The notes beneath the pieces were generated by a model, which was not told the DNA's origin, did not search any database, and saw nothing but the letters and a program-made list of their open reading frames with translations. A DNA stretch of 64,000 nt from a bacterium (lineage in GTDB: Bacteria > Patescibacteriota > Minisyncoccia > Minisyncoccales > CG1-02-41-26). Location of the stretch: positions 118,867 to 182,866 of the forward strand of contig JAUWWY010000002.1 of assembly GCA_030616605.1 (NCBI GenBank). The letters are read 5' to 3'. This document shows, piece after piece, positions 1 through 64,000 of this stretch (the first letter of the stretch is position 1; each line of letters opens with the position of its first letter). The position numbers and the translations under genes were made by a program.

Positions 1-369
1 CTTGAACTCTTCAAACTTTTGCGCAATATTTCAGGAGTGGGACCAAAAGCAGCCTTGGAAATTTCTTCCCTTGGTCCTCCAGTTAAAATAAAAAAAGAAA
101 TAGAAAAAGGAAATGAGAAAATTTTTGAAGGTGTTCCTGGAATTGGCAAGAAAAAAGCAAAAAAAATTATTTTAGAACTTTCTGGAAAACTAAATATCCC
201 TGCTTCCTCTTCCCCAGAAGAAACTCTTCCCGAAGATGATACCATTTTAGCTTTAATTAATCTCGGCTTTAAAAAAGAGGAAGCAAAAAAAGCTTTATTC
301 CAGGTTCCTCAAGAAATTAAAGATACTCAAGAAAGAATTAAAAGGGCTTTAAAAATTTTAGGAAGATGA
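1..369 (+). CDS. ruvA: Holliday junction branch-migration protein RuvA, C-terminal part (5' end lies outside the window)
   Basis: Frame 1 is open from nucleotide 1. The translation LELFKLLRNISGVGPKAALEISS...GVPGIGKKKAKKIILEL reads as RuvA helix-hairpin-helix domain II plus the C-terminal domain. Confidence 0.65.
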   Translation, partial: LELFKLLRNISGVGPKAALEISSLGPPVKIKKEIEKGNEKIFEGVPGIGKKKAKKIILELSGKLNIPASSSPEETLPEDDTILALINLGFKKEEAKKALFQVPQEIKDTQERIKRALKILGR

Positions 370-1664
370 AAGACCTAATCAAAAAATTTACCCCCGCCTT
401 TTTATTAAGTTGGTATCATTTTTTATTGGCTTTTTTGGGCGCTTTTTTTTATCAATTTCCAACAAAAAAATTGAAGGTTATTGGGGTTACCGGCACCAAG
501 GGAAAATCAACAGTGGTTGAATTAGGAGAAAGAATTTTGGAAGAAGCCGGATACAAAGTTGCTTCTATTTCTTCCATTAAATTTAAAATCGGGAAGAAAG
601 AATGGAAAAACGAATTGAAAATGACCATGCCGGGAAGATTTAAACTTCAAAGATTTTTAAGGAAAGCACTAAATAGAGGTTGCCAATATGCTATTTTGGA
701 GGTGACTTCCGAAGGAATCCTGCAGTACCGACACAAGTTTATTGATTTCAATGTTGCGGTTTTTACCAATCTCTCGCCTGAACATATTGAAAGACACGGT
801 TCTTTTGAAAAATACCGGGAAGCCAAAGGAAAACTTTTTAAGCAGTGTCCCAAAACCCACATTATAAATTTAGATGATAGAAATTCAGAGTATTTTTTAC
901 AATTTTCAGCTGAAAGAAAATTAGTTTTTTCAACTTTCCGAAGTCCAACCTCCTCAGGAGGTCGAACTTCGGGTATTAAGGCCGACAATATTCAAGAACT
1001 TGCTACTGGAATAAGTTTTGAGATTCAAGGCGTTAGTTTTAACCTGAATTTAATTAGTAAATTTAATGTTGAAAATGCCTTGGCAGCAATTTGTCTTGCT
1101 TTATCTCAAGATGTTAGTCTTGAAAATTGTAAAAAGACATTAGAGAAAGTCAAGGGAATTCCCGGAAGAATGGAAATTGTTATTAGAAAACCTTTTAAAG
1201 TAATTGTTGATTATGCCCATACCCCTGATTCGCTTCGTAAAGTATATGAAACTTTACTCAGCTCAAAATCAAAAATGATTTGTGTATTGGGTTCTTGTGG
1301 TGGCGGAAGAGATAAATGGAAAAGACCAAAATTGGGAGAAATTGCTGCAAAATATTGCGATGAAATTATTTTAACTAATGAAGACCCATATGATGAGAAT
1401 CCCTTGCAAATTATTAATGAAATAGAGCAAGGGATTCTCAAGCCCAAAGCCCAAAGCTCAAAGCTCAAAACCTTTCATAAGATTTTGGATAGAAGAGAAG
1501 CAATAAACAAGGCATTAAGTTCGGCAAAACCAACTGATACAATAATCATCACTGGTAAGGGTTCTGAACCCTGGATGTGTATTGAGAAAGGTAAAAAAAT
1601 TCCTTGGGATGATCGTCAGATTGTTAAAGAAGAATATGAAAAAATACGAAATTTTAGAACATAA
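366..1664 (+). CDS. murE: UDP-N-acetylmuramoyl-L-alanyl-D-glutamate--2,6-diaminopimelate ligase (Mur ligase, MurE-type)
   Basis: Contains the VIGVTGTKGKST P-loop, the DYAHTPDSL motif and a Mur ligase C-terminal domain. An in-frame heptamer repeat lies at 1443-1470. Confidence 0.8.
   Translation: MKDLIKKFTPAFLLSWYHFLLAFLGAFFYQFPTKKLKVIGVTGTKGKSTVVELGERILEEAGYKVASISSIKFKIGKKEWKNELKMTMPGRFKLQRFLRKALNRGCQYAILEVTSEGILQYRHKFIDFNVAVFTNLSPEHIERHGSFEKYREAKGKLFKQCPKTHIINLDDRNSEYFLQFSAERKLVFSTFRSPTSSGGRTSGIKADNIQELATGISFEIQGVSFNLNLISKFNVENALAAICLALSQDVSLENCKKTLEKVKGIPGRMEIVIRKPFKVIVDYAHTPDSLRKVYETLLSSKSKMICVLGSCGGGRDKWKRPKLGEIAAKYCDEIILTNEDPYDENPLQIINEIEQGILKPKAQSSKLKTFHKILDRREAINKALSSAKPTDTIIITGKGSEPWMCIEKGKKIPWDDRQIVKEEYEKIRNFRT
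1443..1470 (+). repeat. In-frame heptamer tandem repeat (CCCAAAG)2(CTCAAAG)(CTCAAAA) inside murE
   Basis: Direct reading; encodes KPKAQSSKLK. Confidence 0.8.
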
Positions 1665-2037
1665 AGCTGATTTAAAAATTAGAGCTTTTGGTAAAACAAA
1701 AGAGGAGCTTTTTTTAAATATGATGTTAGGAATGCAGGAATCGCTTCAAGCAGAAAAAAGAAAAGAAGAAGCAAAAAGAGAAATAAAAATTGAATCTAAT
1801 GATTTAAATTCTCTTTTGGTTGATTTTCTTTCAGAACTTAATTATTTAAACGAAACAGAAAAAGAAGTTTACAATGATATAAAGTTTAAGGAGTTCAGTG
1901 CTGTTAAAATAAAAGGAGAAGTTTTGGGTCAAAAAGTAGAGAGCTTTGAAGAAGACATTAAAGCTGTCACCTATCATAGTTTAGATATTCATCAAAAAAA
2001 TGGAATCTGGCAAGCCACTGTTCTTTTTGATATCTGA
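1636..2037 (+). CDS. Archease
   Basis: Internal start gives MKKYEILEHKADLKIRAFGKTKEELF, a typical archease N-terminus. It overlaps the murE 3' end by 29 nt, and RtcB is encoded 1.1 kb downstream. Confidence 0.7.
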   Translation: MKKYEILEHKADLKIRAFGKTKEELFLNMMLGMQESLQAEKRKEEAKREIKIESNDLNSLLVDFLSELNYLNETEKEVYNDIKFKEFSAVKIKGEVLGQKVESFEEDIKAVTYHSLDIHQKNGIWQATVLFDI

Positions 2038-2127
2038 ACTTTTCGGGCTTGATTTAAAATTTTTATTGACTAAAATTAGAATACTTAATGTTTTTTAACA
2101 AATTAATAAAGAAAGAAGGGAAAGAAA

Positions 2128-3081
2128 ATGAAACTAGAAGAATTAAAAGAAATCTTCAGCCGTTATGAAGGAAATCCTATTTTAACAGCCGAAGATTGGC
2201 CCTATCAAACAGCAGCTGTATTTAATCCTGGAGCAATAAAGTTTAATAACCAAGTTTTATTGTTGGTCCGGGTTGAAGATATGGAGGGATGTTCGCATTT
2301 AACTCGAGCCACAAGCAGGGATGGGAAAACAAATTGGCAAATAAGTTCAAAACCGACACTGAAGGCAGAAGAAAATAAAGGAGAAGGTAAATTTGGATTA
2401 GAGGACCCGAGAATTGTTTGGCTAGAGGAACGGCAAGAGTATATCATCACTTGTGTTTCTTTCTTTTCTGGCGTAACAAGAGAACCACCCGGTATTTCCA
2501 TGGCAACGACGAAGGACTTTCTTGACTTTGAGCGTTTGGATCGGCCCTTGATTCCCTTAAATAAAGATGCTTCTTTATTTTCTAAAACTTTCAAGGGTCG
2601 TTATGCTCTTATTCACAGACCCATTGTTGAAGGGAGAGCTGATATTTGGGTTTCTTTTTCACCAGACCTGAAATATTGGGGTGAAAATAGGGTATTGATT
2701 TCCGCCAGACACAGGACTTGGGATGAGCAAAGAGTAGGATTAGGACCTTCTCCTATTGAAACTTCGGAGGGTTGGTTGATTATTTACCACGGAGTCCGAG
2801 TAACAGCTTCTGGAAGCCTTTATCGGGTTGGATTAGCTTTATTGGATTTAGATACTTTAGAGATAATCCATCGGAGCAAAGAATGGGTTCTGGGCCCAAA
2901 AGAGGATTACGAAAGGATAGGTAATGTAGATCACATTATTTTTCCTTGCGGTTTTGTTGTAAATGAAGAATCTAAGAATCTTTTGCTTTATTATGGAGCA
3001 GCTGATTCTGTGATTGGAGTAGCTGAAGCGAATTTAATGGATGTAATTGACTATTTAAAAAAATGTCCAGGGCAGGATTAA
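2128..3081 (+). CDS. Glycoside hydrolase family 130-like (DUF377) glycosidase / mannoside phosphorylase-like protein
   Basis: The FNPGAI...RVED...DPRIVWLE...GWLIIYHGV pattern matches the 5-bladed beta-propeller GH130/DUF377 family. Confidence 0.5.
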   Translation: MKLEELKEIFSRYEGNPILTAEDWPYQTAAVFNPGAIKFNNQVLLLVRVEDMEGCSHLTRATSRDGKTNWQISSKPTLKAEENKGEGKFGLEDPRIVWLEERQEYIITCVSFFSGVTREPPGISMATTKDFLDFERLDRPLIPLNKDASLFSKTFKGRYALIHRPIVEGRADIWVSFSPDLKYWGENRVLISARHRTWDEQRVGLGPSPIETSEGWLIIYHGVRVTASGSLYRVGLALLDLDTLEIIHRSKEWVLGPKEDYERIGNVDHIIFPCGFVVNEESKNLLLYYGAADSVIGVAEANLMDVIDYLKKCPGQD

Positions 3082-3090
3082 TTATTTACC

Positions 3091-3130
3091 AGAGAGCTAG
3101 TCTAAGACTAGCTCTCTTTCTTTTATTTTC
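3091..3130 (+). terminator. Rho-independent terminator after the GH130-like gene
   Basis: 12-bp perfect stem AGAGAGCTAGTC/GACTAGCTCTCT with a TAA loop, followed by TTCTTTTATTTT. Confidence 0.55.
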
Positions 3131-3161
3131 GCGAAAATTCAAGTAAAATAAAGATAGAATT

Positions 3162-4607
3162 ATGATTTCAAAAAAAGATTTTATAAAATTAAACGATTGG
3201 CTTTGGGAGATTCCAAAAAGTTTCAGAGCCGATATGAGAGTTCCGGCTCGAGCTTATGTTACCGAAAAAATGCTTGAAGAAAGTTTTGAAGACAGGTCTC
3301 TTAAGCAACTTGTTAATGTTAGTACTTTGCCAGGAGTTATAAATTACAGTCTGGCTATGCCTGATATGCATGAGGGTTATGGTTTCCCAATTGGGGGAGT
3401 GGCAGCTATGAGAATAGCTGACGGAGTAATTTCTCCGGGTGGAGTGGGCTATGATATAAATTGCGGAATGCGGCTTTTAAAATCAGATTATTTAGAAAAA
3501 GACATCAAACCTCATTTGGAAAATTTAGCTGCAGAGATCCAAAAAGAAGTTCCCTCTGGTCTTGGTCGAGGGAGACAAATAAAAATTGATATCCAAAGTA
3601 TAGACCGAGTTTTAGAAGGAGGAGCAAGGAGATTAGTTGAACAGGGTTATGGTGAGAAAGAAGATTTAGAAAATTGTGAGTCAAATGGAAGATTTCCTCA
3701 AGCTGATGTCGATAATGTTTCTGAGCATGCTAAAAATCGAGGCAGAAATCAATTAGGAACTCTTGGAAGCGGAAATCATTTTTTGGAAATCCAAAAAATA
3801 GGGGAAATTTTTGATGAGGAAATAGCAAAAACTTTTGGCTTATTTAGAGACCAGGTCGTGATTATGATTCATACCGGATCGCGAGGTCTTGGTCATCAAA
3901 TCGCTACCGATTACATCAAAATAATGATGCAAGCTATGCAAAAATATGATATAAGATTACCCGACCAAGAGTTAGCAGCTTGTCCAATAAATTCGAGAGA
4001 AGGCAAAAAATATTTTTCAGCCATGGCTTGTGGAGCAAATTATGCTTGGGCAAATCGCCAAATGATAGCTCATTATGTTAGAAAGGCCTGGAAATCGATT
4101 TTAGGAGAAAAAGCTTCGCCACTTTCTGCTCTTTATGATGTTGCCCACAATATTGCAAAAATCGAAAAACACAAAGTTGGAGGTAAAAAAATAGAAGTTT
4201 GTCTTCATAGAAAAGGTGCTACTCGGGCTTTTCCTCCCGAACATTTAGAAATTCCAGAAAAATATAGAAAGGTTGGCCAGCCGGTTTTAATACCTGGCTC
4301 TATGGGAACTGCCTCTTATGTATTAGTTGGGACAAGAGAAGGAGAGGAAGCTTTTTTTAGTACCTGTCATGGGGCTGGCCGGACCATGTCGCGGCATGCA
4401 GCTATTAGAAGATTTCCCGGGAAAGAAGTGATAAGGGATTTGAAGGAAAAAGGAATTATTATCAAGTGTCGGAGTTTCAGAGGAATAGCTGAGGAAGCAC
4501 CATTGGCTTACAAAAATATTGATGATGTTGTTGAAATAGTACATAATGCTGGCTTATCAAAAAAAGTAGCAAAACTCGTTCCTTTAGCAGTTGTTAAAGG
4601 GGAATAA
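3162..4607 (+). CDS. rtcB: RNA-splicing ligase RtcB
   Basis: GYDINCGMRLL, GSGNHFLEIQ and HGAGR motifs; length 481 aa. Confidence 0.85.
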   Translation: MISKKDFIKLNDWLWEIPKSFRADMRVPARAYVTEKMLEESFEDRSLKQLVNVSTLPGVINYSLAMPDMHEGYGFPIGGVAAMRIADGVISPGGVGYDINCGMRLLKSDYLEKDIKPHLENLAAEIQKEVPSGLGRGRQIKIDIQSIDRVLEGGARRLVEQGYGEKEDLENCESNGRFPQADVDNVSEHAKNRGRNQLGTLGSGNHFLEIQKIGEIFDEEIAKTFGLFRDQVVIMIHTGSRGLGHQIATDYIKIMMQAMQKYDIRLPDQELAACPINSREGKKYFSAMACGANYAWANRQMIAHYVRKAWKSILGEKASPLSALYDVAHNIAKIEKHKVGGKKIEVCLHRKGATRAFPPEHLEIPEKYRKVGQPVLIPGSMGTASYVLVGTREGEEAFFSTCHGAGRTMSRHAAIRRFPGKEVIRDLKEKGIIIKCRSFRGIAEEAPLAYKNIDDVVEIVHNAGLSKKVAKLVPLAVVKGE

Positions 4608-4687
4608 AATTTCTTCTTGAAAATTTAAATAGAATAAGCTAAAATACAGGATACTATGTTAAACTCTTTTAGACTCTTTTTTTATTT

Positions 4688-4837
4688 ATGGCAAAAAAAA
4701 GACTTCCAAAAAGTCTTCGCAAGTATATTCGCAAAGAAAAAACTCGGATTCACCGGGAAATTTTGAATTTAAAAGAACAAGAAGAGGAAATTAAAAAACT
4801 TTATCAAAAAATTTTAAAAGAATATGAACATAAATGA
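4688..4837 (+). CDS. Possible small basic protein (49 aa), not in the ORF track
   Basis: ATG at 4688 opens MAKKRLPKSLRKYIRKEKTRIHREILNLKEQEEEIKKLYQKILKEYEHK, which overlaps the next gene's start by 14 nt. It fills an otherwise empty 215-nt gap. Confidence 0.2.
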   Translation: MAKKRLPKSLRKYIRKEKTRIHREILNLKEQEEEIKKLYQKILKEYEHK

Positions 4838-5768
4838 AATCTACAATTTAGCCATTAAAATGGGAACTGAGGCCGATTTTCGAGGAGAAGAAGGTGTTAA
4901 AAAGTTTTTAGAAAGAAAACAACAGAAATATAGAAAACTCAGTGACAAAGAAAAAGAAGAATTTGACAAAGAAAGTTTAGAAAATCCTTATTTAGACTCA
5001 AGAATTTACCATATTGCCGAAGACAAGGAAATTAAAAAAGTTTTGGTTGGAATTGACATTGAGCCAGCAGAAATTTTAATGACAAAAGAAATTGGCGAAA
5101 TAGATTTAGTAATCGCCCATCATCCTTTAGGTAGAGGATTAGCTCATTTAGCAGACGTGATGGATTTGCAATGTGATGTTTTAAATTTTTATGGAGTTCC
5201 AATCAATATTGCCGAGGGTTTAATGAAAGAGAAAATTAATGAAGTAGCCAGAGGGGTCAATAAATTAAATCATCAGAGAACGGTTGATGCCGCTGGACTT
5301 TTAAAGATAAATTTAATGAATTCTCATACCCCTTGCGATAATTTAGCAGCAAGATTTTTAAAAAATTTAATTGAAAAAGAAAAACCGGAAAGAATTAGTG
5401 AGTTAGTGGATTTGTTAAAACAAATTCCCGAAAACAAAGAAGCAGTAAAAATTGGAGCTGGGCCTAAAATTTTTGTTGGCAACCCAGAAAACCGCTGTGG
5501 CAAAATTGCTTTAATTGAAATTACAGGTGGCACTGAGGGCTCGCCAAAACTCTATGAAAAAATGACTCAAGCCGGCATTGGTACAATAGTTGGAATGCAC
5601 GTTTCCGAAGAACATAAAAAAGAAGCAGAGGCTGCTAATTTAAATGTAGTTATTGCCGGCCATATGTCTTCTGATTCTTTGGGAGTAAATTTATTTTTAG
5701 ATGAACTTGAAAAACAGGGAATAGAAATTATCCCTTGTTCTGGTTTAATTAGAGTTTCAAGAAATTAA
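4824..5768 (+). CDS. Nif3-family dinuclear metal centre protein (YqfO-like)
   Basis: DLVIAHHPLGRG motif and overall Nif3 layout. Confidence 0.6.
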   Translation: MNINEIYNLAIKMGTEADFRGEEGVKKFLERKQQKYRKLSDKEKEEFDKESLENPYLDSRIYHIAEDKEIKKVLVGIDIEPAEILMTKEIGEIDLVIAHHPLGRGLAHLADVMDLQCDVLNFYGVPINIAEGLMKEKINEVARGVNKLNHQRTVDAAGLLKINLMNSHTPCDNLAARFLKNLIEKEKPERISELVDLLKQIPENKEAVKIGAGPKIFVGNPENRCGKIALIEITGGTEGSPKLYEKMTQAGIGTIVGMHVSEEHKKEAEAANLNVVIAGHMSSDSLGVNLFLDELEKQGIEIIPCSGLIRVSRN

Positions 5769-5771
5769 AAT

Positions 5772-6920
5772 ATGAAAAAATTTTTATTCACTTCAGAATC
5801 AGTTGCTCCTGGGCATCCAGACAAGATATGTGATACCATTGCTGACGCGGTTTTAGATACTATATTAAAAAAAGATAAATATGGAAGAGTGGCTTGTGAA
5901 GTAATGGTTGGTAATGGTTATGTTATTGTGGGAGGAGAGGTTACTACTAAAACCTGGATCGATGTAAATAATTTAGCTCGTCAAGTTATAAAGGATATTG
6001 GTTATGATAAACCAGAATATGGTTTTGATTATCATGCAGTAGGAGTTTTTAATACTATTCATGAACAATCACCAGATATTGCCCGGGGGGTGAAAAAAAC
6101 CGCTACTAAAGAACAAGGAGCTGGTGATCAAGGGATGATGACGGGTTTTGCCTGTAAAGAGACACCAGAATTAATGCCTCTACCAATAATATTGGCCCAT
6201 AAATTAGTTAAAAGATTGGCTGATGTTCGGAGAAAGAAAAATTTGTCTTATTTAAGGCCTGACGGAAAATCACAAGTAACCATAGAATATCAAAATAATC
6301 TTCCTAAAAGATTGGATTCAGTGGTAATTTGTGCTCAACATGACCCTGATGTTTCTTTGACTCAAATTAGAAAAGATATAATTAAAAAGGTGATAAAACC
6401 AGTTTGTCAAAAATATTTAGACCAAAAAACAAAATTCTATATCAATAATACTGGTCGCTTTGTTATTGGTGGTCCGGTTTCAGATGCTGGAATGACTGGT
6501 AGGAAGATAGTCGTTGATACTTACGGGGGTACAGTACCGCCTGGCGGTGGAGCAATGTCAGGCAAGGATCCAACCAAAGTTGATAGGTCAGGTGCTTATA
6601 TGGCTCGTTATGTTGCTAAAAATATTGTAGCCGCTGGTTTGGCTGAGAAATGTTTCGTCAGAGTGGCTTATGTTATAGGAGGAGCAAAGCCCACTGAAGT
6701 AAGTATAGATACTTTTGGAACAGGGAAGGTTTCTGAAGAAAAACTTGAGAAAATAGTAAATAAAGTTTTTGAGTTATCTCCGGGAGGAATTATTAAACAG
6801 TTAAATTTATTACGTCCAATTTATAGAAAGACCGCCTGCTTTGGTCATTTTGGCAGGAAAGAGCCAGAATTTAGCTGGGAAAAGACTGATAAAGTTAAGG
6901 AATTGCTTAAATTAGTATGA
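5772..6920 (+). CDS. metK: S-adenosylmethionine synthetase
   Basis: [28 protein letters not shown] and DTYGG motifs. Confidence 0.85.
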
Positions 6921-7765
6921 AAAGATATTCTCTTTTCTATTCCTGGCGGATTTTCTTTTTTGAGTTAATTTTATTTTGTTTAGCTCTAGGATTGGGTATT
7001 TTAGGAGGGCTAAAAATGGAAAAAATTTTTAAGGTTTATAAAATTTCCCCAACTAAAATTTCAGTAGGGGAATTTTTAATTTACTTTATTTTAGTAACAG
7101 GCATTTTGTTATTCTTGATTTACTTTTTTAAGCATAAAAAAAGTAAGACAGTGTTTTTGAAGGGGATTTTTCTCTTGACAATTACTTTTGGTAATTTTTA
7201 TTTCTTTAATTTATGGCTGCCCTCGCTTTACACAATTATCCTGGTAGCTTTCATAGTATTTTTGCTTCTCAAAACATCATGGCTATCAGTTCATAATCTG
7301 GCTATGGTTTTTGCTATAGCCGGAGTGGGGGCTGGTTTGGGTCTTAGCTTTCAGCCGGAAATGGTAATTTTACTTCTTCTAATTCTTTCAGTTTATGATT
7401 TTATTGCTGTTTACAAAACAAAACATATGATAAAGATGGCAAAAGAAATGCTCAGTCATCAAGCAATCTTAGGGATTATTGTCCCTCAAAAAATTTCTGA
7501 TTTCCAAACCAATCTAAAAGAAGTTAAGCCCGGGGGCAAGTTTCTAATCTTAGGAGCAGGGGATATAATTTTCCCTTTAATATTAGCTGTTTCTTTAATT
7601 CCTCAGGGGATTTTCCACAGTTTAATTGTTGCTTTATTTTCTTTAATTGGTCTTCTAGCTGGATTTTTAATTTTTATTTCTCAAAAAAAACGCCGAGCAA
7701 TTCCTGCTCTCCCTCCAATCGCCTTTTTCTCAATAATCGGCTATTTGGTAACTAGAATAATTTAA
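6917..7765 (+). CDS. Presenilin / signal-peptide-peptidase-like (A22 family) intramembrane aspartyl protease
   Basis: Polytopic membrane protein with YD (LSVYDFIAV), GxGD ([14 protein letters not shown]) and PAL ([11 protein letters not shown]) motifs in the order and spacing expected for A22 proteases. Confidence 0.5.
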
Positions 7766-9387
7766 ACTAATTTTTTTAGCATATATGTATTTTCTAATCG
7801 GTAGCCTAATTTTCGGTAATAACCACGGACTCCGATTCCGGAAATTACAGCTATTTTCTTAAAGCCGTATTTTTTGGTAATTTTCTCAGCTTGTTTTATT
7901 AATTTTTTACCCAGGCCTTTATGTTGAGGTGAACCTGTCGAGGTTTGACCTCGATAGATTGGGAGCATTTGGCCGTAAGTGTGGACTTCCCTAATTATTG
8001 TCGCTTTTTTCAGAACTGGTAAGATTTCTGATTCGCGAGGTCGAGCTTCGTAAAAGGGAATTTTTAAGCGGAGGAGAGCGTAAATTTTCTCTCTTTTTTT
8101 GTTTTCAAAACTTAAAAATATTTCTTTCCCATCAGAAGCTGGATAATCTTCTTGAAAAAGATAAAGTTTTTCCTTTGGGTCATAGTTTTCTTTCACCTCT
8201 CTGCATCTTATACATTTGCATTTCCTTCCTTGTTTTTTCATTTCTTTTTGGACCAGTTCTCTTAAATTTGAGATTTTAGCTCCTCCTTCAATAATGCTTT
8301 CGGAAGGGATGTCTCTAACTATTCTTTGAATTCGACAATAATAGGGGATTCTTTTTTTAATCTCTATCAAAAGCTTAATTAGTCTCTCTTTTGAATATGG
8401 TTTAAATTTTACTTGTTGAGACCATTTATACAAAGGAGTTTTTTTAACTAAAGCCAAAGGATAAATTTTTAAAAGGTCTGGCTGGAAATCGGGATTTGAA
8501 AAAAGTTCTTCAAACATTTTGACATCTCTTTTAAAATTAGAGCCGGGTAAGTTGGGCATCATTTGATAAGAAACTTTAAAACCAGCATCTTTTAAAAGTT
8601 TTGTTGCTTTTATAGTCGCCAAAATTTTATGTCCTCTTTTGTTTATTTCTAAAACGTCATCATAAATACTTTGAACCCCAAGCTCCACTCTTGTTACTCC
8701 AAGCTTTCTCATTCTTTTTATTTCTTCAATATCTATATAATCTGGTCTGGTTTCAATAGTAATTCCAATTATCCGACATTTTGCTTTTTCATTTGTTTTT
8801 TGCAGTTTAAGAAGGTCAGACTTCCCAGAGGAAGTCGGACCTTCTTTTATAAATTCATTTGCTGCACGAAAACATTCTTTAATAAACCAAGTTTGGTATT
8901 TTTTTGGATAATAACTCCAAGTTCCCCCAATTATTCTTAACTCAATTTTATCAATTGGATGACCGGTTTTTTCTAAAGATTTTAGTCTTATCTGAACTTG
9001 TAAATAAGGGTTAAAATGAGTGAGAATAGCTCTGTCAACCGCCGGCTCTCCCTTTAAATAGCTTTGGGGAATATCTTTTTCTCTCGGGCAGTAAATACAT
9101 TTGCCTGGACAAGGATAGGACTTGGTTAAGACTGAAACATTGACTATCCCCGAAAATGAACGAACAGGTCTGGTCCGAAGTAAATTTTCCAGAATTTTTG
9201 AAGCTTTGACCTTTTTATTTTTGGTCATTTTATGGTAAGTTTTAAGTAGTTTGACATTAGTTGGACAGGAAACTTTGTATTTTTTAGCCATCTTTCTTTT
9301 AAAGGAATCCAAATCAGCCCGGCTTTTAATCTGAGCTTTTGGCATTTCTAAAATAAATTTTTCTAAAATTTTTCTATTTATTGACAT
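7762..9387 (-). CDS. Elp3-like radical SAM plus GNAT acetyltransferase (tRNA wobble-uridine modifying Elp3 homolog)
   Basis: CPGKCIYCP radical-SAM cysteine cluster. C-terminal GNAT region REVHTYGQMLP...QHKGLGKKLIKQAE...GYYRKLGY matches Elp3. Confidence 0.65.
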   Translation of the reverse strand: MSINRKILEKFILEMPKAQIKSRADLDSFKRKMAKKYKVSCPTNVKLLKTYHKMTKNKKVKASKILENLLRTRPVRSFSGIVNVSVLTKSYPCPGKCIYCPREKDIPQSYLKGEPAVDRAILTHFNPYLQVQIRLKSLEKTGHPIDKIELRIIGGTWSYYPKKYQTWFIKECFRAANEFIKEGPTSSGKSDLLKLQKTNEKAKCRIIGITIETRPDYIDIEEIKRMRKLGVTRVELGVQSIYDDVLEINKRGHKILATIKATKLLKDAGFKVSYQMMPNLPGSNFKRDVKMFEELFSNPDFQPDLLKIYPLALVKKTPLYKWSQQVKFKPYSKERLIKLLIEIKKRIPYYCRIQRIVRDIPSESIIEGGAKISNLRELVQKEMKKQGRKCKCIRCREVKENYDPKEKLYLFQEDYPASDGKEIFLSFENKKREKIYALLRLKIPFYEARPRESEILPVLKKATIIREVHTYGQMLPIYRGQTSTGSPQHKGLGKKLIKQAEKITKKYGFKKIAVISGIGVRGYYRKLGYRLENTYMLKKLV

Positions 9388-10105
9388 GAAGAGAAAATAC
9401 GCCGAGTATTTACTAAAAAAGACTGAAGAAGATTATAATAAAATAGCTGACGAGTTTTCAAGAACTAGAGAGAAACCCTGGCCAGAAATTAAATTTTTAA
9501 TTGATGACTATGTTATTGCTGGAGAAAGAATTTTAGATTTGGGCTGCGGGAACGGCCGATTACTTGAATTATTTAAAGATAAAAAAGTGGATTATATTGG
9601 AACCGATTTTTCTGAAAAGTTAATCAAAATAGCCCAAAAAAGATATATTCCTCAATCTCGAACCTTTCTGCCTTTAGCTATAAGATTTTATCTGGCCGAT
9701 GCCTTAAACTTACCCTTTCCGCCTGTTTATTTTGATAAGATTTACAGTATTGCCACTTTACATCAGATTCCTTCTCAAGAATTTAGATTAGAGTTTTTAA
9801 AAGAAGTAAAAAGAGTTTTAAAGCCGGGCGGACTTTTCATTTTAACAGTTTGGAAATTTAAAAGCAAAAAAGAGTTGTTTTTAATTATAAAATACACTAT
9901 TTCGAAGCTCTTTTATAAATCAAAACTGGATTACCGAGATATTTTTGAACCCTGGGGTAAAAAAATAAAAAGATATTACCACTGCTTTTCTAAAAAAGAG
10001 TTAATAGCTTTGCTAAAAAAAGCTGATTTCAAGATTTTAGAAAGCGGAATCGTACGAAATAAAAGAGGTAACCGCAGCAACATTTATTTAGTGGCTAAAA
10101 AGTAA
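9386..10105 (+). CDS. Class I SAM-dependent methyltransferase
   Basis: ILDLGCGNGRLLELF (motif I) and LKPGGLFIL. Confidence 0.55.
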   Translation: MKRKYAEYLLKKTEEDYNKIADEFSRTREKPWPEIKFLIDDYVIAGERILDLGCGNGRLLELFKDKKVDYIGTDFSEKLIKIAQKRYIPQSRTFLPLAIRFYLADALNLPFPPVYFDKIYSIATLHQIPSQEFRLEFLKEVKRVLKPGGLFILTVWKFKSKKELFLIIKYTISKLFYKSKLDYRDIFEPWGKKIKRYYHCFSKKELIALLKKADFKILESGIVRNKRGNRSNIYLVAKK

Positions 10106-10126
10106 TCTAGATGGTAGAATAAAAAC

Positions 10127-10690
10127 ATGGCTTACGAACAAAGAAATAAAATCTGTGTTTCCGGAGCAGCTGAGGTCTCTCATTGCTGCCCTAAAATAAA
10201 AGAATTATCAAGAGAGATTGGCAAATGGATTGCCAAAAAGGATTGTGTTTTATTGACCGGGGCTACAACTGGCGTGCCCTACTTTGCTGCCCAGGGTTAT
10301 AAAGAAGCTGGTGGAAAATTTAGTATTGGTTTTTCTCCGGCAAACTCTCCAAAGGGGCACAAAAAGAGTTATCGTTTACCAACTGACCAATTTGATTTAA
10401 TTATTTATACTGGCTTTGATTATGTTGGCCGCAACCTGATGCTAACTAAAGCAGCTGACGGAGTGATTATTGCCTGTGGTAGAACGGGAACCTTAAATGA
10501 ATTTACTATTGCCTTTGAAACAAGAACTCCAATTGGAGTTTTAGAAGGTACAGGTGGGACAGCTGATTTGATAAACGAAGTTTTAAAAAAGGGCTACAGG
10601 CCCAAAACAAAAATTGTTTATGATAGAAACCCTAAAAATCTAGTCCAGAAATTAATCAGCTTAATTAAAAAGGAACAAAAAAATCAATAA
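10127..10690 (+). CDS. LOG/TIGR00725-like Rossmann-fold nucleotide-binding protein
   Basis: LLTGATTGVPYFAAQG and GRTGTLNEF resemble the LOG-family GGGxG / PGGxGTxxE motifs. Confidence 0.4.
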   Translation: MAYEQRNKICVSGAAEVSHCCPKIKELSREIGKWIAKKDCVLLTGATTGVPYFAAQGYKEAGGKFSIGFSPANSPKGHKKSYRLPTDQFDLIIYTGFDYVGRNLMLTKAADGVIIACGRTGTLNEFTIAFETRTPIGVLEGTGGTADLINEVLKKGYRPKTKIVYDRNPKNLVQKLISLIKKEQKNQ

Positions 10691-10723
10691 TTTAAGTTTT
10701 TAAAATTAGAACAATAAAATAGA

Positions 10724-10750
10724 CCTACCCCTTAAAGGTAGGATTTTTTT
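10724..10750 (+). terminator. Hairpin plus T-run terminator
   Basis: CCTACC-cttaaa-GGTAGG followed by ATTTTTTT. Confidence 0.4.
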
Positions 10751-10751
10751 G

Positions 10752-10826
10752 TGGGCGCGAGAGGACTCGAACCTCTGAACCTCCGCAATGTCAGTGCGAC
10801 GCTCTAACCAACTGAGCTACGCGCCC
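10752..10826 (-). tRNA. tRNA-Val (anticodon GAC)
   Basis: Reverse complement GGGCGCGUAGCUCAGUUGGUUAGAGCGUCGCACUGACAUUGCGG...UUCGAGUCCUCUCGCGCCCA folds as a cloverleaf with anticodon loop CUGACAU. Confidence 0.85.
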
Positions 10827-10842
10827 CCTTCACTTCGTTCAG

Positions 10843-10915
10843 TGGGCACGCCAGGATTTGAACCTGGGACCGCCAAGTTATAAGCTTGGTGCTCTAACCC
10901 CTGAGCTACGTGCCC
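10843..10915 (-). tRNA. tRNA-Ile (anticodon UAU)
   Basis: Reverse complement GGGCACGUAGCUCAGGGGUUAGAGCACCAAGCUUAUAACUUGGCGGUCCCAGGUUCAAAUCCUGGCGUGCCCA. The anticodon stem is CCAAG/CUUGG and the loop CUUAUAA gives anticodon U34 A35 U36. Confidence 0.75.
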
Positions 10916-10918
10916 GAA

Positions 10919-12787
10919 TTATTTTTTAACTCTTTTTCTTTGAGTTTTTTTCTTTTTTATTTTACTTCCTTTTGCCAATTTCTCAAACTCTTCTTTTTCT
11001 ATTGTTTCTTTTTCTATTAAAACATTAGCTATTCTTTCCAGAGTTTTTCTCTTTTTTTGTAAAATTCCCATTGTTTTCTTTTCAGCTTCTTTTATAAACC
11101 TTTCAATTTCTTTGTCAATTTGAGCAGCTATTTTTTCTGAATAATTTCTCTCTTTTCCTCCTTCCCAACCCCAAAAAGACAAACTTTCTCGCTGATCAAA
11201 AGAAATCGGTCCAAGTTTTGACATTCCAAATTTGGTTACTAAGCTTCGGGCTAAAATACTTACTTTTTCCAAATCATTTGCTGCCCCAGTTGAGATTTCT
11301 TTAAATTTTAATCTTTCAGCACAATAACCGCCAAGCAAAACCGAAAGTTCAGCTAAAAATTCTGATTTTGTTTTAATTCTCCTTTCTTTTTTTGGCAAAG
11401 CCAGGGTATATCCTGCTGTCAACCCTCGAGCAACAATTGAGACTTTCCGGACTACTTCAGCTTCTGGGATTGAATGGGCAATTAAAGCATGACCTGCTTC
11501 ATGAAAAGCGGCAATCTCTTTTTCCTTTTTTGACAAAAGATGACTTTTTCTTTCTGGACCCAGTAAAACTTTTTCAATTGATTCTAAAAACTCTTCTTGA
11601 TAGATTTGTTTTTTGTTGCGCCGAGCTGCAAAAATAGCAGCTTCATTTACCAAGTTTGCTAAATCTGCTCCAGAGAAACCAGGAGTTCTCTCAGCAATTT
11701 CTTTTAAATTGACATTTAAAGCTAAAGGTTTTTCCCGACAGTGAATTTTTAAGATACCTTCTCTTCCTTTGACGTCTGGCAAATCTAAGATAATTCTTCT
11801 GTCAAATCTGCCTGGACGTAGAAGAGCAGGATCAAGTTGTTCAGGTCTATTAGTAGCAGCTATAACTATAACTCCTGTATCTTTTTCAAAACCATCCATT
11901 TCAGCTAGAATCTGATTTAAGGTTTGTTCTCTTTCTTCGTGACCTCCACCAATTCCAGGCATTCTTACTTTTCCAATGGCATCTAATTCGTCAATAAAAA
12001 TAATACTTGGTTGACTCTTTTTTGCTGTTTCAAAAAGGCTTCTAACCCGAGCGCTTCCGACTCCGACAAATAATTCTACAAAAGCAGAGCCAACTATAGA
12101 AAAGAATGGTACCTTGCTCTCGTTGGCAACAGCCCTTGCCAACATTGTTTTGCCAGTACCGGGGAGTCCCACCAAGAGAACTCCTCTTGGGATTCGAGCT
12201 CCCATTTTCCAGAATTTTTTAGGATTCTTTAAAAAATCAACCACTTCTTTTACTTCTTCTTTTGCTTCTTTAAGGTCAGCAATATCTTTGAAAAATACTT
12301 TTTCACCCTCTGTTTTACCAGTGCCAAAAAGTTTGGCTGGAGATTTCAAGAAACTGAAAGTCTGGGAAGCCCCGGTTTTGGCTTGCTTGAAAATTATAAA
12401 AAAGAAGCCACCAAGAATTAGAAGGGGAATTAAAATAGTCAGCAGAGGTATTAGCCAGATTAAACTACCTTCTTTTTCTTCTTCAACTTTTACAATGATA
12501 TTTTGAAGATTCTCTTTACCTAATCCGTAATTTTCTAAAGCTTCAAAGAGAGAAACTTCTTTTTCTTTTCTGCTAAAACTTTTCTCTCCTGATTTATAAA
12601 GAATCGAAATTTTTTCCCCCTCGATTTTTATCTCTTTAATTTTTCCTTGGTCAAGGTCTTTAGTAAACTGACTGAAAGGAATTTCCTTATCTTTTTTAAA
12701 TTCTTGAGGTCTAAGTAAAGCAAAAACCCCTGAAATCAAAAGAAATATTAAAATAACTAAAATAAAGTTTTGAAGAAATTTTTTCAT
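10919..12787 (-). CDS. ftsH: ATP-dependent zinc metalloprotease FtsH
   Basis: N-terminal TM segment, AAA Walker [16 protein letters not shown], and the HEAGHAL zinc site. Confidence 0.9.
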
Positions 12788-12792
12788 CGCTA

Positions 12793-13572
12793 TTAAATTT
12801 TTAACGAAAGATAAACTCGATTATCAGTAATTTCGATTATTTTTGCTTTAACTTTTTGTCCAAGTTTTAAAATATCTTCAGATTTTTCTTTTAAAAGTCC
12901 TTCTATTCCTTGTTCAAGGTCGATAAAAGCTCCAAAATTTGTAATACCGCTAACTTTTCCTTCAACTACATCTCCTATTTTATAATCTTTCAAGGTTTCT
13001 TTCTCAACTTCGGTTGCTTTTTCTGATAAAATAAGTTTATTCTTTTTTAAATCCAAATCAATAATTTTTACTTTTAGAGTTTTGCCAATAAATTTTTGCA
13101 AAGCCTTTGCTATTTCAGTAATATCTCCATCTTTAACTTTTGGATAATGTTGGGGAGCTAACTGGGAAACGGGCAAAAAAGCCATAAAGCCCTTTACTCT
13201 AGAGATAAGCCCTCCCTTGTTTGCCTTTTTGATTTTTACTTCAAAAGATTGATTTTTTTCTTCTAATTCTTTTAATTCCTTCCAGGCAATTTCTTTACTG
13301 GCATCAACCACTGATAATTCTCGATAGCCCTCTTTGTCTTCCAAATTTACTACCTTGGCCGACGTCTTATCTCCAATTTTCAAATCTTTTAAAGTATCCC
13401 GAGCTTTATAAAATTCAGCTCCATAGATTATTCCAATTCCTTGAGCTCCCAAATCCAAAAATAAAGAACTCCGGTCAGTAGCTACCACCGTTCCTTTAAC
13501 AATCTCTCCGATTTTAGGAGGAGGAACAATCTCTGATTTAATTTTCCTTAAAGGTTTTAATTTTGGAGACAT
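12793..13572 (-). CDS. S1 RNA-binding domain protein (ribosomal protein S1-like, about three S1 repeats)
   Basis: Repeated S1 OB-fold signatures such as IGEIVKGTVVATDRSSLFLDLG. Confidence 0.55.
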   Translation of the reverse strand: MSPKLKPLRKIKSEIVPPPKIGEIVKGTVVATDRSSLFLDLGAQGIGIIYGAEFYKARDTLKDLKIGDKTSAKVVNLEDKEGYRELSVVDASKEIAWKELKELEEKNQSFEVKIKKANKGGLISRVKGFMAFLPVSQLAPQHYPKVKDGDITEIAKALQKFIGKTLKVKIIDLDLKKNKLILSEKATEVEKETLKDYKIGDVVEGKVSGITNFGAFIDLEQGIEGLLKEKSEDILKLGQKVKAKIIEITDNRVYLSLKI

Positions 13573-13595
13573 AATTCAAGATATATAATTATTCC

Positions 13596-13750
13596 TTAGC
13601 GAATCAAGGTTCTGCTGAGCGTTAGCGAGGCATGGTTCTTATAACATAGTAAGAACCTGCTCGCTTCGCTCACAGAACCTTCTAATTACTGCGTTCGGTC
13701 GAAAACTGAAAATGAATTTTCAGTTTTCTCCCTCACTTGTAATTATAAAT
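13596..13750 (-). promoter_or_regulatory. Copy A of a repeated structured leader/promoter element, oriented toward the S1-domain gene
   Basis: Shares two blocks (32 nt at 13717-13748 and 33 nt at 13673-13705, as reverse complement) with 28711-28742 and 28757-28790. Contains TATAAT and an imperfect ~80-nt palindrome built from AAGGTTCTG...GGTTCTTA units. Confidence 0.5.
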
Positions 13751-13811
13751 ATACCTGAAAATTCTAGTTATTGCAAGGGAAAGGTAGTTTATGCTAATAT
13801 AAATTAAGTCT

Positions 13812-14465
13812 ATGCAAATTACCTGGTATGGACAATCTTTTTTTGAAATAAAGATAAAAAACGAAGAAAAAGACTTCCTCAGCTTAACTATTGACCCTTT
13901 TGATGAAAGTTTGGGCTTAAAAGTTCCCAAAATTAAAAGCCAGATTTTACTTATCACTCATTCTCATCCTGACCACTCAAATATTAAGGCTGTTAAGGGA
14001 GAACCTTTTTTAATTGAGGAACCCGGCGAATACGAGGTAAAAGAAGTTTTTATAAAAGGAATTCTATCTTTTCATGATAATCTTCAGGGCAAAGAAAGAG
14101 GAACCAATGTTATTTATAAAATTAAAGCTGAGGAGATAAATCTTTGTCATTTAGGAGATTTGGGTCAAAAAGAATTAAGCTCAGAGCAGCTTGAAGAGAT
14201 TGGTCAGGTGGATATTTTAATGATTCCGGTCGGTGGGGTTTACACTATTGACGCCAAGACAGCAGCTTCAATTGTTTCCCAAATTGAGCCCAAAATAGTT
14301 ATCCCGATGCATTATAAGATTCCCAGGCTGAAATTAAAACTTGAGAGTTCAGATAAGTTTTTAAAAATAATAGGAGCTGAAAAAGTTCAACCCCAGAAAA
14401 ATCTAAAAATTAAATCAAAAGATTTAACAAAAGAAGAAATCGAAATCATGGTTCTTAGCCCTTAA
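13812..14465 (+). CDS. Metallo-beta-lactamase-fold metal-dependent hydrolase (UPF0173-like)
   Basis: MQITWYGQSFFEI...LLITHSHPDHSN. Confidence 0.6.
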   Translation: MQITWYGQSFFEIKIKNEEKDFLSLTIDPFDESLGLKVPKIKSQILLITHSHPDHSNIKAVKGEPFLIEEPGEYEVKEVFIKGILSFHDNLQGKERGTNVIYKIKAEEINLCHLGDLGQKELSSEQLEEIGQVDILMIPVGGVYTIDAKTAASIVSQIEPKIVIPMHYKIPRLKLKLESSDKFLKIIGAEKVQPQKNLKIKSKDLTKEEIEIMVLSP

Positions 14466-14466
14466 A

Positions 14467-14706
14467 ATGAATGTTTTTTATAAAAAACTTATTCTTTTTG
14501 GAATAATTGTTATTTTAGCCATTCCTTTAAGTCTTTTTATGATAAAAAACTTTCAAGAAAATTTGGAAAAAAGTAAAAATAAAAAATTTTTCAAAGAATT
14601 CAAATCAGAAGAAATAAAAGAGAAGAAAAATGAATTCCAAACTGAATTGGAAAAAATAGGAGAGATGATTAAACAATCAGCAACTTCAAGCACAACTACT
14701 GACTAA
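14467..14706 (+). CDS. Small membrane protein, hypothetical
   Basis: N-terminal TM helix; translationally coupled to neighbouring genes. Confidence 0.3.
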
Positions 14707-14708
14707 TT

Positions 14709-17180
14709 ATGCCAAACGATTCTCAAAAACAGAATAAGGAGATAGGTTATATAAAGCCCCGGGAAATTACTGAGGAAATGAGAGACAGTTATTTGGATTA
14801 TGCGATGTCAGTTATTATCTCTCGAGCTTTACCGGATATCCGCGACGGTTTGAAGCCGGTCCACCGCCGAATTTTGTATGCAATGAATGAAATGGGCTTA
14901 AAGCATAATGTGAAATCCAGAAAATCAGCTACTGTTGTCGGAGAAGTTCTTGGAAAATTTCATCCGCATGGCGATACGGCTGTTTATGATTCTTTAGTGA
15001 GAATGGCTCAAGATTTTTCTTTAAGATATCCATTAATTGAAGGTCAGGGAAATTTTGGTTCAATTGATGGGGATTCTGCGGCTGCCCAAAGATATACCGA
15101 GTGCCGACTTTCAGCCCTGGGGGAAGAAATACTTCGCGATATTGAAAAAGATACAGTTGATTTTAGAGAAAATTATGATGGAACAAGAAAAGAACCTGTT
15201 GTCCTCCCTTCACCTGTTCCTCAACTATTACTTAATGGTTCATTAGGAATTGCCGTGGGAATGGCAACCAAGATTCCTCCTCATAACATTTCTGAAGTAA
15301 TGAAAGCTTGTATCTATTTAATTGACCATCCTGACTCTACCACGGAAAAGATTTTTCAATTTATTGAAGGACCTGATTTTCCAACAGGCGGTATAATTTA
15401 TGGTAAAAAAGATATAATCTCTGCTTATTCTCAAGGAAGGGGTCCGATTTTAATAAGAGGTAAAGCAGAAATTAGAGAGCAGGAAAGAAGCAATTTCCAA
15501 ATTATAATCACTGAAATTCCTTTTCAGGTTCAAAAATCAGATTTGGTTAGGGATTTTGCTAAATTAGTTGAGGATAAAAAGATAGAGGGGATAAAGAATA
15601 TCAGAGATGAATCAGACCGAGAGGGAATGAGAATTGTAATTGAACTTAAGAGAGAAGCTTTTCCGAAAAAAGTTTTAAATGCCCTCTATAAATACACGGC
15701 CTTGCAGAAAACCTTTTATTTAAATATGTTGGCTTTGGTTGACGGCATCCAGCCGAAAATCCTTTCTTTAAGCGACATTTTAACTTTATATTTAAAACAT
15801 AAAAAAGAGGTTGTTATCCGGAGAACAAAGTTTGATTTAAGAAAAGCAAAAGAAAAAGCTCATATTCTTGAAGGACTAATGGTAGCTTTGAAAAATATTG
15901 ATGAGGTGATTAAGACTATTAAGAAATCATCTTCTCGGCAAGAAGCTCAAAAGAACTTAATGAAGAAGTTCAAACTAACTCAAATACAGGCAACAGCTAT
16001 TTTAGAGATGAAACTTCAGAGTTTAGCAAAACTGGAGCGAGAAAAAATTGAAAAAGAACTTAAAGAGATAAAAGCGAGAATAAAAGAATTAACTTTAATT
16101 TTAAAAAGTCCTAAAAAAATAAAAGAGGTGATAAAAAAAGAACTTAAAGAAATGGCTGAGAAATACAAAGACGAAAGAAAAACAAAAGTTATAACTTCTT
16201 CACCTGGAGAAATTGGCGAGGAAGAATTAATTCCCAAAGCTGAAACGATTATAACCTTAACTCAAGGAGGATTCATTAAAAGGGTTAAACCTTCATTGTA
16301 TAAAATTCAAAAGAGAGGAGGGAAAGGAATTATGGGTCTTGAGGTTTCCAAAGAGGATATGGTTGAACACTTTTTAATGGCGAACACCCTGGACAAACTT
16401 TTATTTTTTACTGACTCAGGAAAGGTTTTTCAATCTCTGGTTTGGGAAATTCCTGAAATGAGCAGAATTTCTAAAGGCAGAGGACTTTTAAATTTTTTGG
16501 AAATATCCCAAAGCGAAAAAGTTTTAGGTCTTATTTCCTATGGTAAAGAAGATGAGCAGAAGAAGAAGTATTTAGTAATGGTAACCAAAAATGGTATAAT
16601 TAAAAAAACAGATGTTCAAGCTTTTCAAAATGTCCGTAGGAATGGATTAATAGCTATTAAACTCGGAAAAGAAGACTTTTTGAAAGAAGCTAAAATTATT
16701 GATGAAAGAGATGAAATACTTTTAGTAACTAAGAAAGGGAAATCTATTAGATTTAAGGAAAAAGATTTAAGAGCAATTGGTAGGGCAGCAGCCGGAGTTA
16801 GGGGAATGAGATTAAGTAAAAGAGATGAGATAATTAGAATGGACATAATAAAAGTTCAAAGTGCAAAACTCAAAGCGCAAAACTATCTGTTAATAATTAC
16901 TGAAAATGGCTATGGCAAAAGAACTAAGATTGGAGAGTACAGAATCCAGAAAAGAGGAGGTTCAGGGATAAAAACAGCAAGAATTACTGAAAAAACCGGA
17001 GAAATCGTTTTCTCTCGAGTAGTCGGTAAAGAGGAAAAAGATTTAATTGTTATTTCTAAAAAAGGTCAGGTAATAAGAGTTCCTCTTAGTTCAATTTCAA
17101 TTATTGGCCGAGCCGCATCCGGAGTAAGAGTAATGAAATTAAGCAAAGGAGATAAAGTAGCTTCAGCTATTTGTCTCTAA
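14709..17180 (+). CDS. gyrA: DNA gyrase subunit A
   Basis: [29 protein letters not shown] and C-terminal beta-pinwheel repeats. An in-frame CAAAG-family repeat lies at 16863-16886. Confidence 0.9.
16863..16886 (+). repeat. CAAAG-family patch GCAAAACTCAAAGCGCAAAACTAT inside gyrA
   Basis: Encodes SAKLKAQNY. Shares CTCAAAGCGCAAAACTAT with the argS copy. Confidence 0.8.
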
Positions 17181-17184
17181 AAAC

Positions 17185-17706
17185 ATGCCAGAATTTGTTA
17201 ATCCAATTGAAATTTTAAATCAACTAGAACTCCAAAGCTCTATGATTGCGGCTGATTTTGGCTGTGGGACTGGGGGTTGGACAATTCCTTTAGCTCAGCG
17301 TTTAGAACAGGGAAAAGTTTTTGCCATAGATATTTTAGAGGAACCTCTTTCGGCTTTGAAAGCAAAAACAAGCCTCCAAGGCATTTCTAATATTAATAGA
17401 ATTTTAGCTGATGTTGAAAGGGGGGTTCCAGAAATCCAGGATTCTTCCTGTGATTTGGTTTTAATGACTGACCTTTTATTCCAGATTGACGAAAGAGAAG
17501 TTGTTTTTAAAGAAGCAAATAGGGTTTTGAAAACCGGCAGTAAAATTTTAGTAGTTAGCTGGAATGTAGATTCTTCTTTTGGTCCCAGACAAGGAAAGGT
17601 TTCTCCAGACGAGGTCAAAGAAATTGCCAAAAATTCTGGATTTAAGCTTGAGAAACAATTCAAGGCTGGCGACTACCATTACGGATTGGTATTTACTAAA
17701 GTTTAA
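17185..17706 (+). CDS. Class I SAM-dependent methyltransferase
   Basis: ADFGCGTGGWTIPLAQ motif I. Confidence 0.5.
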   Translation: MPEFVNPIEILNQLELQSSMIAADFGCGTGGWTIPLAQRLEQGKVFAIDILEEPLSALKAKTSLQGISNINRILADVERGVPEIQDSSCDLVLMTDLLFQIDEREVVFKEANRVLKTGSKILVVSWNVDSSFGPRQGKVSPDEVKEIAKNSGFKLEKQFKAGDYHYGLVFTKV

Positions 17707-17720
17707 TTTATAATGGAATA

Positions 17721-18116
17721 ATGAGAAAATTTATTGTAATTTTAATTCTTTCAATAATTTTATTGACACAGGCGAGTTTTATTTTGGCTGCAGCTGCTCC
17801 TGATTGTGATACTTATTGCCAAAATACAAGTACTTGGGACCCACCTGAAGGAGAATTTTGTTTTTGTTCCCCTATTTCTGCTACTTCTGTTGAAGCTATT
17901 GTAGGGCGCATAACCAATTGGGTTTTCTATATTGGTATAATTCTTGCTCCCTTAATGATTATTATCGGCGCTTTTATGTTCTTGACCTCAGCTGGCGAAC
18001 CTGATAAAGTTAGAAGAGCAAAAAAGCTAATTATCTGGACAATTATCGGTTTAGCAGTTATACTGTTTAGTAAAGGACTAATAAGTTTAATAAAATATAT
18101 CTTATTAGGAACATAA
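17721..18116 (+). CDS. VirB2/TrbC-like type IV secretion pilin paralog 1 (Cys-rich)
   Basis: Sec signal peptide, then a Cys-rich stretch, then ITNWVFYIGIILAPLMIIIGAFMFLTSAGEPDKVRRAKKLIIWTIIGLAVIL. This is the two-helix core seen in VirB2 (xxGWLFYVALAI...AKARAKQMLVYAVIGL). Confidence 0.5.
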   Translation: MRKFIVILILSIILLTQASFILAAAAPDCDTYCQNTSTWDPPEGEFCFCSPISATSVEAIVGRITNWVFYIGIILAPLMIIIGAFMFLTSAGEPDKVRRAKKLIIWTIIGLAVILFSKGLISLIKYILLGT

Positions 18117-18138
18117 TAAAAAGGTCGAAAAACCTTAA

Positions 18139-18576
18139 TTGATGTTAAATAAAAAGAAAATGAAAAAAATATTAGCAGGTCTAATTTTGGGAGGATTATT
18201 GGTTAGTTTGTTTTTACCTCTGGCTGTTTCTCAGGCTCAAGAAGTACTTCCTCCTGATAGCTGTAAAATGGCGCATACTATTGCGAACTGTCCAGCTAGC
18301 GGAAATGATTGTGATTTTGACAGCACCACCTATGATTGTGGAATATGTTGTATGCTTAACACTATCTATACTGTTACTAATTGGATTTTTTATATTTTAA
18401 TTCTAGTGGCAGTAATTATGATTATTCTTGGTGGTTTTGTTTTTATGACTGCTGCTGGAAGTCCGGAGAAAACGGCAAAGGGAAGAAATATTGTTGTTTA
18501 TGCTGTTATTGGTATAGCCATTGCTATTATAGCAAAATTGGTTCCTGTATTAGTTAGAACTATTATTGGATTCTAA
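18139..18576 (+). CDS. VirB2/TrbC-like type IV secretion pilin paralog 2 (Cys-rich)
   Basis: Signal peptide, then 7 Cys in about 40 aa, then VTNWIFYILILVAVIMIILGGFVFMTAAGSPEKTAKGRNIVVYAVIGIAIAI. Confidence 0.5.
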   Translation: MMLNKKKMKKILAGLILGGLLVSLFLPLAVSQAQEVLPPDSCKMAHTIANCPASGNDCDFDSTTYDCGICCMLNTIYTVTNWIFYILILVAVIMIILGGFVFMTAAGSPEKTAKGRNIVVYAVIGIAIAIIAKLVPVLVRTIIGF

Positions 18577-18603
18577 AAATAATTCTCTTTTAAATTTTTT
18601 AAA

Positions 18604-18643
18604 ATCAACTCCCTCTTCTCTGAGATGGGAGTTGATTTTAATT
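18604..18643 (+). terminator. Rho-independent terminator after the pilin pair
   Basis: ATCAACTCCC...GGGAGTTGAT stem followed by TTTTAATT. Confidence 0.55.
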
Positions 18644-18656
18644 AGAATAAAAGAAA

Positions 18657-18685
18657 TTGACATAGAAAGATATTTATGCTATACT
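18657..18685 (+). promoter_or_regulatory. Sigma-70-type promoter P1 (TTGACA-17-TATACT)
   Basis: Exact -35 hexamer, 17-nt spacer, 5/6 match at -10. Confidence 0.5.
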
Positions 18686-18728
18686 AAAATAGTTAATAAA
18701 AATTAAATATTAAAATTTCATAAAAGGG

Positions 18729-18757
18729 TTGACAAAGCAAGATAAATTTGCTATAAT
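18729..18757 (+). promoter_or_regulatory. Sigma-70 consensus promoter P2 (TTGACA-17-TATAAT)
   Basis: Perfect consensus hexamers with a 17-nt spacer. AAAGGAGGT RBS at 18790, 5 nt before the ATG at 18803. Confidence 0.6.
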
Positions 18758-18802
18758 GTAAACGTTCATTGAAAATTAAATATTACAAAAAGGAGGTTTG
18801 AA

Positions 18803-19219
18803 ATGAAACCTACAGTACTAATAACAGCGTTGGTTTTGGGTTTTGGTCTTCTCTTCTCGGGTTGTGCTTCTCGGATGCTCATAATCCCTAAAGATTATGA
18901 GGGGAGCAAAAAGCTGATTGAGAGATGGGGTTCTAACGTTACTCTTGCCGTTGTAAAAGAAGATGGTAGTCTGGAAGTTTATAATAACCGCTACCCTCCC
19001 TTCCCTCCCCTCGGCAAGTTTGAACTCACAATAGACTCCACAGGTGCTGTTTCTCATAAAGGCACTCTCCCTGGCTATGGATACTCAAGCTATGGTTACT
19101 CTGGCTACGGTTACCCCGGCTATGGCTCGGCTGTTCCAGGAGTTCATCGTAAACCACCCAGTAGTCCTGAGTATTACCGTAAACTACCCAATCGTCATGA
19201 AAGTTACCGTAGATATTGA
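18803..19219 (+). CDS. Lipoprotein with Gly/Tyr-rich C-terminal low-complexity tail
   Basis: Lipobox LFSGC, and a YGYSSYGYSGYGYPGYG tail. Confidence 0.5.
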   Translation: MKPTVLITALVLGFGLLFSGCASRMLIIPKDYEGSKKLIERWGSNVTLAVVKEDGSLEVYNNRYPPFPPLGKFELTIDSTGAVSHKGTLPGYGYSSYGYSGYGYPGYGSAVPGVHRKPPSSPEYYRKLPNRHESYRRY

Positions 19220-19328
19220 TAGCCATTAATCTCTAAACCCAAAAGCGTCAGTTCATAAAAGACTGGCGCTTTTTCTTTGACTTGATTTTTATTATTTTAG
19301 AGATAGAATAATAAATAAAGTTTATTTT

Positions 19329-19411
19329 GTCCCCGTGGCGGAACTGGCAGACGCGTATGGTTTAGGACCATATCCTATTATGGGGTGCAGGTTCAAATCC
19401 TGCCGGGGACA
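19329..19411 (+). tRNA. tRNA-Leu (anticodon UAG)
   Basis: Class II tRNA: long D-loop GCGGAACUGGCAGACGC, anticodon loop UUUAGGA, long variable arm, T-arm CAGGUUCAAAUCCUG. Confidence 0.8.
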
Positions 19412-19434
19412 CATCACTTCGTTCAGTGTAAACT

Positions 19435-19466
19435 AAAAAAACCGCGGTTAAACCGCGGTTTTTTTA
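19435..19466. terminator. Bidirectional rho-independent terminator (shared by the tRNA-Leu unit and the convergent hsp20 gene)
   Basis: AAAAAAACCGCGGTT-AAA-CCGCGGTTTTTTT is a perfect 13-bp stem with A-run and T-run flanks. Confidence 0.65.
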
Positions 19467-19985
19467 TTAATCATTAGACGTAATACTAACTTTCTTTTTC
19501 TTGGTCTTTTTTGCCCTTGGAATTTTAATGGTTAAAATTCCTTTTTCAAGAGAAGATTTAACTCTTTGAGTATCAATGTTTTCCGGTAAAATTATTTGTC
19601 TTGAGAAAGGTCCCCAATAACATTCTTGATAAAAATAATCCTTCTCTTTATTTGCTTCCGGCTTTTTTCTTTCTCCCTTTATCAGCAACATCTCATTTTC
19701 AATTGTGATTTCTATATCTTCGGGAGTTACTCCAGCAATCGGTGCTTGAACACAAAACTCAGAATCAGTATTGTAAACATCAACCGTTAATTCTCCTTCA
19801 GATTTTGACCAACTCTGGGTTGTTTTCTTTGTTGCTAAGACATCCTCTTTTTCTTTTTTCATTTGTTTTTTTTCAACCCTCCCCCTTTTTTTAGGTTTTT
19901 CTCCTTCTATTTTTATTGGTTTTGTCACCTTTTCTGAATTTTTTTCAACCCCGATATCCTTTTTTAGTTTGTTTAAAAAAGACAT
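19467..19985 (-). CDS. Hsp20/alpha-crystallin family small heat-shock protein
   Basis: ACD core GELTVDVYNTDSEFCVQAPIAGVTPEDIEITIENEMLLIKGERK...ILTIKIPRAKK. Confidence 0.7.
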   Translation of the reverse strand: MSFLNKLKKDIGVEKNSEKVTKPIKIEGEKPKKRGRVEKKQMKKEKEDVLATKKTTQSWSKSEGELTVDVYNTDSEFCVQAPIAGVTPEDIEITIENEMLLIKGERKKPEANKEKDYFYQECYWGPFSRQIILPENIDTQRVKSSLEKGILTIKIPRAKKTKKKKVSITSND

Positions 19986-19989
19986 AGAT

Positions 19990-20694
19990 TTATATTTTAC
20001 AGATACTTTTCAACCTTTTTAGTTTTTTAATGCTTAAAGAAATAAAGCAAGCTAAAACTATTAAAATTATAAGAGGTAAAATAAATTTTGCCAAACCTTC
20101 TATTTTCATTATAGAAAAATTATAGAGTCCATGTAAAGTGGTAGCTATTCCCAGACCAGCTAAAACTAACCATTTTCTTTTTTTAAAATGGAAAAAAGAT
20201 AAAGCCAAAAAATAGCCAATTGAAGCTGAACAAAGAGCGTGCAAGAAAGTCGCTGAAACAAACCGCCAGGCCATAGTTTCCAAAGCTTTACCAATAGTTA
20301 AAAAAGGATGGAAGCTGCTTAAAACCAAAATATTTTCTAAACTTGCAAAACCAAGCGCAGAAATAATCATGTAAAGTAAAATATCAACAGGTTCATCTAA
20401 TTCAGAGTTTTTATAAACTCCGATTCTGACAGCTAGATATTTTGAATATTCTTCAATTAAAGCTCCTCCCAAAAAGATAGCTAAAATAGAACTTAAAGTT
20501 TTTTGATTTTTTAAAAAAGAAATTAAAAAGTGAAAGCCCTTTTCTAAAAAAATAGCCAGAAAAGCAGCTATTATTCCGAAAAAGAAAATTTTCAAAACCA
20601 TCCTGTTTGGTTCAGGATGAACATCTTTTCTGAGATAAAAAATCAGCCAGATAATACCCGGGAGAAAGCCGAGAAGATAAGGAAGATAACTCAT
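19990..20694 (-). CDS. PrsW-family intramembrane metalloprotease
   Basis: EEYSKYLAV, GFASLEN and HGLYNF motifs on a polytopic membrane protein. Confidence 0.6.
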   Translation of the reverse strand: MSYLPYLLGFLPGIIWLIFYLRKDVHPEPNRMVLKIFFFGIIAAFLAIFLEKGFHFLISFLKNQKTLSSILAIFLGGALIEEYSKYLAVRIGVYKNSELDEPVDILLYMIISALGFASLENILVLSSFHPFLTIGKALETMAWRFVSATFLHALCSASIGYFLALSFFHFKKRKWLVLAGLGIATTLHGLYNFSIMKIEGLAKFILPLIILIVLACFISLSIKKLKRLKSICKI

Positions 20695-23213
20695 AGTTTT
20701 GGCCAGGTTTCTACCATTAAGAACCTTTTTTTCCTTTTCAAGGGTAATCTCTGATAAATTTCTTCAGTAATAAATGGCATAAAAGGATGGAGAAGTTTTA
20801 AAGAAGTTAGTAAAACATACAATAAAATCTTTTTGGTATTCTCTTTTTCTTTTTGTGATTTGCTTTTTTCAATATAAATATCACAAAAGTCGTGCCAGAA
20901 AAAGTGGTATAAATTTTGAGCTGCTTGTCCAAATCTAAAATTTTCTAAATCTTTTTCAACTGATTTAATTGTTTCTTCAAGACTCTTTAATATTTTTTTA
21001 TCTGCTTTGGTTAAGTTTTGAACTTTGAACTGTAGCTTTGAGCTTTGAGCTTTGAGCTTTGAATTTGCAGTTTGTTGTAGAACAAACCGCGTAGCATTCC
21101 AAATTTTATTACAAAACTTCTTTCCCATCACAATGTTATTTTCCTCAAATCTAATATCTTGGACTCCTGTTGTCTGCCAAGTTAAACCAAAGCGAGTAGC
21201 ATCGCTCCCATATTTTTCAATCAACTCTAAGGGGTCAATACCTGTGCCAAGCGACTTTGACATTCTCTGTCCAGTTTTTGTCAAAATAGTAGCATGGATG
21301 TAGGCTGTTTTAAAAGGAGCTGTTTTCATAAATTCCAAACCAGAGAAAATCATTCGGGCTATCCAAAGATTTACAATACTGCGATCCGACGAAATAAAGT
21401 GGTTGGGGTAAAATTCTTTAAGACCCCTTGTTTTTTTAGGCCAACCAAGAATTACAAAGGGCCAAAGGGCAGACGAGAACCAGGTATCCAAAACATCTGT
21501 TTCTTGTCTTAATTTTCCTTTATTGCAACTAGGACATTTTTTTAATGCATATTTATCGTCTACAATGGGAAGACATTCACTTTCAAATCTATAAGTATAA
21601 ATCCAAACCAAAGTATCAGTATTCACTTCTTTTTCCGGATGGTGTCGTTTAAAAGCAGTGATTAATTCTTCTAATTTTTTGTATGTTTTCCAGTGTTTTT
21701 TATCTTTAAGGTCAATTTTACCAACAGTTGTTTTTTGGATTTCTGTTATTATTGCTGTTCCGAAAATTTCACCTGTAATACTATTTTCAAAAGCAACTTT
21801 TTCTCCAACCTTTAAGCCATGATTACGCAGTCGGTAAGTCTGAGTTTTATTATCAAAAACTTGCGGTACTACATCTCCAGCAAAACCCATTTTAGAAGTG
21901 GTATTTTTGATTTTTTGTTCTGAATTTTCACAATACCAAATTGGAATCTGATGACCCCACCAAATTTGTCTTGAGATACACCAATCTTTGATGTTTTTTA
22001 ACCAATCAAAATAAATTTTTTCAAAATTTTTTGGATAAATTTTTACCTTTTTCTCTTTAACGGCATTTTTAGCTTTTTCCGCTAATTTTTCCATTTTTAA
22101 AAACCATTGCTTTGAAGGAATAATTTCAACTATTGTATTACAGCGATAACATTTAGGAATAGCCAAATTATGGTTTTTTTCTTTTTCTAAAAGATTAAGT
22201 TTTTTAAGTTTTTTAATTATTTCCTCTCGAGCCTTAAGAGTTTTTAATCCCCTAAAAGAAAGGGGAGCAGCTTTGGAAATTTTTCCTTTTTCATCAATTA
22301 CCTGAACCAAGGGGAGTTTATGATTAATACTGATTTCGTAATCCTTTAAATCATGGGCTGGGGTTACTTTTACAGCCCCTGTCCCAAATTTAGGGTCGAC
22401 CAATTTATCAACAACAATCGGGATTTCTCTATTAACTATTGGTAAGATTATTTTTTGGCCAATCAGATTTTTATATCTTTTATCTTTCGGATTGACTGCT
22501 ACTGCTGTATCACCAAGCATTGTCTCGGGTCTAGTTGTTGCTACCACAAGATAATCAGCTTTGCGCTTTGCGCTTTGCGCTTTGAGTTTATATTTAATGT
22601 ACCAAAGTTTTCCCTTTTTTTCTTCATATTCAAGTTCCAAATCTGATAAGCTGGTTTGACATCTTGAACACCAATTAATCGGTCTTTTTCCCTGATAAAT
22701 CCAACCTTTTTTATAATAGTGCAAAAAAGCTTGCTCCACCGCCTTGACATAATTTCTATCCATAGTAAACCGAGTTCTTGACCAATCACAGCTACATCCA
22801 AGTTTTTTTAATTGGTCTAAGATAATATTGCCGTATTTTTCTTTCCACTGCCAAATTTTTTTGATAAATTTTTCTCTACCTAAATCAAAGCGGGTTTTAT
22901 TTTGTTGTTTAAGTTCTTTCTCAACGACATTTTGAGTAGCAATCCCGGCATGGTCTGTTCCTGGCAGCCAAAGAACTTTTTCACCTTTCATTCTTTTTTT
23001 TCTTACCAAAATATCAACTAAAGTATTTTCCAAAGCATGACCCATATGCAAGCTGCCCGTTATATTAGGTGGGGCAATGGCTACAACAAACTTCTTAATT
23101 TTTTTCTTTTTGGCTGTTGGTAGTTTATCTGGATTGAAAAAACCTGATTTTTCCCAGACACGGTAGATTTTATCTTCCACTTTTTTTGGATTGTAAGTTT
23201 TTGATAATTTCAT
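20691..23213 (-). CDS. valS: Valyl-tRNA synthetase
   Basis: HIGH region PPNITGSLHMGHAL and KMSKSLGT. Two in-frame CAAAG-family repeat patches (21016-21070 and 22572-22605). Confidence 0.9.
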   Translation of the reverse strand: MKLSKTYNPKKVEDKIYRVWEKSGFFNPDKLPTAKKKKIKKFVVAIAPPNITGSLHMGHALENTLVDILVRKKRMKGEKVLWLPGTDHAGIATQNVVEKELKQQNKTRFDLGREKFIKKIWQWKEKYGNIILDQLKKLGCSCDWSRTRFTMDRNYVKAVEQAFLHYYKKGWIYQGKRPINWCSRCQTSLSDLELEYEEKKGKLWYIKYKLKAQSAKRKADYLVVATTRPETMLGDTAVAVNPKDKRYKNLIGQKIILPIVNREIPIVVDKLVDPKFGTGAVKVTPAHDLKDYEISINHKLPLVQVIDEKGKISKAAPLSFRGLKTLKAREEIIKKLKKLNLLEKEKNHNLAIPKCYRCNTIVEIIPSKQWFLKMEKLAEKAKNAVKEKKVKIYPKNFEKIYFDWLKNIKDWCISRQIWWGHQIPIWYCENSEQKIKNTTSKMGFAGDVVPQVFDNKTQTYRLRNHGLKVGEKVAFENSITGEIFGTAIITEIQKTTVGKIDLKDKKHWKTYKKLEELITAFKRHHPEKEVNTDTLVWIYTYRFESECLPIVDDKYALKKCPSCNKGKLRQETDVLDTWFSSALWPFVILGWPKKTRGLKEFYPNHFISSDRSIVNLWIARMIFSGLEFMKTAPFKTAYIHATILTKTGQRMSKSLGTGIDPLELIEKYGSDATRFGLTWQTTGVQDIRFEENNIVMGKKFCNKIWNATRFVLQQTANSKLKAQSSKLQFKVQNLTKADKKILKSLEETIKSVEKDLENFRFGQAAQNLYHFFWHDFCDIYIEKSKSQKEKENTKKILLYVLLTSLKLLHPFMPFITEEIYQRLPLKRKKRFLMVETWPKL
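21016..21070 (-). repeat. CAAAG-family patch (coding strand CAAAGCTCAAAGCTCAAAGCTACAG) inside valS
   Basis: Plus strand reads TTTGAACTTTGAACTGTAGCTTTGAGCTTTGAGCTTTGAGCTTTGAATTTGCAG; encodes KLKAQSSKLQFKVQNL. Confidence 0.8.
22572..22605 (-). repeat. CAAAG-family patch (coding strand CTCAAAGCGCAAAGCGCAAAGCGCAAAGCT) inside valS
   Basis: Encodes KLKAQSAKRKA. Confidence 0.8.
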
Positions 23214-23214
23214 T

Positions 23215-24294
23215 TTAAATTCGTAAATTAGCTTCGGCTTTGATTTGTTTCCAAGATTTCTTTTTCTTTCTGTTAAAATAAGCGGCTACTCCAACCATTG
23301 CTGCATTGTCAGTACAGAAATTAGTAAATGGCAAATGGCAAATGGCAAATGGTAATTGTTTTTTTACAGCTTCTTTCATTTGCTTTCGCAATTCATTGTT
23401 TGCAGTAACTCCTCCTCCCAATAGGATGCTTTTTGCTTTGTATTCTTTCGCCGCCTTGATTGTTTTTTTAATTAAAACATCAATAATTGCCTGTTGAATT
23501 TCTTTTGCCATTTCTTTAACATATCCTTTTGAGGTTCTGATTTTCTTACTTCTTTTTTTAAAGTCATACAAAACAGCAGTTTTTAATCCAGAAAAACTAA
23601 AGTCATAATCTTTACTGTTTATCATCGGTCTCGGCAGCTTTAGTTTAAATCTTGAATCTTGAATCTTGAACTTTTTAGCTAAAGCGGCAATAGCTGGGCC
23701 GCCGGGATAGGAAAGGCCTAAAATTCTGGCTGTTTTATCAAAACATTCTCCAGCAGCATCATCTCTTGTTTCACCGATTATCTTGTATTTGCCAATCTTT
23801 TTCATTAAAATCAATTGGCTATGTCCTCCGGAGATAACTAAACAAATTGCTGGAAACTTAATTAGATTGTTCGGTTTTGTAATAAGCCAATTGGCGAGAA
23901 TATGAGCTTCTATGTGATTTGCTGGAATAAGGGGTAATTTCCATTCTTGAGCCAGGGCTTTGGCGAAGTTTATTCCCGTCCACAAACATGGGTCTAATCC
24001 TGGTCCTATTGTGATTGCAATGGCATCAACTTTTTTAAGGAGATTAGCTTCTTTTAATGCTTTTTTTAAAACTGGTTCAAGATTTTTCCGATGTTCTCTT
24101 TTAGCCAGAGACGGATAAACTCCGCCATATTTTTGATGTAATTTTACTTGTGAAGATACAACATTGCTTAGAATTTTAAATTTCTCTTTTTTTACTTCTA
24201 ATATAGCAATACAAGTATCGTCGCAGGAAGTATCAATAGCCAGAATAATCATGGTTTTATACTTTATGATACCTGAAACATTGATTTTTTTCAA
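23215..24294 (-). CDS. tsaD: tRNA N6-adenosine threonylcarbamoyltransferase TsaD (Kae1/YgjD family)
   Basis: ILAIDTSCDDTCIAIL, DFSFSGLKTAV and CTDNAAMVG. Two in-frame heptamer patches (23326-23357 and 23647-23671). Confidence 0.8.
   Translation of the reverse strand: MKKINVSGIIKYKTMIILAIDTSCDDTCIAILEVKKEKFKILSNVVSSQVKLHQKYGGVYPSLAKREHRKNLEPVLKKALKEANLLKKVDAIAITIGPGLDPCLWTGINFAKALAQEWKLPLIPANHIEAHILANWLITKPNNLIKFPAICLVISGGHSQLILMKKIGKYKIIGETRDDAAGECFDKTARILGLSYPGGPAIAALAKKFKIQDSRFKLKLPRPMINSKDYDFSFSGLKTAVLYDFKKRSKKIRTSKGYVKEMAKEIQQAIIDVLIKKTIKAAKEYKAKSILLGGGVTANNELRKQMKEAVKKQLPFAICHLPFTNFCTDNAAMVGVAAYFNRKKKKSWKQIKAEANLRI
23326..23357 (-). repeat. In-frame heptamer patch (plus strand AAATGGC x3) inside tsaD
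   Basis: Direct reading; encodes LPFAICHLPF next to the conserved CTDNAAM motif. Confidence 0.75.
23647..23671 (-). repeat. In-frame heptamer patch (plus strand AATCTTG x3) inside tsaD
   Basis: Direct reading. Confidence 0.75.
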
Positions 24295-24319
24295 TTTTTA
24301 AGATAGGATTTACTAATCA

Positions 24320-24394
24320 GGCCCCGTCGTCTAGCCCGGTTTAGGACGCAGGGTTTTCATCCCTGTAACAGGGGTTCAAATCCCCTCGGGGCCG
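24320..24394 (+). tRNA. tRNA-Glu (anticodon UUC)
   Basis: GGCCCCGUCGUCUAGCCCGGUUUAGGACGCAGGGUUUUCAUCCCUG...GGGGUUCAAAUCCCCUCGGGGCCG. CCA is encoded at 24395-24397. Confidence 0.85.
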
Positions 24395-24461
24395 CCATAA
24401 GAAGATAAAAATACCCAGCTCGGACTGGGTATTTTTATAATAGATTTTAATTTTATCGATT

Positions 24462-25176
24462 TCAGGGTTGGATTCCATCAGAATCACTTTCTTCGGTTGA
24501 AGTAGCTTCTTCTAAGGATTCAAGTTCAACGTATTGGCTTAAAATTTCTTCCAGTTCTTTCTTAGCTTTAAAGCTGTAATAAACTTCATCATTAATAATT
24601 ATAATTGGCAGGTTTTTTTCTAAAAAGTAAATTGATTTTAAGGCTTGGATAGCTGAGAGATCCAAATCAAAATCAAAGGAATAAACTCTTAAAAAAGGAT
24701 ATTTTCCTCTAAGATTAGTTAAAATATAACCCTGGTTTTCGCAATCAGGACAGGTTTTCTTGTCTGAATAAAAGTAAATTATTGAAACAATATCTAAATC
24801 ACACTCTTTTACTGCTTTTTTTAAAAGGAGCCAGTGTTTTATTTCCAAAATTGAATAGTATTTTTTTAACCTTAAAAAATAAGAATTATTTCTGCCTAAA
24901 GTACTGCTGATTGAAGCTAATCTTCTGGAGATTTCATAAAGCTCTTGGGTTAAAGTTGACTCGTTTAAATTTTCACAGGGAGCTTGAGCTAAAATGGAAA
25001 ACTGAGTTTCCAGAGAAAGAATATCAATCCTTAAATCCTCTTGAACAGCTGTTATTTGGAGCATCCTTTTTTCTGCCAAGAAGTTACTTAAAAAAAAGCC
25101 ACTACTGAAAATTATCAAGGTAATTAAAAATATTAAAAAGTGTCTTTTCCAATTAAATTTCTTTTTCTCAGACATA
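24462..25176 (-). CDS. Membrane-anchored hypothetical protein with CPDC (CxxC) motif, possibly thioredoxin-like
   Basis: I took the start at the internal ATG (MSEKKKFNWKRHF...) because the longer ORF overlaps the upstream gene. One TM helix, then a soluble domain with CPDCENQGY. Confidence 0.3.
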
Positions 25177-26415
25177 TTATTGCCAAGAGATATCTTTTCT
25201 GACGAGAATAAAAAAGAAAGCAGAAATCCACCAAATTGCATTCAAAAAGACATATAACAAAAGATAAAAGACAGTATTTTTTGTTATAGATTTCTTATCA
25301 AAAGTAAGTTTTTTACTAAGAAATATGTAAGTTAAAATAGCAACTAAAGAAAGGAATCCTAAAATAAGAGTTGGTCTTATTAGTCCTAGATTAAATAAAA
25401 TCCAATCAGGCTGAAAAGAAAAAAGATTAAAGTAATCAAGTCCGACCAGTAAAAAATTATTAATTTTTTCTAAAAAGAAAAAACCGATTTTCCAGAAAAT
25501 GTAGCCGACTAAAACTATGGAGATGAAACTAGCGATAACGCTATAATAAAGCAAAAAGGAAAGATTGCCATGTTTTTTAATGTTTAGGAGCTCGAGATAA
25601 TCTTTAAGATTTAAAAGAAGACCTCTTCGCCATCTTAATCTTTGGTGGAAAAGAGACTTGAAAGTTGGGCAAGCTTTGGTGTAAACCAAGGAATCAATAG
25701 CATGGGCAATTTTGAAATTTGCTTTTTGAAGGCGAAAAGCAAATTCCAAATCTTCAGTCTGATGAGCTTTTCGATAAGGACCCAAAATTTTATAGACTTC
25801 CCGCCGGAAAACAGAAAGAGGACCAGGAGTGACATTAAGACTATCCAATATTGAAAAGACTTTTCTCAAGAAAGCAGCTATTAAAAATTCAATATATTGA
25901 ATTCCTTCTATAATGTTTTTTACTTCAGAAATTTTAATTGTTGAAATAACAGCCATTATTTTTTTATCTTCAAAATACTTCATTACTTTTTTCAAAGCTT
26001 TAGAATCTAAATAGGAGTCGCCATCAAGGGAACCAATAAATTGAGCTTTGGTTTTCAATAATCCGTAATTCAAAGCAGTATATTTGCCGCCGTTTTCCTT
26101 TCGGAAAACTCTAACTTGTTTAGTTCTTTTTTCAAAAGCTTTAGCTTTTAAAAAAGTGTCGTCTTTACTTCCGTCATCAACAACAATAATTTCTAATTTT
26201 TCCCTGGGATAGTCTAAATTTAATAAAGAATCAAGAGTTCTTTTTATATTTTTCCCTTCGTTGTAGCAGGGAACAATCAGACAAACCGAAGGAAAATTTT
26301 CTTTTTTTAAGCCCTTGTAAATCTCTTTTCGATTTTCAAAAAAGGTACTCAGGACAAAAATAGAAAAATAAAGTCCAAGAAATATTGCAATATATAAAGT
26401 TTCTATTAATATCAT
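25177..26415 (-). CDS. Family 2 glycosyltransferase with C-terminal membrane domain
   Basis: VPCYNEGKNIKRTLDSL, VVDDGSKDDT, DGDSYL and QRLRWRRG (the QxxRW motif of processive GT2 enzymes). Confidence 0.7.
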   Translation of the reverse strand: MILIETLYIAIFLGLYFSIFVLSTFFENRKEIYKGLKKENFPSVCLIVPCYNEGKNIKRTLDSLLNLDYPREKLEIIVVDDGSKDDTFLKAKAFEKRTKQVRVFRKENGGKYTALNYGLLKTKAQFIGSLDGDSYLDSKALKKVMKYFEDKKIMAVISTIKISEVKNIIEGIQYIEFLIAAFLRKVFSILDSLNVTPGPLSVFRREVYKILGPYRKAHQTEDLEFAFRLQKANFKIAHAIDSLVYTKACPTFKSLFHQRLRWRRGLLLNLKDYLELLNIKKHGNLSFLLYYSVIASFISIVLVGYIFWKIGFFFLEKINNFLLVGLDYFNLFSFQPDWILFNLGLIRPTLILGFLSLVAILTYIFLSKKLTFDKKSITKNTVFYLLLYVFLNAIWWISAFFFILVRKDISWQ

Positions 26416-26441
26416 TGTTTTAGTATAAACAATAAAAAAGA

Positions 26442-28622
26442 TTATTCCAAGTGGATTTTCTTTTTAAACCTTTTCAATCTTTCTTTCAAAATAGGATAAT
26501 TTTTTAATCCCGGATTTTCAATTAAAATCTCTTTTGCTGATTCTCTTGTTTTTTCCACAAGCTGAAGGTTTTTTAAATTTTCCATTGCTAAATCCGGAAT
26601 GCCCCATTGTCTCGCTCCAAAAAAGTTTCCCGGGCCTCGAATTTCCAAATCTTTTTGAGCTAATTCAAATCCATCTTTTGCCTTGAGCATTGCTGTCAAT
26701 CTCTGACGAGTTTTTTTAGCTTTTGACTCGGTAAATAAAAAACAGTAAGATTGCAAATCAGATCTTCCGACTCTGCCCCGAAATTGATGTAGTTGAGCCA
26801 GGCCAAATCTTTCGGCACCTTCAATCATCATTACGGTTGCTTGAGGGATATCAATCCCCACCTCAACTACAGAAGTTGAAACTAAAATATCAATTTTTTT
26901 ATTTCGAAAATCTTTCATTATCTTTTCTTTTTCTTTTGTTTTTATTTTACTATGGAGCATTTCAATGGTTAGATTAGGAAAAATTTCTTTTGAAAGTTTT
27001 TTATATTCCTCTTTAACTGCTTTAACATCTGTCCAACTTGATATATTTTTTTTGTCACTTGTCCCTTGCTGCTTGTCTCCCGGTTCTATTCTGGGACAAA
27101 TAACAAAAACCTGCTCACCAGCCTTAACTCTTTTTCTGATAAAATTATAAGCTTCATTTTTTTCTTTTAATGAAACAACTTTAGTAATAACCTTTTTTCT
27201 TCCTTTTGGCATTTCGTCTAAGATTGACAAATCCAAATCACCATAGACTGTCAAAGCTAAACTCCGAGGAATAGGGGTAGCAGTCATTGAAAGAAGATGA
27301 GGGATTTTTAGATTTTTACTGTTGATTCTTGGCTGTTGGATAAGTTTTGTACGCTGTTCTACACCAAAGCGGTGTTGTTCATCAATTATACATAAAGCCA
27401 AATTGCCAAATTTAACTTTATCCTGAATTAAAGAATGAGTGCCAATTAAAATATCAATTTCTCCTTTTCTAATTTTATCTAAAAGTTTATTTCGGGAAAT
27501 TTCTAAAATTTCAGGATTTAACCCTGAGCTTGTCGAATAGGCTAATTTTTGAGAAACAATTTTATCTTCTTTCCCAGTCAAAAGAGCAATTCTTACTTTA
27601 AATGGTTTCAGTAATTTTGGAACTTGTTGAAAATGTTGTTTGGCTAAGATTTCAGTTGGAACCATAAAAGCCACCTGGTAACCAGAAAGAACAGTATTCA
27701 GGCTGGCAATTAAAGCAACTATTGTTTTTCCGGAACCAACATCTCCTTGAAATAATCTTGACATTGGTCTTGGTTTTTCCAAATCTTTTAGAATTTGCCA
27801 ACTGCATTTTTTTTGGGCATCAGTTAATTTAAAGGGCAAAGAATCAACAAACTCTTTTATTAAATCAAGATTTAAAGGAATAGAAGGAGCTTTTTCTTGA
27901 TTTAATTTCAATCTTTCTTTTAAAACCGCTAACTCTATTAAAAACAGCTCCTCAAAGGAAAATCTTTCTTTTGCTTTTTCAGCCAATTTTATTGAATTTG
28001 GAAAATGAATCTGCCAGATTGCCTCTTGAATTGGTAAAAGATTGTATTTTTTGATTACTTTTTCCGGCAAAGATTCTTCAATTTGATTTTTAAATTTTTC
28101 CAAAATTAGTTTTAAAATCCATCTTAACCATTTTGAAGAAAGTCCTTCGGTTTCTGGATAGATAGGAATTATTCTTCCGGTATGGATAAGGTCGGATGTT
28201 GAATAATTAGATGCTAGAGATAGCTTTTCATAACTTGGACTTGATAGATAAATTCCCTCTTTGTCTAAGCTTGCTTTTCCAGCTAAACAAACATTATCTC
28301 CTTTTTTTAAAACCCTTATCAAATAGGGCTGGTTAAACCAAATAACTTTTATTGCTCCATTTTTATCTTCAACTACAGCCTCAGTTATAATTATCTTCTT
28401 TTTCCAGGTTCTTGAATTTTTAATTTCTAAAATTTTTCCTGCAATGCAGTTTGTTTGATTAATTTTTACTTTAGAAATAGGATGAATATTTGAAAAATCC
28501 TCATAGCGGTGAGGATAATGAAAGAGAACGTCTTCTATTGTTTTTATCCCTATCTTTTCTAACTTTTTCTGGAAAACTGGTCCAATCCGTGATATTTTTT
28601 TAACAGAAGTATCAAGCTTCAT
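26442..28622 (-). CDS. recG: ATP-dependent DNA helicase RecG
   Basis: GDVGSGKT, DEQHRFGV and MTATPIPRSL, with an N-terminal wedge domain. An in-frame heptamer patch lies near 27048-27079. Confidence 0.85.
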   Translation of the reverse strand: MKLDTSVKKISRIGPVFQKKLEKIGIKTIEDVLFHYPHRYEDFSNIHPISKVKINQTNCIAGKILEIKNSRTWKKKIIITEAVVEDKNGAIKVIWFNQPYLIRVLKKGDNVCLAGKASLDKEGIYLSSPSYEKLSLASNYSTSDLIHTGRIIPIYPETEGLSSKWLRWILKLILEKFKNQIEESLPEKVIKKYNLLPIQEAIWQIHFPNSIKLAEKAKERFSFEELFLIELAVLKERLKLNQEKAPSIPLNLDLIKEFVDSLPFKLTDAQKKCSWQILKDLEKPRPMSRLFQGDVGSGKTIVALIASLNTVLSGYQVAFMVPTEILAKQHFQQVPKLLKPFKVRIALLTGKEDKIVSQKLAYSTSSGLNPEILEISRNKLLDKIRKGEIDILIGTHSLIQDKVKFGNLALCIIDEQHRFGVEQRTKLIQQPRINSKNLKIPHLLSMTATPIPRSLALTVYGDLDLSILDEMPKGRKKVITKVVSLKEKNEAYNFIRKRVKAGEQVFVICPRIEPGDKQQGTSDKKNISSWTDVKAVKEEYKKLSKEIFPNLTIEMLHSKIKTKEKEKIMKDFRNKKIDILVSTSVVEVGIDIPQATVMMIEGAERFGLAQLHQFRGRVGRSDLQSYCFLFTESKAKKTRQRLTAMLKAKDGFELAQKDLEIRGPGNFFGARQWGIPDLAMENLKNLQLVEKTRESAKEILIENPGLKNYPILKERLKRFKKKIHLE
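27048..27079 (-). repeat. In-frame heptamer patch (coding strand GACAAGC AGCAAGG GACAAGT GACAAAA) inside recG
   Basis: Direct reading; encodes GDKQQGTSDKK. Confidence 0.6.
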
Positions 28623-28708
28623 AAAGATTGCTAAAATTTGACTTTTACCTTAAAATTATTATAGGTGAGACTTAGGTTAAAATCAACATTTTCTTTTTTT
28701 AAATCTTT

Positions 28709-28900
28709 TGTTATAATTACAAGTGAGGGAGAAAACTGAAAAGTTTTACTTTTCGATTTTTCGACCGAACGCAGTAATTAGAAGGTTCTGCCGAAGGCAG
28801 GTTCTTACTTCCGAACAAAGTGAGACAAATTAAATGAGTTTATTCATTTAATTTGCGAACGAGTGAGGAGGCAAGGTTCTGCCGGAGGCAGGTTCTTATA
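28709..28900 (+). promoter_or_regulatory. Copy B of the repeated structured leader/promoter element, oriented toward the 28943 gene
   Basis: TTATAATTACAAGTGAGGGAGAAAACTGAAAA (28711-28742) and TTTTCGACCGAACGCAGTAATTAGAAGGTTCTG (28757-28790) are identical to copy A. Two AAGGTTCTGCCGRAGGCAGGTTCTTA hairpin units lie at 28783-28808 and 28873-28898. Confidence 0.5.
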
Positions 28901-28942
28901 CTAAAAGAAAGGAATTTAAAGGTCAATCTAAATAAATTAAAT

Positions 28943-29209
28943 ATGTCAAATAATAATCAAGAAGGAAAACTTATTGGTAAAGTTAGTCATTATTTTGACA
29001 AGATTGAGGTAGCAGTAATTGATTTGGATAACTCTCTAACAGCTGGAGATACTATTAGAATTGTTGGGGGAGAGGAGACAGACTTTACTCAAGAGGTGGA
29101 ATCAATGGAGGTTGATCACGAGAAGATTAAAAAAGCAAAAAAAGGAGATTCGGTCGGTCTGAAAGTTAAAGAAAAGGTGAGAGAGGGTTACAAAGTATAC
29201 AAACTGTAA
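28943..29209 (+). CDS. Small beta-barrel protein resembling EF-Tu domain II (hypothetical)
   Basis: GDTIRIVGGEETDFTQEVESMEVDHEKIKKAKKGDSVGLKV pattern. I used the internal ATG because the longer ORF would run through the leader element. Confidence 0.3.
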   Translation: MSNNNQEGKLIGKVSHYFDKIEVAVIDLDNSLTAGDTIRIVGGEETDFTQEVESMEVDHEKIKKAKKGDSVGLKVKEKVREGYKVYKL

Positions 29210-29250
29210 ATCGTAATTTGCGATTGACTATTTACTGTTAGCAATTTTAT

Positions 29251-29718
29251 ATGGTTTTTGATATTTCTCAATTAGAGCCTTTTTTACAGCTTTTATTGGC
29301 TACTTTTTTAGGTAGCTTAATTGGTTTAGAGAGAGAGTACAAAAGGAAGGAAGCTGGTTTAAAAACTTTTTCTCTGGTTTGTTTAGGAGCTTGTTTTTTT
29401 ACTGTTGTCGCCATTTATCTTAGTTCTTCCCAATCCCCGTTGTCTGCTTTTGTTCAAGTTGACCCGATTCGAGTAATCCAGGCCGTAGCTATCGGAATTA
29501 GTTTTATTGGTTCTGGGGTCATTATTTATCATAAGTTTCAGATTGAAGGATTAACTACTGCCGCTGCTCTCTGGTCAACTGCTGCTGTTGGAATAGGAAT
29601 AGGAATAGGATTGTATTTTTTGGCAATTTTGGCTAGCTTACTTACTATCTTAGTTTTAGCAGGATTCAGGCTAATAGAAGAGAAACTAATTCATACGGAT
29701 AAGGAGTATGAGGGATAA
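29251..29718 (+). CDS. MgtC/SapB family membrane protein
   Basis: LLLATFLGSLIGLEREYKRKEAGLKTFSLVCLG. Confidence 0.65.
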   Translation: MVFDISQLEPFLQLLLATFLGSLIGLEREYKRKEAGLKTFSLVCLGACFFTVVAIYLSSSQSPLSAFVQVDPIRVIQAVAIGISFIGSGVIIYHKFQIEGLTTAAALWSTAAVGIGIGIGLYFLAILASLLTILVLAGFRLIEEKLIHTDKEYEG

Positions 29719-30835
29719 AAGTACTCTTTTGGCTACCGGGACCTTAATCGGAACCATAATAGGGGCCGGTATTTTTGGAATTCCCTATATTGTAGCAAAA
29801 AGTGGCCTTTTAGTTTCTCTTTTTTATTTTTTAATTATATTTCTTGTTTGTCTTGCTTTGAATTTGTTTTTTGGAGAAATTATTCTGCGGACTAAAGAAA
29901 ACCATCGTTTAGTGGGTTATGCTGAGAAATATTTAGGTAAAAAAACTAAAGTTTTAGTAGCTCTTTCAATAACTTTTGGAGTAATTGGCGCTCTCTTAAT
30001 TTATATTATATTAGCCGGCCGATTCTTAAGCATTATTTTTCCCGCTTGTTTGTCATCTTTTCAGTTTAGTTTGATTAGTTGGGTCATCCTCTCTTTTTTT
30101 GTTTTTTTAGGAATAAGATCTATTGCTTCTGTTGAGCTTTTAATGAATGTCGGACTTTTTGCTGCTTTTATTCTAATTTTTGTTTTCAGTTTTCCTAAAA
30201 TTGAAGCTTCTAATTTCATTTTAGCCGATAAAGCTTATCTTTTTTTACCTTTTGGAGTTTTTCTTTTTAGTTTAATTGGCTGGAATGCTGTGCCTGAAAT
30301 TGAGAAAATTTTAACCAAAAAGAAAAATTTAAAAAAAGTAATTTTTTCAGGGTTAACAATTACAGCCGTTTTTTATTTTATATTTGGTTTGATATTAAGC
30401 GGGGTTTCAGGAGAAAATACTACCAAAGAAGTTTTTGAGGGACTTTTACCTTTTTTGGGAAGTAAAATTATAGTCGTTGGTGGGATTTTTGGATTGTTTG
30501 CTGTTTCAACCTCTTTTTTAGTTTTGGCAAACTATCTTAAAAACACTTTAATTTTTGATTATCGTTTTCCTTATTTGTCCGCTTTCTTTTTAATTGCTTT
30601 CTTGCCCTTAGTTTTGTTTTTAGCCGGGCTAAGAGAATTTATCACTGTTATTGCTTTTGTTGGTACTTTTGTTGGTTTAATTGAGGGAATAGTGATTACC
30701 TTGATTTACAAAAGAGCAAAAAAACTCGGCCAAAGAACCCCAGAATATAGTTTAAAAATTCCAAGATTCCTTATTTATTTTATAATCTCGGTTTTGGTTT
30801 TGGGAACAATTAGCCAAATCATTTATTATTTCTAA
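29708..30835 (+). CDS. Amino-acid permease-like transporter (APC/HAAAP-type, about 11 TM helices)
   Basis: LATGTLIGTIIGAGIFGIPY N-terminal motif and polytopic topology. Confidence 0.4.
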   Translation: MRDKSTLLATGTLIGTIIGAGIFGIPYIVAKSGLLVSLFYFLIIFLVCLALNLFFGEIILRTKENHRLVGYAEKYLGKKTKVLVALSITFGVIGALLIYIILAGRFLSIIFPACLSSFQFSLISWVILSFFVFLGIRSIASVELLMNVGLFAAFILIFVFSFPKIEASNFILADKAYLFLPFGVFLFSLIGWNAVPEIEKILTKKKNLKKVIFSGLTITAVFYFIFGLILSGVSGENTTKEVFEGLLPFLGSKIIVVGGIFGLFAVSTSFLVLANYLKNTLIFDYRFPYLSAFFLIAFLPLVLFLAGLREFITVIAFVGTFVGLIEGIVITLIYKRAKKLGQRTPEYSLKIPRFLIYFIISVLVLGTISQIIYYF

Positions 30836-30851
30836 TTTATTTCGTAACCAC

Positions 30852-32099
30852 ATGAAATTTATAGCTGATTTTCACATTCATTCTAAATACTCAAGAGCCA
30901 CCTCTCCCCGGATGGATTTGGAGCATTTGGATAATGCTGCAAAAATCAAAGGAATTAAAGTTTTAGGCACTGGTGATTTTACTCATCCAGAATGGTTTCA
31001 AAATTTAAAAGAAAAATTAGAACTAGCAGAGCCCGGACTTTTCAAATTCAAAAACACTGACAAGAAAACTCGCTTTATTTTAACTTCAGAGATAAGCTGC
31101 ATTTATTCAAAAAATAATCGAGTTCGAAAAATTCACATTGTAGTTTTTGTACCTGATTTTGAGACAGTGGAAAAAATCAATACTCAATTGGCTTGGATAG
31201 GTAACTTAAAAGCAGACGGCCGACCAATTTTAGGATTAGATGCCAAAGAATTAGCCAAGATTGTTTTAAATATTAACTCTGATTGTTTAATTGTTCCGGC
31301 GCATATCTGGACTCCTTGGTTTTCTTTATTTGGTTCAAAATCCGGTTTTGACTCAATTGAGGAATGCTTTGAAGAATATTCAAAGTATATCTACGCCGGT
31401 GAAACAGGTTTGTCGTCAGACCCAAAAATGAATTGGCGATTGTCAGTCTTAGATAAAATTACCCTAATAAGTAATTCTGATGCTCACAGCCCGGCTAAAA
31501 TAGGCCGGGAAGCTAATGTTTTTGATACGGAATTGAGTTATCAAGCAATAATTGAGGCCATAAAACAAAAAGACCCTCAGAAATTTTTATATACAATTGA
31601 GTTTTTCCCTGAGGAAGGAAAATATCATTACGATGGTCATAGAAATTGTGAAATCAGTTTATCTCCTGAGGAAACAAAAAAATATAATGGAATTTGTCCT
31701 CGTTGCGGCAGACCCCTGACAATTGGAGTTTTGAGTAGGGTTGAGCAATTAGCTGACAGGCCCGAGGGATTTAAACCCCAAAATGTTATTCCTTATAAAA
31801 GTTTGATTCCTTTAGAGGAAATAATTGGCGAAGTTTTAGGAATAGGTGTTGGAACAAAAGAAGTGGAGCGGGAGTACAAAAATTTAATTGAGAAATTTAA
31901 TTCAGAATTTAATGTTTTACTTAATAGTTCCATTTCTGATTTAAAATCAGCAACTTTGCCGGAAATCGCTGAAGCTATTTCAAGGGTTAGAGAAGGAAAA
32001 GTGAAGGTAGAGCCCGGCTACGATGGTGTTTTTGGGAAAATAAGAATGTTTTCTGAAGAAGAAAAAAGAAGGGTTTCGGGACAAAAAAGCTTGTTTTGA
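30852..32099 (+). CDS. PHP-domain protein resembling endonuclease Q (TIGR00375 family)
   Basis: ADFHIHSKYSRATS PHP metal motif, TGDFTHPEW, and a C-terminal CxxC...CPRCG zinc knuckle. Confidence 0.45.
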   Translation: MKFIADFHIHSKYSRATSPRMDLEHLDNAAKIKGIKVLGTGDFTHPEWFQNLKEKLELAEPGLFKFKNTDKKTRFILTSEISCIYSKNNRVRKIHIVVFVPDFETVEKINTQLAWIGNLKADGRPILGLDAKELAKIVLNINSDCLIVPAHIWTPWFSLFGSKSGFDSIEECFEEYSKYIYAGETGLSSDPKMNWRLSVLDKITLISNSDAHSPAKIGREANVFDTELSYQAIIEAIKQKDPQKFLYTIEFFPEEGKYHYDGHRNCEISLSPEETKKYNGICPRCGRPLTIGVLSRVEQLADRPEGFKPQNVIPYKSLIPLEEIIGEVLGIGVGTKEVEREYKNLIEKFNSEFNVLLNSSISDLKSATLPEIAEAISRVREGKVKVEPGYDGVFGKIRMFSEEEKRRVSGQKSLF

Positions 32100-32143
32100 A
32101 AACTCAGAAAGATAAAATAAAAGTATAATTTAGTTTTAGAGAT

Positions 32144-32557
32144 ATGATTGAAGAATACCATTTTGGGTCAATAATAATTGATGGAAAAACCTATAACCAT
32201 GACCTAGAGGTTCGTTGGACAGGAGAAATTTTAGATTGGTGGAGGAAAGAATCTCATTTGATTGATGTTGGAGATATAAAAAGAGCTTTGGAGCAAAATC
32301 CAGAAGTAATTGTAATTGGAACCGGCGAATCAGGAATGGCCAGGGTTACGGAAGCTCTCCAAGAAGAAATAGAAAAGAGAGGAATTAAATTAATAATTGA
32401 TATAACCAGAGAAGCAGTCAGAACTTTCAATATCATCAACGAAGAATCCGAAGACTACAACCCGCCCACCACATCCTCCCACTCGCCTAAAGGCGAGCGG
32501 GCCCCTGAGGAAGGAAAGGAAACCAAAGTAATCGGCCTTTTCCACCTAACTTGCTAA
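32144..32557 (+). CDS. Mth938-domain protein with GC-rich low-complexity C-terminal extension
   Basis: HFGSIIIDGKTYNHDLEV...PEVIVIGTGESG...FNIINEE matches the Mth938/DUF498 fold. The last ~30 codons are unusually GC-rich. Confidence 0.5.
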   Translation: MIEEYHFGSIIIDGKTYNHDLEVRWTGEILDWWRKESHLIDVGDIKRALEQNPEVIVIGTGESGMARVTEALQEEIEKRGIKLIIDITREAVRTFNIINEESEDYNPPTTSSHSPKGERAPEEGKETKVIGLFHLTC

Positions 32558-32680
32558 TATGGAGAATAATTGATAGGATTGTCCTGTCAGCGAGGTGTTT
32601 ATCCAAGTAAGTTTTTGATTTCTTTGTTAAAAGTGTTGACAAACTCTTTTTAAAGATTAAGATTAAAAAGGATTAGGAGT

Positions 32681-33148
32681 ATGGCGGAAGACAAAAAAAT
32701 CTATTTAACTAAAAAAGGAGAGAAAAAGATAAAAGAAGAATTGACGAAATTACTGAAAACAAGGAAACTTAAGTCAAAAAAGGACGTTCCCTCTGTTTTG
32801 CATTCGGAAGAATTAAACACTGAGTTTCTTACTTTTCGGGAAGATCTTGAATTTTTAGAATTGAAAATTAAGGAATTGGAATATATTTTAAAAAATTATG
32901 AAATCATTAAGATTCCTCCCAAAAAAGAAAGAGACAAAGTTCATCTAGGAGCTCAAGTTAAGGTAGAGGTTGACGGTCAAGAAGATGAATTTATGATTAT
33001 TGGAACACTCGAGGCAAATCCTACAGCCGGCAAAATTTCAAATGAGTCGCCGGTTGGCAAAGCTTTTATAAACCATAAAGTCGGAGATGAAGTAATTATT
33101 TCTTCTCCGGTAAAAGTAGTTTACAAGATTAAAGCTATAAAATATTAA
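32681..33148 (+). CDS. greA: GreA/GreB-family transcription elongation factor (divergent N-terminus)
   Basis: C-terminal FKBP-like domain SNESPVGKAFINHKVGDEVII...YKIKAIKY with an N-terminal coiled coil. TTGACA at 32636 lies upstream. Confidence 0.55.
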   Translation: MAEDKKIYLTKKGEKKIKEELTKLLKTRKLKSKKDVPSVLHSEELNTEFLTFREDLEFLELKIKELEYILKNYEIIKIPPKKERDKVHLGAQVKVEVDGQEDEFMIIGTLEANPTAGKISNESPVGKAFINHKVGDEVIISSPVKVVYKIKAIKY

Positions 33149-33192
33149 ATCTAATTAAAAGGGGCTGTTCAAACAGTTCTCTTTTTTTACTT

Positions 33193-34542
33193 ATGGGCAA
33201 CCTGTTTGTTTTTTTTAGAAATATCCAAGAATTAAAAGAAAAAAAGAGAAGAGGCTGGCTGCTTCATCAAATAAAAGATTCAGAGAACACTTCCAGTCAT
33301 ATTTTTAGAATGACAATTTTGGCTTGGCTGCTGGGTAGAAAGAAAGGACTGAATATCGAAAAAGTTATCAAGATGGCTTTAATCCATGATGTAGGCGAAG
33401 CCCTTACTTTTGATGAAACTCCTTATGACCCCCTTTTACCAAAGGGGATTGATTCAGCCCAAAGCAAGTCTCAAGTAAATGATATTCTTCAAAAATGGCC
33501 TAAATTTACCTTAGAGCAAAAAAAAGAAAAAGTTTCAAAAAAAGAACAAAGAGAATACCAGGCCTTAAAAAAAATCCTTTCAGACCTACCTTTATCTTTA
33601 AGAGAAGAAATGGAGAACCTTTGGCTTGATTTTGAGAAAGGACTTTCTAAGGAAGCAAGGTTTGTCAAACAAATTGATAAAGCCGAGAATTTTTTACAAG
33701 GTCTTGAATATTGGGAGAAATACGGCAGAATCCAGATTCATCTTTGGATAAGATGGATAAAGGAGATTTTTGATGACCCTTTACTAATAAGTTTTGAAGA
33801 AGCCATAGAGAGAAGATTTATTAAAAAGTCTAAAGGCAGAAAAAAAGACATAGATAAACTATTAGATTTTTTAATTGAGATTGGTGAGTTAAAAAACAAA
33901 GAAAGACCAAAATGGATTTTTAGAAAAGTTCCTAACCCGGAAAGAATAGCTGACCATAGTTTTGCTACTGCTATTATGGCTTGGGTTTTTTCAAAAGATA
34001 AAAATCTAAACCAAAGGAGACTTCTAAAAATGGCTTTAATTCATGAATTAAGTAAAGTTTATGCTGAAAGCACAAGGATTGAATACACACTTTCCCCAAA
34101 TCTTAGAGAGGAAATCAGAAAAATGATTAATGAACCTTCAAAATTTTCTCCCCTTAAAAGGGGAGAAATTTTAAAAGAACTTCAAAAAAAATACAAGAAG
34201 TGGCCTGAACTTTCTAAGAAAAAGAAAGAGAAGATTTTTGAAGAAAGATACAAAAAAGAAAAAAAATCAATTGAAAAATTAACTTTCTTTTTACCAAAGG
34301 AACTTAGAGAAGAAATAAGGGATTTATGGAATCAATATCGGAGAGGTTTAACTAGAGAAGGAAGATTTCTTCAGCAGATAGACATAACAGAGAATTTTTT
34401 TCAAGCTCTTAAATATTATCAAGCAGATAAAAATTTTCCAATTGAACCTTGGTGGAATGAAATAGGAGAAAAAATAGAAGAGCCTTTCCTTTTAAATTTT
34501 ATAGAATCTCTAAATAAAAAAGTCCCATTTGGAACAAGATAA
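33193..34542 (+). CDS. Tandem HD-domain protein (two YfbR-like 5'-deoxynucleotidase-type HD modules)
   Basis: Two repeats of HxFRMxxxAW...ALIHDxxE, at about aa 30-90 and aa 250-300. Confidence 0.55.
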   Translation: MGNLFVFFRNIQELKEKKRRGWLLHQIKDSENTSSHIFRMTILAWLLGRKKGLNIEKVIKMALIHDVGEALTFDETPYDPLLPKGIDSAQSKSQVNDILQKWPKFTLEQKKEKVSKKEQREYQALKKILSDLPLSLREEMENLWLDFEKGLSKEARFVKQIDKAENFLQGLEYWEKYGRIQIHLWIRWIKEIFDDPLLISFEEAIERRFIKKSKGRKKDIDKLLDFLIEIGELKNKERPKWIFRKVPNPERIADHSFATAIMAWVFSKDKNLNQRRLLKMALIHELSKVYAESTRIEYTLSPNLREEIRKMINEPSKFSPLKRGEILKELQKKYKKWPELSKKKKEKIFEERYKKEKKSIEKLTFFLPKELREEIRDLWNQYRRGLTREGRFLQQIDITENFFQALKYYQADKNFPIEPWWNEIGEKIEEPFLLNFIESLNKKVPFGTR

Positions 34543-34628
34543 AAGAAGTAAGAATACCCTAAATTAGAAAAGAAATTAGGGTTTTTTTGTGCTACAATTA
34601 TCTAAGCGAAGCGAAAGCATAATTACAA

Positions 34629-35294
34629 GTGAATATGAAGATTAATTTAGTTCCCAATAAAGTTATAAAATATCTTGTTCTAAGTGATTTAGCTTTCTGG
34701 AGTGGTTGGGGATTGATTGCTCCTATTTTCGCCATTTTTATTGTTGAAAGAATTGAAGGAGGAAGTATTGTTGTTGTTGGAATAGCTTCAGCAGTTTACT
34801 GGTTCTCCAGGTCTTTATTTAGAATTCCTATTGGAATGTTCTTGGACACTCTGCCTTCAGAAAAAGATGATTATTTTATCTTGGTAGCCGGTCTTTTAAT
34901 AGCTGCTTTGGTTCCTTTTGGTTTTATTTTCGCCAAAATTCCTTTACATATTTATATCTTGCAATTTTTCTATGCTTTAGGTATAGCAATGTCTTTTTCT
35001 GGTTGGACTGCTATTTTTACTCGCCACATTGATAAAGGTAAAGAATCGACTGAATGGGGTTTAGATTCAACCTCAATTGGCTTAGGTGCCGGAGTTGGAG
35101 GAGCTGTTGGTGGTTGGGCAGTTAGCCAATTTGGTTTTACTTCTGTTTTTATAGCAGTTGGAATTTTAGGTCTAATCGGCGTGATTTTGCTTTTTGCCTT
35201 GAGAAAAGAAATAAAAGGGGTTTTTGAGCAAAAGACTTTAGATAACGGATTCTCTTCCTATTTCAGAAATATTTTCTATAAAGAAGGAAAATGA
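34629..35294 (+). CDS. Membrane protein, about 6 TM helices (half-MFS-like), hypothetical
   Basis: Hydrophobicity pattern only. Confidence 0.3.
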   Translation: MNMKINLVPNKVIKYLVLSDLAFWSGWGLIAPIFAIFIVERIEGGSIVVVGIASAVYWFSRSLFRIPIGMFLDTLPSEKDDYFILVAGLLIAALVPFGFIFAKIPLHIYILQFFYALGIAMSFSGWTAIFTRHIDKGKESTEWGLDSTSIGLGAGVGGAVGGWAVSQFGFTSVFIAVGILGLIGVILLFALRKEIKGVFEQKTLDNGFSSYFRNIFYKEGK

Positions 35295-35298
35295 TTTC

Positions 35299-37059
35299 AT
35301 GAAGAATCAGGAAATTGCTAAAATTTTTTACGAAATCGCTTATTTTCTAGAAATGGAGGAAGTGGCTTTTAAACCCTTTGCTTACCAAAAGGCAGCTTTA
35401 ACCTTAGAAACTTTTGAAGAAGATATTGAGGAAATTTACAAAAAAGGAGGAGAAACTGCTGTTGAGAAGATTCCAGGTGTTGGTAAAAGTATTGCTGCCA
35501 AAATTATTGAATATTTAAAAACAGGAAAGATAAAATACTACCAAGATTATAAGAAAAAGTATCCAGTAGAGATGGGGGAGTTAATAGCGGTTGAGGGACT
35601 GGGTTCAAAAATGGTCAGGGATTTGTATAAATATTTAAAGATCCGCAATTTAAAAGATTTAGAAAAAGCTGCCCGAGCTGGCAAAATCAGAAATTTGCCG
35701 AATTTTGGTCAAACGACCGAAAAAAATATTTTGGAAGGTATTAAATTTTTAAAGCGGAGTAAAGGAAGATTTCTTTTAGGTGAGATTTTGCCTCAAACCA
35801 GAGAGATTCAAGAGAACTTAAAGAGTTTAAAAGAAGTAGAAGAAATTAGTGTTTGCGGCTCAGTCAGAAGAATGAAAGAAACAATCGGTGATATTGATTT
35901 TTTAGTGGTGACAAAAGAAAATGAAAGGGTAATGGACTTTTTTTGTTCTTTGCCGGACGTAGAAAGAATCTGGGCTAAGGGTCCAACAAAATCTTCAATA
36001 AGACTGAAACAGGGATTTGATGTTGACCTGCGAGTGGTTCCAGCAAAATCCTACGGTTCAGCTCTACAATATTTTACCGGCTCTAAAGAACATAATATCC
36101 AATTGAGAAAAATTGCTATTAATAAAGGATACAAACTTAATGAATATGGACTTTTTAAAGGTTCCAGAAGAATAGCTGGCAAGAGCGAAGAAGAAATTTA
36201 TAAAAAATTAGGAATGAAATGCCCAGCCCCAGAAATTAGAGAGAACAGGGGAGAAATTGAAGCAGCCCTTCGTCAGGCTCAGGGCAAATCCAAGGGATTA
36301 CCGAAATTAGTTAAGCTAAAAGATATTAAAGGCGACCTTCATTGTCACTCAAATTGGAACGGCGGAGTCAATTCCATTGAAGAGATGGTTCAGAGTGCCC
36401 TGAGTCGGGGTTATCAATATCTTGGCATTTCCGACCACACTAAATTTTTAAAGATAGAACACGGTTTAGATGAAAGACAGTTAGCTCAACAGCGTAAAGA
36501 AATAGATAAACTTAATAAAAAGTTTCAAGATTCAAAGCTCCCGCCTGCCGGACGGGCAGGCAAGTTTCAGATTCTCCAGGGAGCTGAAACAAATATTCTT
36601 AAAGATGGCTCAATAGATATAAAAGACGAGGCTTTGAAAAAACTGGATTATGCTATAGCCGGAGTTCATTCAAATTTTAAAATGACTAAAGCTCAGATGA
36701 CAGAAAGGATTATTAAAGCAATGAAAAATCCTTATATCAAAGTTATTGCTCATCCAACCGGCAGGATTTTGAAAAGAAGAGATGAATATCAAATTGATAT
36801 TGATAAAATTTTGAGAATGGCCAAAGAAACAAAAACAATTTTGGAAATAAATTCTTTTCCCCAAAGATTAGATTTAAATGATATTAATATCAAAAGAGCA
36901 ATTGAGATGGGAGTAAAATTAGTAATAAACACAGATTCTCATCACAAAGACCAATTGAGATTTATGGAATACGGGATTTTCCAGGCCCGCCGAGGCTGGG
37001 CAGAAAAAAAAGACATCATTAACACCTACTCCCTAGAAAAACTAATTAAATTTTTTTGA
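35299..37059 (+). CDS. DNA polymerase X family protein with C-terminal PHP phosphoesterase domain
   Basis: HhH motifs, Pol beta nucleotidyltransferase GSVRRMKETIGDIDFLV, and PHP motifs DLHCHSNWNGG and HPTGR. Confidence 0.8.
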   Translation: MKNQEIAKIFYEIAYFLEMEEVAFKPFAYQKAALTLETFEEDIEEIYKKGGETAVEKIPGVGKSIAAKIIEYLKTGKIKYYQDYKKKYPVEMGELIAVEGLGSKMVRDLYKYLKIRNLKDLEKAARAGKIRNLPNFGQTTEKNILEGIKFLKRSKGRFLLGEILPQTREIQENLKSLKEVEEISVCGSVRRMKETIGDIDFLVVTKENERVMDFFCSLPDVERIWAKGPTKSSIRLKQGFDVDLRVVPAKSYGSALQYFTGSKEHNIQLRKIAINKGYKLNEYGLFKGSRRIAGKSEEEIYKKLGMKCPAPEIRENRGEIEAALRQAQGKSKGLPKLVKLKDIKGDLHCHSNWNGGVNSIEEMVQSALSRGYQYLGISDHTKFLKIEHGLDERQLAQQRKEIDKLNKKFQDSKLPPAGRAGKFQILQGAETNILKDGSIDIKDEALKKLDYAIAGVHSNFKMTKAQMTERIIKAMKNPYIKVIAHPTGRILKRRDEYQIDIDKILRMAKETKTILEINSFPQRLDLNDINIKRAIEMGVKLVINTDSHHKDQLRFMEYGIFQARRGWAEKKDIINTYSLEKLIKFF

Positions 37060-37096
37060 ATATTGATTTAAAGAATTAGTTTGTTAAAGTAAAATT

Positions 37097-37180
37097 ATGA
37101 AAAAAGATATTATCTGGGTTATTTTGGGAATAGCGGCTATTGTAATTATTTGGTTGCTCTCTAATTTACTCTACCGTTAA
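37097..37180 (+). CDS. Possible 27-aa hydrophobic micropeptide
   Basis: MKKDIIWVILGIAAIVIIWLLSNLLYR forms a single TM helix. Too short to appear in the ORF track. Confidence 0.15.
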   Translation: MKKDIIWVILGIAAIVIIWLLSNLLYR

Positions 37181-37193
37181 CAATTTTTAAGAC

Positions 37194-37631
37194 ATGCCTT
37201 TTGAAAAATCAGCCGGAGCAATAGTATTTTGGAGAAAAAAAGGTGAAATTTATTACCTTCTTTTACATTATGAGATGGGGCATTGGGAATTTGCCAAAGG
37301 AAATATTGAAAAAGGAGAAACTTTAGAAGATACGGTTAAAAGAGAAGTTAAAGAGGAAAGTGGAATAGAAAATATTAAGTTTGTTGATGGGTTTAAAGAA
37401 CATATAAAATATTTTTACAAACTCAAAGGGAAAAATATTTTTAAAATTGTCACTTTCTTTTTAACTGAAGCAAAAAGCCCAAAAGTGAAACTTTCTTGGG
37501 AACACAAAGGTTTTAAATGGCTTCCTTATCAAAAAGCAATTGAACAGCTAACTTTTAAAAACTCAAAAGAAATTCTAAAAAAAGCAAATGAGTTTCTCAT
37601 AAAACATGAAAATATTAAAAAAACAAGATAA
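37194..37631 (+). CDS. NUDIX hydrolase
   Basis: Nudix box GHWEFAKGNIEKGETLEDTVKREVKEESGI. Confidence 0.7.
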   Translation: MPFEKSAGAIVFWRKKGEIYYLLLHYEMGHWEFAKGNIEKGETLEDTVKREVKEESGIENIKFVDGFKEHIKYFYKLKGKNIFKIVTFFLTEAKSPKVKLSWEHKGFKWLPYQKAIEQLTFKNSKEILKKANEFLIKHENIKKTR

Positions 37632-37634
37632 AAC

Positions 37635-39128
37635 ATGGCAAAATTACATCAAGATTTAATAAACAAAGAGTTTCAATACAAAGATATTACTCTTTTACCT
37701 AATCGTCTTCCTGATTTTGAACGAGATGAGGTAGATTTAACAACTCATTTTTCTAAGAATATAGAACTTAAAGTTCCCTTAGTTTCCTCTCCAATGGATA
37801 CGGTTACTGGAGCTGAAATGGCAATCTTAATGGCTTTAGAGGGAGGAATTGGAGTAATTCACTACAATTTTCAGACCATAGATGAACAAATTGAAAAAGT
37901 TGAAAAAGTCAAGAGATTTAAAGCAGGGTTTATTCATAATCCTCTGGTTTTGTCTCCTCAAAATACAATCAAGGATATTTATGAGATTAACGATAAATAT
38001 GGATTTTTTAGTCTGCCAATTACAGAAGATGGAACCTTGAACTCAAAATTAAAAGGGATTGTCACTCACCGCGATATCAGGTATCGGGAAGATATGGAAA
38101 CTAAATTAGAGAAAGTAATGACCCCGAGAGAAAAATTACGAATTGCCTTTAAAAAAGACACAGTAGATAAAAATGATTTAGATTTTGTTCATAAAATTAT
38201 AAAAGAATATAATCTTGACACTTTGCCGATTATTGATAAAGATGATAAGATTGTTGCTTTGGTTACTGACAGTGATTTAAGAAAGGATAAAAAATATCCC
38301 TTAGCAACAAAAAATAAAAATAAACAATTGAGAATATTTACTGCCGTTGAATCAAGATTAAAATTAGCCAAAGAGAGAATTGGCAAGGGTTATGAAGCTG
38401 GAATTGATGGAATTATTATAGATGCCGGCATTGTCTTTAAGGAACAAATTGAAATTGCCAAATATTGTAAAGAAAATTTCCCCAGATTAGAAGTAATTTT
38501 AGGTAATGTTGGTTCAGGAAAGATGGTAGAGGAAATAATAAAAGGAGCTTCAAATTATTGTGATGGTTTAAGAGTGGGAATTGGCCCGGGGACAGCCTGT
38601 ATTACTCAACAAGAACTTGGTACTGGAAGAAGTCAGGCTTCAGCAGTTTGGGAATGTGTTCAGACAGCAAAGAATCTGGAGGCAAAATATGGTTTTATGC
38701 CAATTATTGCTGACGGAGGCATAAAAATCCCTGATTTAGGAAGTGGAGACATTCAAAAGCCCGGGGATATAACCAAGGCCTTAGCTTTGGGGGCTCAAAC
38801 AGTAATGATGGGGGGATTATTAGCTGGATTAGACCAGTCACCAGGTGAAAAGGAATTTGATTATAAAGAAGATAGAATGATAAAGAAATACCGGGGCATG
38901 GGTTCCCCAGAAGCTATGGAAAGAAGATCAGGAGTAAGATATGGAATGGATAAAGTAAAAATAAAAGTTCCTGAAGGAAAACTAATAAAAGTACCTTATC
39001 GTGGTTCTGGTTATGACTTTATTCCAAAACTGATAGCAGGAATAAAGCAAAGCTTGCAAAAACAAGGATTTAAAAACATTAAGGAACTCCAGAAATTTGC
39101 TGATATCCGTTTTTTACCCTCAGAATAA
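37635..39128 (+). CDS. guaB: IMP dehydrogenase / GuaB-family protein with CBS pair
   Basis: PLVSSPMDTVTG, the CBS pair, and GIGPGTACITQ containing the catalytic Cys. Confidence 0.75.
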   Translation: MAKLHQDLINKEFQYKDITLLPNRLPDFERDEVDLTTHFSKNIELKVPLVSSPMDTVTGAEMAILMALEGGIGVIHYNFQTIDEQIEKVEKVKRFKAGFIHNPLVLSPQNTIKDIYEINDKYGFFSLPITEDGTLNSKLKGIVTHRDIRYREDMETKLEKVMTPREKLRIAFKKDTVDKNDLDFVHKIIKEYNLDTLPIIDKDDKIVALVTDSDLRKDKKYPLATKNKNKQLRIFTAVESRLKLAKERIGKGYEAGIDGIIIDAGIVFKEQIEIAKYCKENFPRLEVILGNVGSGKMVEEIIKGASNYCDGLRVGIGPGTACITQQELGTGRSQASAVWECVQTAKNLEAKYGFMPIIADGGIKIPDLGSGDIQKPGDITKALALGAQTVMMGGLLAGLDQSPGEKEFDYKEDRMIKKYRGMGSPEAMERRSGVRYGMDKVKIKVPEGKLIKVPYRGSGYDFIPKLIAGIKQSLQKQGFKNIKELQKFADIRFLPSE

Positions 39129-39231
39129 AAATTTTAATAGAAAAACAGCTCTTTAAAAAACAACCGCGCCCGACATCGCCTTTGGCTCAGTCAAAGGCGG
39201 GTGGGCAAATCAAAAATAGGAGAAGATTAGA

Positions 39232-40593
39232 ATGGCTGGACTTTTTGCTTTAAGTATTGATCCGAAAGCATATAAGAATAACTTCTCAGAAGACTTTCTC
39301 TGGGGAACATTTTATCAACAGCATTTAGGAGAGGAGTCCTCAGGTTTAGCGATTTCCCAAAATGGAATAATCTATAGTGAAGCCCTTCCGGGACACTTCA
39401 AACCCAACTTTCAGGACAAATTAGACCGTCTTGAAAGGAATTGCGAAGCAATAGCCATAGGTTACTGTGGCCCAAGTCAAGAACCCTTTGAGCAACAGAC
39501 GAATTTAGGTCCAATTACTGCCTGTTTTTCCGGTAATATCCTCAATCGTTCTTCTTTAATAAAGGAGTTTATGACTTTTGGTCATACCTTTGTCAGAGGA
39601 GATGATATAGAGGTTATTATTAAGCTTGTGGCTCAAGGTAAGGATATAATTGAGGGACTTACCAGATTGAGTGAAGAGATTCAAGGTTCCTATGCCTTGT
39701 TGTTGCTTAACGAAGAAGGACTTTACGCCACAAGTTTTCCAGGACATTGGCCTTTGGTAGTTGGAGAAAAGCAAGGAGCGATAGCTCTGGCTACTGATCC
39801 CTCAGGATTCAGCAACCGAGGATTTAAGATTCAACGGGACCTGGAACCGGGAGAAATCGTTTTAATTAAAAATGGAAAGATTGAAACGAAAAATATAATC
39901 TCCTGCGCTAGCACTCAGGGTCGGGTTTGTAGCTTTAAGTTTGTCTATACTGATTTCCCAGTAGGAGTATTTAGAGGAATTCCATATTCTCTCGTCAGAA
40001 AGAAGTTGGGAGCTACTTTAGCTCGCCGAGATATTGAAAAGAACTTTTTCCCCGACATTGTTGCTTCGGTTCCTGATTCCGGTCGCTCTCACGCTATTGG
40101 CTATCATCAGGAATTCTGCCGGCAAATGAATGAAGGAAGGATAAAGAAGGTTCCTCTTTTTGATGAGCTTTTGCTTAAATACCCTTACTCTGGTAGAAGC
40201 TTTACCCTCCAGACTCAAGAAGCAAGAGATGAAAAAACTCACATTAAACTTCTGAGAAATAGCGAGAGCTATCAGGGGATGGTAGTGGTTATTGTTGATG
40301 ATTCCATTGTCAGGGGAACCCAGACCCAGACAAACTTGGTACCCAAACTCCGGGCTTTAGGACTGGCTGAAATTCACTTTAGAATTTCTAATCCAGAATT
40401 ACTTTCCTATTGTCCCTGGGGCAAGACAACCAAGGAAGGAGAGCTCTTCGCTAACCAGTTTTCCTCAAAAAAAGAGAGGATTAAATTCTTGGGCATTAAA
40501 AGCCTGGAATATAATACAATCGAGGATTTGGTTGAAGCGATTGGGCTTTCTCCAGAAGTTCTTTGTCTGGATTGCAGTTTATCACAATCTTAA
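39232..40593 (+). CDS. Amidophosphoribosyltransferase (PurF)-like protein lacking the N-terminal nucleophile Cys
   Basis: C-terminal PRTase motif VVVIVDDSIVRGTQTQ and RISNPELLSYCPWG. The N-terminus reads MAGLFAL where PurF has MCGIVG. Confidence 0.55.
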   Translation: MAGLFALSIDPKAYKNNFSEDFLWGTFYQQHLGEESSGLAISQNGIIYSEALPGHFKPNFQDKLDRLERNCEAIAIGYCGPSQEPFEQQTNLGPITACFSGNILNRSSLIKEFMTFGHTFVRGDDIEVIIKLVAQGKDIIEGLTRLSEEIQGSYALLLLNEEGLYATSFPGHWPLVVGEKQGAIALATDPSGFSNRGFKIQRDLEPGEIVLIKNGKIETKNIISCASTQGRVCSFKFVYTDFPVGVFRGIPYSLVRKKLGATLARRDIEKNFFPDIVASVPDSGRSHAIGYHQEFCRQMNEGRIKKVPLFDELLLKYPYSGRSFTLQTQEARDEKTHIKLLRNSESYQGMVVVIVDDSIVRGTQTQTNLVPKLRALGLAEIHFRISNPELLSYCPWGKTTKEGELFANQFSSKKERIKFLGIKSLEYNTIEDLVEAIGLSPEVLCLDCSLSQS

Positions 40594-40649
40594 CACCCAA
40601 AGAGCCGTCACAATAGACGGCTCTTTTCTTCGAAATGTATTTTAGCAAG

Positions 40650-40997
40650 CTATTTTTTTACTTTCTCAACAATTTTTTTGAAAATCTCTGGTTCTTTTTT
40701 TGCCAGGGTAGATAAAATTTTTCTATCCAGAATAATATTTTTTTCTTTTAATAAATGAATAAATTTACTATATGATAAACCTAAATTTCGGCAAGCGGCA
40801 TTTATTTGAATTTGCCAAAGCTTTCGAAATTCTCTTTTTTTAACTTTTCTGTCTCGATAGGCATAAGTCCGGGCTTTCATTAAGGCCTCTTTTGCCAATC
40901 TATATTTCGATTTCCTTCCCCAGCGAAAACCCTTTGTTTCTTTCAATAAACGTTTTCTTTTTTTGTGAGCAATTTTTCCTCGTTTTACTCGAACCAT
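40650..40997 (-). CDS. rplT: 50S ribosomal protein L20
   Basis: MVRVKRGKIAHKKRKRLLK...AYRDRK. Confidence 0.9.
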   Translation of the reverse strand: MVRVKRGKIAHKKRKRLLKETKGFRWGRKSKYRLAKEALMKARTYAYRDRKVKKREFRKLWQIQINAACRNLGLSYSKFIHLLKEKNIILDRKILSTLAKKEPEIFKKIVEKVKK

Positions 40998-41005
40998 AAT
41001 CTCTA

Positions 41006-41191
41006 TTAGTGATTTAACAATTTTTTTATTTTTTTTGCTAAGGGTTTAGAAAGGGGAACCAATTTTCTGAGTTCTCTTATTTTCTTTCCTGATTTTTTGG
41101 CCCGAAAATGGTCCTGTCCACTAGGACGTCTTAAAACCTTGCCGCTTTTTGTAATCTTGAATCTTTTTTTGAGAGATTTCCTGGTTTTCAT
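41006..41191 (-). CDS. rpmI: 50S ribosomal protein L35
   Basis: MKTRKSLKKRFKITKSGKVLRRPSGQDHF. Confidence 0.85.
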   Translation of the reverse strand: MKTRKSLKKRFKITKSGKVLRRPSGQDHFRAKKSGKKIRELRKLVPLSKPLAKKIKKLLNH

Positions 41192-41193
41192 AT

Positions 41194-41697
41194 TTATGCT
41201 TTTGAAATAATTATTATTAATCCTGAGGGTTGTTTTTTTAATTCTCGTTCAATATTAAAGGGAGTTGATTCTTTTAAAATTTCCAAAAACTTATTTATTT
41301 TTTCTTTGGCAAAATCAGTTAATGCTTTTTCTCTTCCTCTCAATCTCATGTCAATTTTAACCTTATAACCCTTGTTTAAAAATTTCTCAGCCGTTTTGAG
41401 CCGGGTTTCTAAATCGTGTTCGGAGATATTAAAACTTAATCTTAAATTCTTTAAGCCTCCAGCTTTTTTTACTTTTTGTTTTTTCTTTTCTTCCTGATAA
41501 AGATATTTTTTATAATCTCCTATTTTGCAAACTGGAGGCTCTGTTTTTTCGACAATCTGCATTAAATCCAGCTTTTTCTGATAAGCTTGTTTAAGAGCTT
41601 CTCTTAACTCAAAAATTCCAATGTATTTTCCATCTTCTCCTATTAATCTTACTTTTCTTGCTCTTATTTGATTGTTGATAAGTATTTTTTTTGCCAA
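41194..41697 (-). CDS. infC: Translation initiation factor IF-3
   Basis: INNQIRARKVRLIGEDGKYIGIF; the infC-rpmI-rplT operon order is conserved. Confidence 0.85.
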   Translation of the reverse strand: MAKKILINNQIRARKVRLIGEDGKYIGIFELREALKQAYQKKLDLMQIVEKTEPPVCKIGDYKKYLYQEEKKKQKVKKAGGLKNLRLSFNISEHDLETRLKTAEKFLNKGYKVKIDMRLRGREKALTDFAKEKINKFLEILKESTPFNIERELKKQPSGLIIIISKA

Positions 41698-41739
41698 ATT
41701 TTTATACCGTCCCTATCTCGGAAAAGAATAATGAACGAA

Positions 41740-42085
41740 TGGTGGAGGTGGCGAGTTGCGAGCTCGCGTCCAGAAATTTTTCTGGAACAATTCTACAAGT
41801 TTAGCTTACTTTGAATCTCAGGTCATAAATTAAAAGCAAGCCAAAAATTTAAGACCATAACCTCTAAATTTTCAGCAGTTTTCTGAGGTAAAAAAACTAC
41901 CTATCTCGAAAATATAACACCTCTTTCTACTTACCGAGAATCAGTAGGAGAGATGGCATTACGCTATTGCGTAAGCAGGTTTGTTGAATAAGTTTGCACT
42001 TATTTTGTTTTTTGAAATTTTAACGAGATTTCAGAACTCGACTTGCTTATTCCAGTTCCAATTTCTGTCAAATCCTATCACCCCC
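41740..42085 (-). ncRNA. ssrA: tmRNA (ssrA), predicted tag peptide ANLFNKPAYAIA
   Basis: The minus strand reads 5' GGGGGUGAUAGGAUUUGACAG... and ends ...GCGAGCUCGCAACUCGCCACCUCCACCA 3'. The acceptor stem GGGGGUG/CACCUCC pairs (one GU) and CCA is encoded. An internal ORF GCA AAC UUA UUC AAC AAA CCU GCU UAC GCA AUA GCG UAA is present. Length is 346 nt and the gene sits in a 480-nt gap next to smpB. Confidence 0.7.
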
Positions 42086-42176
42086 ATTCTATGACAACAC
42101 TTCTTTTATAATTTGCCACAAGACAATAATAAATACTATTAAAACGAGAATTATTGCTATGATTATATTTGACATG

Positions 42177-42626
42177 TTAAGATTTTTCCTTCAATTTTCT
42201 TCTTATCTCTTTTTCAACTTCTCTCTTTTTAATCTTTTCTCTTTTATCAAATTTCTTTTTTCCTTTAGCTATTCCGAATTCCAGCTTTATTTTTCCTTTT
42301 AAAGTATACATCTTTAAGGGTACCATCGTCAAGCCTTTTTGCTTTGATTTACCAATTAATTGCTTAATTTCTATTTTTTTCAAAAGGAGTTTTCGGCTTC
42401 TTTGAGGATTGTAATCTTTTGCTACATTTTTAGGTTGATAAGGAGGAACATTTGCTCCAATCAAAAAAACCTCTTCTCCCTTTAAGACAACAAAAGAACC
42501 CCGAAGATTTATTCTTCCAGCTTTAATTGATTTTACTTCCTGTCCTGTTAGGACAATTCCAGCTTTGAATTTATCCAGAATTTGATAATGAAAGAAAGCT
42601 TTTTTATTTTCAATTATCGTTTTCAT
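42177..42626 (-). CDS. smpB: SsrA-binding protein SmpB
   Basis: MKTIIENKKAFFHYQILDKFKAGIVLTGQEVKSIKAG... I chose the internal ATG at 42626 as the start. Confidence 0.85.
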   Translation of the reverse strand: MKTIIENKKAFFHYQILDKFKAGIVLTGQEVKSIKAGRINLRGSFVVLKGEEVFLIGANVPPYQPKNVAKDYNPQRSRKLLLKKIEIKQLIGKSKQKGLTMVPLKMYTLKGKIKLEFGIAKGKKKFDKREKIKKREVEKEIRRKLKEKS

Positions 42627-42678
42627 ATTTTGGCTCTGATACTTTAATTTTAGCAGAAATTGAGCTAAACTGAAACTA

Positions 42679-44265
42679 ATGATTAGAGACGAGATTAAAA
42701 AATTAGTCAAAAAAGCAGTTGAAGAAAATTTTAATATTAAGTTAAAAGAAATTGAAATAGAAAAACCAAAACAAGAAAAATTTGGCGATTATGCCACAAA
42801 TATTGCTTTAATAATTGCCCAAAAAATAGGAAAAAATTCAAAAGAAATAGCAGAAACAATTACTCAATCTTTTGATAACTTAGTCACTCAATCACTTTTC
42901 GATAGAATTGAGACAGCTGACCACGGTTTTATCAATTTTTTTCTTTCTAAAAAATATCTACAAAACGAGATAAAAGAAATTTTGAAAAAGAAGGAGAAAT
43001 TCGGCAAATTAAAAATCGGCAAAGGAAAAAAAATACAGGTTGAATTTATTTCTGCTAATCCAACAGGCCCATTGACTGTGGGTAATGCCCGAGGTGGTCC
43101 TTTAGGTGATGTTTTAGCTAATGTTTTAGAAAAAGCCGGTTTCAAAACAGAAAAAGCTTATTATATTAATGATTATGGGATGCAGATTTTAGCTCTGGGA
43201 CATTCTGTTTTAAAAAGCAAAGAGGCAAAATATCAAGGAGATTATATTGATTATTTAAATAAAAAAATTAGAGAAAAAGATTCTTACAAAGCTGGCCAAG
43301 AAGCAGCTAAAATAATTATTGAGGAAATGATAAAAAAAACTACTGATAGAATGGGCATAAGATATGATGAATGGATTTCAGAAAACTCTTTTTATCAAAA
43401 AGGAGAAGTTGATAAAGTTTTGAAATTTTTAAAGAAAAAAGATTTGCTTTATGAAAAAGAAGGGGCAGTTTGGTTTAGGTCAATAAAGTTTGGAGATAAG
43501 AGAGATAGGGTACTGGTTAAATCTGACAGCTGGAAGACCTATCTGGCCGGCGACTTTGCTTTGCATAAATATAAGTTTGAAAAGAAAAAATTTGATAAAG
43601 TTATAAACATTTGGGGGGCTGACCATTACGGAGATATTCCCGGACTTCAGGCAGGCGTTGAGGCGATAGGTCATAAAGGCAAGCTGGATATTATTCTTTG
43701 CCAGTTTATCACTCTTTTGGAAAAAGGAGACAAGAAGAAAATGTCAAAAAGAAAAGGCCTTTATGTGACCATGGACGAATTATTGGACAAAGTTGGTCCT
43801 GACGTTACCAGATTCTTTTTTCTTCAGAAATCAGCCAGCACTCATTTAAATTTTGACTTGGATTTAGCTAAAGAACAGTCAGAGAAAAACCCGGTTTATT
43901 ATGTTCAGTATGCCTACGCTCGGATTTGTAGTATCCTAAGAGAGCTCAAAACGCAAAGCTCAAAGCGCAAAACTATAGCTCAAAATTTAAAGCTATTAAA
44001 TCATCCGAAAGAATTAAATCTTATTAAACAGCTTATTAGATTCCCAGAAATTATTGAAGATACAGCCTATGATTATCAGGTTCAAAGATTGCCACAATAT
44101 GCTCAGGAATTAGCAGCTTTATTTCATCAGTTTTATGGAGATTGTAGAGTTATCTCAACTGACAAAGAATTAACTCAAGTTCGTTTAGCTCTAATTTCAG
44201 CTGTAAAAATTGTTTTTAAAAATATTTTGGATTTAATGGGTATTTCTGCTCCCAAAAAGATGTAG
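42679..44265 (+). CDS. argS: Arginyl-tRNA synthetase
   Basis: FISANPTGPLTVGNARGG and KMSKRKG. An in-frame CAAAG-family repeat lies at 43944-43984. Confidence 0.9.
   Translation: MIRDEIKKLVKKAVEENFNIKLKEIEIEKPKQEKFGDYATNIALIIAQKIGKNSKEIAETITQSFDNLVTQSLFDRIETADHGFINFFLSKKYLQNEIKEILKKKEKFGKLKIGKGKKIQVEFISANPTGPLTVGNARGGPLGDVLANVLEKAGFKTEKAYYINDYGMQILALGHSVLKSKEAKYQGDYIDYLNKKIREKDSYKAGQEAAKIIIEEMIKKTTDRMGIRYDEWISENSFYQKGEVDKVLKFLKKKDLLYEKEGAVWFRSIKFGDKRDRVLVKSDSWKTYLAGDFALHKYKFEKKKFDKVINIWGADHYGDIPGLQAGVEAIGHKGKLDIILCQFITLLEKGDKKKMSKRKGLYVTMDELLDKVGPDVTRFFFLQKSASTHLNFDLDLAKEQSEKNPVYYVQYAYARICSILRELKTQSSKRKTIAQNLKLLNHPKELNLIKQLIRFPEIIEDTAYDYQVQRLPQYAQELAALFHQFYGDCRVISTDKELTQVRLALISAVKIVFKNILDLMGISAPKKM
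43944..43984 (+). repeat. CAAAG-family patch GCTCAAAACGCAAAGCTCAAAGCGCAAAACTATAGCTCAAAA inside argS
   Basis: Encodes ELKTQSSKRKTIAQN. Confidence 0.8.
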
Positions 44266-44266
44266 T

Positions 44267-44836
44267 ATGAATAACACTTATTTTATTTTAAGACATGGGG
44301 AAACGACTCATCAAACAAAAAAAGAAAGGATTGTTTATCCTTGGCCAGAATCATCTCCAATATTATTAAATGAGAAGGGAAAAAAACAGATAAAGGATGC
44401 AGCTGAAAAACTAAAGGCGGAGAAAATTGACTTAATTTTTTCCTCAGATTTTCCCAGAACTCGCCAGACAGCCGAGATTGTAGCTGAAAAACTTAGAAAG
44501 AATGTAATTTTTGATAGACGGCTGCGGGAATTTAATGTTGGTGTTTTCCGGGGCAAAGAAGCAAAACAATATTACAATTATTTCTCTTCTCCAAAACAAA
44601 GATTCTGGAAAACTCCCCCAAAAGGCGAGAATTTTAGAAATTGTCAGAAGAGAATGTTTGATTTTTTAAAAGAAGTTGATAAAAAACACAAAAACAAAAA
44701 GATTTTAATTGTTAGTCACGGCGACCCCTTATGGTTATTGGAAGGGAAAGTTAAGCAATGGAAAGAAGATGAGTTATTAAAACAAAAATTCCAAAACAAA
44801 AGTATCAAAATGGGTGAAATAAGAAAGTTAGTGTAA
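44267..44836 (+). CDS. Histidine phosphatase family protein (phosphoglycerate mutase-like)
   Basis: ILRHGETTHQ...SSDFPRTRQTAE...LIVSHGDPL. Confidence 0.6.
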   Translation: MNNTYFILRHGETTHQTKKERIVYPWPESSPILLNEKGKKQIKDAAEKLKAEKIDLIFSSDFPRTRQTAEIVAEKLRKNVIFDRRLREFNVGVFRGKEAKQYYNYFSSPKQRFWKTPPKGENFRNCQKRMFDFLKEVDKKHKNKKILIVSHGDPLWLLEGKVKQWKEDELLKQKFQNKSIKMGEIRKLV

Positions 44837-44840
44837 AATT

Positions 44841-47726
44841 ATGGATTTTCCCAAAATTGAAAAAAAGATATTGAACTTTTGGAAAGAAAACAAGTTTTTT
44901 GAAAAGCTCCAGAAAAAAAACCGTGGTAAAAAACACTGGTCATTTTTAGATGGTCCGATAACAGCCAATAATCCAATGGGTGTTCATCATGCCTGGGGAA
45001 GGACATACAAAGATTTATTCCAGAGATATAAAGCAATGCAAGGTTTTGCTCAACGTTTCCAAAATGGTTTTGACTGTCAGGGTTTGTGGGTTGAAGTTGA
45101 AGTTGAAAAGGAACTGGGATTTGAAAATAAAAAAGACATTGAAAAATACGGCATAGAGAATTTTGTTCAGAAATGTAAAGAAAGGGTTTCAAAATATTCA
45201 AAAATTCAAACCGAGCAGTCAATCCGACTGGGCCAGTGGATGGATTGGGAAAATTCTTATTACACAATGTCTGACGAGAACAATTATGCTATCTGGCACT
45301 TTTTAAAAAAATGTCATCAAAAAGGACTTTTATACAAAGGCAGGGATGTAGTGCCCTGGTGTTCCAGGTGCGGGACGGCTATTTCCCAGCATGAAATTTT
45401 AGCTGAAGAGTATAAAGAAATAACTCATAAAGCTATTTTTGTAAAACTGCCCATTATTGGTGAGAAAAATACTTATTTTCTTGTTTGGACAACAACTCCC
45501 TGGACTTTACCAGCCAATGTTGCTTTAGCTGTTCAGCCGGAACTCAATTATGCCAAAATTAAAGATAAAAATGGGAATATATTTATTTTATTAAAAGATA
45601 AATCAAATCTCATTTCTGATGGAGAAATTAGAGAAACTTTTTTGGGTAAAAAATTAGAGGGTCTTAAATATCAGGGATTGTTTGATGAACTACCGGTTGT
45701 CAAAGAGAGTTTAGGAGATTACAAACACTCGGTCATTTTGTGGAAAGAAGTGACTGAAGAGGAAGGAACGGGAATTGTCCATATTGCTCCGGGTTGCGGA
45801 GAAGAAGATTTTCAGTTAAGCAAAGAATTTGATTTGCCGGTTATTAACCCTACTGATAATGAGAGTAGATATAAAGAGGGATTTGGAAAATTGAGTTCTA
45901 AATTTGTTCTTGTTGATGAAACAAGAGATATGATATTTGAAGACCTTTCAAAGAAAAATTTAGTTTTTAAAATTGAAGATTATACTCACCGTTATCCAAC
46001 TTGCTGGCGATGTAAAACAGAGCTAATTTTTCGTTTGGTTGACGAATGGTATATTGCCATGGATTCTTTGAGGAAGCCCTTAATGAAAAGTACTCACAAT
46101 GTTAAATGGATTCCTCTTTTTGGACTTGAAAGAGAATTGGATTGGCTGAAAAATATGAAAGATTGGTTAATTTCTAAAAAGAGATACTGGGGTTTGTCTC
46201 TGCCGATTTTTGAGTGTCAAAAGTGCGGCAATTTTGAAGTTATTGGTTCAAAAGAAGAACTAAAAGAAAAAACTGTTGAAGGTTGGGAAAAATTTGAAGG
46301 TCATTCTCCACACCGGCCCTGGGTAGATAAGATAAAAATTAAATGTTCAAAATGCGGCCAAATGATTTCCCGTATTCCAGATGTTGGTAATCCCTGGCTG
46401 GATGCTGGGATTGTTCCTTTTTCAACAATAAAATATTTTTCTGATAAGAATTTTTGGGGAAAGTGGTTTCCAGCTGATTTTATTTGTGAATCATTTCCTG
46501 GTCAGTTTAAAAACTGGTTTTATTCCCTTTTGGTAATGAGCCAGGTTTTGGAAAATACAAATCCATTTAGAACAATTTTTGGCTATGCCAGCGTGGTTGA
46601 TGAAAAAGGAGAAGAGATGCATAAATCTAAAGGCAATGTTATTTGGTTTGATGAAGCGGTTGAAAAAATAGGAGCTGATGTAATGAGATGGATGTATGTC
46701 AGGCAAAATCCTTTTTCTAATTTAAGGTTTGGTTATAACGTGGCAGCTGAGATAAAAAGAAAGCTTTTGACATTGTCGAACAGCTACAGCTTTTTTGAGA
46801 CCTATGGAGAGAAGTCAAAAGTCCGGCTTTCATCAAGGATTGAGCGGGCAAGCAAAAATCTTTTAGATAAATGGGTTGTTTCCCGATTAAACAGTTTAAT
46901 TGAAAAAGCTACTAAATCTTTAGATGTTTATAATTCTTCTCGGGCCGCTTTAGCAATAGAGAATTTTTTCATTAATGACTTATCTCTCTGGTATATCAGA
47001 AGAACAAGGAAAAGATTTCAAACCCCGAAAAGTAAAAAGGAAAAAAGAGAAGCAGAGAGAACTTTATATTATATACTTCTGACTTTAATAAAATTGATTG
47101 CTCCGACGATGCCCTTTTTTGCTGAAGAAGTTTACCAAAAATTAAGAAATGAAAAAATGCCAGAATCAGTGCATTTGTGCGATTGGCCAGATGGAGATAA
47201 AAAACTAATTGAGGAAAAATTAGAAAAAGAAATGGAAGAGGTTCGGGGAATTGTAACCAAGGTTTTAGCCAAAAGAACCGAATTGGGTATAAAAGTAAGA
47301 CAACCGCTTAAAAAATTAAAAATCAAAAATCAAAAATTAAAAATGAGTAAAGGATTATTAAATTTAATTAAAGAAGAAGTTAATGTTAAAGATATAATTT
47401 TTGACAACAAGATTAAAGAGGAGATAGAACTGGATATAGAAATTAGCCCGAAGTTAAAAGAGGAAGGAGAGGTTAGGGAAATTATTCGTCAGATTCAGGA
47501 TTTGCGTAAAAAAGTAGGTTTAACCCCAAAAGACAGAATTATCGTTTACTATTTAAGCAGTCCAAAACTAGCTAAAATTTTAATTAAAAACAAAAATCTA
47601 ATTCTTAAGACTACCAAATCAGAAAAACTTAAAGAGAGTTTAAATAAGGAAGGAGATTTTGAAGCTCAGAAAGAAATTGAAATTAATAAAGAAAAACTCT
47701 TTCTGGCAATTAAAAAGGTCAAATAA
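44841..47726 (+). CDS. ileS: Isoleucyl-tRNA synthetase
   Basis: WTTTPWTLPAN, WLISKKRYWG, KMSKSKGN, and a CWRC zinc knuckle. An AAAAATC heptamer patch lies at 47311-47345. Confidence 0.8.
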   Translation: MDFPKIEKKILNFWKENKFFEKLQKKNRGKKHWSFLDGPITANNPMGVHHAWGRTYKDLFQRYKAMQGFAQRFQNGFDCQGLWVEVEVEKELGFENKKDIEKYGIENFVQKCKERVSKYSKIQTEQSIRLGQWMDWENSYYTMSDENNYAIWHFLKKCHQKGLLYKGRDVVPWCSRCGTAISQHEILAEEYKEITHKAIFVKLPIIGEKNTYFLVWTTTPWTLPANVALAVQPELNYAKIKDKNGNIFILLKDKSNLISDGEIRETFLGKKLEGLKYQGLFDELPVVKESLGDYKHSVILWKEVTEEEGTGIVHIAPGCGEEDFQLSKEFDLPVINPTDNESRYKEGFGKLSSKFVLVDETRDMIFEDLSKKNLVFKIEDYTHRYPTCWRCKTELIFRLVDEWYIAMDSLRKPLMKSTHNVKWIPLFGLERELDWLKNMKDWLISKKRYWGLSLPIFECQKCGNFEVIGSKEELKEKTVEGWEKFEGHSPHRPWVDKIKIKCSKCGQMISRIPDVGNPWLDAGIVPFSTIKYFSDKNFWGKWFPADFICESFPGQFKNWFYSLLVMSQVLENTNPFRTIFGYASVVDEKGEEMHKSKGNVIWFDEAVEKIGADVMRWMYVRQNPFSNLRFGYNVAAEIKRKLLTLSNSYSFFETYGEKSKVRLSSRIERASKNLLDKWVVSRLNSLIEKATKSLDVYNSSRAALAIENFFINDLSLWYIRRTRKRFQTPKSKKEKREAERTLYYILLTLIKLIAPTMPFFAEEVYQKLRNEKMPESVHLCDWPDGDKKLIEEKLEKEMEEVRGIVTKVLAKRTELGIKVRQPLKKLKIKNQKLKMSKGLLNLIKEEVNVKDIIFDNKIKEEIELDIEISPKLKEEGEVREIIRQIQDLRKKVGLTPKDRIIVYYLSSPKLAKILIKNKNLILKTTKSEKLKESLNKEGDFEAQKEIEINKEKLFLAIKKVK
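47311..47345 (+). repeat. In-frame heptamer patch (AAAAATC/AAAAATT x4-5) inside ileS
   Basis: Direct reading; encodes KKLKIKNQKLKM. Confidence 0.75.
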
Positions 47727-47729
47727 TAT

Positions 47730-48059
47730 ATGTCAAAAAATCCAAAAGAAACATCAAAAGAACCAGCCAAAGAAGATTTTTTTGGCAAAAAGGGCTATCT
47801 TTCTAGAATACAACTAAGAGAAAGGTTAAGAAAAGCTTCCCCCAAAATTCCCGGTTCAACAAAATGGTATACTCAACAGCAAAGAATAAATCTGGAAAAA
47901 GAAGTTTTTGCTAAAGGATATGGCGATTATATTACTCGCCAAGAATATCAACGTCGACTTCGAGAACTAAGCAGAGAAAAATTTAAAGTAAAAACAAGCC
48001 AAGAAAAGATAGATATTAATAGAAAAATAAGATACTTGAAAAAATTAGGAGGTTTTTAG
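47730..48059 (+). CDS. Small basic hypothetical protein
   Basis: K/R-rich, 109 aa; I recognised no motif. Confidence 0.3.
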   Translation: MSKNPKETSKEPAKEDFFGKKGYLSRIQLRERLRKASPKIPGSTKWYTQQQRINLEKEVFAKGYGDYITRQEYQRRLRELSREKFKVKTSQEKIDINRKIRYLKKLGGF

Positions 48060-48067
48060 GTTTAACA

Positions 48068-48889
48068 ATGGCATTTACTCATTATAGAACTGGAGGGATT
48101 TTTTTAAAGAAAGATGATCGGGGAGAGGCCGATCAGCTTTTTACAATTTTTACCAAAGAGTTTGGAAAACTCAAAGTTTTAGGAAGAGCTATTCGAAAAA
48201 TTAAATCAAAATTGAGGGTTGGAGCCGATATTTTTTATTTGTCAGAAATTGAATTTATTCAAGGAAAAACCTACAAAACTTTAACTGATGCTATTTTAAT
48301 AGATAAATTTAAAAATTTGAGAAAAGATGCTGAAAAAATAGATTTTAGTTACAAAATAACTGATGTTTTAGATTCTTTAACCGGCGAAGAGGAAAAAGAC
48401 CCCAAAATCTGGCAATTATTAATCCAAACATTTAAATCACTTAATAACCCGATGACTCAATCACTCAATGACTCAATCACTTATTACTTTCTCTGGAATT
48501 TCTTTTCTCTTTTAGGATTCAAACCCGAACTTTACTCTTGTCCAATTTGCGAAAAAAAACTTCTGCCTGAAACTTTTTTATTTGTGCCAAAGGAAGGAGG
48601 GGTGGTTTGTTGGAAATGCTTTGAGAAGCTTAAAGAAGAACCTGCCTTTTTATCCGCCGAAGCTCCATCAGAAGCGAAGGCGGGCGCTGAAGCTACGACA
48701 GGCAGGGAAAAGAAATTGGCAAAGGAAATAAGCGTGGATACGGTTAAAATTTTAAGGCTTTTTCTTTCAGAAAATGGGAATATATTGTCAAGGATTAAGA
48801 TAAGAGAAGAGAATAAGAAAAATTTAGAAGAGATATCAGAAAATTACCTCAATTTTTTAAAAGAGGAGTTTTCAAGAATGGAAAAATAA
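48068..48889 (+). CDS. recO: DNA repair protein RecO
   Basis: N-terminal OB-fold pattern and a C-terminal CPICEKK...CWKC zinc finger. An 8-nt periodic in-frame patch lies at 48451-48484. Confidence 0.5.
   Translation: MAFTHYRTGGIFLKKDDRGEADQLFTIFTKEFGKLKVLGRAIRKIKSKLRVGADIFYLSEIEFIQGKTYKTLTDAILIDKFKNLRKDAEKIDFSYKITDVLDSLTGEEEKDPKIWQLLIQTFKSLNNPMTQSLNDSITYYFLWNFFSLLGFKPELYSCPICEKKLLPETFLFVPKEGGVVCWKCFEKLKEEPAFLSAEAPSEAKAGAEATTGREKKLAKEISVDTVKILRLFLSENGNILSRIKIREENKKNLEEISENYLNFLKEEFSRMEK
48451..48484 (+). repeat. In-frame 8-nt periodic patch (ATGACTCA/ATCACTCA x4) inside recO
   Basis: Direct reading; encodes MTQSLNDSIT. Confidence 0.7.
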
Positions 48890-48906
48890 GTTAAGATAAT
48901 AATATC

Positions 48907-50595
48907 ATGCGTAAAGTTTTAATTATTTTTCTTTTAGTCATTTTTATTGGAGTAGGAATAGTTGGATTTTGGTATTGGCAAAAAAATATTTATTCCAAAG
49001 ACACTTTGAAACTTGAAATTTTAGGACCTGAATTAGTTCAAGCCGGCCAGGAAATTGAGTATTTAGTAAAAATGAAAAATAATGGCAAAGTTAGATTGGA
49101 AAATCCTGAGTTAATCTTTCAGGCTCCGGAGCAATCTATTTTAAAAGATTATTCTAATTTAAGAGTTACTCAAAAAATAGAAGACATTTATCCCGGTGAA
49201 CAAAGAACATATTCTTTTAAAGCTCAGCTTTTCGGAGAAAAAGACATTACTTTGGAAGCCAAAGCTTGGTTAAGTTATCAACCAAAGAATTTAAAAGCTC
49301 GCTTTGAATCAAAAACAACCTTGACGATAAGAATTGAATTTATTCCCTTAACTTTTGAGTTTGATTTACCTCTAAAGGTTGAAAAAGGGGAGGATATAAA
49401 ATTTTCTTTAAATTATTTTTCAAACATTGATTATCTTTTAGAGAATTTAAGAGTAAAAATTGAATATCCATCAGATTTTACTTTTGAAAGTTCTCTTCCC
49501 GAAGCTTTAGATGAAAATGAGTGGTCCTTGCCTCCTTTAGTTCAGGCTTCAGGAGGAAGAATAGAGATAAATGGACTAATTGAAGGAAAAGAGGGTCAGA
49601 AAAAGGTTTTCCGAGCCCAGCTGGGCATGCTTAAAGACGGAGATTTTTGGCTCTTAAAAGAAACTGCTCAATCAATAGAAATAATTGAGTCTTCTTTGTA
49701 CATTTCTAATTTAATTAATAATTCCCCAAATTATACAGCAAATCCCGGTGATTTTCTTCATTATGAGATTTACTTTAAAAATATTGGCAAAAGACCAGTT
49801 CAGAAGAAATATATTTTTGCTCGACTTGAGGGAGAATTTTTTGACTTAACAACTCTAAAATCAAACAAGGGAGAATTTGGCCAAGGGGATAACACTATTC
49901 TCTGGGACTGGAAAAATGTTCCCGACCTCAGATTTTTAGATGTTGGTCAAGAAGGAAAGGTTGAATTTTGGATAAGAGTCAAGGAAAGTGTTGATTATCA
50001 AGTTAAAAACGCAAAATTAAGAGCAGAAATAGCTTTAGGGGAAATTGAGAAAGTTTTTGAGACGAAAATAAATTCCCAATTAACTCTTTTCCAAAAAGCC
50101 TACTTTACTCAAGAATTTTTTGAAAATCTAGGTTCTTTGCCGCCCAAGATAGGTCAAGCCATTGATTATGTTATTGTCTGGCAAGTGGAAAATACTTGTA
50201 ATGAGTTAAAAAATGTTAAAGTAAAAAGTGCTTTATCAGAAAATGTTCAGCCGACTGGCAAAATTTTTCCCGAAGATGCTAAATTCACTTATGATTCAGA
50301 ATCAAAAACTGTAATGTGGAATATCGGAGAAGTCAACGCTTGGCAGAGTTTTGAAAATATTCCTCTGATTTTAGCCTTCCAGGTCAGATTGACTCCTGAT
50401 TTTTCTCAAAAAGGAAAAACTCCTCTTTTGATTAAGGAAAGTAATATTTTGGCTGAAGACAATTGGACTTCAGAAATTTTAGAAGAAAAAGCTTCAGCAG
50501 TGAATACCACTTTACCCGATGATGAAACCGTCAGTCCAGAACAAGGAATAGTGGAAGAACAAGGAATAGTGGAAGAACAAGGAATAGTGGAGTGA
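48907..50595 (+). CDS. Membrane-anchored exported protein with beta-sandwich (DUF11/CARDB-like) repeats, hypothetical
   Basis: N-terminal TM/signal segment and repeated beta-rich modules. The C-terminus ends in three EQGIVE copies (an 18-nt DNA repeat at 50539-50592). Confidence 0.35.
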   Translation: MRKVLIIFLLVIFIGVGIVGFWYWQKNIYSKDTLKLEILGPELVQAGQEIEYLVKMKNNGKVRLENPELIFQAPEQSILKDYSNLRVTQKIEDIYPGEQRTYSFKAQLFGEKDITLEAKAWLSYQPKNLKARFESKTTLTIRIEFIPLTFEFDLPLKVEKGEDIKFSLNYFSNIDYLLENLRVKIEYPSDFTFESSLPEALDENEWSLPPLVQASGGRIEINGLIEGKEGQKKVFRAQLGMLKDGDFWLLKETAQSIEIIESSLYISNLINNSPNYTANPGDFLHYEIYFKNIGKRPVQKKYIFARLEGEFFDLTTLKSNKGEFGQGDNTILWDWKNVPDLRFLDVGQEGKVEFWIRVKESVDYQVKNAKLRAEIALGEIEKVFETKINSQLTLFQKAYFTQEFFENLGSLPPKIGQAIDYVIVWQVENTCNELKNVKVKSALSENVQPTGKIFPEDAKFTYDSESKTVMWNIGEVNAWQSFENIPLILAFQVRLTPDFSQKGKTPLLIKESNILAEDNWTSEILEEKASAVNTTLPDDETVSPEQGIVEEQGIVEEQGIVE

Positions 50596-50609
50596 TTGTT
50601 TAATTATTT

Positions 50610-51953
50610 ATGGATTTAACTCAAAAAATTATATCTTTATCTAAAAGAAGGGGATTTATTTTTCCTTCTTCTGAAATTTATGGAGGAATAGGTGGAGTTT
50701 ATGACTTCGGTCCTCTTGGAAATGAGTTAAAAAGAAACATTAAGAAAGTTTGGTGGCAAAGTATGATGAAAGAGGAAAATATGGTCGGTTTAGATTCTGG
50801 GATTTTATTGAATCCTCGAGTTTGGCAGGCCTCTGGTCATTTAACTGCTGGTTTTGCTGATGAATTGGTAGAGTGTAAATCTTGCCACAAGAGATTTAAG
50901 AAAAATGAGATAGCCGGCAACAAATGCCCGGAATGCAGTGGTAAACTGACAAAACCAAGAAAATTTAATTTAATGATGAAAACCTTTGTTGGGCCGGTTG
51001 AAGATAATAGTTCTATTACTTATTTAAGACCTGAAACCTGTCAGGGGATTTTTGTTAATTTTTTGAACATTTTGAATTCAATGCGCTTAAAAATTCCCTT
51101 CGGTGTTATTCAAATAGGTAAATCTTTTCGAAACGAAATTACTACTAAAAACTTTATTTTCCGGACTCGAGAATTTGAACAAATGGAAATGGAGCTGTTC
51201 TGTCATCCCAAAGAGGCAGATAAACTTTTTGATTACTGGAAAGAACAGAGATTAAAGTGGTATCAAGATTTAGGAATAAAAAAAGAGAATTTAAGGGTTG
51301 TAGAAGTCTCAAAAGAAGACCGGGCTCACTATGCCAAAAGGCAAACAGATATTGAATATCATTTTCCCTTTGGTTGGGAAGAAATTGAAGGAATTCACAA
51401 TAGGGGAGATTTTGACCTTTCAAATCACTCAAAACATTCTGGAGAAGATTTGAAATATTTCGATGAGAAATCAGACCAGAAATATTTTCCTTATATTATT
51501 GAAACTTCGGTTGGGGTAGAAAGACCTTTATTTGCTTTTTTAACTGAAGCTTATCAAGAAATAAAAGGAGGAAGAAAAAAAATCAAAAATCAAAAATCAA
51601 AAATCAAAATTAAACACGAAGCAGAAATTTTATTAAAGTTAGATAAAAGACTAGCCCCAATAAAAGTTGCAGTTCTGCCCTTAGTCAGAAATAAACCAGA
51701 GATTGTCAAGAAGGCAAAGGAAATTTATAATCTTTTAAGACCTCATTTTAGCTCTCAATATGATGAAGTTGGTTCAATCGGCCGTCGCTATCGCCGCCAA
51801 GACGAAGTAGGAACAATTTTTTCAATCACTGTTGATTTTCAGACCCTGGAAGACGATACAATAACTTGTCGGGACCGCGATACAATGGCCCAAGAAAGAG
51901 TAAAAATAAAGGATTTAGTTAAAAGTTTAAAAGAAAAATTAGAGAATTGTTAG
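50610..51953 (+). CDS. glyQS: Glycyl-tRNA synthetase (dimeric class II, archaeal/eukaryote type)
   Basis: GFIFPSSEIYGGIGGVYDFGPLG N-terminus and class II motifs. An AAAAATC heptamer patch lies at 51575-51613. Confidence 0.85.
   Translation: MDLTQKIISLSKRRGFIFPSSEIYGGIGGVYDFGPLGNELKRNIKKVWWQSMMKEENMVGLDSGILLNPRVWQASGHLTAGFADELVECKSCHKRFKKNEIAGNKCPECSGKLTKPRKFNLMMKTFVGPVEDNSSITYLRPETCQGIFVNFLNILNSMRLKIPFGVIQIGKSFRNEITTKNFIFRTREFEQMEMELFCHPKEADKLFDYWKEQRLKWYQDLGIKKENLRVVEVSKEDRAHYAKRQTDIEYHFPFGWEEIEGIHNRGDFDLSNHSKHSGEDLKYFDEKSDQKYFPYIIETSVGVERPLFAFLTEAYQEIKGGRKKIKNQKSKIKIKHEAEILLKLDKRLAPIKVAVLPLVRNKPEIVKKAKEIYNLLRPHFSSQYDEVGSIGRRYRRQDEVGTIFSITVDFQTLEDDTITCRDRDTMAQERVKIKDLVKSLKEKLENC
51575..51613 (+). 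repeat. In-frame heptamer patch (AAAAATC x4) inside glyQS
   Basis: Direct reading; encodes KKIKNQKSKIKIK. Confidence 0.75.
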
Positions 51954-51982
51954 ATTACAAATATAAGAGCAAAATCAAACAA

Positions 51983-52012
51983 AACCCCCTTAAAGGGGGT
52001 CATTTTAGTTTT
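51983..52012 (+). terminator. Rho-independent terminator after glyQS
   Basis: CCCCCTT-AA-AGGGGG stem followed by TCATTTTAGTTTT. Confidence 0.55.
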
Positions 52013-52276
52013 CCACACCCTTTCCTTGACAAGCTATTTTCGTATGAGAGAATATAATAATCCCCAATATCCCAGCGTATATCCGATAGGGTATATCCGA
52101 TTAAGGATAATAAGGGATATTCTATAAAAAAAAGAAGGCCCGCGAAAAATCGGCTTCTCAACTGTGGAAGTATTTGAAGGGATTTTTGTTTACCCCAGCT
52201 TTTTAGTGCAAGGGTACGGACCTTCTAATCTTGATTATAATCTTTCAAAAGCATCTGTCAATCCCTCTGAGATAAT

Positions 52277-55200
52277 ATGAACCACCATAACAACAAAAAA
52301 TCAGAATATATTTCTTTGCAAGAAGCTACTAAATATTGCTCTTATTCGCGAGATTATTTGAAATTGCGTGCTCATCAAGGAAAATTGAAAGCAATTAAGA
52401 TTGCTAGAAACTGGCTGACCAAAAAAGAATGGATAGATGAATATTTGGAAAAGACCAACAACTATAAAAATCAGATAACTGAGCAGAGAAAGGAAAAAGA
52501 GAAAGAGAAAGAGTTAGAAAAAATAGAGGAGACAAGAAGGGAAGAAACAACTAAGCCAACGCCCGTCTTTGCTCCAAAACCCTCTTTTCAATTAGCGCCC
52601 AGAGTCCAGCTGATTGTTTTTATTGTGGCACTGGTTTTTGTTTTGACTTTTATTGGAACTATTTTTGCTTATCCATATTTTGAACCGGTTGTCAGCCCCA
52701 TTGTAAAAGAAATCACTTTTGATATTAAAAAAAATACAGCCTCTATTAAAGACCAAGTCAGCCAATATGTTGCTCAAAATGTAAAAGAAATTAAGAAACA
52801 AATACAAATACTAGTTCAGAAGATAAAACAGGTTCCTCAAAAAATTGTGAGCGTTTTCAAAGGAGAAGAGAAAGTTTTTTTAAGGGAAGATCTTGTTTTA
52901 AAACAAGAGATAGAAAAATTAATTGCTGAGAAATTTGTTACTAAAGAACAATTCAGAGAACTCCAGGAAAGATTTGAAAAACTAAAACAAGAAGGACTGT
53001 CTCAAAAAGAAATAATAAAAGAAGTAGAGGTTATTGTTAAAGAGATAGAAACAATTGATGATAAATCCCTGGTCCTGCTCAAATCCCAAATTTCCGAAAT
53101 CCAGGAATGGGAAAAAGATATTCTGACTCTCCAGATTCTAACTGCTAAACTCCAAACCCATCCTCCCTCTACCCAGGTTTCAACCGCTCCAGTATATATC
53201 GGCTCCCAGGGAATTCAAATAGGAGGAGCTGCGACCTTAGCTTCTTTAGGAGTTTCCGGTATGGCTGGAATTACTAACTTAGGAGTTGGTGGCTCTGCCA
53301 CCCTGGGTTCTGATTCTTTAGACAAACTGAGAGTTTATGCCACTGCTAATTTTATCTCCCCTGTTACTTTAACCAACACCTTCAGAGTTGGCGGGACAAC
53401 TGATTATTTAACTGTTAATTCAAACGGCAATCTTAGTACCACTGGAACTTTAACTGCTGCCACCTCTACTCTTTCCAGTCTTTTCACTACTGGAAATTTG
53501 GCAATAGGCGGTAATCTTGCTGTCTCAGGTACTCAGGTTGTCCAAGCCACCTCCACTTTAGCCACCACCACTATTACCAGATTAGGCATCGCCACAACAA
53601 CTCCATCTTATCCTTTAACCGTGGCTGGCGATATCTGGGGTTCAGGAAATATTGTCTTGGCAGGAACAATTGATACTGGCCAGGGAGCAACTGAAGTTTA
53701 TCTAATGAACCAAAACCTGAGAACATCTGATTCTCCAACTTTTAATAATCTTACTGTTACAAGCACAGCTACCACCACTAACTTAATAGTAACCAGTGAT
53801 TTGACTCTTACAGGACTAACCAATGGTTCAATTCTCTTCTCTACCTCATCAGGACTAATCTCCCAAGACAATGCTAATCTCTTCTGGGATGATACTAATA
53901 ATAGATTGGGCATTGGGACAAGCAGTCCAGCTACTATCTTTCAAGTAATTGGTACAAGCACTTTGCAAACTATTCTTCCTCAAACAACAAACACTTACAC
54001 CTTAGGTTCTCCAACCTACAAATGGGCAAACCTCTATGCTGCCACTACCACCATAGGGGATACAATCATCATTGGTACAAATAGCATTGCAGCTACCTCA
54101 ACTTTAACAATTTCTTCAGCTAATTCCTCAGATATTATCTTAAGCCCAGCACGTTATGTCGGCATCGGGACAACGAGTCCTGCCTCACTTCTCGATGTCT
54201 ATGGTTCTGCCAGATTTGGAACTTCATCTACTTCGACTTTATTTGTTGATTCAGGAAATGGAAGAGTCGGCATCGGGACGACGAATCCGCTAAAATTGTT
54301 GCATGTCGTTGGTGGAGAAGCACGTATGGACGGTGTCCTGACAGCGAACAGCACGGCAAATCTCTATGGTACAGTCAATATTGGGGATGGTGCGGGCGAT
54401 ACGGTCAGTATCTCAGCTGGTAATCTCTCCTTCAACAACAATACGACAGTGACGATGACGGATGGCGGCGGACGAACTCTCGACTTTGGACCAGGGGTTC
54501 TATCCATTAGTAAGGCTACCGGCAAAGTCGGCATCGGGACGGGGAGTCCTTCAGGAACATTAGATGTAAACAAAGGAGGAGTAATAGTAACAAATCTTCA
54601 AGCTCATACCGCTAATTTCTATGGAACTAATTATTCGGGAGGAACAATTGCTATATATGATAGTGCTTCTATTGCAGCTGGTGTTGGCGGAGGAATTAAT
54701 TTAGGAGGAATGTATGTTGGAGATGATGTTATAGAGTTTGCTCAGGTAAGAGCATCTAAGGAAACAGCTACAGTTGGTCAGTATGGGGGTTCGTTGATAT
54801 TTGCTACACGTGTTCATGGAGGGAATATGACTGATTATATGATAATAAATAGTTCAGGCAACGTCGGCATCGGGACGACAACAATAGGTTCGAGATTAAC
54901 CATTCAAAGCTCTGGAAATGCTTCTACAACTTCTGCTTTAAATATCCAAGATTCTGATGGAACAAGTATGTTATATGTAAGAGATGATGGAAACATCGGC
55001 ATCGGGACGGATAGTCCTGCTTATGAATTAGATGTAAATGGATTTATAAAATCAAAGGGTCAGATATATAATTATTGGCAAACTGATTCGTCAGGTTCGG
55101 CTGGTAATGATAAATGGTATCAGATAGCAGAGGCAAATATCATAAGTCAGTATGCTCAATATAGTGCTGTGTTTCATGTGTATCGCCATCGTTTATTTTC

Positions 55201-57712
55201 TTCTTCTGCGTATTCCCAGCAGTTTATGGTTGATTTCAGACAGGATGCCGCTATGACAAACGACCCAATTACTTTTATATGGCCTATACAAGCATCAGGT
55301 GCTTCAGCAATACAAGTTAAGGCTATATTAACCACAAACACTGCAGACTTGAAAACATTAAAGGTTTATGTATATCAAACAGGTACATATTCTATTATTA
55401 GGATAGCACAAGTTCAGGGTAATTTTGACCCCTTTGAATCAGCGTCAGGTATAGAAACAGGTTCTTTGCCTGCAGGGACACAGTATGATTTAGACCACGA
55501 TGCTTTTTATTTGAAAAATGACGGCAACGTCGGCATCGGGACGGCGAGCCCTACACATAACTTAGAAATTGAAGGGACTACGGCACAGATTCAGACGATA
55601 ATGACAGGTACCACAAGTTATAGTGGTCTGGTGGCTGATTCGGATACGGCAACGCATTATCTTGTGGTTGCTACCTACGGCAGTGAGGATACAGGAACAA
55701 TTTTTGGCATAACTCGGGCTGATGTTTCTATGTTATTTGCAATAAATCAGCCATTATTTATTGGAACATTCAGTGCTGAGGATTTGATTATTGGAACTAA
55801 TGATACAGAACGTATGCGTATTTTATCAGATGGCAAAGTCGGCATTGGGACGAGTAGTCCAAATGAAAAACTTTCTGTTTCTGGTAATTTAAGTATAGGA
55901 AATGCGGCTGCTGGGACAGATGCGACCAGGACATTAGTACTAGGGCTTGGGACAATTCCTTCTTCTTCTCCTGCTGATCTAGTCCAGCTTTATGCTGAAA
56001 ATGTGGATAGAGACTTGTGTACAGGAGGAACGGCTAGCGCAAATAGTGAGTATGATGCTGGTAGTAGTGCAGATAAGGTATTCGACGATATTATTACCAC
56101 CTCCTGGATGACCGAGCAGGGAGTTGTAACTGGCTGGGTAAAATATGATTTTGGTAGCGGGAACAATAAGATAATAGACAAATACCGAGTTTATATGGGT
56201 GGTAGCTCTTCGAGGTCTCCTAAAGACTGGACTTTTCAGGGTTCAAATAATGATAGTGATTGGGACACATTAGACACCCAGACTAGTCAGACCTGGAGTG
56301 GTGCCGAATGGAAAGATTACACCTTTAGCAATAGCACTCCTTATCGTTATTATATGATTAATATTACTGCTAATAATGGGGATGCCAACTTTTTGATGAT
56401 GAATGAGATGGAGATGATATTCATGAATCTAGCCGGATTAAAAGTAAGAGATGAGGCAGGGATTATAACGCTACTTTCACCCCACGATGTTGGGACAGGA
56501 GAGTGGATATTTTATTCAGAGAATGCCAATACAGGCAAAGTCCTTAGGGTAGAAATGGAGAGATTAACAAAGAGACTAAATAGAATATTAGGAGGAGGAT
56601 TTGTGACAGAAAACAACAAAACAGAATTGGCAGATCATGCTTTCAATATTGTCGATTCATCAGGGAATAGCTTGTTATTTGTCGGAGATAACGGCAATGT
56701 CGGCATCGGGACAACAAGTTCTTCTAACATTTTAACGGTCAAGAAGGACTCAACTACTGATCCTATTGCTGATGCTTGGACTCAATATTCAACTCCAGAT
56801 AGTAAAATAGTTTTGGGTTCTGCTAATGACCAGGCAGAAGAATATCTGGAGAAATTCAAAGAGTTAATGGTCTATAAATGGAAAAGAAATGAAAATGAAC
56901 AGGAACGTCTGGGTGTTTTGGCTGTCACCTCTACTCCTTCGGAAATCTTAGCTTATGATGCTGGAGGTAATATCCAGGGAATAGACCTTGGCGGCTACAT
57001 TGGCTTTCTCCATGAGGCAATGAAAGCCCAGCAAACCCAAATAGAAGAACTAAGAAAAGAGGTTTTTGCTACAACAACCCTTTCAGTAGAAGAGAACACT
57101 GAAGGTCAAATTGTTAACCTTTCTCTGGAAGAGCTTCGTCGGTCGCTTGCTTTACTCGGCCTTTTAGTGACAGAGACCGGGTCTCTGGAAGTTCAGGAAT
57201 TAAAAGCTCAAGAATTAGAGGTTGGTTCCCAATCAAAGCCAGCTGGTATTACTATTTATGACGAAGAGACCAGTCAGCCCTTTTGTATTAAAGTTAAGGG
57301 CGCTGAGATGATAAATGTGCCTGGTAAATGTGATACTGTACAAACTAATAATAATATCACCGACCCGACCAGTGACACTATTCCAACGCCCGAACCCGAG
57401 CCTGAACCAACGCCAGAGCCTGAACCACAGCCTGAGCCAGAGCCAGAATCAACCATCACCGTCCCGACCGGTGACACTGTTCCAACTCCTGAACCTGAAC
57501 TAGAACCAGAACCAGAACCAGAGCCAACTCCTGAACCTGAACCTGAACCAACTCCAGAGCCCGAGCCAGAACCAACTCCAGAACCTGAACCAACTCCTGA
57601 ACCCGAACCCGAGCCACAGCCCGAACCAACTCCACAGCCCGAACCACAGCCCGAACCAACTCCCGAACCAACTCCCGAACCCGAACCAGCACCGGCGCCA
57701 GTTGAAGAATAA
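52277..57712 (+). CDS. Giant (1811 aa) membrane-anchored surface protein with an N-terminal HTH-like domain, tail-fibre-like repeats, a discoidin-like domain and a PEPT-rich C-terminal tail
   Basis: N-terminus [41 protein letters not shown] resembles an HTH_17/excisionase fold. TM helix [23 protein letters not shown]. Nine (N/K/R)VGIGT(T/S)SP...L.V.G repeats. [10 protein letters not shown]...GWVKYDFG...YRVYMG...[12 protein letters not shown] is F5/8-type-C-like. The last ~110 aa are (PEPEPT)n. Confidence 0.7.
57360..57705 (+). repeat. Hexa/nonanucleotide-periodic coding repeat (CCNGAACCNGAACCNACT) encoding (PEPEPT)n
   Basis: Direct reading of the sequence. The antisense strand gives the spurious G/S-rich ORF 57274-57747. 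Confidence 0.8.
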
Positions 57713-57745
57713 GCCCCAGCTGTTAGAAATGTAATAAAAAAAGAC

Positions 57746-57774
57746 AAGGGACGTTTTTGTCCCTCTTTTGTTTT
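57746..57774 (+). terminator. Rho-independent terminator after the giant gene
   Basis: AAGGGAC-GTTTTT-GTCCCT followed by CTTTTGTTTT. Confidence 0.6.
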
Positions 57775-57803
57775 AGGAGAATTTAGTCTATAATCGTATT
57801 GTA

Positions 57804-59069
57804 ATGTATCAAAAAACCTTTCTAAAAAATGGTTTAAGAATTATTACTGTCCCCCAAAAAAAGACCCAAGCAGTAACGGTTTTGGTTTTGGTTGGAGCAG
57901 GTTCTAAATATGAGACAAAACAATTAAATGGCATTTCCCATTTTTTGGAACATATGTTTTTCAAGGGGACCAAGAAAAGACCCAATACTTTAAAAATTGC
58001 TGAAACTTTAGATAAAATCGGTGGAGTTTATAATGCCTTTACCTCCAAAGAATTCACTGGTTATTGGGCTAAAGTTCAATCAAAACATTTGGATTTAGCT
58101 TTAGATTGGGTCTCTGATATTTTCTTAAATTCAAAAATTGAAGCCAAAGAACTCAAAAAAGAAAAAGGAGTAATAATTGAGGAATTAAACATGTATTTAG
58201 ATACACCAATCAAGTACATCGGTGACTTATGGGAAAAATTACTTTATGGAAATCAGCCGGCCGGTTGGAAAACTATAGGAGAAAAAGAGAATATTATTAG
58301 ATTTCAAAGGAAACATTTTTTGGATTATTTAAAAAATCACTATTCAGCTTTAAACACTATTGTTTGTGTAGCTGGCAATTTTAGCCAGCAAGATATTTTG
58401 TCAAAAATTAAAAAATATTTTAAAAAAATCAAAACCAAAACCCCAAACCAAAAGATAAAAGTTATAGAGAAACAAAGAAGCCCCAGACTACTTTCTCATT
58501 TTAAAAAAACTGACCAGACCCATCTTTGTCTGGGAGTGAGAGGTTATGATTTATTTCATCCCCAAAGATATGCCCAAGAAATTTTAGCAATAATTCTTGG
58601 TGGCAATATGAGTTCTCGACTTTTTATTAAAGTCCGGGAAAAAAAAGGATTGGCTTATTATATTCATTCTTCTTTAGAGCTCTATACTGACAGTGGTTAT
58701 TTGGTGACCAGTGCCGGTGTTTCTCACAAAGATGTTATCAAAGTTATAAATTTAATCATTAAAGAATATAAAAATATCAAAGATAAAAAAATTTCAAAAG
58801 AGGAATTACAAAAAGCAAAAGATTATTTAAAAGGTGTTTTGACTTTAAGTTTAGAGTCCTCAGATGCTCAAGCATCTTTTTATACTTTTCAGGAATTATT
58901 AAAGGGAAAAATTTTGACATCCAAGGAAAAATTTAGAATGATAGATAAGGTAACAAGAGAAGATGTTTATAAGACGGCTGGCGATATTTTTCAACCCCAG
59001 AAACTTAATTTAGCTTTGATTGGACCTCACCGAGATAATAAAAAATTTAAAGCCAGTTTGAAAATTTAA
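57804..59069 (+). CDS. M16-family (insulinase/pitrilysin-like) zinc peptidase
   Basis: HFLEHMFFKGT inverted zinc motif HxxEH. Confidence 0.75.
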   Translation: MYQKTFLKNGLRIITVPQKKTQAVTVLVLVGAGSKYETKQLNGISHFLEHMFFKGTKKRPNTLKIAETLDKIGGVYNAFTSKEFTGYWAKVQSKHLDLALDWVSDIFLNSKIEAKELKKEKGVIIEELNMYLDTPIKYIGDLWEKLLYGNQPAGWKTIGEKENIIRFQRKHFLDYLKNHYSALNTIVCVAGNFSQQDILSKIKKYFKKIKTKTPNQKIKVIEKQRSPRLLSHFKKTDQTHLCLGVRGYDLFHPQRYAQEILAIILGGNMSSRLFIKVREKKGLAYYIHSSLELYTDSGYLVTSAGVSHKDVIKVINLIIKEYKNIKDKKISKEELQKAKDYLKGVLTLSLESSDAQASFYTFQELLKGKILTSKEKFRMIDKVTREDVYKTAGDIFQPQKLNLALIGPHRDNKKFKASLKI

Positions 59070-59070
59070 C

Positions 59071-60102
59071 ATGGCAGAAGAAAAAACTTTAAATATAAAT
59101 TGGGATTTTGTTCTGAAAATTTCAGTCTTGGTAATTTTTCTTTATTTCCTTTTTCTCATCCAGAATTTGGTTATTTGGTTTATTTTTGCTTTAATCTTAT
59201 CAATTTTGTTTAACTTTTTGATAGATTTTTTAGAAAAGAAAAAAATTCCCCGGATAATAGCGACGTTTTTTGTCTATTTTGGTTTATTAGCTATTATAAG
59301 TTTTTTCTTTTACAAAACCGTTCCAGTTTTTCTTTCTGATATAAAAAGTTTTAGCTCCAATCTCCCTCTCTATTTTCAAAAAGTTTCTCCTTTTTTGGAA
59401 AAGATTGGTATTAAAATTTTTCAGGGAGCTGATTCTTTGGTTATCTTTTTAGAAAACAACCTGGGTAAAGCTGGAGAAAACGTTTTAAATGCCTTAGTCA
59501 CAATTTTTGGAGGAGTAACAGCTACCCTTTTTATAATCTTTTTATCTTTCTTTTTCTCACTTGAAAAAAATCTCTTAGGAGGGATTCTCTCTAATTTTGC
59601 TCCAGCCAGATATCAAAAATATGTTTTCAATCTTTTACCGAGAATTCGAAGGAAGGTGAGCGGCTGGTTTATTTCTCGAGTAGTCGGAGCCCTATTTGTT
59701 GGCCTTCTCGCTTATTTGGTTTTAACAATTTTAGATGTTAAATATGCTTTTGTTTTTAGTTTGATTGTTGGTATTTTGGATTTTATCCCGATTATCGGAC
59801 CGATAATCGGCGCTGTTATAATTACCCCAATTGTTATGATGGATTCTTTTAGTCAGGGTTTGTTTGTTTTGATTGCTTTTGTCATTATCCAGCAGTTAGA
59901 AAACAACCTTTTATTTCCTGTTTTATTTAAAAAATTTATTGGTATTCCTCCAGCTTTAGTTTTAATATCTTTAGCTATTGGTGCCCAACTTTGGGGATTA
60001 TTGGGAGCAATTTTAGCTATTCCCTTAGCCGGAATAATTTTTGAGCTTGTTAAAGATTATTTAAGAATCAGGAAACAAGAGAACAAAGCAGAAATTTTGT
60101 AA
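59071..60102 (+). CDS. AI-2E family transporter (UPF0118 / PerM-like)
   Basis: Eight-TM topology with the conserved DFIPIIGPIIG region. Confidence 0.65.
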   Translation: MAEEKTLNINWDFVLKISVLVIFLYFLFLIQNLVIWFIFALILSILFNFLIDFLEKKKIPRIIATFFVYFGLLAIISFFFYKTVPVFLSDIKSFSSNLPLYFQKVSPFLEKIGIKIFQGADSLVIFLENNLGKAGENVLNALVTIFGGVTATLFIIFLSFFFSLEKNLLGGILSNFAPARYQKYVFNLLPRIRRKVSGWFISRVVGALFVGLLAYLVLTILDVKYAFVFSLIVGILDFIPIIGPIIGAVIITPIVMMDSFSQGLFVLIAFVIIQQLENNLLFPVLFKKFIGIPPALVLISLAIGAQLWGLLGAILAIPLAGIIFELVKDYLRIRKQENKAEIL

Positions 60103-60104
60103 AT

Positions 60105-60791
60105 ATGTCTTTTTTTTATATTGTTGCCACCCCAATTGGAAACCTTAAAGACCTGAGTTTGAGAGCAATTGAAATTTTAAATAGTGTTGATTTGATTTTA
60201 GCTGAAGATACAAGAGTTACTAAAAAATTGTTAAACCGGTTTAAAATCAAAAAACCGGTTTTATCTTACCATCAACACTCAAAACTGAAAAAAATAAATT
60301 ATATTATAAAACTTCTCAAAAAAGGAAAGAATTTAGCTTTGGTTTCAGATGCCGGCACCCCGGGAATTTCTGATCCAGGAAACAAATTAGTTGAAGAAGT
60401 GATTAAATCATTGAGTGATCAAGTAAAAATTATCCCTATTCCGGGTGCCTCGGCAGTCACAGTTGCAGCCAGTATTTCCGGTTTTCCAATGGATAAATTT
60501 TTGTTTTTAGGTTTTCCTCCAGCAAAAAGAAAAAGGAAGAAATTTTTTCAAGAAGTTTTAGATTCAAAATATCCAGTGATTTTTTATGAATCACCCCATA
60601 GAATTTTAAAAACACTCAACGAATTAAACCTTGAACTACAAACCACCAACTACAAACTACAGACTATTGTCTGTCGCGAGTTAACAAAAATTTATGAAAC
60701 AGTTTACAGGGGAACAATTGAGGAGGTAATTGAAAAAATTAAAAAAGATAAAATTAAAGGCGAGTTCGTTGTTATAGTAAAAAGAAAATAG
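60105..60791 (+). CDS. rsmI: 16S rRNA (cytidine1402-2'-O)-methyltransferase RsmI
   Basis: LYIVATPIGNLKDLSLRAIEIL...LAEDTR. Confidence 0.8.
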   Translation: MSFFYIVATPIGNLKDLSLRAIEILNSVDLILAEDTRVTKKLLNRFKIKKPVLSYHQHSKLKKINYIIKLLKKGKNLALVSDAGTPGISDPGNKLVEEVIKSLSDQVKIIPIPGASAVTVAASISGFPMDKFLFLGFPPAKRKRKKFFQEVLDSKYPVIFYESPHRILKTLNELNLELQTTNYKLQTIVCRELTKIYETVYRGTIEEVIEKIKKDKIKGEFVVIVKRK

Positions 60792-61215
60792 CTAAAGAGA
60801 TAATTATAATTTGAGAAAAGATCCCCCAAAGAGGGAATATTTTTTTATCTTCGGGAAAATGAAATTTTTGATGAAAAACCCGCCCTATTTCTAATAATTT
60901 ATTGGAGAAAATTAAATTGAGGAAAACAAAAGCGTCTGGTAAGACAGCAATTAATCCTCCGATAAGGGCCAAAAAGAATTTTTCTGAAAAAAGAAAAACA
61001 AGAAAGACACCTAATGATAAATCAAGAGCAATTTTTAAAAAATCCTTAAAGGAATTTTTCCATTTTTTTTGTTTTATATTTTCAATAGAATATTCCCAGT
61101 GAGGCAGAGTGTCCAAAAGATAATGACTTAAAAAAGCCAAAATCAGAGCTAAGGGTAAAAATTTAATTTTTAAAACTATAGCCGCACCAATTAAAAAATG
61201 AATAGCTAAAATCAT
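60772..61215 (-). CDS. Small polytopic membrane protein, hypothetical
   Basis: Four predicted TM segments; no recognisable motif. Confidence 0.3.
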   Translation of the reverse strand: MILAIHFLIGAAIVLKIKFLPLALILAFLSHYLLDTLPHWEYSIENIKQKKWKNSFKDFLKIALDLSLGVFLVFLFSEKFFLALIGGLIAVLPDAFVFLNLIFSNKLLEIGRVFHQKFHFPEDKKIFPLWGIFSQIIIISLAIFFLL

Positions 61216-61256
61216 GAAAATTTAATAAAAATATGATAAAATTATTGTAGCATATT

Positions 61257-62705
61257 ATGAAGAGAATTAATAAAAAATTTTTTATTTCTACAGCTATAGA
61301 TTATCCTTCGGAGAAACCGCATCTAGGGCATTGTTTAGAGAAAATCCAGGCAGATGTGTTAGCTCGATATAAGAGACTTCAAGGTTTTGATGTTCATTTC
61401 AGCACGGGTCTAGATGAGCACGGTCTTAAAATACAAAGACGAGCTCAGAAAGCAGGAAAGAATCCCCAGGAGTTTGTAGATGAAATGAGTAGATATTTTA
61501 AGAATTTATGGAAAATACTAAATATTTCAAATGATGATTTTATTCGAACAACTGAAAAAAAGCATATAAAAGTTGTTCAGAAGGTTTTTCAAAAAATCTA
61601 TGAAAAAGGAGATATTTATAAAGGGAAATATAAGGGTTTATACTGTGTGGACTGCGAGAGTTTTTATTTACCGAAAGATTTAGTAGATGGTAAATGTCCT
61701 ATACATCATAAATCCCCCGAATCAATACAAGAGGAGAGTTATTTCTTTAGAATGAATAAACACCAAGAAGCTCTTACTAGATACATCAAAGAGAATGAAA
61801 ATTTTATTATTCCAGGAAGTAGAAGGAATGAGATTTTGAAAAGACTGTCTGAATCTCTTCAGGATTTAAGTATTTCACGAAAAACAGTTAAATGGGGAAT
61901 TCCATTACCCACCGATAAAAAATTCAGTTTGTTCGTTTGGATAGATGCTTTAATAAATTATTTCACAACTATAGATTATCCGAATAAAAAATTTAAAAAA
62001 TTTTGGCCAGTTGATGTCCATATTATTGGCAAGGATATTATTTGGCACCACAGCGTGATTTGGGGTAGTTTACTTTTATCTTTGGGATTGCCATTACCAA
62101 AAACAATATTAGTTCATGGTTTTATTACTTCTGGTGGTCAGAAAATGTCAAAAAGTTTGGGTAATGTTATTGACCCATTTGAGTTGATTGAGAAATACGG
62201 AACTGATCCAGTACGCTATTTTCTTTTGCGGGAAATTTCTCCGACTGAAGATGGTGATTTCACCTATGAGAAATTTGAAAAGAGATATAATGCAGATCTT
62301 GCTTCAGGTTTGGGGAACTTGGTAGCGAGAGTTTTGACAATGGCAGAAAAGATAAACTCAAAGCGCAAAACTCAAAGCGCAAAACTACAGCTCAAAGCTC
62401 AAAACTTAGTAAAAAAAGAAATTGATAAAACTTGGGAAAATTATAAAAATACTTTTGAGCGCTTTAAATTTAATGAAACCTTAGGCACAATTTGGAAATT
62501 GATTGGTTTTTGCGATAGATATATTGAACAGGAAAGGCCCTGGGATAAATCTGAAAGGCAGTTATCAGTTATTAACGATTTATTGTTTTGTTTAAATGAA
62601 ATTGCTAAACTACTTCAACCATTTTTACCGGAAACAGCAGAGAAAATTTTTAAGCAATTAAAGTCTAAAAAAGGAAAACCACTTTTTCCCAGGCTAGGGG
62701 ATTGA
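61257..62705 (+). CDS. metG: Methionyl-tRNA synthetase (short form)
   Basis: PHLGHCLEKIQADVLARY (HIGH region) and KMSKSLGN. A CAAAG-family repeat lies at 62355-62408. Confidence 0.85.
   Translation: MKRINKKFFISTAIDYPSEKPHLGHCLEKIQADVLARYKRLQGFDVHFSTGLDEHGLKIQRRAQKAGKNPQEFVDEMSRYFKNLWKILNISNDDFIRTTEKKHIKVVQKVFQKIYEKGDIYKGKYKGLYCVDCESFYLPKDLVDGKCPIHHKSPESIQEESYFFRMNKHQEALTRYIKENENFIIPGSRRNEILKRLSESLQDLSISRKTVKWGIPLPTDKKFSLFVWIDALINYFTTIDYPNKKFKKFWPVDVHIIGKDIIWHHSVIWGSLLLSLGLPLPKTILVHGFITSGGQKMSKSLGNVIDPFELIEKYGTDPVRYFLLREISPTEDGDFTYEKFEKRYNADLASGLGNLVARVLTMAEKINSKRKTQSAKLQLKAQNLVKKEIDKTWENYKNTFERFKFNETLGTIWKLIGFCDRYIEQERPWDKSERQLSVINDLLFCLNEIAKLLQPFLPETAEKIFKQLKSKKGKPLFPRLGD
62355..62408 (+). 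repeat. CAAAG-family patch AACTCAAAGCGCAAAACTCAAAGCGCAAAACTACAGCTCAAAGCTCAAAACTTA inside metG
   Basis: Encodes NSKRKTQSAKLQLKAQNL. Confidence 0.8.
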
Positions 62706-62819
62706 CAAACATTTTTAATTTTTGCTATCTTAAATTATATTACTCTCAGCTTTGAATCAAACTGAGGGCTTTTAAAACTCATAGTTTGAACCTTAAAAAC
62801 AAAAAGGAAAGAAGAAACA

Positions 62820-63041
62820 ATGGACGTACATGTATCCTCAAGTGAAGATGGTTCTTTACAACGGTTTTCGCACTATTGTGAAGAAAGAGAGGCTATTAAG
62901 AGGAAATTGAATAATTCGAATGTGCCGGCAGGTAAAAGAGAAAGATTGGGTTACCGCCTCAATCTTCTGGAAAGACAACTAATTCCTAATACAATCTTAG
63001 CTGTTCAGAGTCTCCATCAAGAAAGACCCCAGGGGTTTTAG
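62820..63041 (+). CDS. Small hypothetical protein (73 aa) in a locally GC-richer segment; possibly non-coding
   Basis: ORF only. It is flanked by a hairpin at 62745-62768 and a terminator at 63055-63092. Confidence 0.2.
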   Translation: MDVHVSSSEDGSLQRFSHYCEEREAIKRKLNNSNVPAGKRERLGYRLNLLERQLIPNTILAVQSLHQERPQGF

Positions 63042-63054
63042 AGGCGGTATCATA

Positions 63055-63092
63055 GGGCGGTTCAATTAAAATCAGAACCGCCCTTTTTGTTT
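63055..63092 (+). terminator. Rho-independent terminator
   Basis: GGGCGGTTC-aattaaaatca-GAACCGCCC stem followed by TTTTTGTTT. Confidence 0.55.
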
Positions 63093-63109
63093 GAGCTTTA
63101 AATTTTAAT

Positions 63110-63913
63110 TTGCTAAACTTAAAAATGTTTATGCTGATTGATACCCATAGTCATTTAAATTTTACTGATTTTGATAAAGATAGAGACGAAGTTATTCGTC
63201 GCTCTTTAGTTGAAAATACCTGGATGATAAATGCCAGTACCAATTATTTAACCTCTAAGAAAGCAGTTGAAATTGCTGAAAAATATGAGGAGGGAATTTA
63301 TGCTGCTGTTGGGTTACATCCTGGAGATGTTTTAGAGGAGGATTTTAGTTACGAGAAATACAGAGAATTAGCCCATTCGACAGGCTCAGGGCAAGCTAAA
63401 TCAAAGGTAGTGGCAATTGGGGAGGTCGGTTTAGATTATTGGTATAAACCAAAAACTAAAAGAAAGTTTGAATTATTTAAACAAAAACAAAAAGAGATTT
63501 TTTTGAAACAGTTGAATCTGGCAAAGGAATTAAATCTACCAATAATCATTCACTGCCGAGTTGCTCATGAAGATTTATTAAAAATTCTTAAGGGACAGGA
63601 GTTTCAAGGTGTCATTCATTCTTTTACCGGCACCTGGGAACAAGCTGAAAAATATTTAGAAATGGGATTTTATCTCGGCTTTAATGGAATAATTTTTAAA
63701 TTAAATCTTAATGAAATTATTAAAAAAGTTCCTTTAAATAGAATTTTAATTGAAACCGATTCACCCTTTTTAGTACCACCGCCATTGAAAATCAAGAGAT
63801 GTGAGCCGATTTTTGTTAAATATATAGCCCAAGAAATTGCTAAAATTAGAAATGAAAATTTTGAGAAAATAGCTCAAATTACAACAGAAAATGCAAAATC
63901 TCTTTTCTTGTGA
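63110..63913 (+). CDS. tatD: TatD-family metal-dependent hydrolase/DNase
   Basis: LIDTHSHLNF, AIGEVGLDYW and ETDSPFL. Confidence 0.8.
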   Translation: MLNLKMFMLIDTHSHLNFTDFDKDRDEVIRRSLVENTWMINASTNYLTSKKAVEIAEKYEEGIYAAVGLHPGDVLEEDFSYEKYRELAHSTGSGQAKSKVVAIGEVGLDYWYKPKTKRKFELFKQKQKEIFLKQLNLAKELNLPIIIHCRVAHEDLLKILKGQEFQGVIHSFTGTWEQAEKYLEMGFYLGFNGIIFKLNLNEIIKKVPLNRILIETDSPFLVPPPLKIKRCEPIFVKYIAQEIAKIRNENFEKIAQITTENAKSLFL

Positions 63914-63946
63914 AAAAGAGAATAAAATGATAAAATAGAGAGCAAA

Positions 63947-64000
63947 ATGGACTACAATCCAAATAAAATTGAAAAGAGATGGCAGAAATTTTGGGAAAGA
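63947..64000 (+). CDS. leuS: Leucyl-tRNA synthetase, N-terminal fragment (continues beyond the window)
   Basis: MDYNPNKIEKRWQKFWER matches the LeuS N-terminus. Confidence 0.6.
   Translation, partial: MDYNPNKIEKRWQKFWER

What the first reader, a model, noticed from the sequence alone, without database searches (positions are those of the whole stretch)
23326..51613. More in-frame 7- and 8-nt periodic patches of unrelated sequence in tsaD, recG, ileS, glyQS and recO
Beyond the CAAAG family there are other short in-frame periodic patches: AAATGGC x3 and AATCTTG x3 in tsaD (one sits beside the conserved CTDNAAM motif), GACAAGN x4 in recG, AAAAATC x4-5 in both ileS and glyQS, and an 8-mer ATSACTCA x4 in recO. 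Each patch is 3-5 units long and the total length preserves the frame. Gain or loss of a single 7-nt unit would frameshift an essential gene. This looks like a genome-wide tendency to build short 7-nt-periodic microsatellites inside coding DNA. One possible cause is slippage seeded by the element described above.
Basis: seen in the sequence. Interest (0 to 1): 0.6.

Follow-up and report, generated by a model that had tools for sequence, protein, structure and literature searches.

The report
Seven-base repeats inside essential genes
Short in-frame runs of a repeated seven-letter DNA word sit inside housekeeping genes of this uncultured Parcubacteria (CPR) bacterium and its relatives; they look like the footprint of a lineage-wide DNA-copying slip that keeps adding or rewriting small loops in otherwise conserved proteins.

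Summary
Five of the six patches are clear tandem arrays: tsaD x2, ileS and GlyRS at period 7, recO at period 8. The recG patch is a decayed period-7 array. All lie in intact ORFs. Period-7 arrays number 7-8 in the window against 0.03-0.08 in shuffles.

The patches are not unrelated. Ten of 11 phase-locked runs read (CAARNNN)n on the sense strand, the same architecture as the 'CAAAG family'.

The phenomenon is lineage-wide. In 1.04 Mb from 80 Parcubacteria relatives, period 7 gives 97 arrays and every other period from 4 to 12 gives 4 or fewer. Low-GC, more distant loci have none.

- 83% of arrays lie in ORFs.
- Length peaks at 30-33 nt (4.5 units), and long arrays cluster at +21 nt steps.
- Orthologous loops in relatives carry arrays with different units; the GlyRS array is unique to this genome.
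- About a quarter of in-ORF arrays directly follow a perfect hairpin on the sense strand.

Best reading: template-switch or slippage errors with a 7-nt register, filtered by reading frame, stop codons and loop tolerance. I found no evidence for phase variation, a mobile element or artefact. Heptanucleotide repeats are known in bacteria, but this pervasive in-gene form in CPR appears undescribed.

The parts
23326..23352 (-). tsaD array E. The sense unit is CCATTTG x3.9, perfect (CAAATGG on the + strand). It encodes LPFAICHLPFT just before the CTDNAAM motif. This is the only antisense-CAAR array in the window, and it covers a beta-strand rather than a loop.
   Evidence: The alignment to T. maritima TsaD places it on 'WNYEVFF-PPLEL'. 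Relatives carry decayed period-7 arrays at the same site with the same length.
23648..23670 (-). tsaD array D. The sense unit is CAAGATT x3.3, perfect, encoding KFKIQDSRFK in the loop between PGGPAIAxxAKK and LPRPM.
   Evidence: The loop is 4 residues longer than in T. maritima TsaD. Relatives carry CAAAATT x5 (L013), CAAACTA x5 (L011), AATCTTC (L006) and AAGTTAA (L020) at the same site.
27048..27077 (-). recG decayed array: GACAAGC AGCAAGG GACAAGT GACAAAA, encoding GDKQQGTSDK in the hypervariable loop after ICPRIE.
   Evidence: L036 has a similar decayed array (GACAAGA AACAAGG GACAAAA GACAAAG). L037 and L039 have GGAGCTT and GAAGCTN arrays in the same loop.
47311..47344 (+). ileS array: AAAAATY x4.9, encoding KKLKIKNQKLK after KVRQPL. 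T occurs in units 1 and 4, where it is read as TTA. Unit 3 has C, where T would give an in-frame TAA.
   Evidence: Same-site, same-length arrays in L082 (CAAATTC x4.5), L081 (GAATTAA) and L098 (GAAATCC).
48435..48481 (+). recO period-8 array: six 8-nt units (48 nt, in frame), with a perfect core at 48452-48481. It is a rare 8-nt variant at a site where relatives carry heptamer arrays.
   Evidence: L092 has CAATTTR x4.5, L084 GGAAATT, L087 CTACTCN, and L093 a short 2.3-copy form.
51578..51609 (+). GlyRS array: AAAAATC x4.6, perfect, encoding KKIKNQKSKIKIK in the linker between the catalytic and anticodon-binding domains. It is unique to this genome.
   Evidence: All 23 closest relatives have the short form GGRTKTTKATKE, so the window is +6 aa. 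The window is 9 residues longer than a solved GlyRS at this point.
21017..21067 (-). Same class, outside the finding: valS array CAAAGCT x4 plus decayed units. It is preceded on the sense strand by a hairpin at 21067-21090.
   Evidence: hairpin fold z = -3.0. A relative with 95% identical DNA keeps the unit number and has 6 substitutions in 49 nt.
22558..22584 (-). Same class: valS array CAAAGCG x3.9, perfect. Most relatives have no array in this loop.
1394..1469 (+). Same class: a composite module in a Mur-ligase gene. A 14-bp perfect stem (1394-1407 / 1427-1440) is followed directly by the array AAGCCCA/AAGCTCA x4.3 (1440-1469).
   Evidence: I15; z = -6.8
16856..16884 (+). Same class: gyrA array CAAAGTG CAAAACT CAAAGCG CAAAACT.
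43943..43984 (+). Same class: argS array CAAAACG CAAAGCT CAAAGCG CAAAACT. L084 and L092 have orthologous arrays.
62354..62406 (+). Same class: metS array, 7.7 units of CAAAGCG/CAAAACT.
60634..60666 (+). Same class, decayed: AACTACA x4.7 in an RsmI-like methyltransferase gene.

Best explanation
The patches are heptanucleotide microsatellites. They are produced by a lineage-specific tendency of the replication or repair machinery to misalign nascent DNA in a 7-nt register (slipped-strand or template-switch errors). Selection then filters the products.

Inside genes, only arrays that meet three conditions survive:
- They keep the reading frame. Copy number can therefore change only in threes, that is by 21 nt or 7 aa.
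- They contain no stop codon in any of the three frames that are read.
- They encode something the protein tolerates, mostly K/N/Q/S/I-rich surface loops. This is why the A-rich CAAR strand is almost always the sense strand.

Arrays are born perfect and then decay by point substitution. They leave 7-aa-periodic loops at permissive sites, and the same loops are hit again in other lineages.

Shown: the arrays, the period specificity, the lineage distribution, the sense bias, the length mode, recurrence at orthologous sites, and the association with hairpins.

Inferred: that slippage or template switching is the generating event, and that the arrays have no dedicated function.
For: Period specificity:
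- 7-8 arrays in the window against 0.03-0.08 in shuffles.
- 97 period-7 arrays against 4 or fewer for any other period in 1.04 Mb of relatives.

Lineage specificity independent of base composition:
- 8-11 arrays per 100 kb in every Parcubacteria bin.
- 0 in 117 kb of low-GC, more distant loci, and 0.6 per 100 kb elsewhere.

The process acts on DNA in general:
- 22 of 127 arrays fill intergenic spacers, and about half of these have stop codons in all six frames.

Selection filter:
- 105 arrays lie in intact ORFs, and no gene is split at an array.
- The sense strand is 49% A and 7% G. Ten of 11 window runs have CAAR on the sense strand whichever DNA strand the gene is on.
- In ileS, C replaces T exactly where T would give an in-frame TAA.

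Copy-number quantisation:
- Length mode is 30-33 nt. Seven of the 11 long arrays fall at 51-55, 73 and 93 nt.
- The tsaD site C loop is 13 aa in most array-bearing relatives and 20 aa in L042.

Ongoing turnover:
- 34 of 105 arrays are perfect, although the host proteins differ by 30-50%.
- Orthologous sites carry different units.
- The GlyRS array is unique to this genome.

Template switching:
- 27 of 102 in-ORF arrays start within -3 to +8 nt of the 3' end of a perfect hairpin of >=7 bp. Random positions give 2.2% (p = 2e-21).
- At tsaD site C the right arm is an exact inverted copy of the lineage's own upstream coding sequence.

Precedent:
- Heptanucleotide repeats are the commonest 5-11-nt long SSR class in many bacteria, and a polymerase-footprint slippage model has been proposed (Mrazek et al. 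2007, as summarised in PMC4692102 and PMC4679880).
Against: - Birth inside an essential gene needs +3 units without viable +1 or +2 intermediates. Simple stepwise slippage does not explain this.
- Intergenic arrays, which are free of frame constraint, also cluster near 31 nt (mod-21 concentration 0.41, p = 0.03, n = 20). This hints at an intrinsic length preference.
- CAA occurs in 64% of units against 23% of stop-free background heptamers. The bias is stronger than stop avoidance alone predicts.
- Units are shared within a genome somewhat more than between genomes (19.7% against 12%, p = 0.0135). CAAAGCK occurs at six or more sites in this window.
- Length differences between array-bearing and array-less orthologues are +4 to +8 aa, not clean multiples of 7.
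- The only close relative available (95% DNA identity) shows no copy-number change.
- The hairpin polarity (27 upstream, 3 downstream on the sense strand) follows the gene or the A-rich strand. It has no proven replication explanation.
- None of the six patches in this finding has a significant upstream hairpin.
Confidence: 0.62

Rival explanations
1. Active templated insertion. A dedicated mechanism writes 'hairpin + (7 nt) x4.5' cassettes into DNA. Candidates are cDNA synthesis on mRNA by one of the reverse transcriptases that I recall being common in CPR, a specialised polymerase, or gene conversion between arrays. In this reading the arrays are not passive replication slips.
For: - Preferred length of about 31 nt, also seen outside ORFs.
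- Within-genome sharing of units; CAAAGCK at six or more sites in the window; CAAATGT at three sites in L002.
- Strict polarity of hairpin then array on the sense strand, 27:3. A polymerase copying the sense RNA or sense strand and stalling at the hairpin would explain it.
- Arrays appear complete, with no intermediates.
Against: - Four different perfect units coexist in this one genome.
- There is no conserved flank or target motif.
- Hairpin right arms are copies of local sequence, not of an element.
- Intergenic arrays rarely have hairpins, 3 of 20.
- No candidate enzyme was identified here.
Confidence: 0.13
2. Adaptive protein feature. The arrays persist because the Lys/Asn/Gln/Ser-rich heptad loops they encode are useful, for example as extra nucleic-acid contacts in tRNA synthetases, TsaD, RecG, RecO and GyrA. 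The DNA repeat is only the way such loops arise.
For: - The same loops carry arrays in many lineages, often at conserved length (tsaD site D, ileS).
- Encoded residues are 20% Lys.
- Many hosts bind RNA or DNA.
- NeuO's heptad extension, encoded by a heptanucleotide repeat, raises catalytic efficiency (PMC3046976).
Against: - Arrays also occur in a Mur ligase and a GT2 glycosyltransferase, and in intergenic spacers.
- Many orthologues lack them entirely: GlyRS 23 of 23, and valS site 2 in most.
- Unit sequences, and so the peptides, differ freely between lineages.
- One array encodes a hydrophobic beta-strand.
Confidence: 0.1
3. Nucleic-acid-level signal. The hairpin plus A-rich array, or the intergenic arrays abutting start codons, act in mRNA or DNA. 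Possible roles are processing, pausing, translation initiation, or binding of a heptamer-reading protein.
For: - Hairpin stems co-vary perfectly between lineages at tsaD site C and valS site 1.
- Some intergenic arrays fill the whole spacer and end 0-2 nt before the start codon (L041, L037).
- Cold-shock proteins are reported to bind one heptamer each (cited in PMC4679880).
Against: - Most arrays (75 of 102) have no hairpin, including all six of this finding.
- Units are very diverse.
- Perfect stems are equally expected from recent inverted duplication.
- There is no Rfam-type conservation to test.
Confidence: 0.07
4. Contingency loci. Copy number slips often and switches genes on and off, giving NeuO-type phase variation.
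For: A heptanucleotide repeat in an ORF is exactly the NeuO design. One-unit changes would frameshift.
Against: - The hosts are essential single-copy housekeeping genes.
- All 105 genic arrays are in frame, and no split genes occur at arrays.
- Arrays are short (4.5 units).
- There is no copy change at 95% DNA identity.
Confidence: 0.03
5. Assembly or sequencing artefact.
For: None found. The source genome is a singleton in the protein collection.
Against: - Arrays appear in MAGs from many studies and assemblers (MEGAHIT-, SPAdes- and other-style contig names).
- They always preserve ORFs.
- Some are shared, with substitutions, between independent assemblies (window/L161; L068/L072).
Confidence: 0.01

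Closest known systems
Heptanucleotide long simple-sequence repeats of prokaryotes (Mrazek, Guo & Shah 2007). Examples: Xanthomonas GGGAATC, Nostoc GGGGAYT and the STRR repeats, Beggiatoaceae TAACTGA (PMC4692102, PMC4679880).
   Same: Period 7 dominates over neighbouring periods. The distribution is strongly lineage-specific. Length and sequence vary between close relatives. A slippage origin tied to a polymerase footprint has been proposed.
   Different: Those arrays are overwhelmingly intergenic, usually one or a few units per genome, and often long. In coding regions, unit lengths that are multiples of three were reported as the most likely. Here 83% of arrays are inside ORFs, including essential genes. 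Dozens of different units occur. Arrays are short (mode 4.5 units), and the long ones tend to be 21 nt longer.
NeuO poly-psi VNTR of E. coli K1 prophage CUS-3, (AAGACTC)n (PMC3046976).
   Same: A heptanucleotide repeat inside an ORF. It is translated only when the frame is kept, so three units make one heptad (RLKTQDS). The peptide is hydrophilic and unstructured. The unit differs by one base from the tsaD unit AAGATTC, which encodes KIQDSRF.
   Different: NeuO is a single 5'-terminal, phase-variable locus with 2-93 copies in an accessory gene. The arrays here are internal, short and apparently fixed in frame in housekeeping genes. No on/off states were seen.
Borg tandem repeats that create amino-acid repeats (PMC9879509).
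   Same: Genome-specific, pervasive, A-rich perfect tandem repeats within ORFs and between them. They arise independently in homologues and add new, mostly hydrophilic protein segments.
   Different: All Borg in-ORF units are divisible by three. Units are longer and arrays often larger. No 7-nt register or three-unit quantisation is reported.
Quasipalindrome template-switch and tandem-repeat misalignment mutagenesis in E. coli (Lovett laboratory). Cyanobacterial heptamer repeats with nested small dispersed palindromic repeats (Elhai et al. 2008, cited in PMC3116915). Details of both are from memory and were not read here.
   Same: Direct-repeat misalignment and inverted-repeat strand switching are two outcomes of one kind of replication error. 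This matches the co-occurrence of arrays and perfect palindromes in the same loops. As I recall, the cyanobacterial case also pairs heptamer arrays with tiny palindromes.
   Different: No genetic or biochemical link has been shown for CPR. Here the palindromes are copies of local coding sequence and are kept in frame inside genes.

Membership tests
Heptanucleotide simple-sequence repeat (microsatellite / LSSR) | Head-to-tail copies of a 7-nt unit, three or more copies | tested here: met
   TRF and exact-run scans. The recO patch is period 8 and the recG patch is decayed.
Heptanucleotide simple-sequence repeat (microsatellite / LSSR) | More frequent or longer than base composition predicts | tested here: met
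   7 against 0.03 in dinucleotide shuffles and 8 against 0.08 in codon shuffles. In relatives, 97 against 4 or fewer for other periods.
Heptanucleotide simple-sequence repeat (microsatellite / LSSR) | Copy number varies between strains by unit steps (slippage) | tested here: inconclusive
   A relative with 95% identical DNA has the same number of units. More distant relatives differ by 7 aa at tsaD site C, and array lengths step by 21 nt. No population reads were available.
Phase-variable contingency locus (NeuO type) | Repeat in the ORF such that out-of-frame copy numbers switch the gene off, with both states present in nature | tested here: not met
   All genic arrays are in frame. The 22 arrays outside long ORFs lie between separate genes, and none splits a gene. 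Minority alleles in reads could not be tested.
Phase-variable contingency locus (NeuO type) | Located in accessory, surface or virulence genes | tested here: not met
   The hosts are TsaD, RecG, RecO, IleRS, GlyRS, ValRS, ArgRS, MetRS, GyrA and a Mur ligase.
Small mobile repeated element (MITE / REP / RPE / SDR-like) | The same sequence is dispersed at many sites | tested here: not met
   The six patches have five different units. Within-locus unit sharing is only 19.7% against 12% between loci. Only the CAAAGCK flavour recurs in the window.
Small mobile repeated element (MITE / REP / RPE / SDR-like) | Defined ends, a target motif or a target-site duplication | tested here: not met
   Base frequencies in the 15 nt on either side of 105 arrays match background. 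Where hairpins are present, they copy local sequence.
Amino-acid tandem repeats from codon-multiple units (Borg aaTR type) | Unit length divisible by three | tested here: not met
   Units are 7 nt, and once 8 nt.

The most novel reading that the evidence does not exclude
Parcubacteria have a peculiarity of replication or repair, or a dedicated and possibly reverse-transcriptase-based activity. It writes locally templated 'perfect hairpin + (7 nt) x4.5' insertions into DNA. In this reading the process is a principal source of new loops, and of at least one fifth of recognisable insertions, in the conserved proteins of an otherwise streamlined lineage.
Probability: 0.3. Interest if true: 0.75.

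Novelty: new variant of a known kind. Interest (0 to 1): 0.6.

Why it matters
CPR/Patescibacteria proteins carry many lineage-specific insertions whose origin is unexplained. This result gives a concrete mutational source. At least 19% of minority insertions of >=5 aa in seven housekeeping proteins still carry a period-7 signature, against 3% of control segments.

The result also gives a sequence-only marker that separates array-rich from array-free sub-lineages. That makes the responsible replication or repair difference findable by comparative genomics.

It also shows how non-triplet microsatellites can persist inside essential genes when copy number is restricted to steps of three units.

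The practical consequences are these:
- The arrays and palindromes will perturb alignments, phylogenies and structure predictions of CPR marker proteins.
- They are natural sites for strain typing.

Tried and rejected
- **Assembly artefact.** Rejected. Arrays occur in many independent MAGs and are shared between independent assemblies.
- **AT-richness as the cause.** Rejected. Low-GC loci L094-L102 (117 kb) have no arrays.
- **Stop-codon avoidance as the full explanation of the CAAR core.** Rejected. CAA is in 64% of units against 23% of stop-free background heptamers.
- **Single-template (telomerase-like) addition.** Disfavoured. Four different perfect units coexist in the window.
- **Conserved insertion-site motif.** None found.
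- **Population polymorphism.** All window proteins are singletons at 90% identity except a ValRS fragment. All-against-all megablast of the loci found almost no close pairs.
- **Extending the same genome beyond the window.** The look-up of encoding contigs failed for the two end genes.
- **Single-sequence AlphaFold2 of TsaD.** Mean pLDDT was 42, which is unusable. I used alignments to solved TsaD and GlyRS instead.
- **Scan of viral contigs for (CAAANNN)4CAAA.** It found at least 119 contigs, including giant-virus MAGs, with a broad length distribution. Heptamer arrays are therefore widespread, and the scan said nothing specific about CPR.
- **Literature.** No paper in the held library links heptanucleotide or tandem repeats with Patescibacteria or Parcubacteria. 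Elhai et al. 2008 could not be read.
- **Upstream hairpins for the six patches of this finding.** None is significant.
Full report
**What the window is.**
The 64-kb window has about 33% GC. It encodes typical housekeeping genes. It also carries tRNA-Ile(UAU) and a tmRNA.

The closest TsaD relatives in one-genome-per-species GTDB contigs are 44-69% identical. They come from MAGs labelled Nealsonbacteria, Staskawiczbacteria, Gribaldobacteria, Portnoybacteria, Parcubacteria/Paceibacterota and Minisyncoccales. The organism is therefore an uncultured Parcubacteria-type CPR bacterium.

Its proteins are singletons at 90% identity in the large protein collection, on a 224-kb NCBI contig.

**Checking the observation.**
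Tandem Repeats Finder reports five of the six patches at the stated places:
- AAATGGC x3.9 at 23326-23352
- AATCTTG x3.3 at 23648-23670
- AAAAATC x4.9 at 47311-47344
- AAAAATC x4.6 at 51578-51609
- a period-8 array at 48435-48481

The recG patch is decayed. It reads GACAAGC AGCAAGG GACAAGT GACAAAA at about 27048-27077 on the minus strand. A pattern search recovers it with 2-3 mismatches, against 0.03 expected.

NCBIfam confirms TsaD, RecG, IleRS, RecO and dimeric GlyRS. Each patch is read through in frame.

Period-7 arrays of three or more copies number 7 against 0.03 in dinucleotide shuffles. With a local score they number 8 against 0.08 in within-gene codon shuffles. Periods 8-15 are silent apart from the recO 8-mer and one period-12 array.

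**The patches belong to one class together with the 'CAAAG family'.**
A search for phase-locked runs of (CAARNNN)>=3 finds 11 in the window, against 0.05 expected. Ten have CAAR on the sense strand, whichever DNA strand carries the gene. Eight are exactly four units long.

The list includes the tsaD, recG and GlyRS patches of this finding. It also includes the CAAAGCK arrays in valS (two), argS, gyrA, metS and a Mur-ligase gene. The units differ but the architecture is shared, so 'unrelated sequence' is not accurate.

I found no evidence that one family seeds the others. The 15 nt on either side of 105 arrays show background composition.

**The phenomenon is lineage-wide.**
In 80 loci around tsaD from Parcubacteria relatives (1.04 Mb), a stringent scan finds 97 period-7 arrays. 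Every other period from 4 to 12 gives 4 or fewer.

Density is 8-11 arrays per 100 kb in all four identity bins and in the 18 closest GlyRS loci from metagenomes. It is 0 in 117 kb of low-GC but more distant loci (L094-L102). It is 0.6 per 100 kb in 518 kb of other bacteria.

Base composition is therefore not the cause, and neither is an assembly artefact. The MAGs come from many studies and assemblers.

**Anatomy of the arrays.**
- Of 127 arrays, 105 lie in stop-free frames of at least 100 aa. The other 22 fill short intergenic spacers, about half of them with stop codons in all six frames. None splits a gene.
- Length peaks sharply at 30-33 nt, which is 4.5 units. Of the 11 longer arrays, 7 fall at 51-55, 73 and 93 nt, that is +21 nt steps. 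The others are 40, 41, 63 and 64 nt.
- At tsaD site C the loop is 13 aa in most array-bearing relatives and 20 aa in L042, which has 7.5 units.
- On the sense strand the units are 49% A and 7% G. They encode mainly K, S, N, I and Q.
- CAA occurs in 64% of units, against 23% of stop-free background heptamers. Stop avoidance alone does not explain the core.
- In ileS, unit 3 has C exactly where T would make an in-frame TAA. T is used in units 1 and 4, where it reads as TTA. This argues that the arrays are translated and selected as coding sequence.

**Orthologous sites.**
- tsaD site D: the loop has similar length in most relatives. It is encoded by CAAGATT here, CAAAATT x5 in L013, CAAACTA x5 in L011, other units in L006 and L020, and by decayed versions elsewhere.
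- tsaD site E (beside CTDNAAM): the window has a perfect CCATTTG array. Relatives of equal length show decayed period-7 sequence. By alignment to T. maritima TsaD, this segment covers a beta-strand rather than a loop.
- ileS: L082, L081 and L098 carry arrays of other units at the same position and length.
- recO: relatives carry heptamer arrays where the window has its 8-mer, and L093 has a 2.3-copy short form.
- recG: L036 has a similar decayed array, and L037 and L039 have other units.
- GlyRS: all 23 closest relatives have a short, array-free linker, so this array is a recent, lineage-specific gain of 6 aa. The window is 9 residues longer than a solved GlyRS at this point.
- A ValRS fragment from a relative with 95% identical DNA keeps the same unit number but has 6 substitutions in 49 nt of array.

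Across seven proteins, 39 of 209 minority insertions of at least 5 aa still carry a period-7 signal. Only 20 of 627 control segments do.

**An unexpected companion: perfect hairpins.**
Of 102 in-ORF arrays, 27 begin within -3 to +8 nt of the 3' end of a perfect hairpin of at least 7 bp on the sense strand. Only 3 have one downstream. Random positions give 2.2% on each side (p = 2e-21; polarity p = 8e-6).

The signal is strongest at tsaD sites C and D (21 of 49 arrays). It also holds outside tsaD (6 of 53, p about 0.001).

At tsaD site C the left arm is the lineage's own coding sequence for the conserved helix end. The right arm is its exact inverted copy, so the hairpins are templated locally.

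Arrays and hairpins are associated across 81 orthologues at site C (odds ratio 7.5, p = 1.5e-4). Perfect palindromes with stems up to 22 bp also occur there without arrays.

Overall, hairpins with stems of at least 8 bp and at least 50% GC number 242 in 1.33 Mb, against about 23 in block shuffles. Ninety-nine of them are internal to long ORFs.

In the window, only the valS array at 21017-21067 (hairpin z = -3.0) and the Mur-ligase array at 1440-1469 (z = -6.8) have such hairpins. None of the six patches of this finding does.

**Interpretation.**
The simplest account is a lineage-specific excess of template-switch errors. Direct misalignment in a 7-nt register would give arrays. Strand switching would give perfect palindromes. 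Selection for frame, absence of stops and tolerable peptides would then act on both.

This account fits the known general excess of heptanucleotide repeats among bacterial long SSRs and the polymerase-footprint idea (Mrazek et al. 2007, as summarised in PMC4692102 and PMC4679880). It also fits NeuO, where three AAGACTC units encode one RLKTQDS heptad and only multiples of three are translated (PMC3046976). From memory, E. coli ssDNA exonucleases suppress both tandem-repeat misalignment and quasipalindrome switching. Loss of such functions in reduced genomes is a testable cause.

Several points remain unexplained:
- How three units appear at once inside an essential gene.
- The mode near 31 nt even between genes.
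- The modest sharing of units within a genome.
- The hairpin-then-array polarity.

These points keep an active, templated mechanism open. I give it about 0.13 as stated, and about 0.3 for the broader novel reading.

Phase variation, a mobile element and artefact are disfavoured by the tests listed in the report.

**Novelty.**
Searches of the held literature found nothing that links heptanucleotide or tandem repeats with Patescibacteria or Parcubacteria.

The kind of feature, the heptanucleotide microsatellite, is known. The variant appears to be new. Its distinguishing features are:
- It is pervasive inside essential genes.
- It is short.
- Arrays longer than the 4.5-unit mode tend to exceed it by multiples of 21 nt (three units).
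- It recurs at orthologous loops.
- It is often coupled to locally templated hairpins.

Noticed in passing
window 1394-1469 and 21017-21090; relatives e.g. L042:6765-6838, L020:761-819, L039:10497-10587, L004:4226-4282, L038:7195-7287: Composite 'perfect hairpin directly followed by heptamer array' modules on the sense strand. Counts are 27 upstream against 3 downstream among 102 arrays. At tsaD site C the right arm is an exact inverted copy of the local coding sequence.
   Followed up: partly
window 34136-34177 (HD-domain gene), 8809-8846 (radical SAM gene), 59788-59810, 12122-12143. The longest in-frame palindromes in relatives are in the tsaD ORFs L065_0 (22-bp stem, site C), L058_4 (17 bp, site C) and L055_0 (17 bp, site D); exact coordinates were not recorded. 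Others: L021:6192-6227 (recG), L005:5956-5986 (tsaD), L001:6255-6273 (valS).: Perfect palindromes, mostly GC-rich, kept in frame inside conserved genes and often in the same hypervariable loops as the arrays. Stems of >=8 bp number 242 against about 23 in block shuffles over 1.33 Mb, and 99 are internal to long ORFs. Some look like a dispersed family: GCAATCCCGC...GCGGGATGC in L001 valS and in a different L002 gene.
   Followed up: partly
L041:20514-20544, L037:6056-6082, L029:17340-17377, L031:14654-14684, L070:2123-2161: Intergenic heptamer arrays that fill almost the whole spacer between genes. Several carry a stop codon in every frame and end 0-2 nt before the next start codon, where a Shine-Dalgarno sequence would be expected.
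   Followed up: partly
L094-L102: Low-GC loci (28-48% GC, 117 kb) with GlyRS 56-65% identical to the window have no heptamer arrays at all, where about 10 would be expected. The trait has sharp phylogenetic limits that could be used to find its cause.
   Followed up: partly
window 50538-50591: A perfect 18-nt x3 repeat (AGAACAAGGAATAGTGGA) encoding EQGIVE x3 at the extreme C-terminus of a DUF7619/DUF11-like protein, ending at the stop codon.
   Followed up: no
window 57356-57681: A long degenerate 6/12/18/99-nt repeat region encoding PEPEPK-like repeats at the C-terminus of an 1811-aa protein with an F5/8 type C domain.
   Followed up: no
window 10751-10915: tRNA-Ile with anticodon UAU lies next to tRNA-Val(GAC). 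From memory, a UAU isoleucine tRNA is uncommon in bacteria.
   Followed up: no
window 29590-29610: A perfect GGAATA x3.5 hexamer array encoding GIGIGIG in a small hydrophobic protein. It is one of five codon-multiple perfect arrays in the window.
   Followed up: no
L132:1464-1504 and two further arrays: A 63% GC, non-CPR GlyRS locus carries long heptamer arrays, including AGTAACC x13. It is the only array-bearing locus among 58 distant ones and is probably an instance of the known intergenic type.
   Followed up: no
L162-L280 (IMG/VR contigs): The exact pattern (CAAANNN)4CAAA occurs in at least 119 viral contigs, including giant-virus MAGs. These contigs hold 177 period-7 arrays with a broad, unquantised length distribution. 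Several contigs (L227, L254, L279, L239) carry 5-8 arrays each.
   Followed up: partly
L002:10396-10428, L002:13060-13085 and tsaD site D of L002: The same unit (CAAATGT / CGAAATGT) recurs at three separate sites in one relative. This echoes the recurrence of CAAAGCK at six or more sites in the window. Within-genome unit sharing is modest overall (19.7% against 12%, p = 0.0135).
   Followed up: partly

Follow-up and report, generated by a model that had tools for sequence, protein, structure and literature searches.

The window analyzed in this study, a stretch of DNA of 64,000 nucleotides, contains a gene whose ORF runs uninterrupted from ATG to stop and encodes a protein of 1811 amino acid residues (Table 1). 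The gene is located among housekeeping genes and possesses its own promoter as well as an upstream terminator. It lies downstream of the genes for ArgRS, IleRS, RecO and a class II aaRS and upstream of those for an M16 peptidase and an AI-2E transporter, and the window also includes gyrA, ftsH and a tmRNA gene. No phage genes were found in the window, and neither an integrase nor a mobile element was found near the gene. The IleRS-RecO-DUF11-aaRS context is common to two Patescibacteria-type MAGs, L001 and L002, and at the same position L002 encodes at least 622 residues of a related protein that also starts with a helix-turn-helix and a transmembrane helix (HTH-TM). From the N- to the C-terminus, the 1811-aa protein consists of an HTH_17-type domain, a linker, one TM helix, a heptad stalk, a shaft with capping-loop motifs of the MAT type, a CBM32/discoidin domain, an S74-type domain with a Ser/Lys pair, a two-Cys module and an acidic Pro/Glu/Thr tail. 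A preliminary description had proposed a multi-domain architecture along the whole gene, and every domain named in it was present.

Table 1. Features of the gene for the 1811-aa protein and of its upstream region (positions in the window).
Feature	Position	Strand	Remarks
Box A, TTTTCCACA	52009..52017	+	One mismatch to family consensus GTTATCCACAG; 8 nt upstream of -35
Promoter-like site, TTGACA, 16-nt spacer, GAGAAT (with TG)	52026..52053	+	Conserved in syntenic L001 and L002 and in family consensus
Two tandem 14-nt copies of AG(C/G)GTATATCCGAT with box B	52074..52101	+	Just downstream of -10
ORF	52277..57712	+	Complete, 1811 aa plus stop codon
Excisionase/MerR-type winged HTH (HTH_17-like), predicted cytoplasmic	52307..52453	+	aa 11-59; profile and fold matches
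Glu/Lys/Thr/Pro-rich linker, HTH to membrane	52454..52597	+	aa 60-107; length varies across HTH-TM family
Single TM helix, signal anchor, N-in (inferred from charge distribution)	52598..52672	+	aa 108-132
K/E/Q/I-rich heptad stalk (coiled coil)	52730..53119	+	aa 152-281; period-3.5 power above 99th percentile of shuffles
Thr/Gly/Ser-rich fibre shaft	53177..56788	+	aa 301-1504; nine GxVGIGTxxPxxxLxV capping-loop motifs; beta-rich, roughly 1,200 aa
F5/8 type C (discoidin)/CBM32 carbohydrate-binding domain	56033..56407	+	aa 1253-1377; embedded near distal shaft end
Divergent Peptidase_S74 intramolecular chaperone/autoprotease domain	56774..57052	+	aa ~1500-1592; profile matches
Candidate S74 dyad, S1505 and K1510	56789-56791 and 56804-56806	+	Sole invariant columns
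Family-specific C-terminal module	57080..57334	+	aa ~1602-1686; conserved C1670 and C1685; GITIYDxxTxxPFCIxVxG...GxC
Acidic Pro/Glu/Thr low-complexity tail	57359..57709	+	aa 1695-1811; net charge -36; imperfect 6-99-nt DNA repeats

The Pfam profile HTH_17 aligned with the N-terminal domain end to end (profile positions 1–49 of 51), although its scores of 17.1 bits for the whole protein and 24.4 bits for a 63-aa fragment were below the gathering score of 27. The NCBIfam profile TIGR01764 (excise) was likewise sub-threshold on these residues (23.5 bits; cut-off, 28.8). However, 23 of 27 homologous N-termini matched HTH_17 (best, 1.8e-8), and in the PDB the AF2 model of the domain (pLDDT 84) was closest in fold to excisionases and MerR-type winged HTH proteins, with TraN, CbpM, DafA and RacA also among the matches. 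The N-terminus, for which an excisionase/MerR-type HTH had been suggested, thus has real HTH similarity and does not score as a generic signal anchor. Residues R31, R33, K36 and K41 of the recognition helix and wing were invariant or nearly so, and residues 1–62 carried a net charge of +6. Consistent with the one TM helix predicted before, the protein has exactly one hydrophobic segment. The end of the TM helix of the cassette carries the conserved motifs FGYPY or FGKESF, and no small-x-small site resembling that of a signal peptidase could be read from the sequence after it. Neither RodZ_C nor HTH_25 matched the 1811-aa protein. The intracellular end of the membrane anchor is most likely a domain of the DNA-binding type; with an N-in/C-out topology, the HTH would stay cytoplasmic on a flexible tether.

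Heptad periodicity was significant solely just after the TM helix. The coiled coil of the preliminary description therefore exists as a membrane-proximal stalk, but its placement near the C-terminus, where the periodicity was not significant, did not hold. In the shaft, GIGT was found at residues 545, 629, 665, 752, 864, 908, 1086, 1189 and 1476, while 0.12 occurrences were expected from shuffled sequences (shuffle maximum, 3). The spacing was irregular, ranging from 36 to 287 residues, and GIGT is thus a recurring motif, not a tandem repeat. A profile of the motif matched crystal structures of the Bdellovibrio predation fibres called MATs, a relationship absent from the preliminary description; the structures matched include Bd2133 (8ond, E = 5.5e-17), 8ojn, 8ol4 and 8oml. 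Moreover, PHROGs tail and tail-fibre families matched over the shaft and the discoidin region. The nine motif copies previously noted as similar to tail fibres hence belong to the tail-fibre/MAT beta-helix family and not to an unrelated beta-solenoid family.

The discoidin-like module recognized earlier was corroborated by F5_F8_type_C, whose 28.9 bits were slightly over the gathering score of 28.2, and by its AF2 model (pLDDT 86.6), for which the top fold matches were CBM32 structures at 1e-10. PF00754 and/or PF22633 were found in 33 of 33 homologues. For the S74 region, the Pfam Peptidase_S74 model did not score on the 1811-aa protein itself. The region nevertheless aligns collinearly with the Pfam-positive PF13884 region of the protein P0029 and, over part of its length, with the one in P0044, and reached 21.6 bits against a purpose-built family profile; the S74 profile matched the chaperone domains of T5, GA-1, S16 and MyRF. 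The domain is predicted to self-cleave, probably at S1505, which would shed the last 307 residues. It is, however, not C-terminal: approximately 220 residues follow, different from phage and MAT proteins, and among them is a module that even the minimal members of the family retain. The fragment may thus not be shed, or it may serve a purpose of its own once released. No Pfam model matches this two-Cys module, which at least 20 members of the family possess, among them P0194 and P0176, minimal proteins of the HTH-TM-CTD type. Neither the S74 domain nor the two-Cys module was in the earlier list of features. The 117-aa tail, whose composition (42% Pro, 28% Glu and 15% Thr) and terminal PAPAPVEE agree with what had been reported, completes the protein.

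The PHROGs matches and the S74 domain, together with a GC content of 0.41 in the gene and about 0.33 in its neighbors, might suggest a tail-fibre gene derived from a prophage or phage instead of a cellular surface protein. We consider this origin very improbable: aaRS genes, RecO and the M16 peptidase surround the gene, the locus is syntenic in related genomes, and the HTH and TM anchor are common to hundreds of chromosomal Patescibacteria genes. In addition, most of the GC excess is found at the first and second codon positions (GC3 was 0.32 in the gene and 0.24–0.29 in its neighbors) and is therefore attributable to amino-acid composition. Similar to the fibres and tailspikes of phages (K1F endosialidase, T5 pb1 and GA-1 gp12; PF13884), the 1811-aa protein has, by profile, a chaperone domain of the same family with conserved Ser and Lys five residues apart. 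Different from them, it is chromosomally encoded with no virion context and is membrane-anchored at its N-terminus, and its S74 domain is neither C-terminal nor scored by the Pfam model.

The mosaic adhesive trimers (MATs) of Bdellovibrio bacteriovorus, such as Bd2133, Bd3182 and Bd2439, are trimeric, displayed on the surface and glycan-binding, and their S74 domain self-cleaves (Caulton et al., 2024; PMC10769870). The 1811-aa protein resembles them in its long beta-helical fibre with the same capping-loop motif (VG-x-G/N-T-x-x-P-x-x-x-L), the Ser...Lys motif of its S74-type chaperone/protease domain, exchangeable adhesive domains at the tip, many paralogues per genome and its use by a bacterium living on other cells. 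MATs, however, possess a Sec signal peptide and an invariant, beta-rich N-domain of about 130 residues that docks on the diderm outer surface; in the 1811-aa protein these are replaced by the cytoplasmic HTH, the TM helix and the coiled-coil stalk. It also differs in the residues behind S74, in having a CBM32 embedded in the shaft as its binding module, and in its lineage, Patescibacteria. Because the repeat motif matches MAT structures and the discoidin module has the CBM32 fold, the earlier proposal of an adhesin or fibre for host attachment is now supported by homology. With a probability of roughly 0.7, the protein is a cell-surface fibre adhesin of an ultra-small bacterium of the Patescibacteria (CPR) that is similar to phage tail fibres and Bdellovibrio MATs and is anchored in the cell's own membrane via a lineage-specific N-terminal cassette. 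It is most likely a membrane-anchored adhesin, predicted to be trimeric and glycan-binding. Three chains would trimerise via the stalk and the S74 chaperone domain, and the mature fibre would carry three CBM32 domains near its tip, which could bind glycans on a host cell, a partner cell or another surface.

The HTH-TM N-terminus was found in 1,866 protein clusters at E ≤ 1e-10, whose lengths ranged from 83 to 6,890 residues, in 27 of 45 full-length homologues and at 351 loci of species genomes, almost all of which bear a Patescibacteria label. The HTH always occupies the very start of the protein, and of 89 family ORFs, 87 have a TM helix behind it. In some members the HTH is present as two or three tandem copies, and the ectodomains, from about 30 to more than 6,000 residues, are mutually unrelated. 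The HTH-TM N-terminus is thus a Patescibacteria-wide, highly conserved cassette fused to swappable ectodomains. The pairing of a cytoplasmic HTH with a surface fibre, described before as unusual, is so among characterised proteins but is common within Patescibacteria. Position, the strongly basic cassette before an acidic ectodomain and the conserved motif at the helix end would also fit a device for export and topology only, i.e., an extended signal anchor that fixes N-in and paces insertion of very large proteins, with no DNA role. ESPR, YSIRK and KxYKxGKxW are analogous extended signal peptides. To our knowledge, however, such peptides are short and unstructured, whereas the cassette includes a 50-aa domain that is folded and belongs to a DNA-binding superfamily, at times in two or three copies. 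The cassette is also found on proteins of 107–154 residues that need no special export, and the signal-peptidase-like site is missing. Hence, a pure export role is unlikely.

HTH-TM genes of different species share a promoter element, of which no earlier description was found anywhere. In it, a DnaA-box-like GT(T/A)TCCACAG precedes CTTGACA by about 8 nt, and there are also TATCCGATA boxes. T[TA]TCCACA was found in 41 of 101 HTH-TM upstream regions and 6 of 478 controls (p = 1.4e-28), and TATCCGAT in 32 of 101 and 2 of 475, respectively. The sampled sequence of 771 kb contained 53 composite sites, 48 of which precede an HTH-TM gene, and the only composite site in the window is in front of the gene for the 1811-aa protein. 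Its box B copies are TATCCGATA (52080-52088) and TATCCGATT (52094-52102), and the 14-nt duplication is specific to this window. Box A is carried by only 41–48 of the 101 upstream regions.

A conserved motif before genes that each encode a DNA-binding-type domain is a classic signature of autoregulation. The boxes are often head-to-tail and about 10 nt apart (TATCCGATAG-TTATCCACAG), and excisionase/Xis, BldC and TraN, which have the same fold (TM-score 0.6–0.7, foldseek probability about 1) and belong to the same sequence family, bind head-to-tail DNA repeats. These proteins are small and soluble, whereas the HTH of the 1811-aa protein, a putative DNA binder, is tethered to a membrane helix with no integrase nearby. 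ToxR, TcpP, CadC and RodZ begin with an HTH-type domain in the cytoplasm, cross the membrane once by a TM helix and end in an extracytoplasmic part; ToxR and CadC bind promoters from within the membrane, and the HTH of RodZ binds MreB. The 1811-aa protein shares this architecture, but its HTH is excisionase/MerR-like (HTH_17), not of the OmpR or Xre type, and its ectodomain, about 1,680 residues long, is a fibre instead of a sensor domain. The ectodomains of the family are hypervariable. The main role of the 1811-aa protein, and of the whole HTH-TM family, could, tentatively, be signalling as a membrane-tethered one-component regulator similar to ToxR and CadC, whose ectodomain senses contact or load and whose trimer-clustered HTH_17 domains bind TATCC-type boxes of the shared promoter and alter family expression. 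The basic residues retained in the recognition helix and wing and the tandem HTH copies, comparable to the internally duplicated DNA binder TraN, agree with such a role. Ectodomains so different in size and sequence, however, are unlike those of a sensor family, all paralogues would bind the same site without specificity, box A equals a DnaA box, and several fold relatives (CbpM and DafA) bind proteins instead. Among characterised proteins, only myelin regulatory factor (MyRF; 7dc3; E = 4.6e-11 with the S74 profile) combines a TM helix with a DNA-binding domain and a trimerising autoprotease of the S74 type. In MyRF the latter two are on the same side of the membrane and cleavage releases a DNA-binding trimer; in the 1811-aa protein the TM helix separates the HTH from S74, and S74 cleavage therefore cannot free the HTH.

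As the family consensus GTTATCCACAG contains 9 of 9 positions of the DnaA-box consensus TTATCCACA at a fixed distance from the -35, the element may be read by DnaA instead of the HTH. Possibly, it couples family expression to replication or the cell cycle, and the HTH is a protein-binding or general nucleoid-binding handle, not a gene-specific regulator. HTH-TM genes directly follow the division and replication genes FtsW/RodA and LigA at 52 of 80 loci, and among the fold neighbors are CbpM and DafA, which bind proteins, and RacA, which anchors the chromosome; parallels for a handle are the RodZ HTH, with its MreB partner, and RacA, which tethers DNA. However, the box in the window is mismatched (TTTTCCACA), the TATCCGATA boxes that accompany it do not fit the canonical DnaA box, and within the sampled sequence the element is nearly confined to HTH-TM genes. 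We consider this coupling about as tentative as the regulator.

Given that the HTH is near-invariant across unrelated ectodomains and that the promoter element (box A, -35 and TATCC boxes) is common to many genes of the family, the HTH most likely binds a single common, putative ligand. The leading candidate would be the family's own promoter DNA, which may imply autoregulation or cross-regulation at the membrane.

The open reading frame (ORF) of the fiber gene was uninterrupted and encoded 1811 amino acid residues, in agreement with the preliminary description. The fiber gene is a separate transcription unit; a terminator-like hairpin was found 3' of the upstream gene, and a promoter-like motif was identified upstream of the ORF. 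The GC content of the window was ~0.33, and the window represents a low-GC cellular chromosome, whose genes encode aminoacyl-tRNA synthetases, RecO, GyrA, FtsH, RecG, RtcB and a PolX and also include a tmRNA gene and four tRNA genes. No phage gene was found in the window. In addition, no integrase was found near the fiber gene, where the neighboring ORFs scanned were housekeeping genes. A prophage origin of the fiber gene was rejected on the basis of gene context and synteny. The homologs of the protein and its flanks came almost throughout from metagenome-assembled genomes of Patescibacteria/CPR, including Parcubacteria, Nealsonbacteria, Paceibacteria, Komeilibacteria, and Torokbacteria. Two genes 5' of the fiber gene is the gene for a protein with DUF11, DUF7619, and DUF7507 repeats, which is probably another surface protein and whose synteny was kept in L001 and L002, the two homologous genome loci syntenic with the window locus. 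An antisense ORF overlapping the region of the Pro/Glu/Thr (PET) tail was also observed, which is probably an artefact of GAACCA-type repeats and no gene.

Features of the putative fiber gene, its product and the surrounding DNA
Feature	Residues (aa)	Position in the window (nt)	Evidence or remark
DUF11/DUF7619/DUF7507 protein	562 aa	48907-50595 (+)	
Terminator-like hairpin		51984-52000	
Composite site T[TA]TCCACA-N5-12-TTGAC		52009-52031	
Promoter-like TTGACA-N16-GAGAAT		52026-52053	Sequence motif
5' leader, ~220 nt		52055-52276	
14-nt tandem duplication, AG(C/G)GTATATCCGAT x2		52074-52101	Doubles the TATCCGAT box
Two TATCCGAT boxes		52080-52102	Just 3' of the -10
Fiber ORF	1-1811	52277-57712 (+)	
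Helix-turn-helix (HTH)	11-59		HTH_17 (PF12728) and 'excise' (TIGR01764) aligned over the full model length
Linker, Glu/Lys-rich	60-107		
Transmembrane (TM) helix	108-132		Sole hydrophobic helix
Stalk	152-281		Significant heptad periodicity
Shaft, Thr/Gly/Ser-rich	~300-1500		
F5/8 type C (CBM32) domain	1253-1377		Pfam 28.9 bits vs. gathering score 28.2
Divergent Peptidase_S74 (S74) domain	~1500-1592		S1505 and K1510
Two-Cys module, ~85 aa	~1602-1686	57080-57334	C1670 and C1685 conserved
PET tail	117 aa		Net charge -36
Antisense ORF	157 aa	57274-57747 (-)	

The N-terminal domain had been described as an HTH of the excisionase/MerR type. Its scores in the query itself were below the curated thresholds, which were 24.4 vs. 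27 bits for HTH_17 and 23.5 vs. 28.8 bits for TIGR01764. HTH_17 was matched at E < 0.01 by 23 of 27 homologous N-termini, the best E-value being 1.8e-8. The AF2 model of the HTH (pLDDT 84) displayed a beta-alpha-alpha-beta-beta-alpha order, and its best fold neighbors in the PDB were RdfS excisionase, Pukovnik Xis, BldC, TraN, GlnR, and RacA, with TM-scores of 0.6–0.7. Given that most homologous N-termini match HTH_17 and that the fold neighbors are of the Xis/MerR type, the homology of the HTH is secure, and the model points to a winged-HTH fold of this type. Searching PDB sequences with a profile of the HTH alignment gave nothing meaningful, only ankyrin noise. The single TM helix noticed previously corresponded to the only hydrophobic helix of the protein. 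The net charge of residues 1–62 is +6, and the whole protein downstream of the TM helix is acidic, from which we infer an N-in/C-out topology.

The repeats previously likened to those of phage tail fibers were recovered as nine GxVGIGTxxPxxxLxV motifs in the shaft, compared to 0.12 expected by chance. Their spacing was irregular, ranging from 36 to 287 amino acid residues. A profile built from the nine copies matched structures of the mosaic adhesive trimer (MAT) fibers of Bdellovibrio bacteriovorus in the PDB, which were 8ond (Bd2133; 5.5e-17), 8ojn (3.2e-10), 8ol4 (6.2e-9), and 8oml (3e-8). MAT structures show a trimeric beta-helix whose capping loops are built by this motif (PMC10769870). 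The shaft of the query is likewise predicted from its sequence to be a MAT-type beta-helix with a recurring capping-loop motif. The discoidin-like module of the preliminary description was found at the Pfam gathering score and matched CBM32 folds. PF00754 and/or PF22633 were present in 33/33 homologs, the core of the domain was modeled by AF2 with pLDDT > 95, and a Foldseek search with this model yielded 251 PDB matches at E ≤ 1e-3, with CBM32 modules on top.

The S74 domain, an intramolecular chaperone/autoprotease, had been overlooked. The query gave no match to PF13884 (Peptidase_S74) even at E ≤ 1, so that the domain did not reach the Pfam gathering score. The region was, however, collinear with the Pfam-positive domain of the homologous protein P0029, aligned partially with that of P0044, and reached 21.6 bits with a profile of homologs. 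S1505 and K1510 were the sole invariant columns of a 17-sequence alignment, and their spacing was that of the catalytic Ser/Lys. Moreover, the S74 profile matched 6f45, 8jov, 7dc3, 8hqz, and 3gud in the PDB and picked up chaperone domains from the fibers of phages S16 and T5, from the GA-1 appendage and from myelin regulatory factor (MyRF). The residue at +1 to the candidate catalytic Ser was Thr, not the usual Asp. These comparisons indicate that the region is homologous to bona fide S74 domains and possesses a catalytic-type Ser with Lys at +5. The S74 domain is followed by ~220 amino acid residues and thus is not terminal. The first part of this extension is the two-Cys module, whose pattern is GITIYDxxTGxPYCIxIxNG...GxC and for which neither Pfam nor NCBIfam has a model. 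The same module forms the end of 20 or more family members, some containing S74 and others lacking it, such as P0194, P0176, P0012, P0006, and P0030. The second part is the PET tail, which was also recognized previously. A C-terminal coiled coil, proposed at the same time, was given no support by heptad analysis, which detected significant periodicity in the N-terminal stalk.

The shaft and the S74 domain put the ectodomain of the query in the tail-fiber/MAT superfamily. MATs start with a signal peptide and an invariant, beta-rich N-terminal domain of ~130 amino acid residues (PMC10769870). This domain is missing in the query, which instead has the HTH_17-like domain, linker, TM helix, and coiled coil. 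Because the defining N-terminal domain is replaced, the protein was not filed as a MAT member. The comparison with MATs covered PDB chains, which are C-terminal fragments, and the contrast in the N-terminal domain follows the description in PMC10769870. Patescibacteria are not mentioned in the main text of that paper (PMC10769870).

The matches of the repeats to MAT structures and the CBM32 fold support and extend the earlier view that the protein is a fiber adhesin, to which we assign a probability of roughly 70%. The chains would be inserted N-in, and the heptad stalk and S74 domain would drive trimerization into a long fiber. By analogy with MATs, a length of tens of nm is expected; the AlphaFold model of the MAT Bd3182 (at least 922 aa) is ~55 nm long (PMC10769870). 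The S74 domain may cleave at S1505 to yield the mature fiber, of which three CBM32 domains would lie ~130–250 residues from the new tip and could bind glycans of host or partner cells. The two-Cys module and the tail behind S74 could be shed with the chaperone, or kept if no cleavage occurs. The HTH would stay in the cytoplasm on a flexible tether.

Similar to ToxR and CadC, the query is arranged in the order of HTH, TM helix, and ectodomain. Its HTH, however, matched only HTH_17/excise and gave fold matches of the Xis/MerR type, whereas ToxR and CadC contain a winged HTH of the OmpR/PhoB type. A ToxR-type factor was rejected for this wrong class of HTH. RodZ was rejected as well, as neither HTH_25 (Xre-type) nor RodZ_C was matched by the query in Pfam at E ≤ 1, although the architecture is analogous. 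In MyRF, S74 and a TM helix are joined to a DNA-binding domain. The topology of MyRF lets cleavage free this domain, which is impossible for the HTH of the query.

Of 45 full-length homologs, 27 started with this HTH and a subsequent TM helix, an arrangement hereafter called the HTH-TM cassette. As to further proteins with this cassette, the 64-kb window held no paralog, since its six-frame translation gave no second match to the N-terminal HTH profile. One degenerate DNA pattern identified 351 loci in species-representative genomes, nearly all of them labeled Patescibacteria. Among 89 ORFs from 80 loci fetched, 87 had one TM helix within ~75–350 amino acid residues after the HTH. When 1.84 billion proteins were searched with the HTH profile, the representatives of 1,866 clusters matched at E ≤ 1e-10; their lengths ranged from 83 to 6,890 amino acid residues, and many of them contained two or three tandem HTH copies. 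Two or three copies before the TM helix were observed in P0001, P0007, P0065, P0066, L009–L012, L015, L019, L025, and L032, among many family members, and they resemble TraN, a DNA binder whose HTH is duplicated internally. The mean column identity of the HTH was 62% across proteins with unrelated ectodomains. A homolog search with the N-terminal 135 amino acid residues, whose candidate ranking favored short proteins to the point that no others were returned, showed that minimal HTH-TM proteins exist. Some minimal members consist only of HTH, TM helix, and two-Cys module (P0194, 235 aa; P0176, 185 aa). No curated Pfam or NCBIfam model was found for the cassette. Neither did literature searches on the cassette, on giant surface proteins of Patescibacteria and on a DnaA box in Patescibacteria turn up a description of the cassette, which is not proof of novelty. 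The predicted adhesin is of the known MAT/tail-fiber type; new are the lineage-wide HTH-TM anchor and its dedicated promoter element.

The genes encoding the cassette (HTH-TM genes) also showed a recurrent context. At ~52 of the 80 loci, one to four HTH-TM genes, encoding proteins of 121 to > 2,060 amino acid residues, were directly downstream of FtsW/RodA (L004, L009–L014, L021, L024, L033, L036, L040, L046, L048, L055, L065–L069, L073, L075, L077, and others). FtsW/RodA is preceded by the NAD-dependent DNA ligase LigA, three or four pilin-like (N_methyl) genes are upstream, and a prepilin peptidase (A24) often heads this order. This neighborhood is absent from the 64-kb window. The FtsW/RodA-LigA-pilin locus has the look of a hot spot where surface proteins diversify beside division, replication, and pilus genes. 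Of the HTH-TM loci, L015, L019, and L044 were labeled Gammaproteobacteria and L041 Omnitrophota, which could reflect mislabeling, bin contamination, or a genuine presence beyond the phylum.

At the position syntenic with the fiber gene, L002 encodes a related HTH-TM protein of at least 622 amino acid residues, the gene being cut by the contig end. In L001 (6001–7089), the syntenic position in the order IleRS-RecO-DUF11-aaRS-X is occupied by the gene for an HTH-TM protein of 363 aa, whose resemblance to the query is confined to residues 1–70. Thus, the ectodomain has been swapped, while promoter, leader, and HTH have stayed in front of it as a constant unit. The 5' leaders of the window, L001 (5775–6000), and L002 (3915–4190) were 67% identical across the three genomes, and the leader was kept although the coding region of L001 diverges after residue 70. 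A possible closing helix, GAAGG.CCCG/CGG.CCTTC, showed some double changes among these three sequences. The RNAalifold structure is from three sequences, the single-sequence z-score was only -1.65 and no Rfam family matched the leader, for which reasons an RNA element is not claimed. AAAAAAGAAG was enriched in HTH-TM leaders (13/101 vs. 1/475).

The promoter element was identified by k-mer counts in the regions upstream of HTH-TM genes (n = 101) and in controls (n = 475). TTATCCAC occurred in 36/101 HTH-TM upstream regions and 3/475 controls, and ATCCGATA in 39/101 and 4/475, respectively. The consensus anchored on TTATCCAC was AGTTATCCACAGtTT-N4-cTTGACA-(about 18)-AAAATAAa.tAAT. GT(T/A)TCCACAG was found ~8 nt 5' of CTTGACA before HTH-TM genes of many species and contexts (L002–L076; 52009–52102 of the window). 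Moreover, TATCCGATA was often directly 5' of AGTTATCCACAGtTT, so that the boxes were head-to-tail ~10 nt apart, and otherwise 3' of the -10. T[TA]TCCACA was present in 41/101 HTH-TM upstream regions vs. 6/478 controls (Fisher p = 1.4e-28). When both strands of 771 kb were counted, its composite with TTGAC was present at 53 sites; 48 of them preceded an HTH-TM ORF of the same strand by < 420 nt. Exactly one composite was in the 64-kb window, before the fiber gene. Tandem HTH-TM paralogs each tend to be preceded by their own copy of the element. The 14-nt tandem duplication was rejected as an operator pair, as it is specific to the window, with one copy or none in L001 and L002, and only the TATCCGAT core is family-wide.

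The core of the element, TTATCCACA, is identical to the DnaA-box consensus, so that either DnaA or the HTH of the family itself could bind it. The HTH is near-invariant across paralogs, which argues for one common ligand. As the promoter is conserved, the family's own promoter DNA is the leading candidate for this ligand, and we propose only tentatively that the HTH binds the promoters of the HTH-TM family. That DnaA reads the element, as the match of the core suggests, is conceivable and somewhat doubtful. The two proposals are not mutually exclusive. Binding of the HTH to a protein partner is a live alternative.

If the HTH binds DNA, the cassette may define a Patescibacteria-wide 'surface-to-DNA' class, in which the HTH binds TATCC/TTATCCACA-type boxes and the state of the surface feeds back on expression. 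We consider this a speculative proposal with less than an even chance of being correct. The same excisionase-type domain could be carried by hundreds of hypervariable surface proteins (i.e., fibers, adhesins, and small ectodomains), whose assembly, clustering, or loss would alter the expression of the whole repertoire. Alternatively, the genes would be held at the membrane for co-translational insertion. The constant 5' unit of promoter, leader, HTH, and TM helix would also serve as a handle for ectodomain swapping.

A large part of bacterial diversity belongs to Patescibacteria/CPR, most of which appear to live attached to other cells. They have few conventional signaling systems. To our knowledge, how they recognize and hold their hosts is largely unknown. 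The fiber gene is a concrete and testable candidate, encoding a tail-fiber/MAT-type protein that is predicted to bind glycans and is anchored in the symbiont's own membrane. Beyond the fiber gene, the cassette of excisionase-type HTH and TM helix is found in ~1,900 protein clusters with interchangeable ectodomains, and it is accompanied by a promoter element nearly confined to HTH-TM genes. If the HTH reads this element, the cell surface would be wired to gene expression in a new and very direct manner, and feedback of the surface state through the HTH would amount to a one-protein transmembrane regulatory circuit. If DnaA reads the element, the expression of surface proteins would be tied to the replication cycle in these minimal cells.
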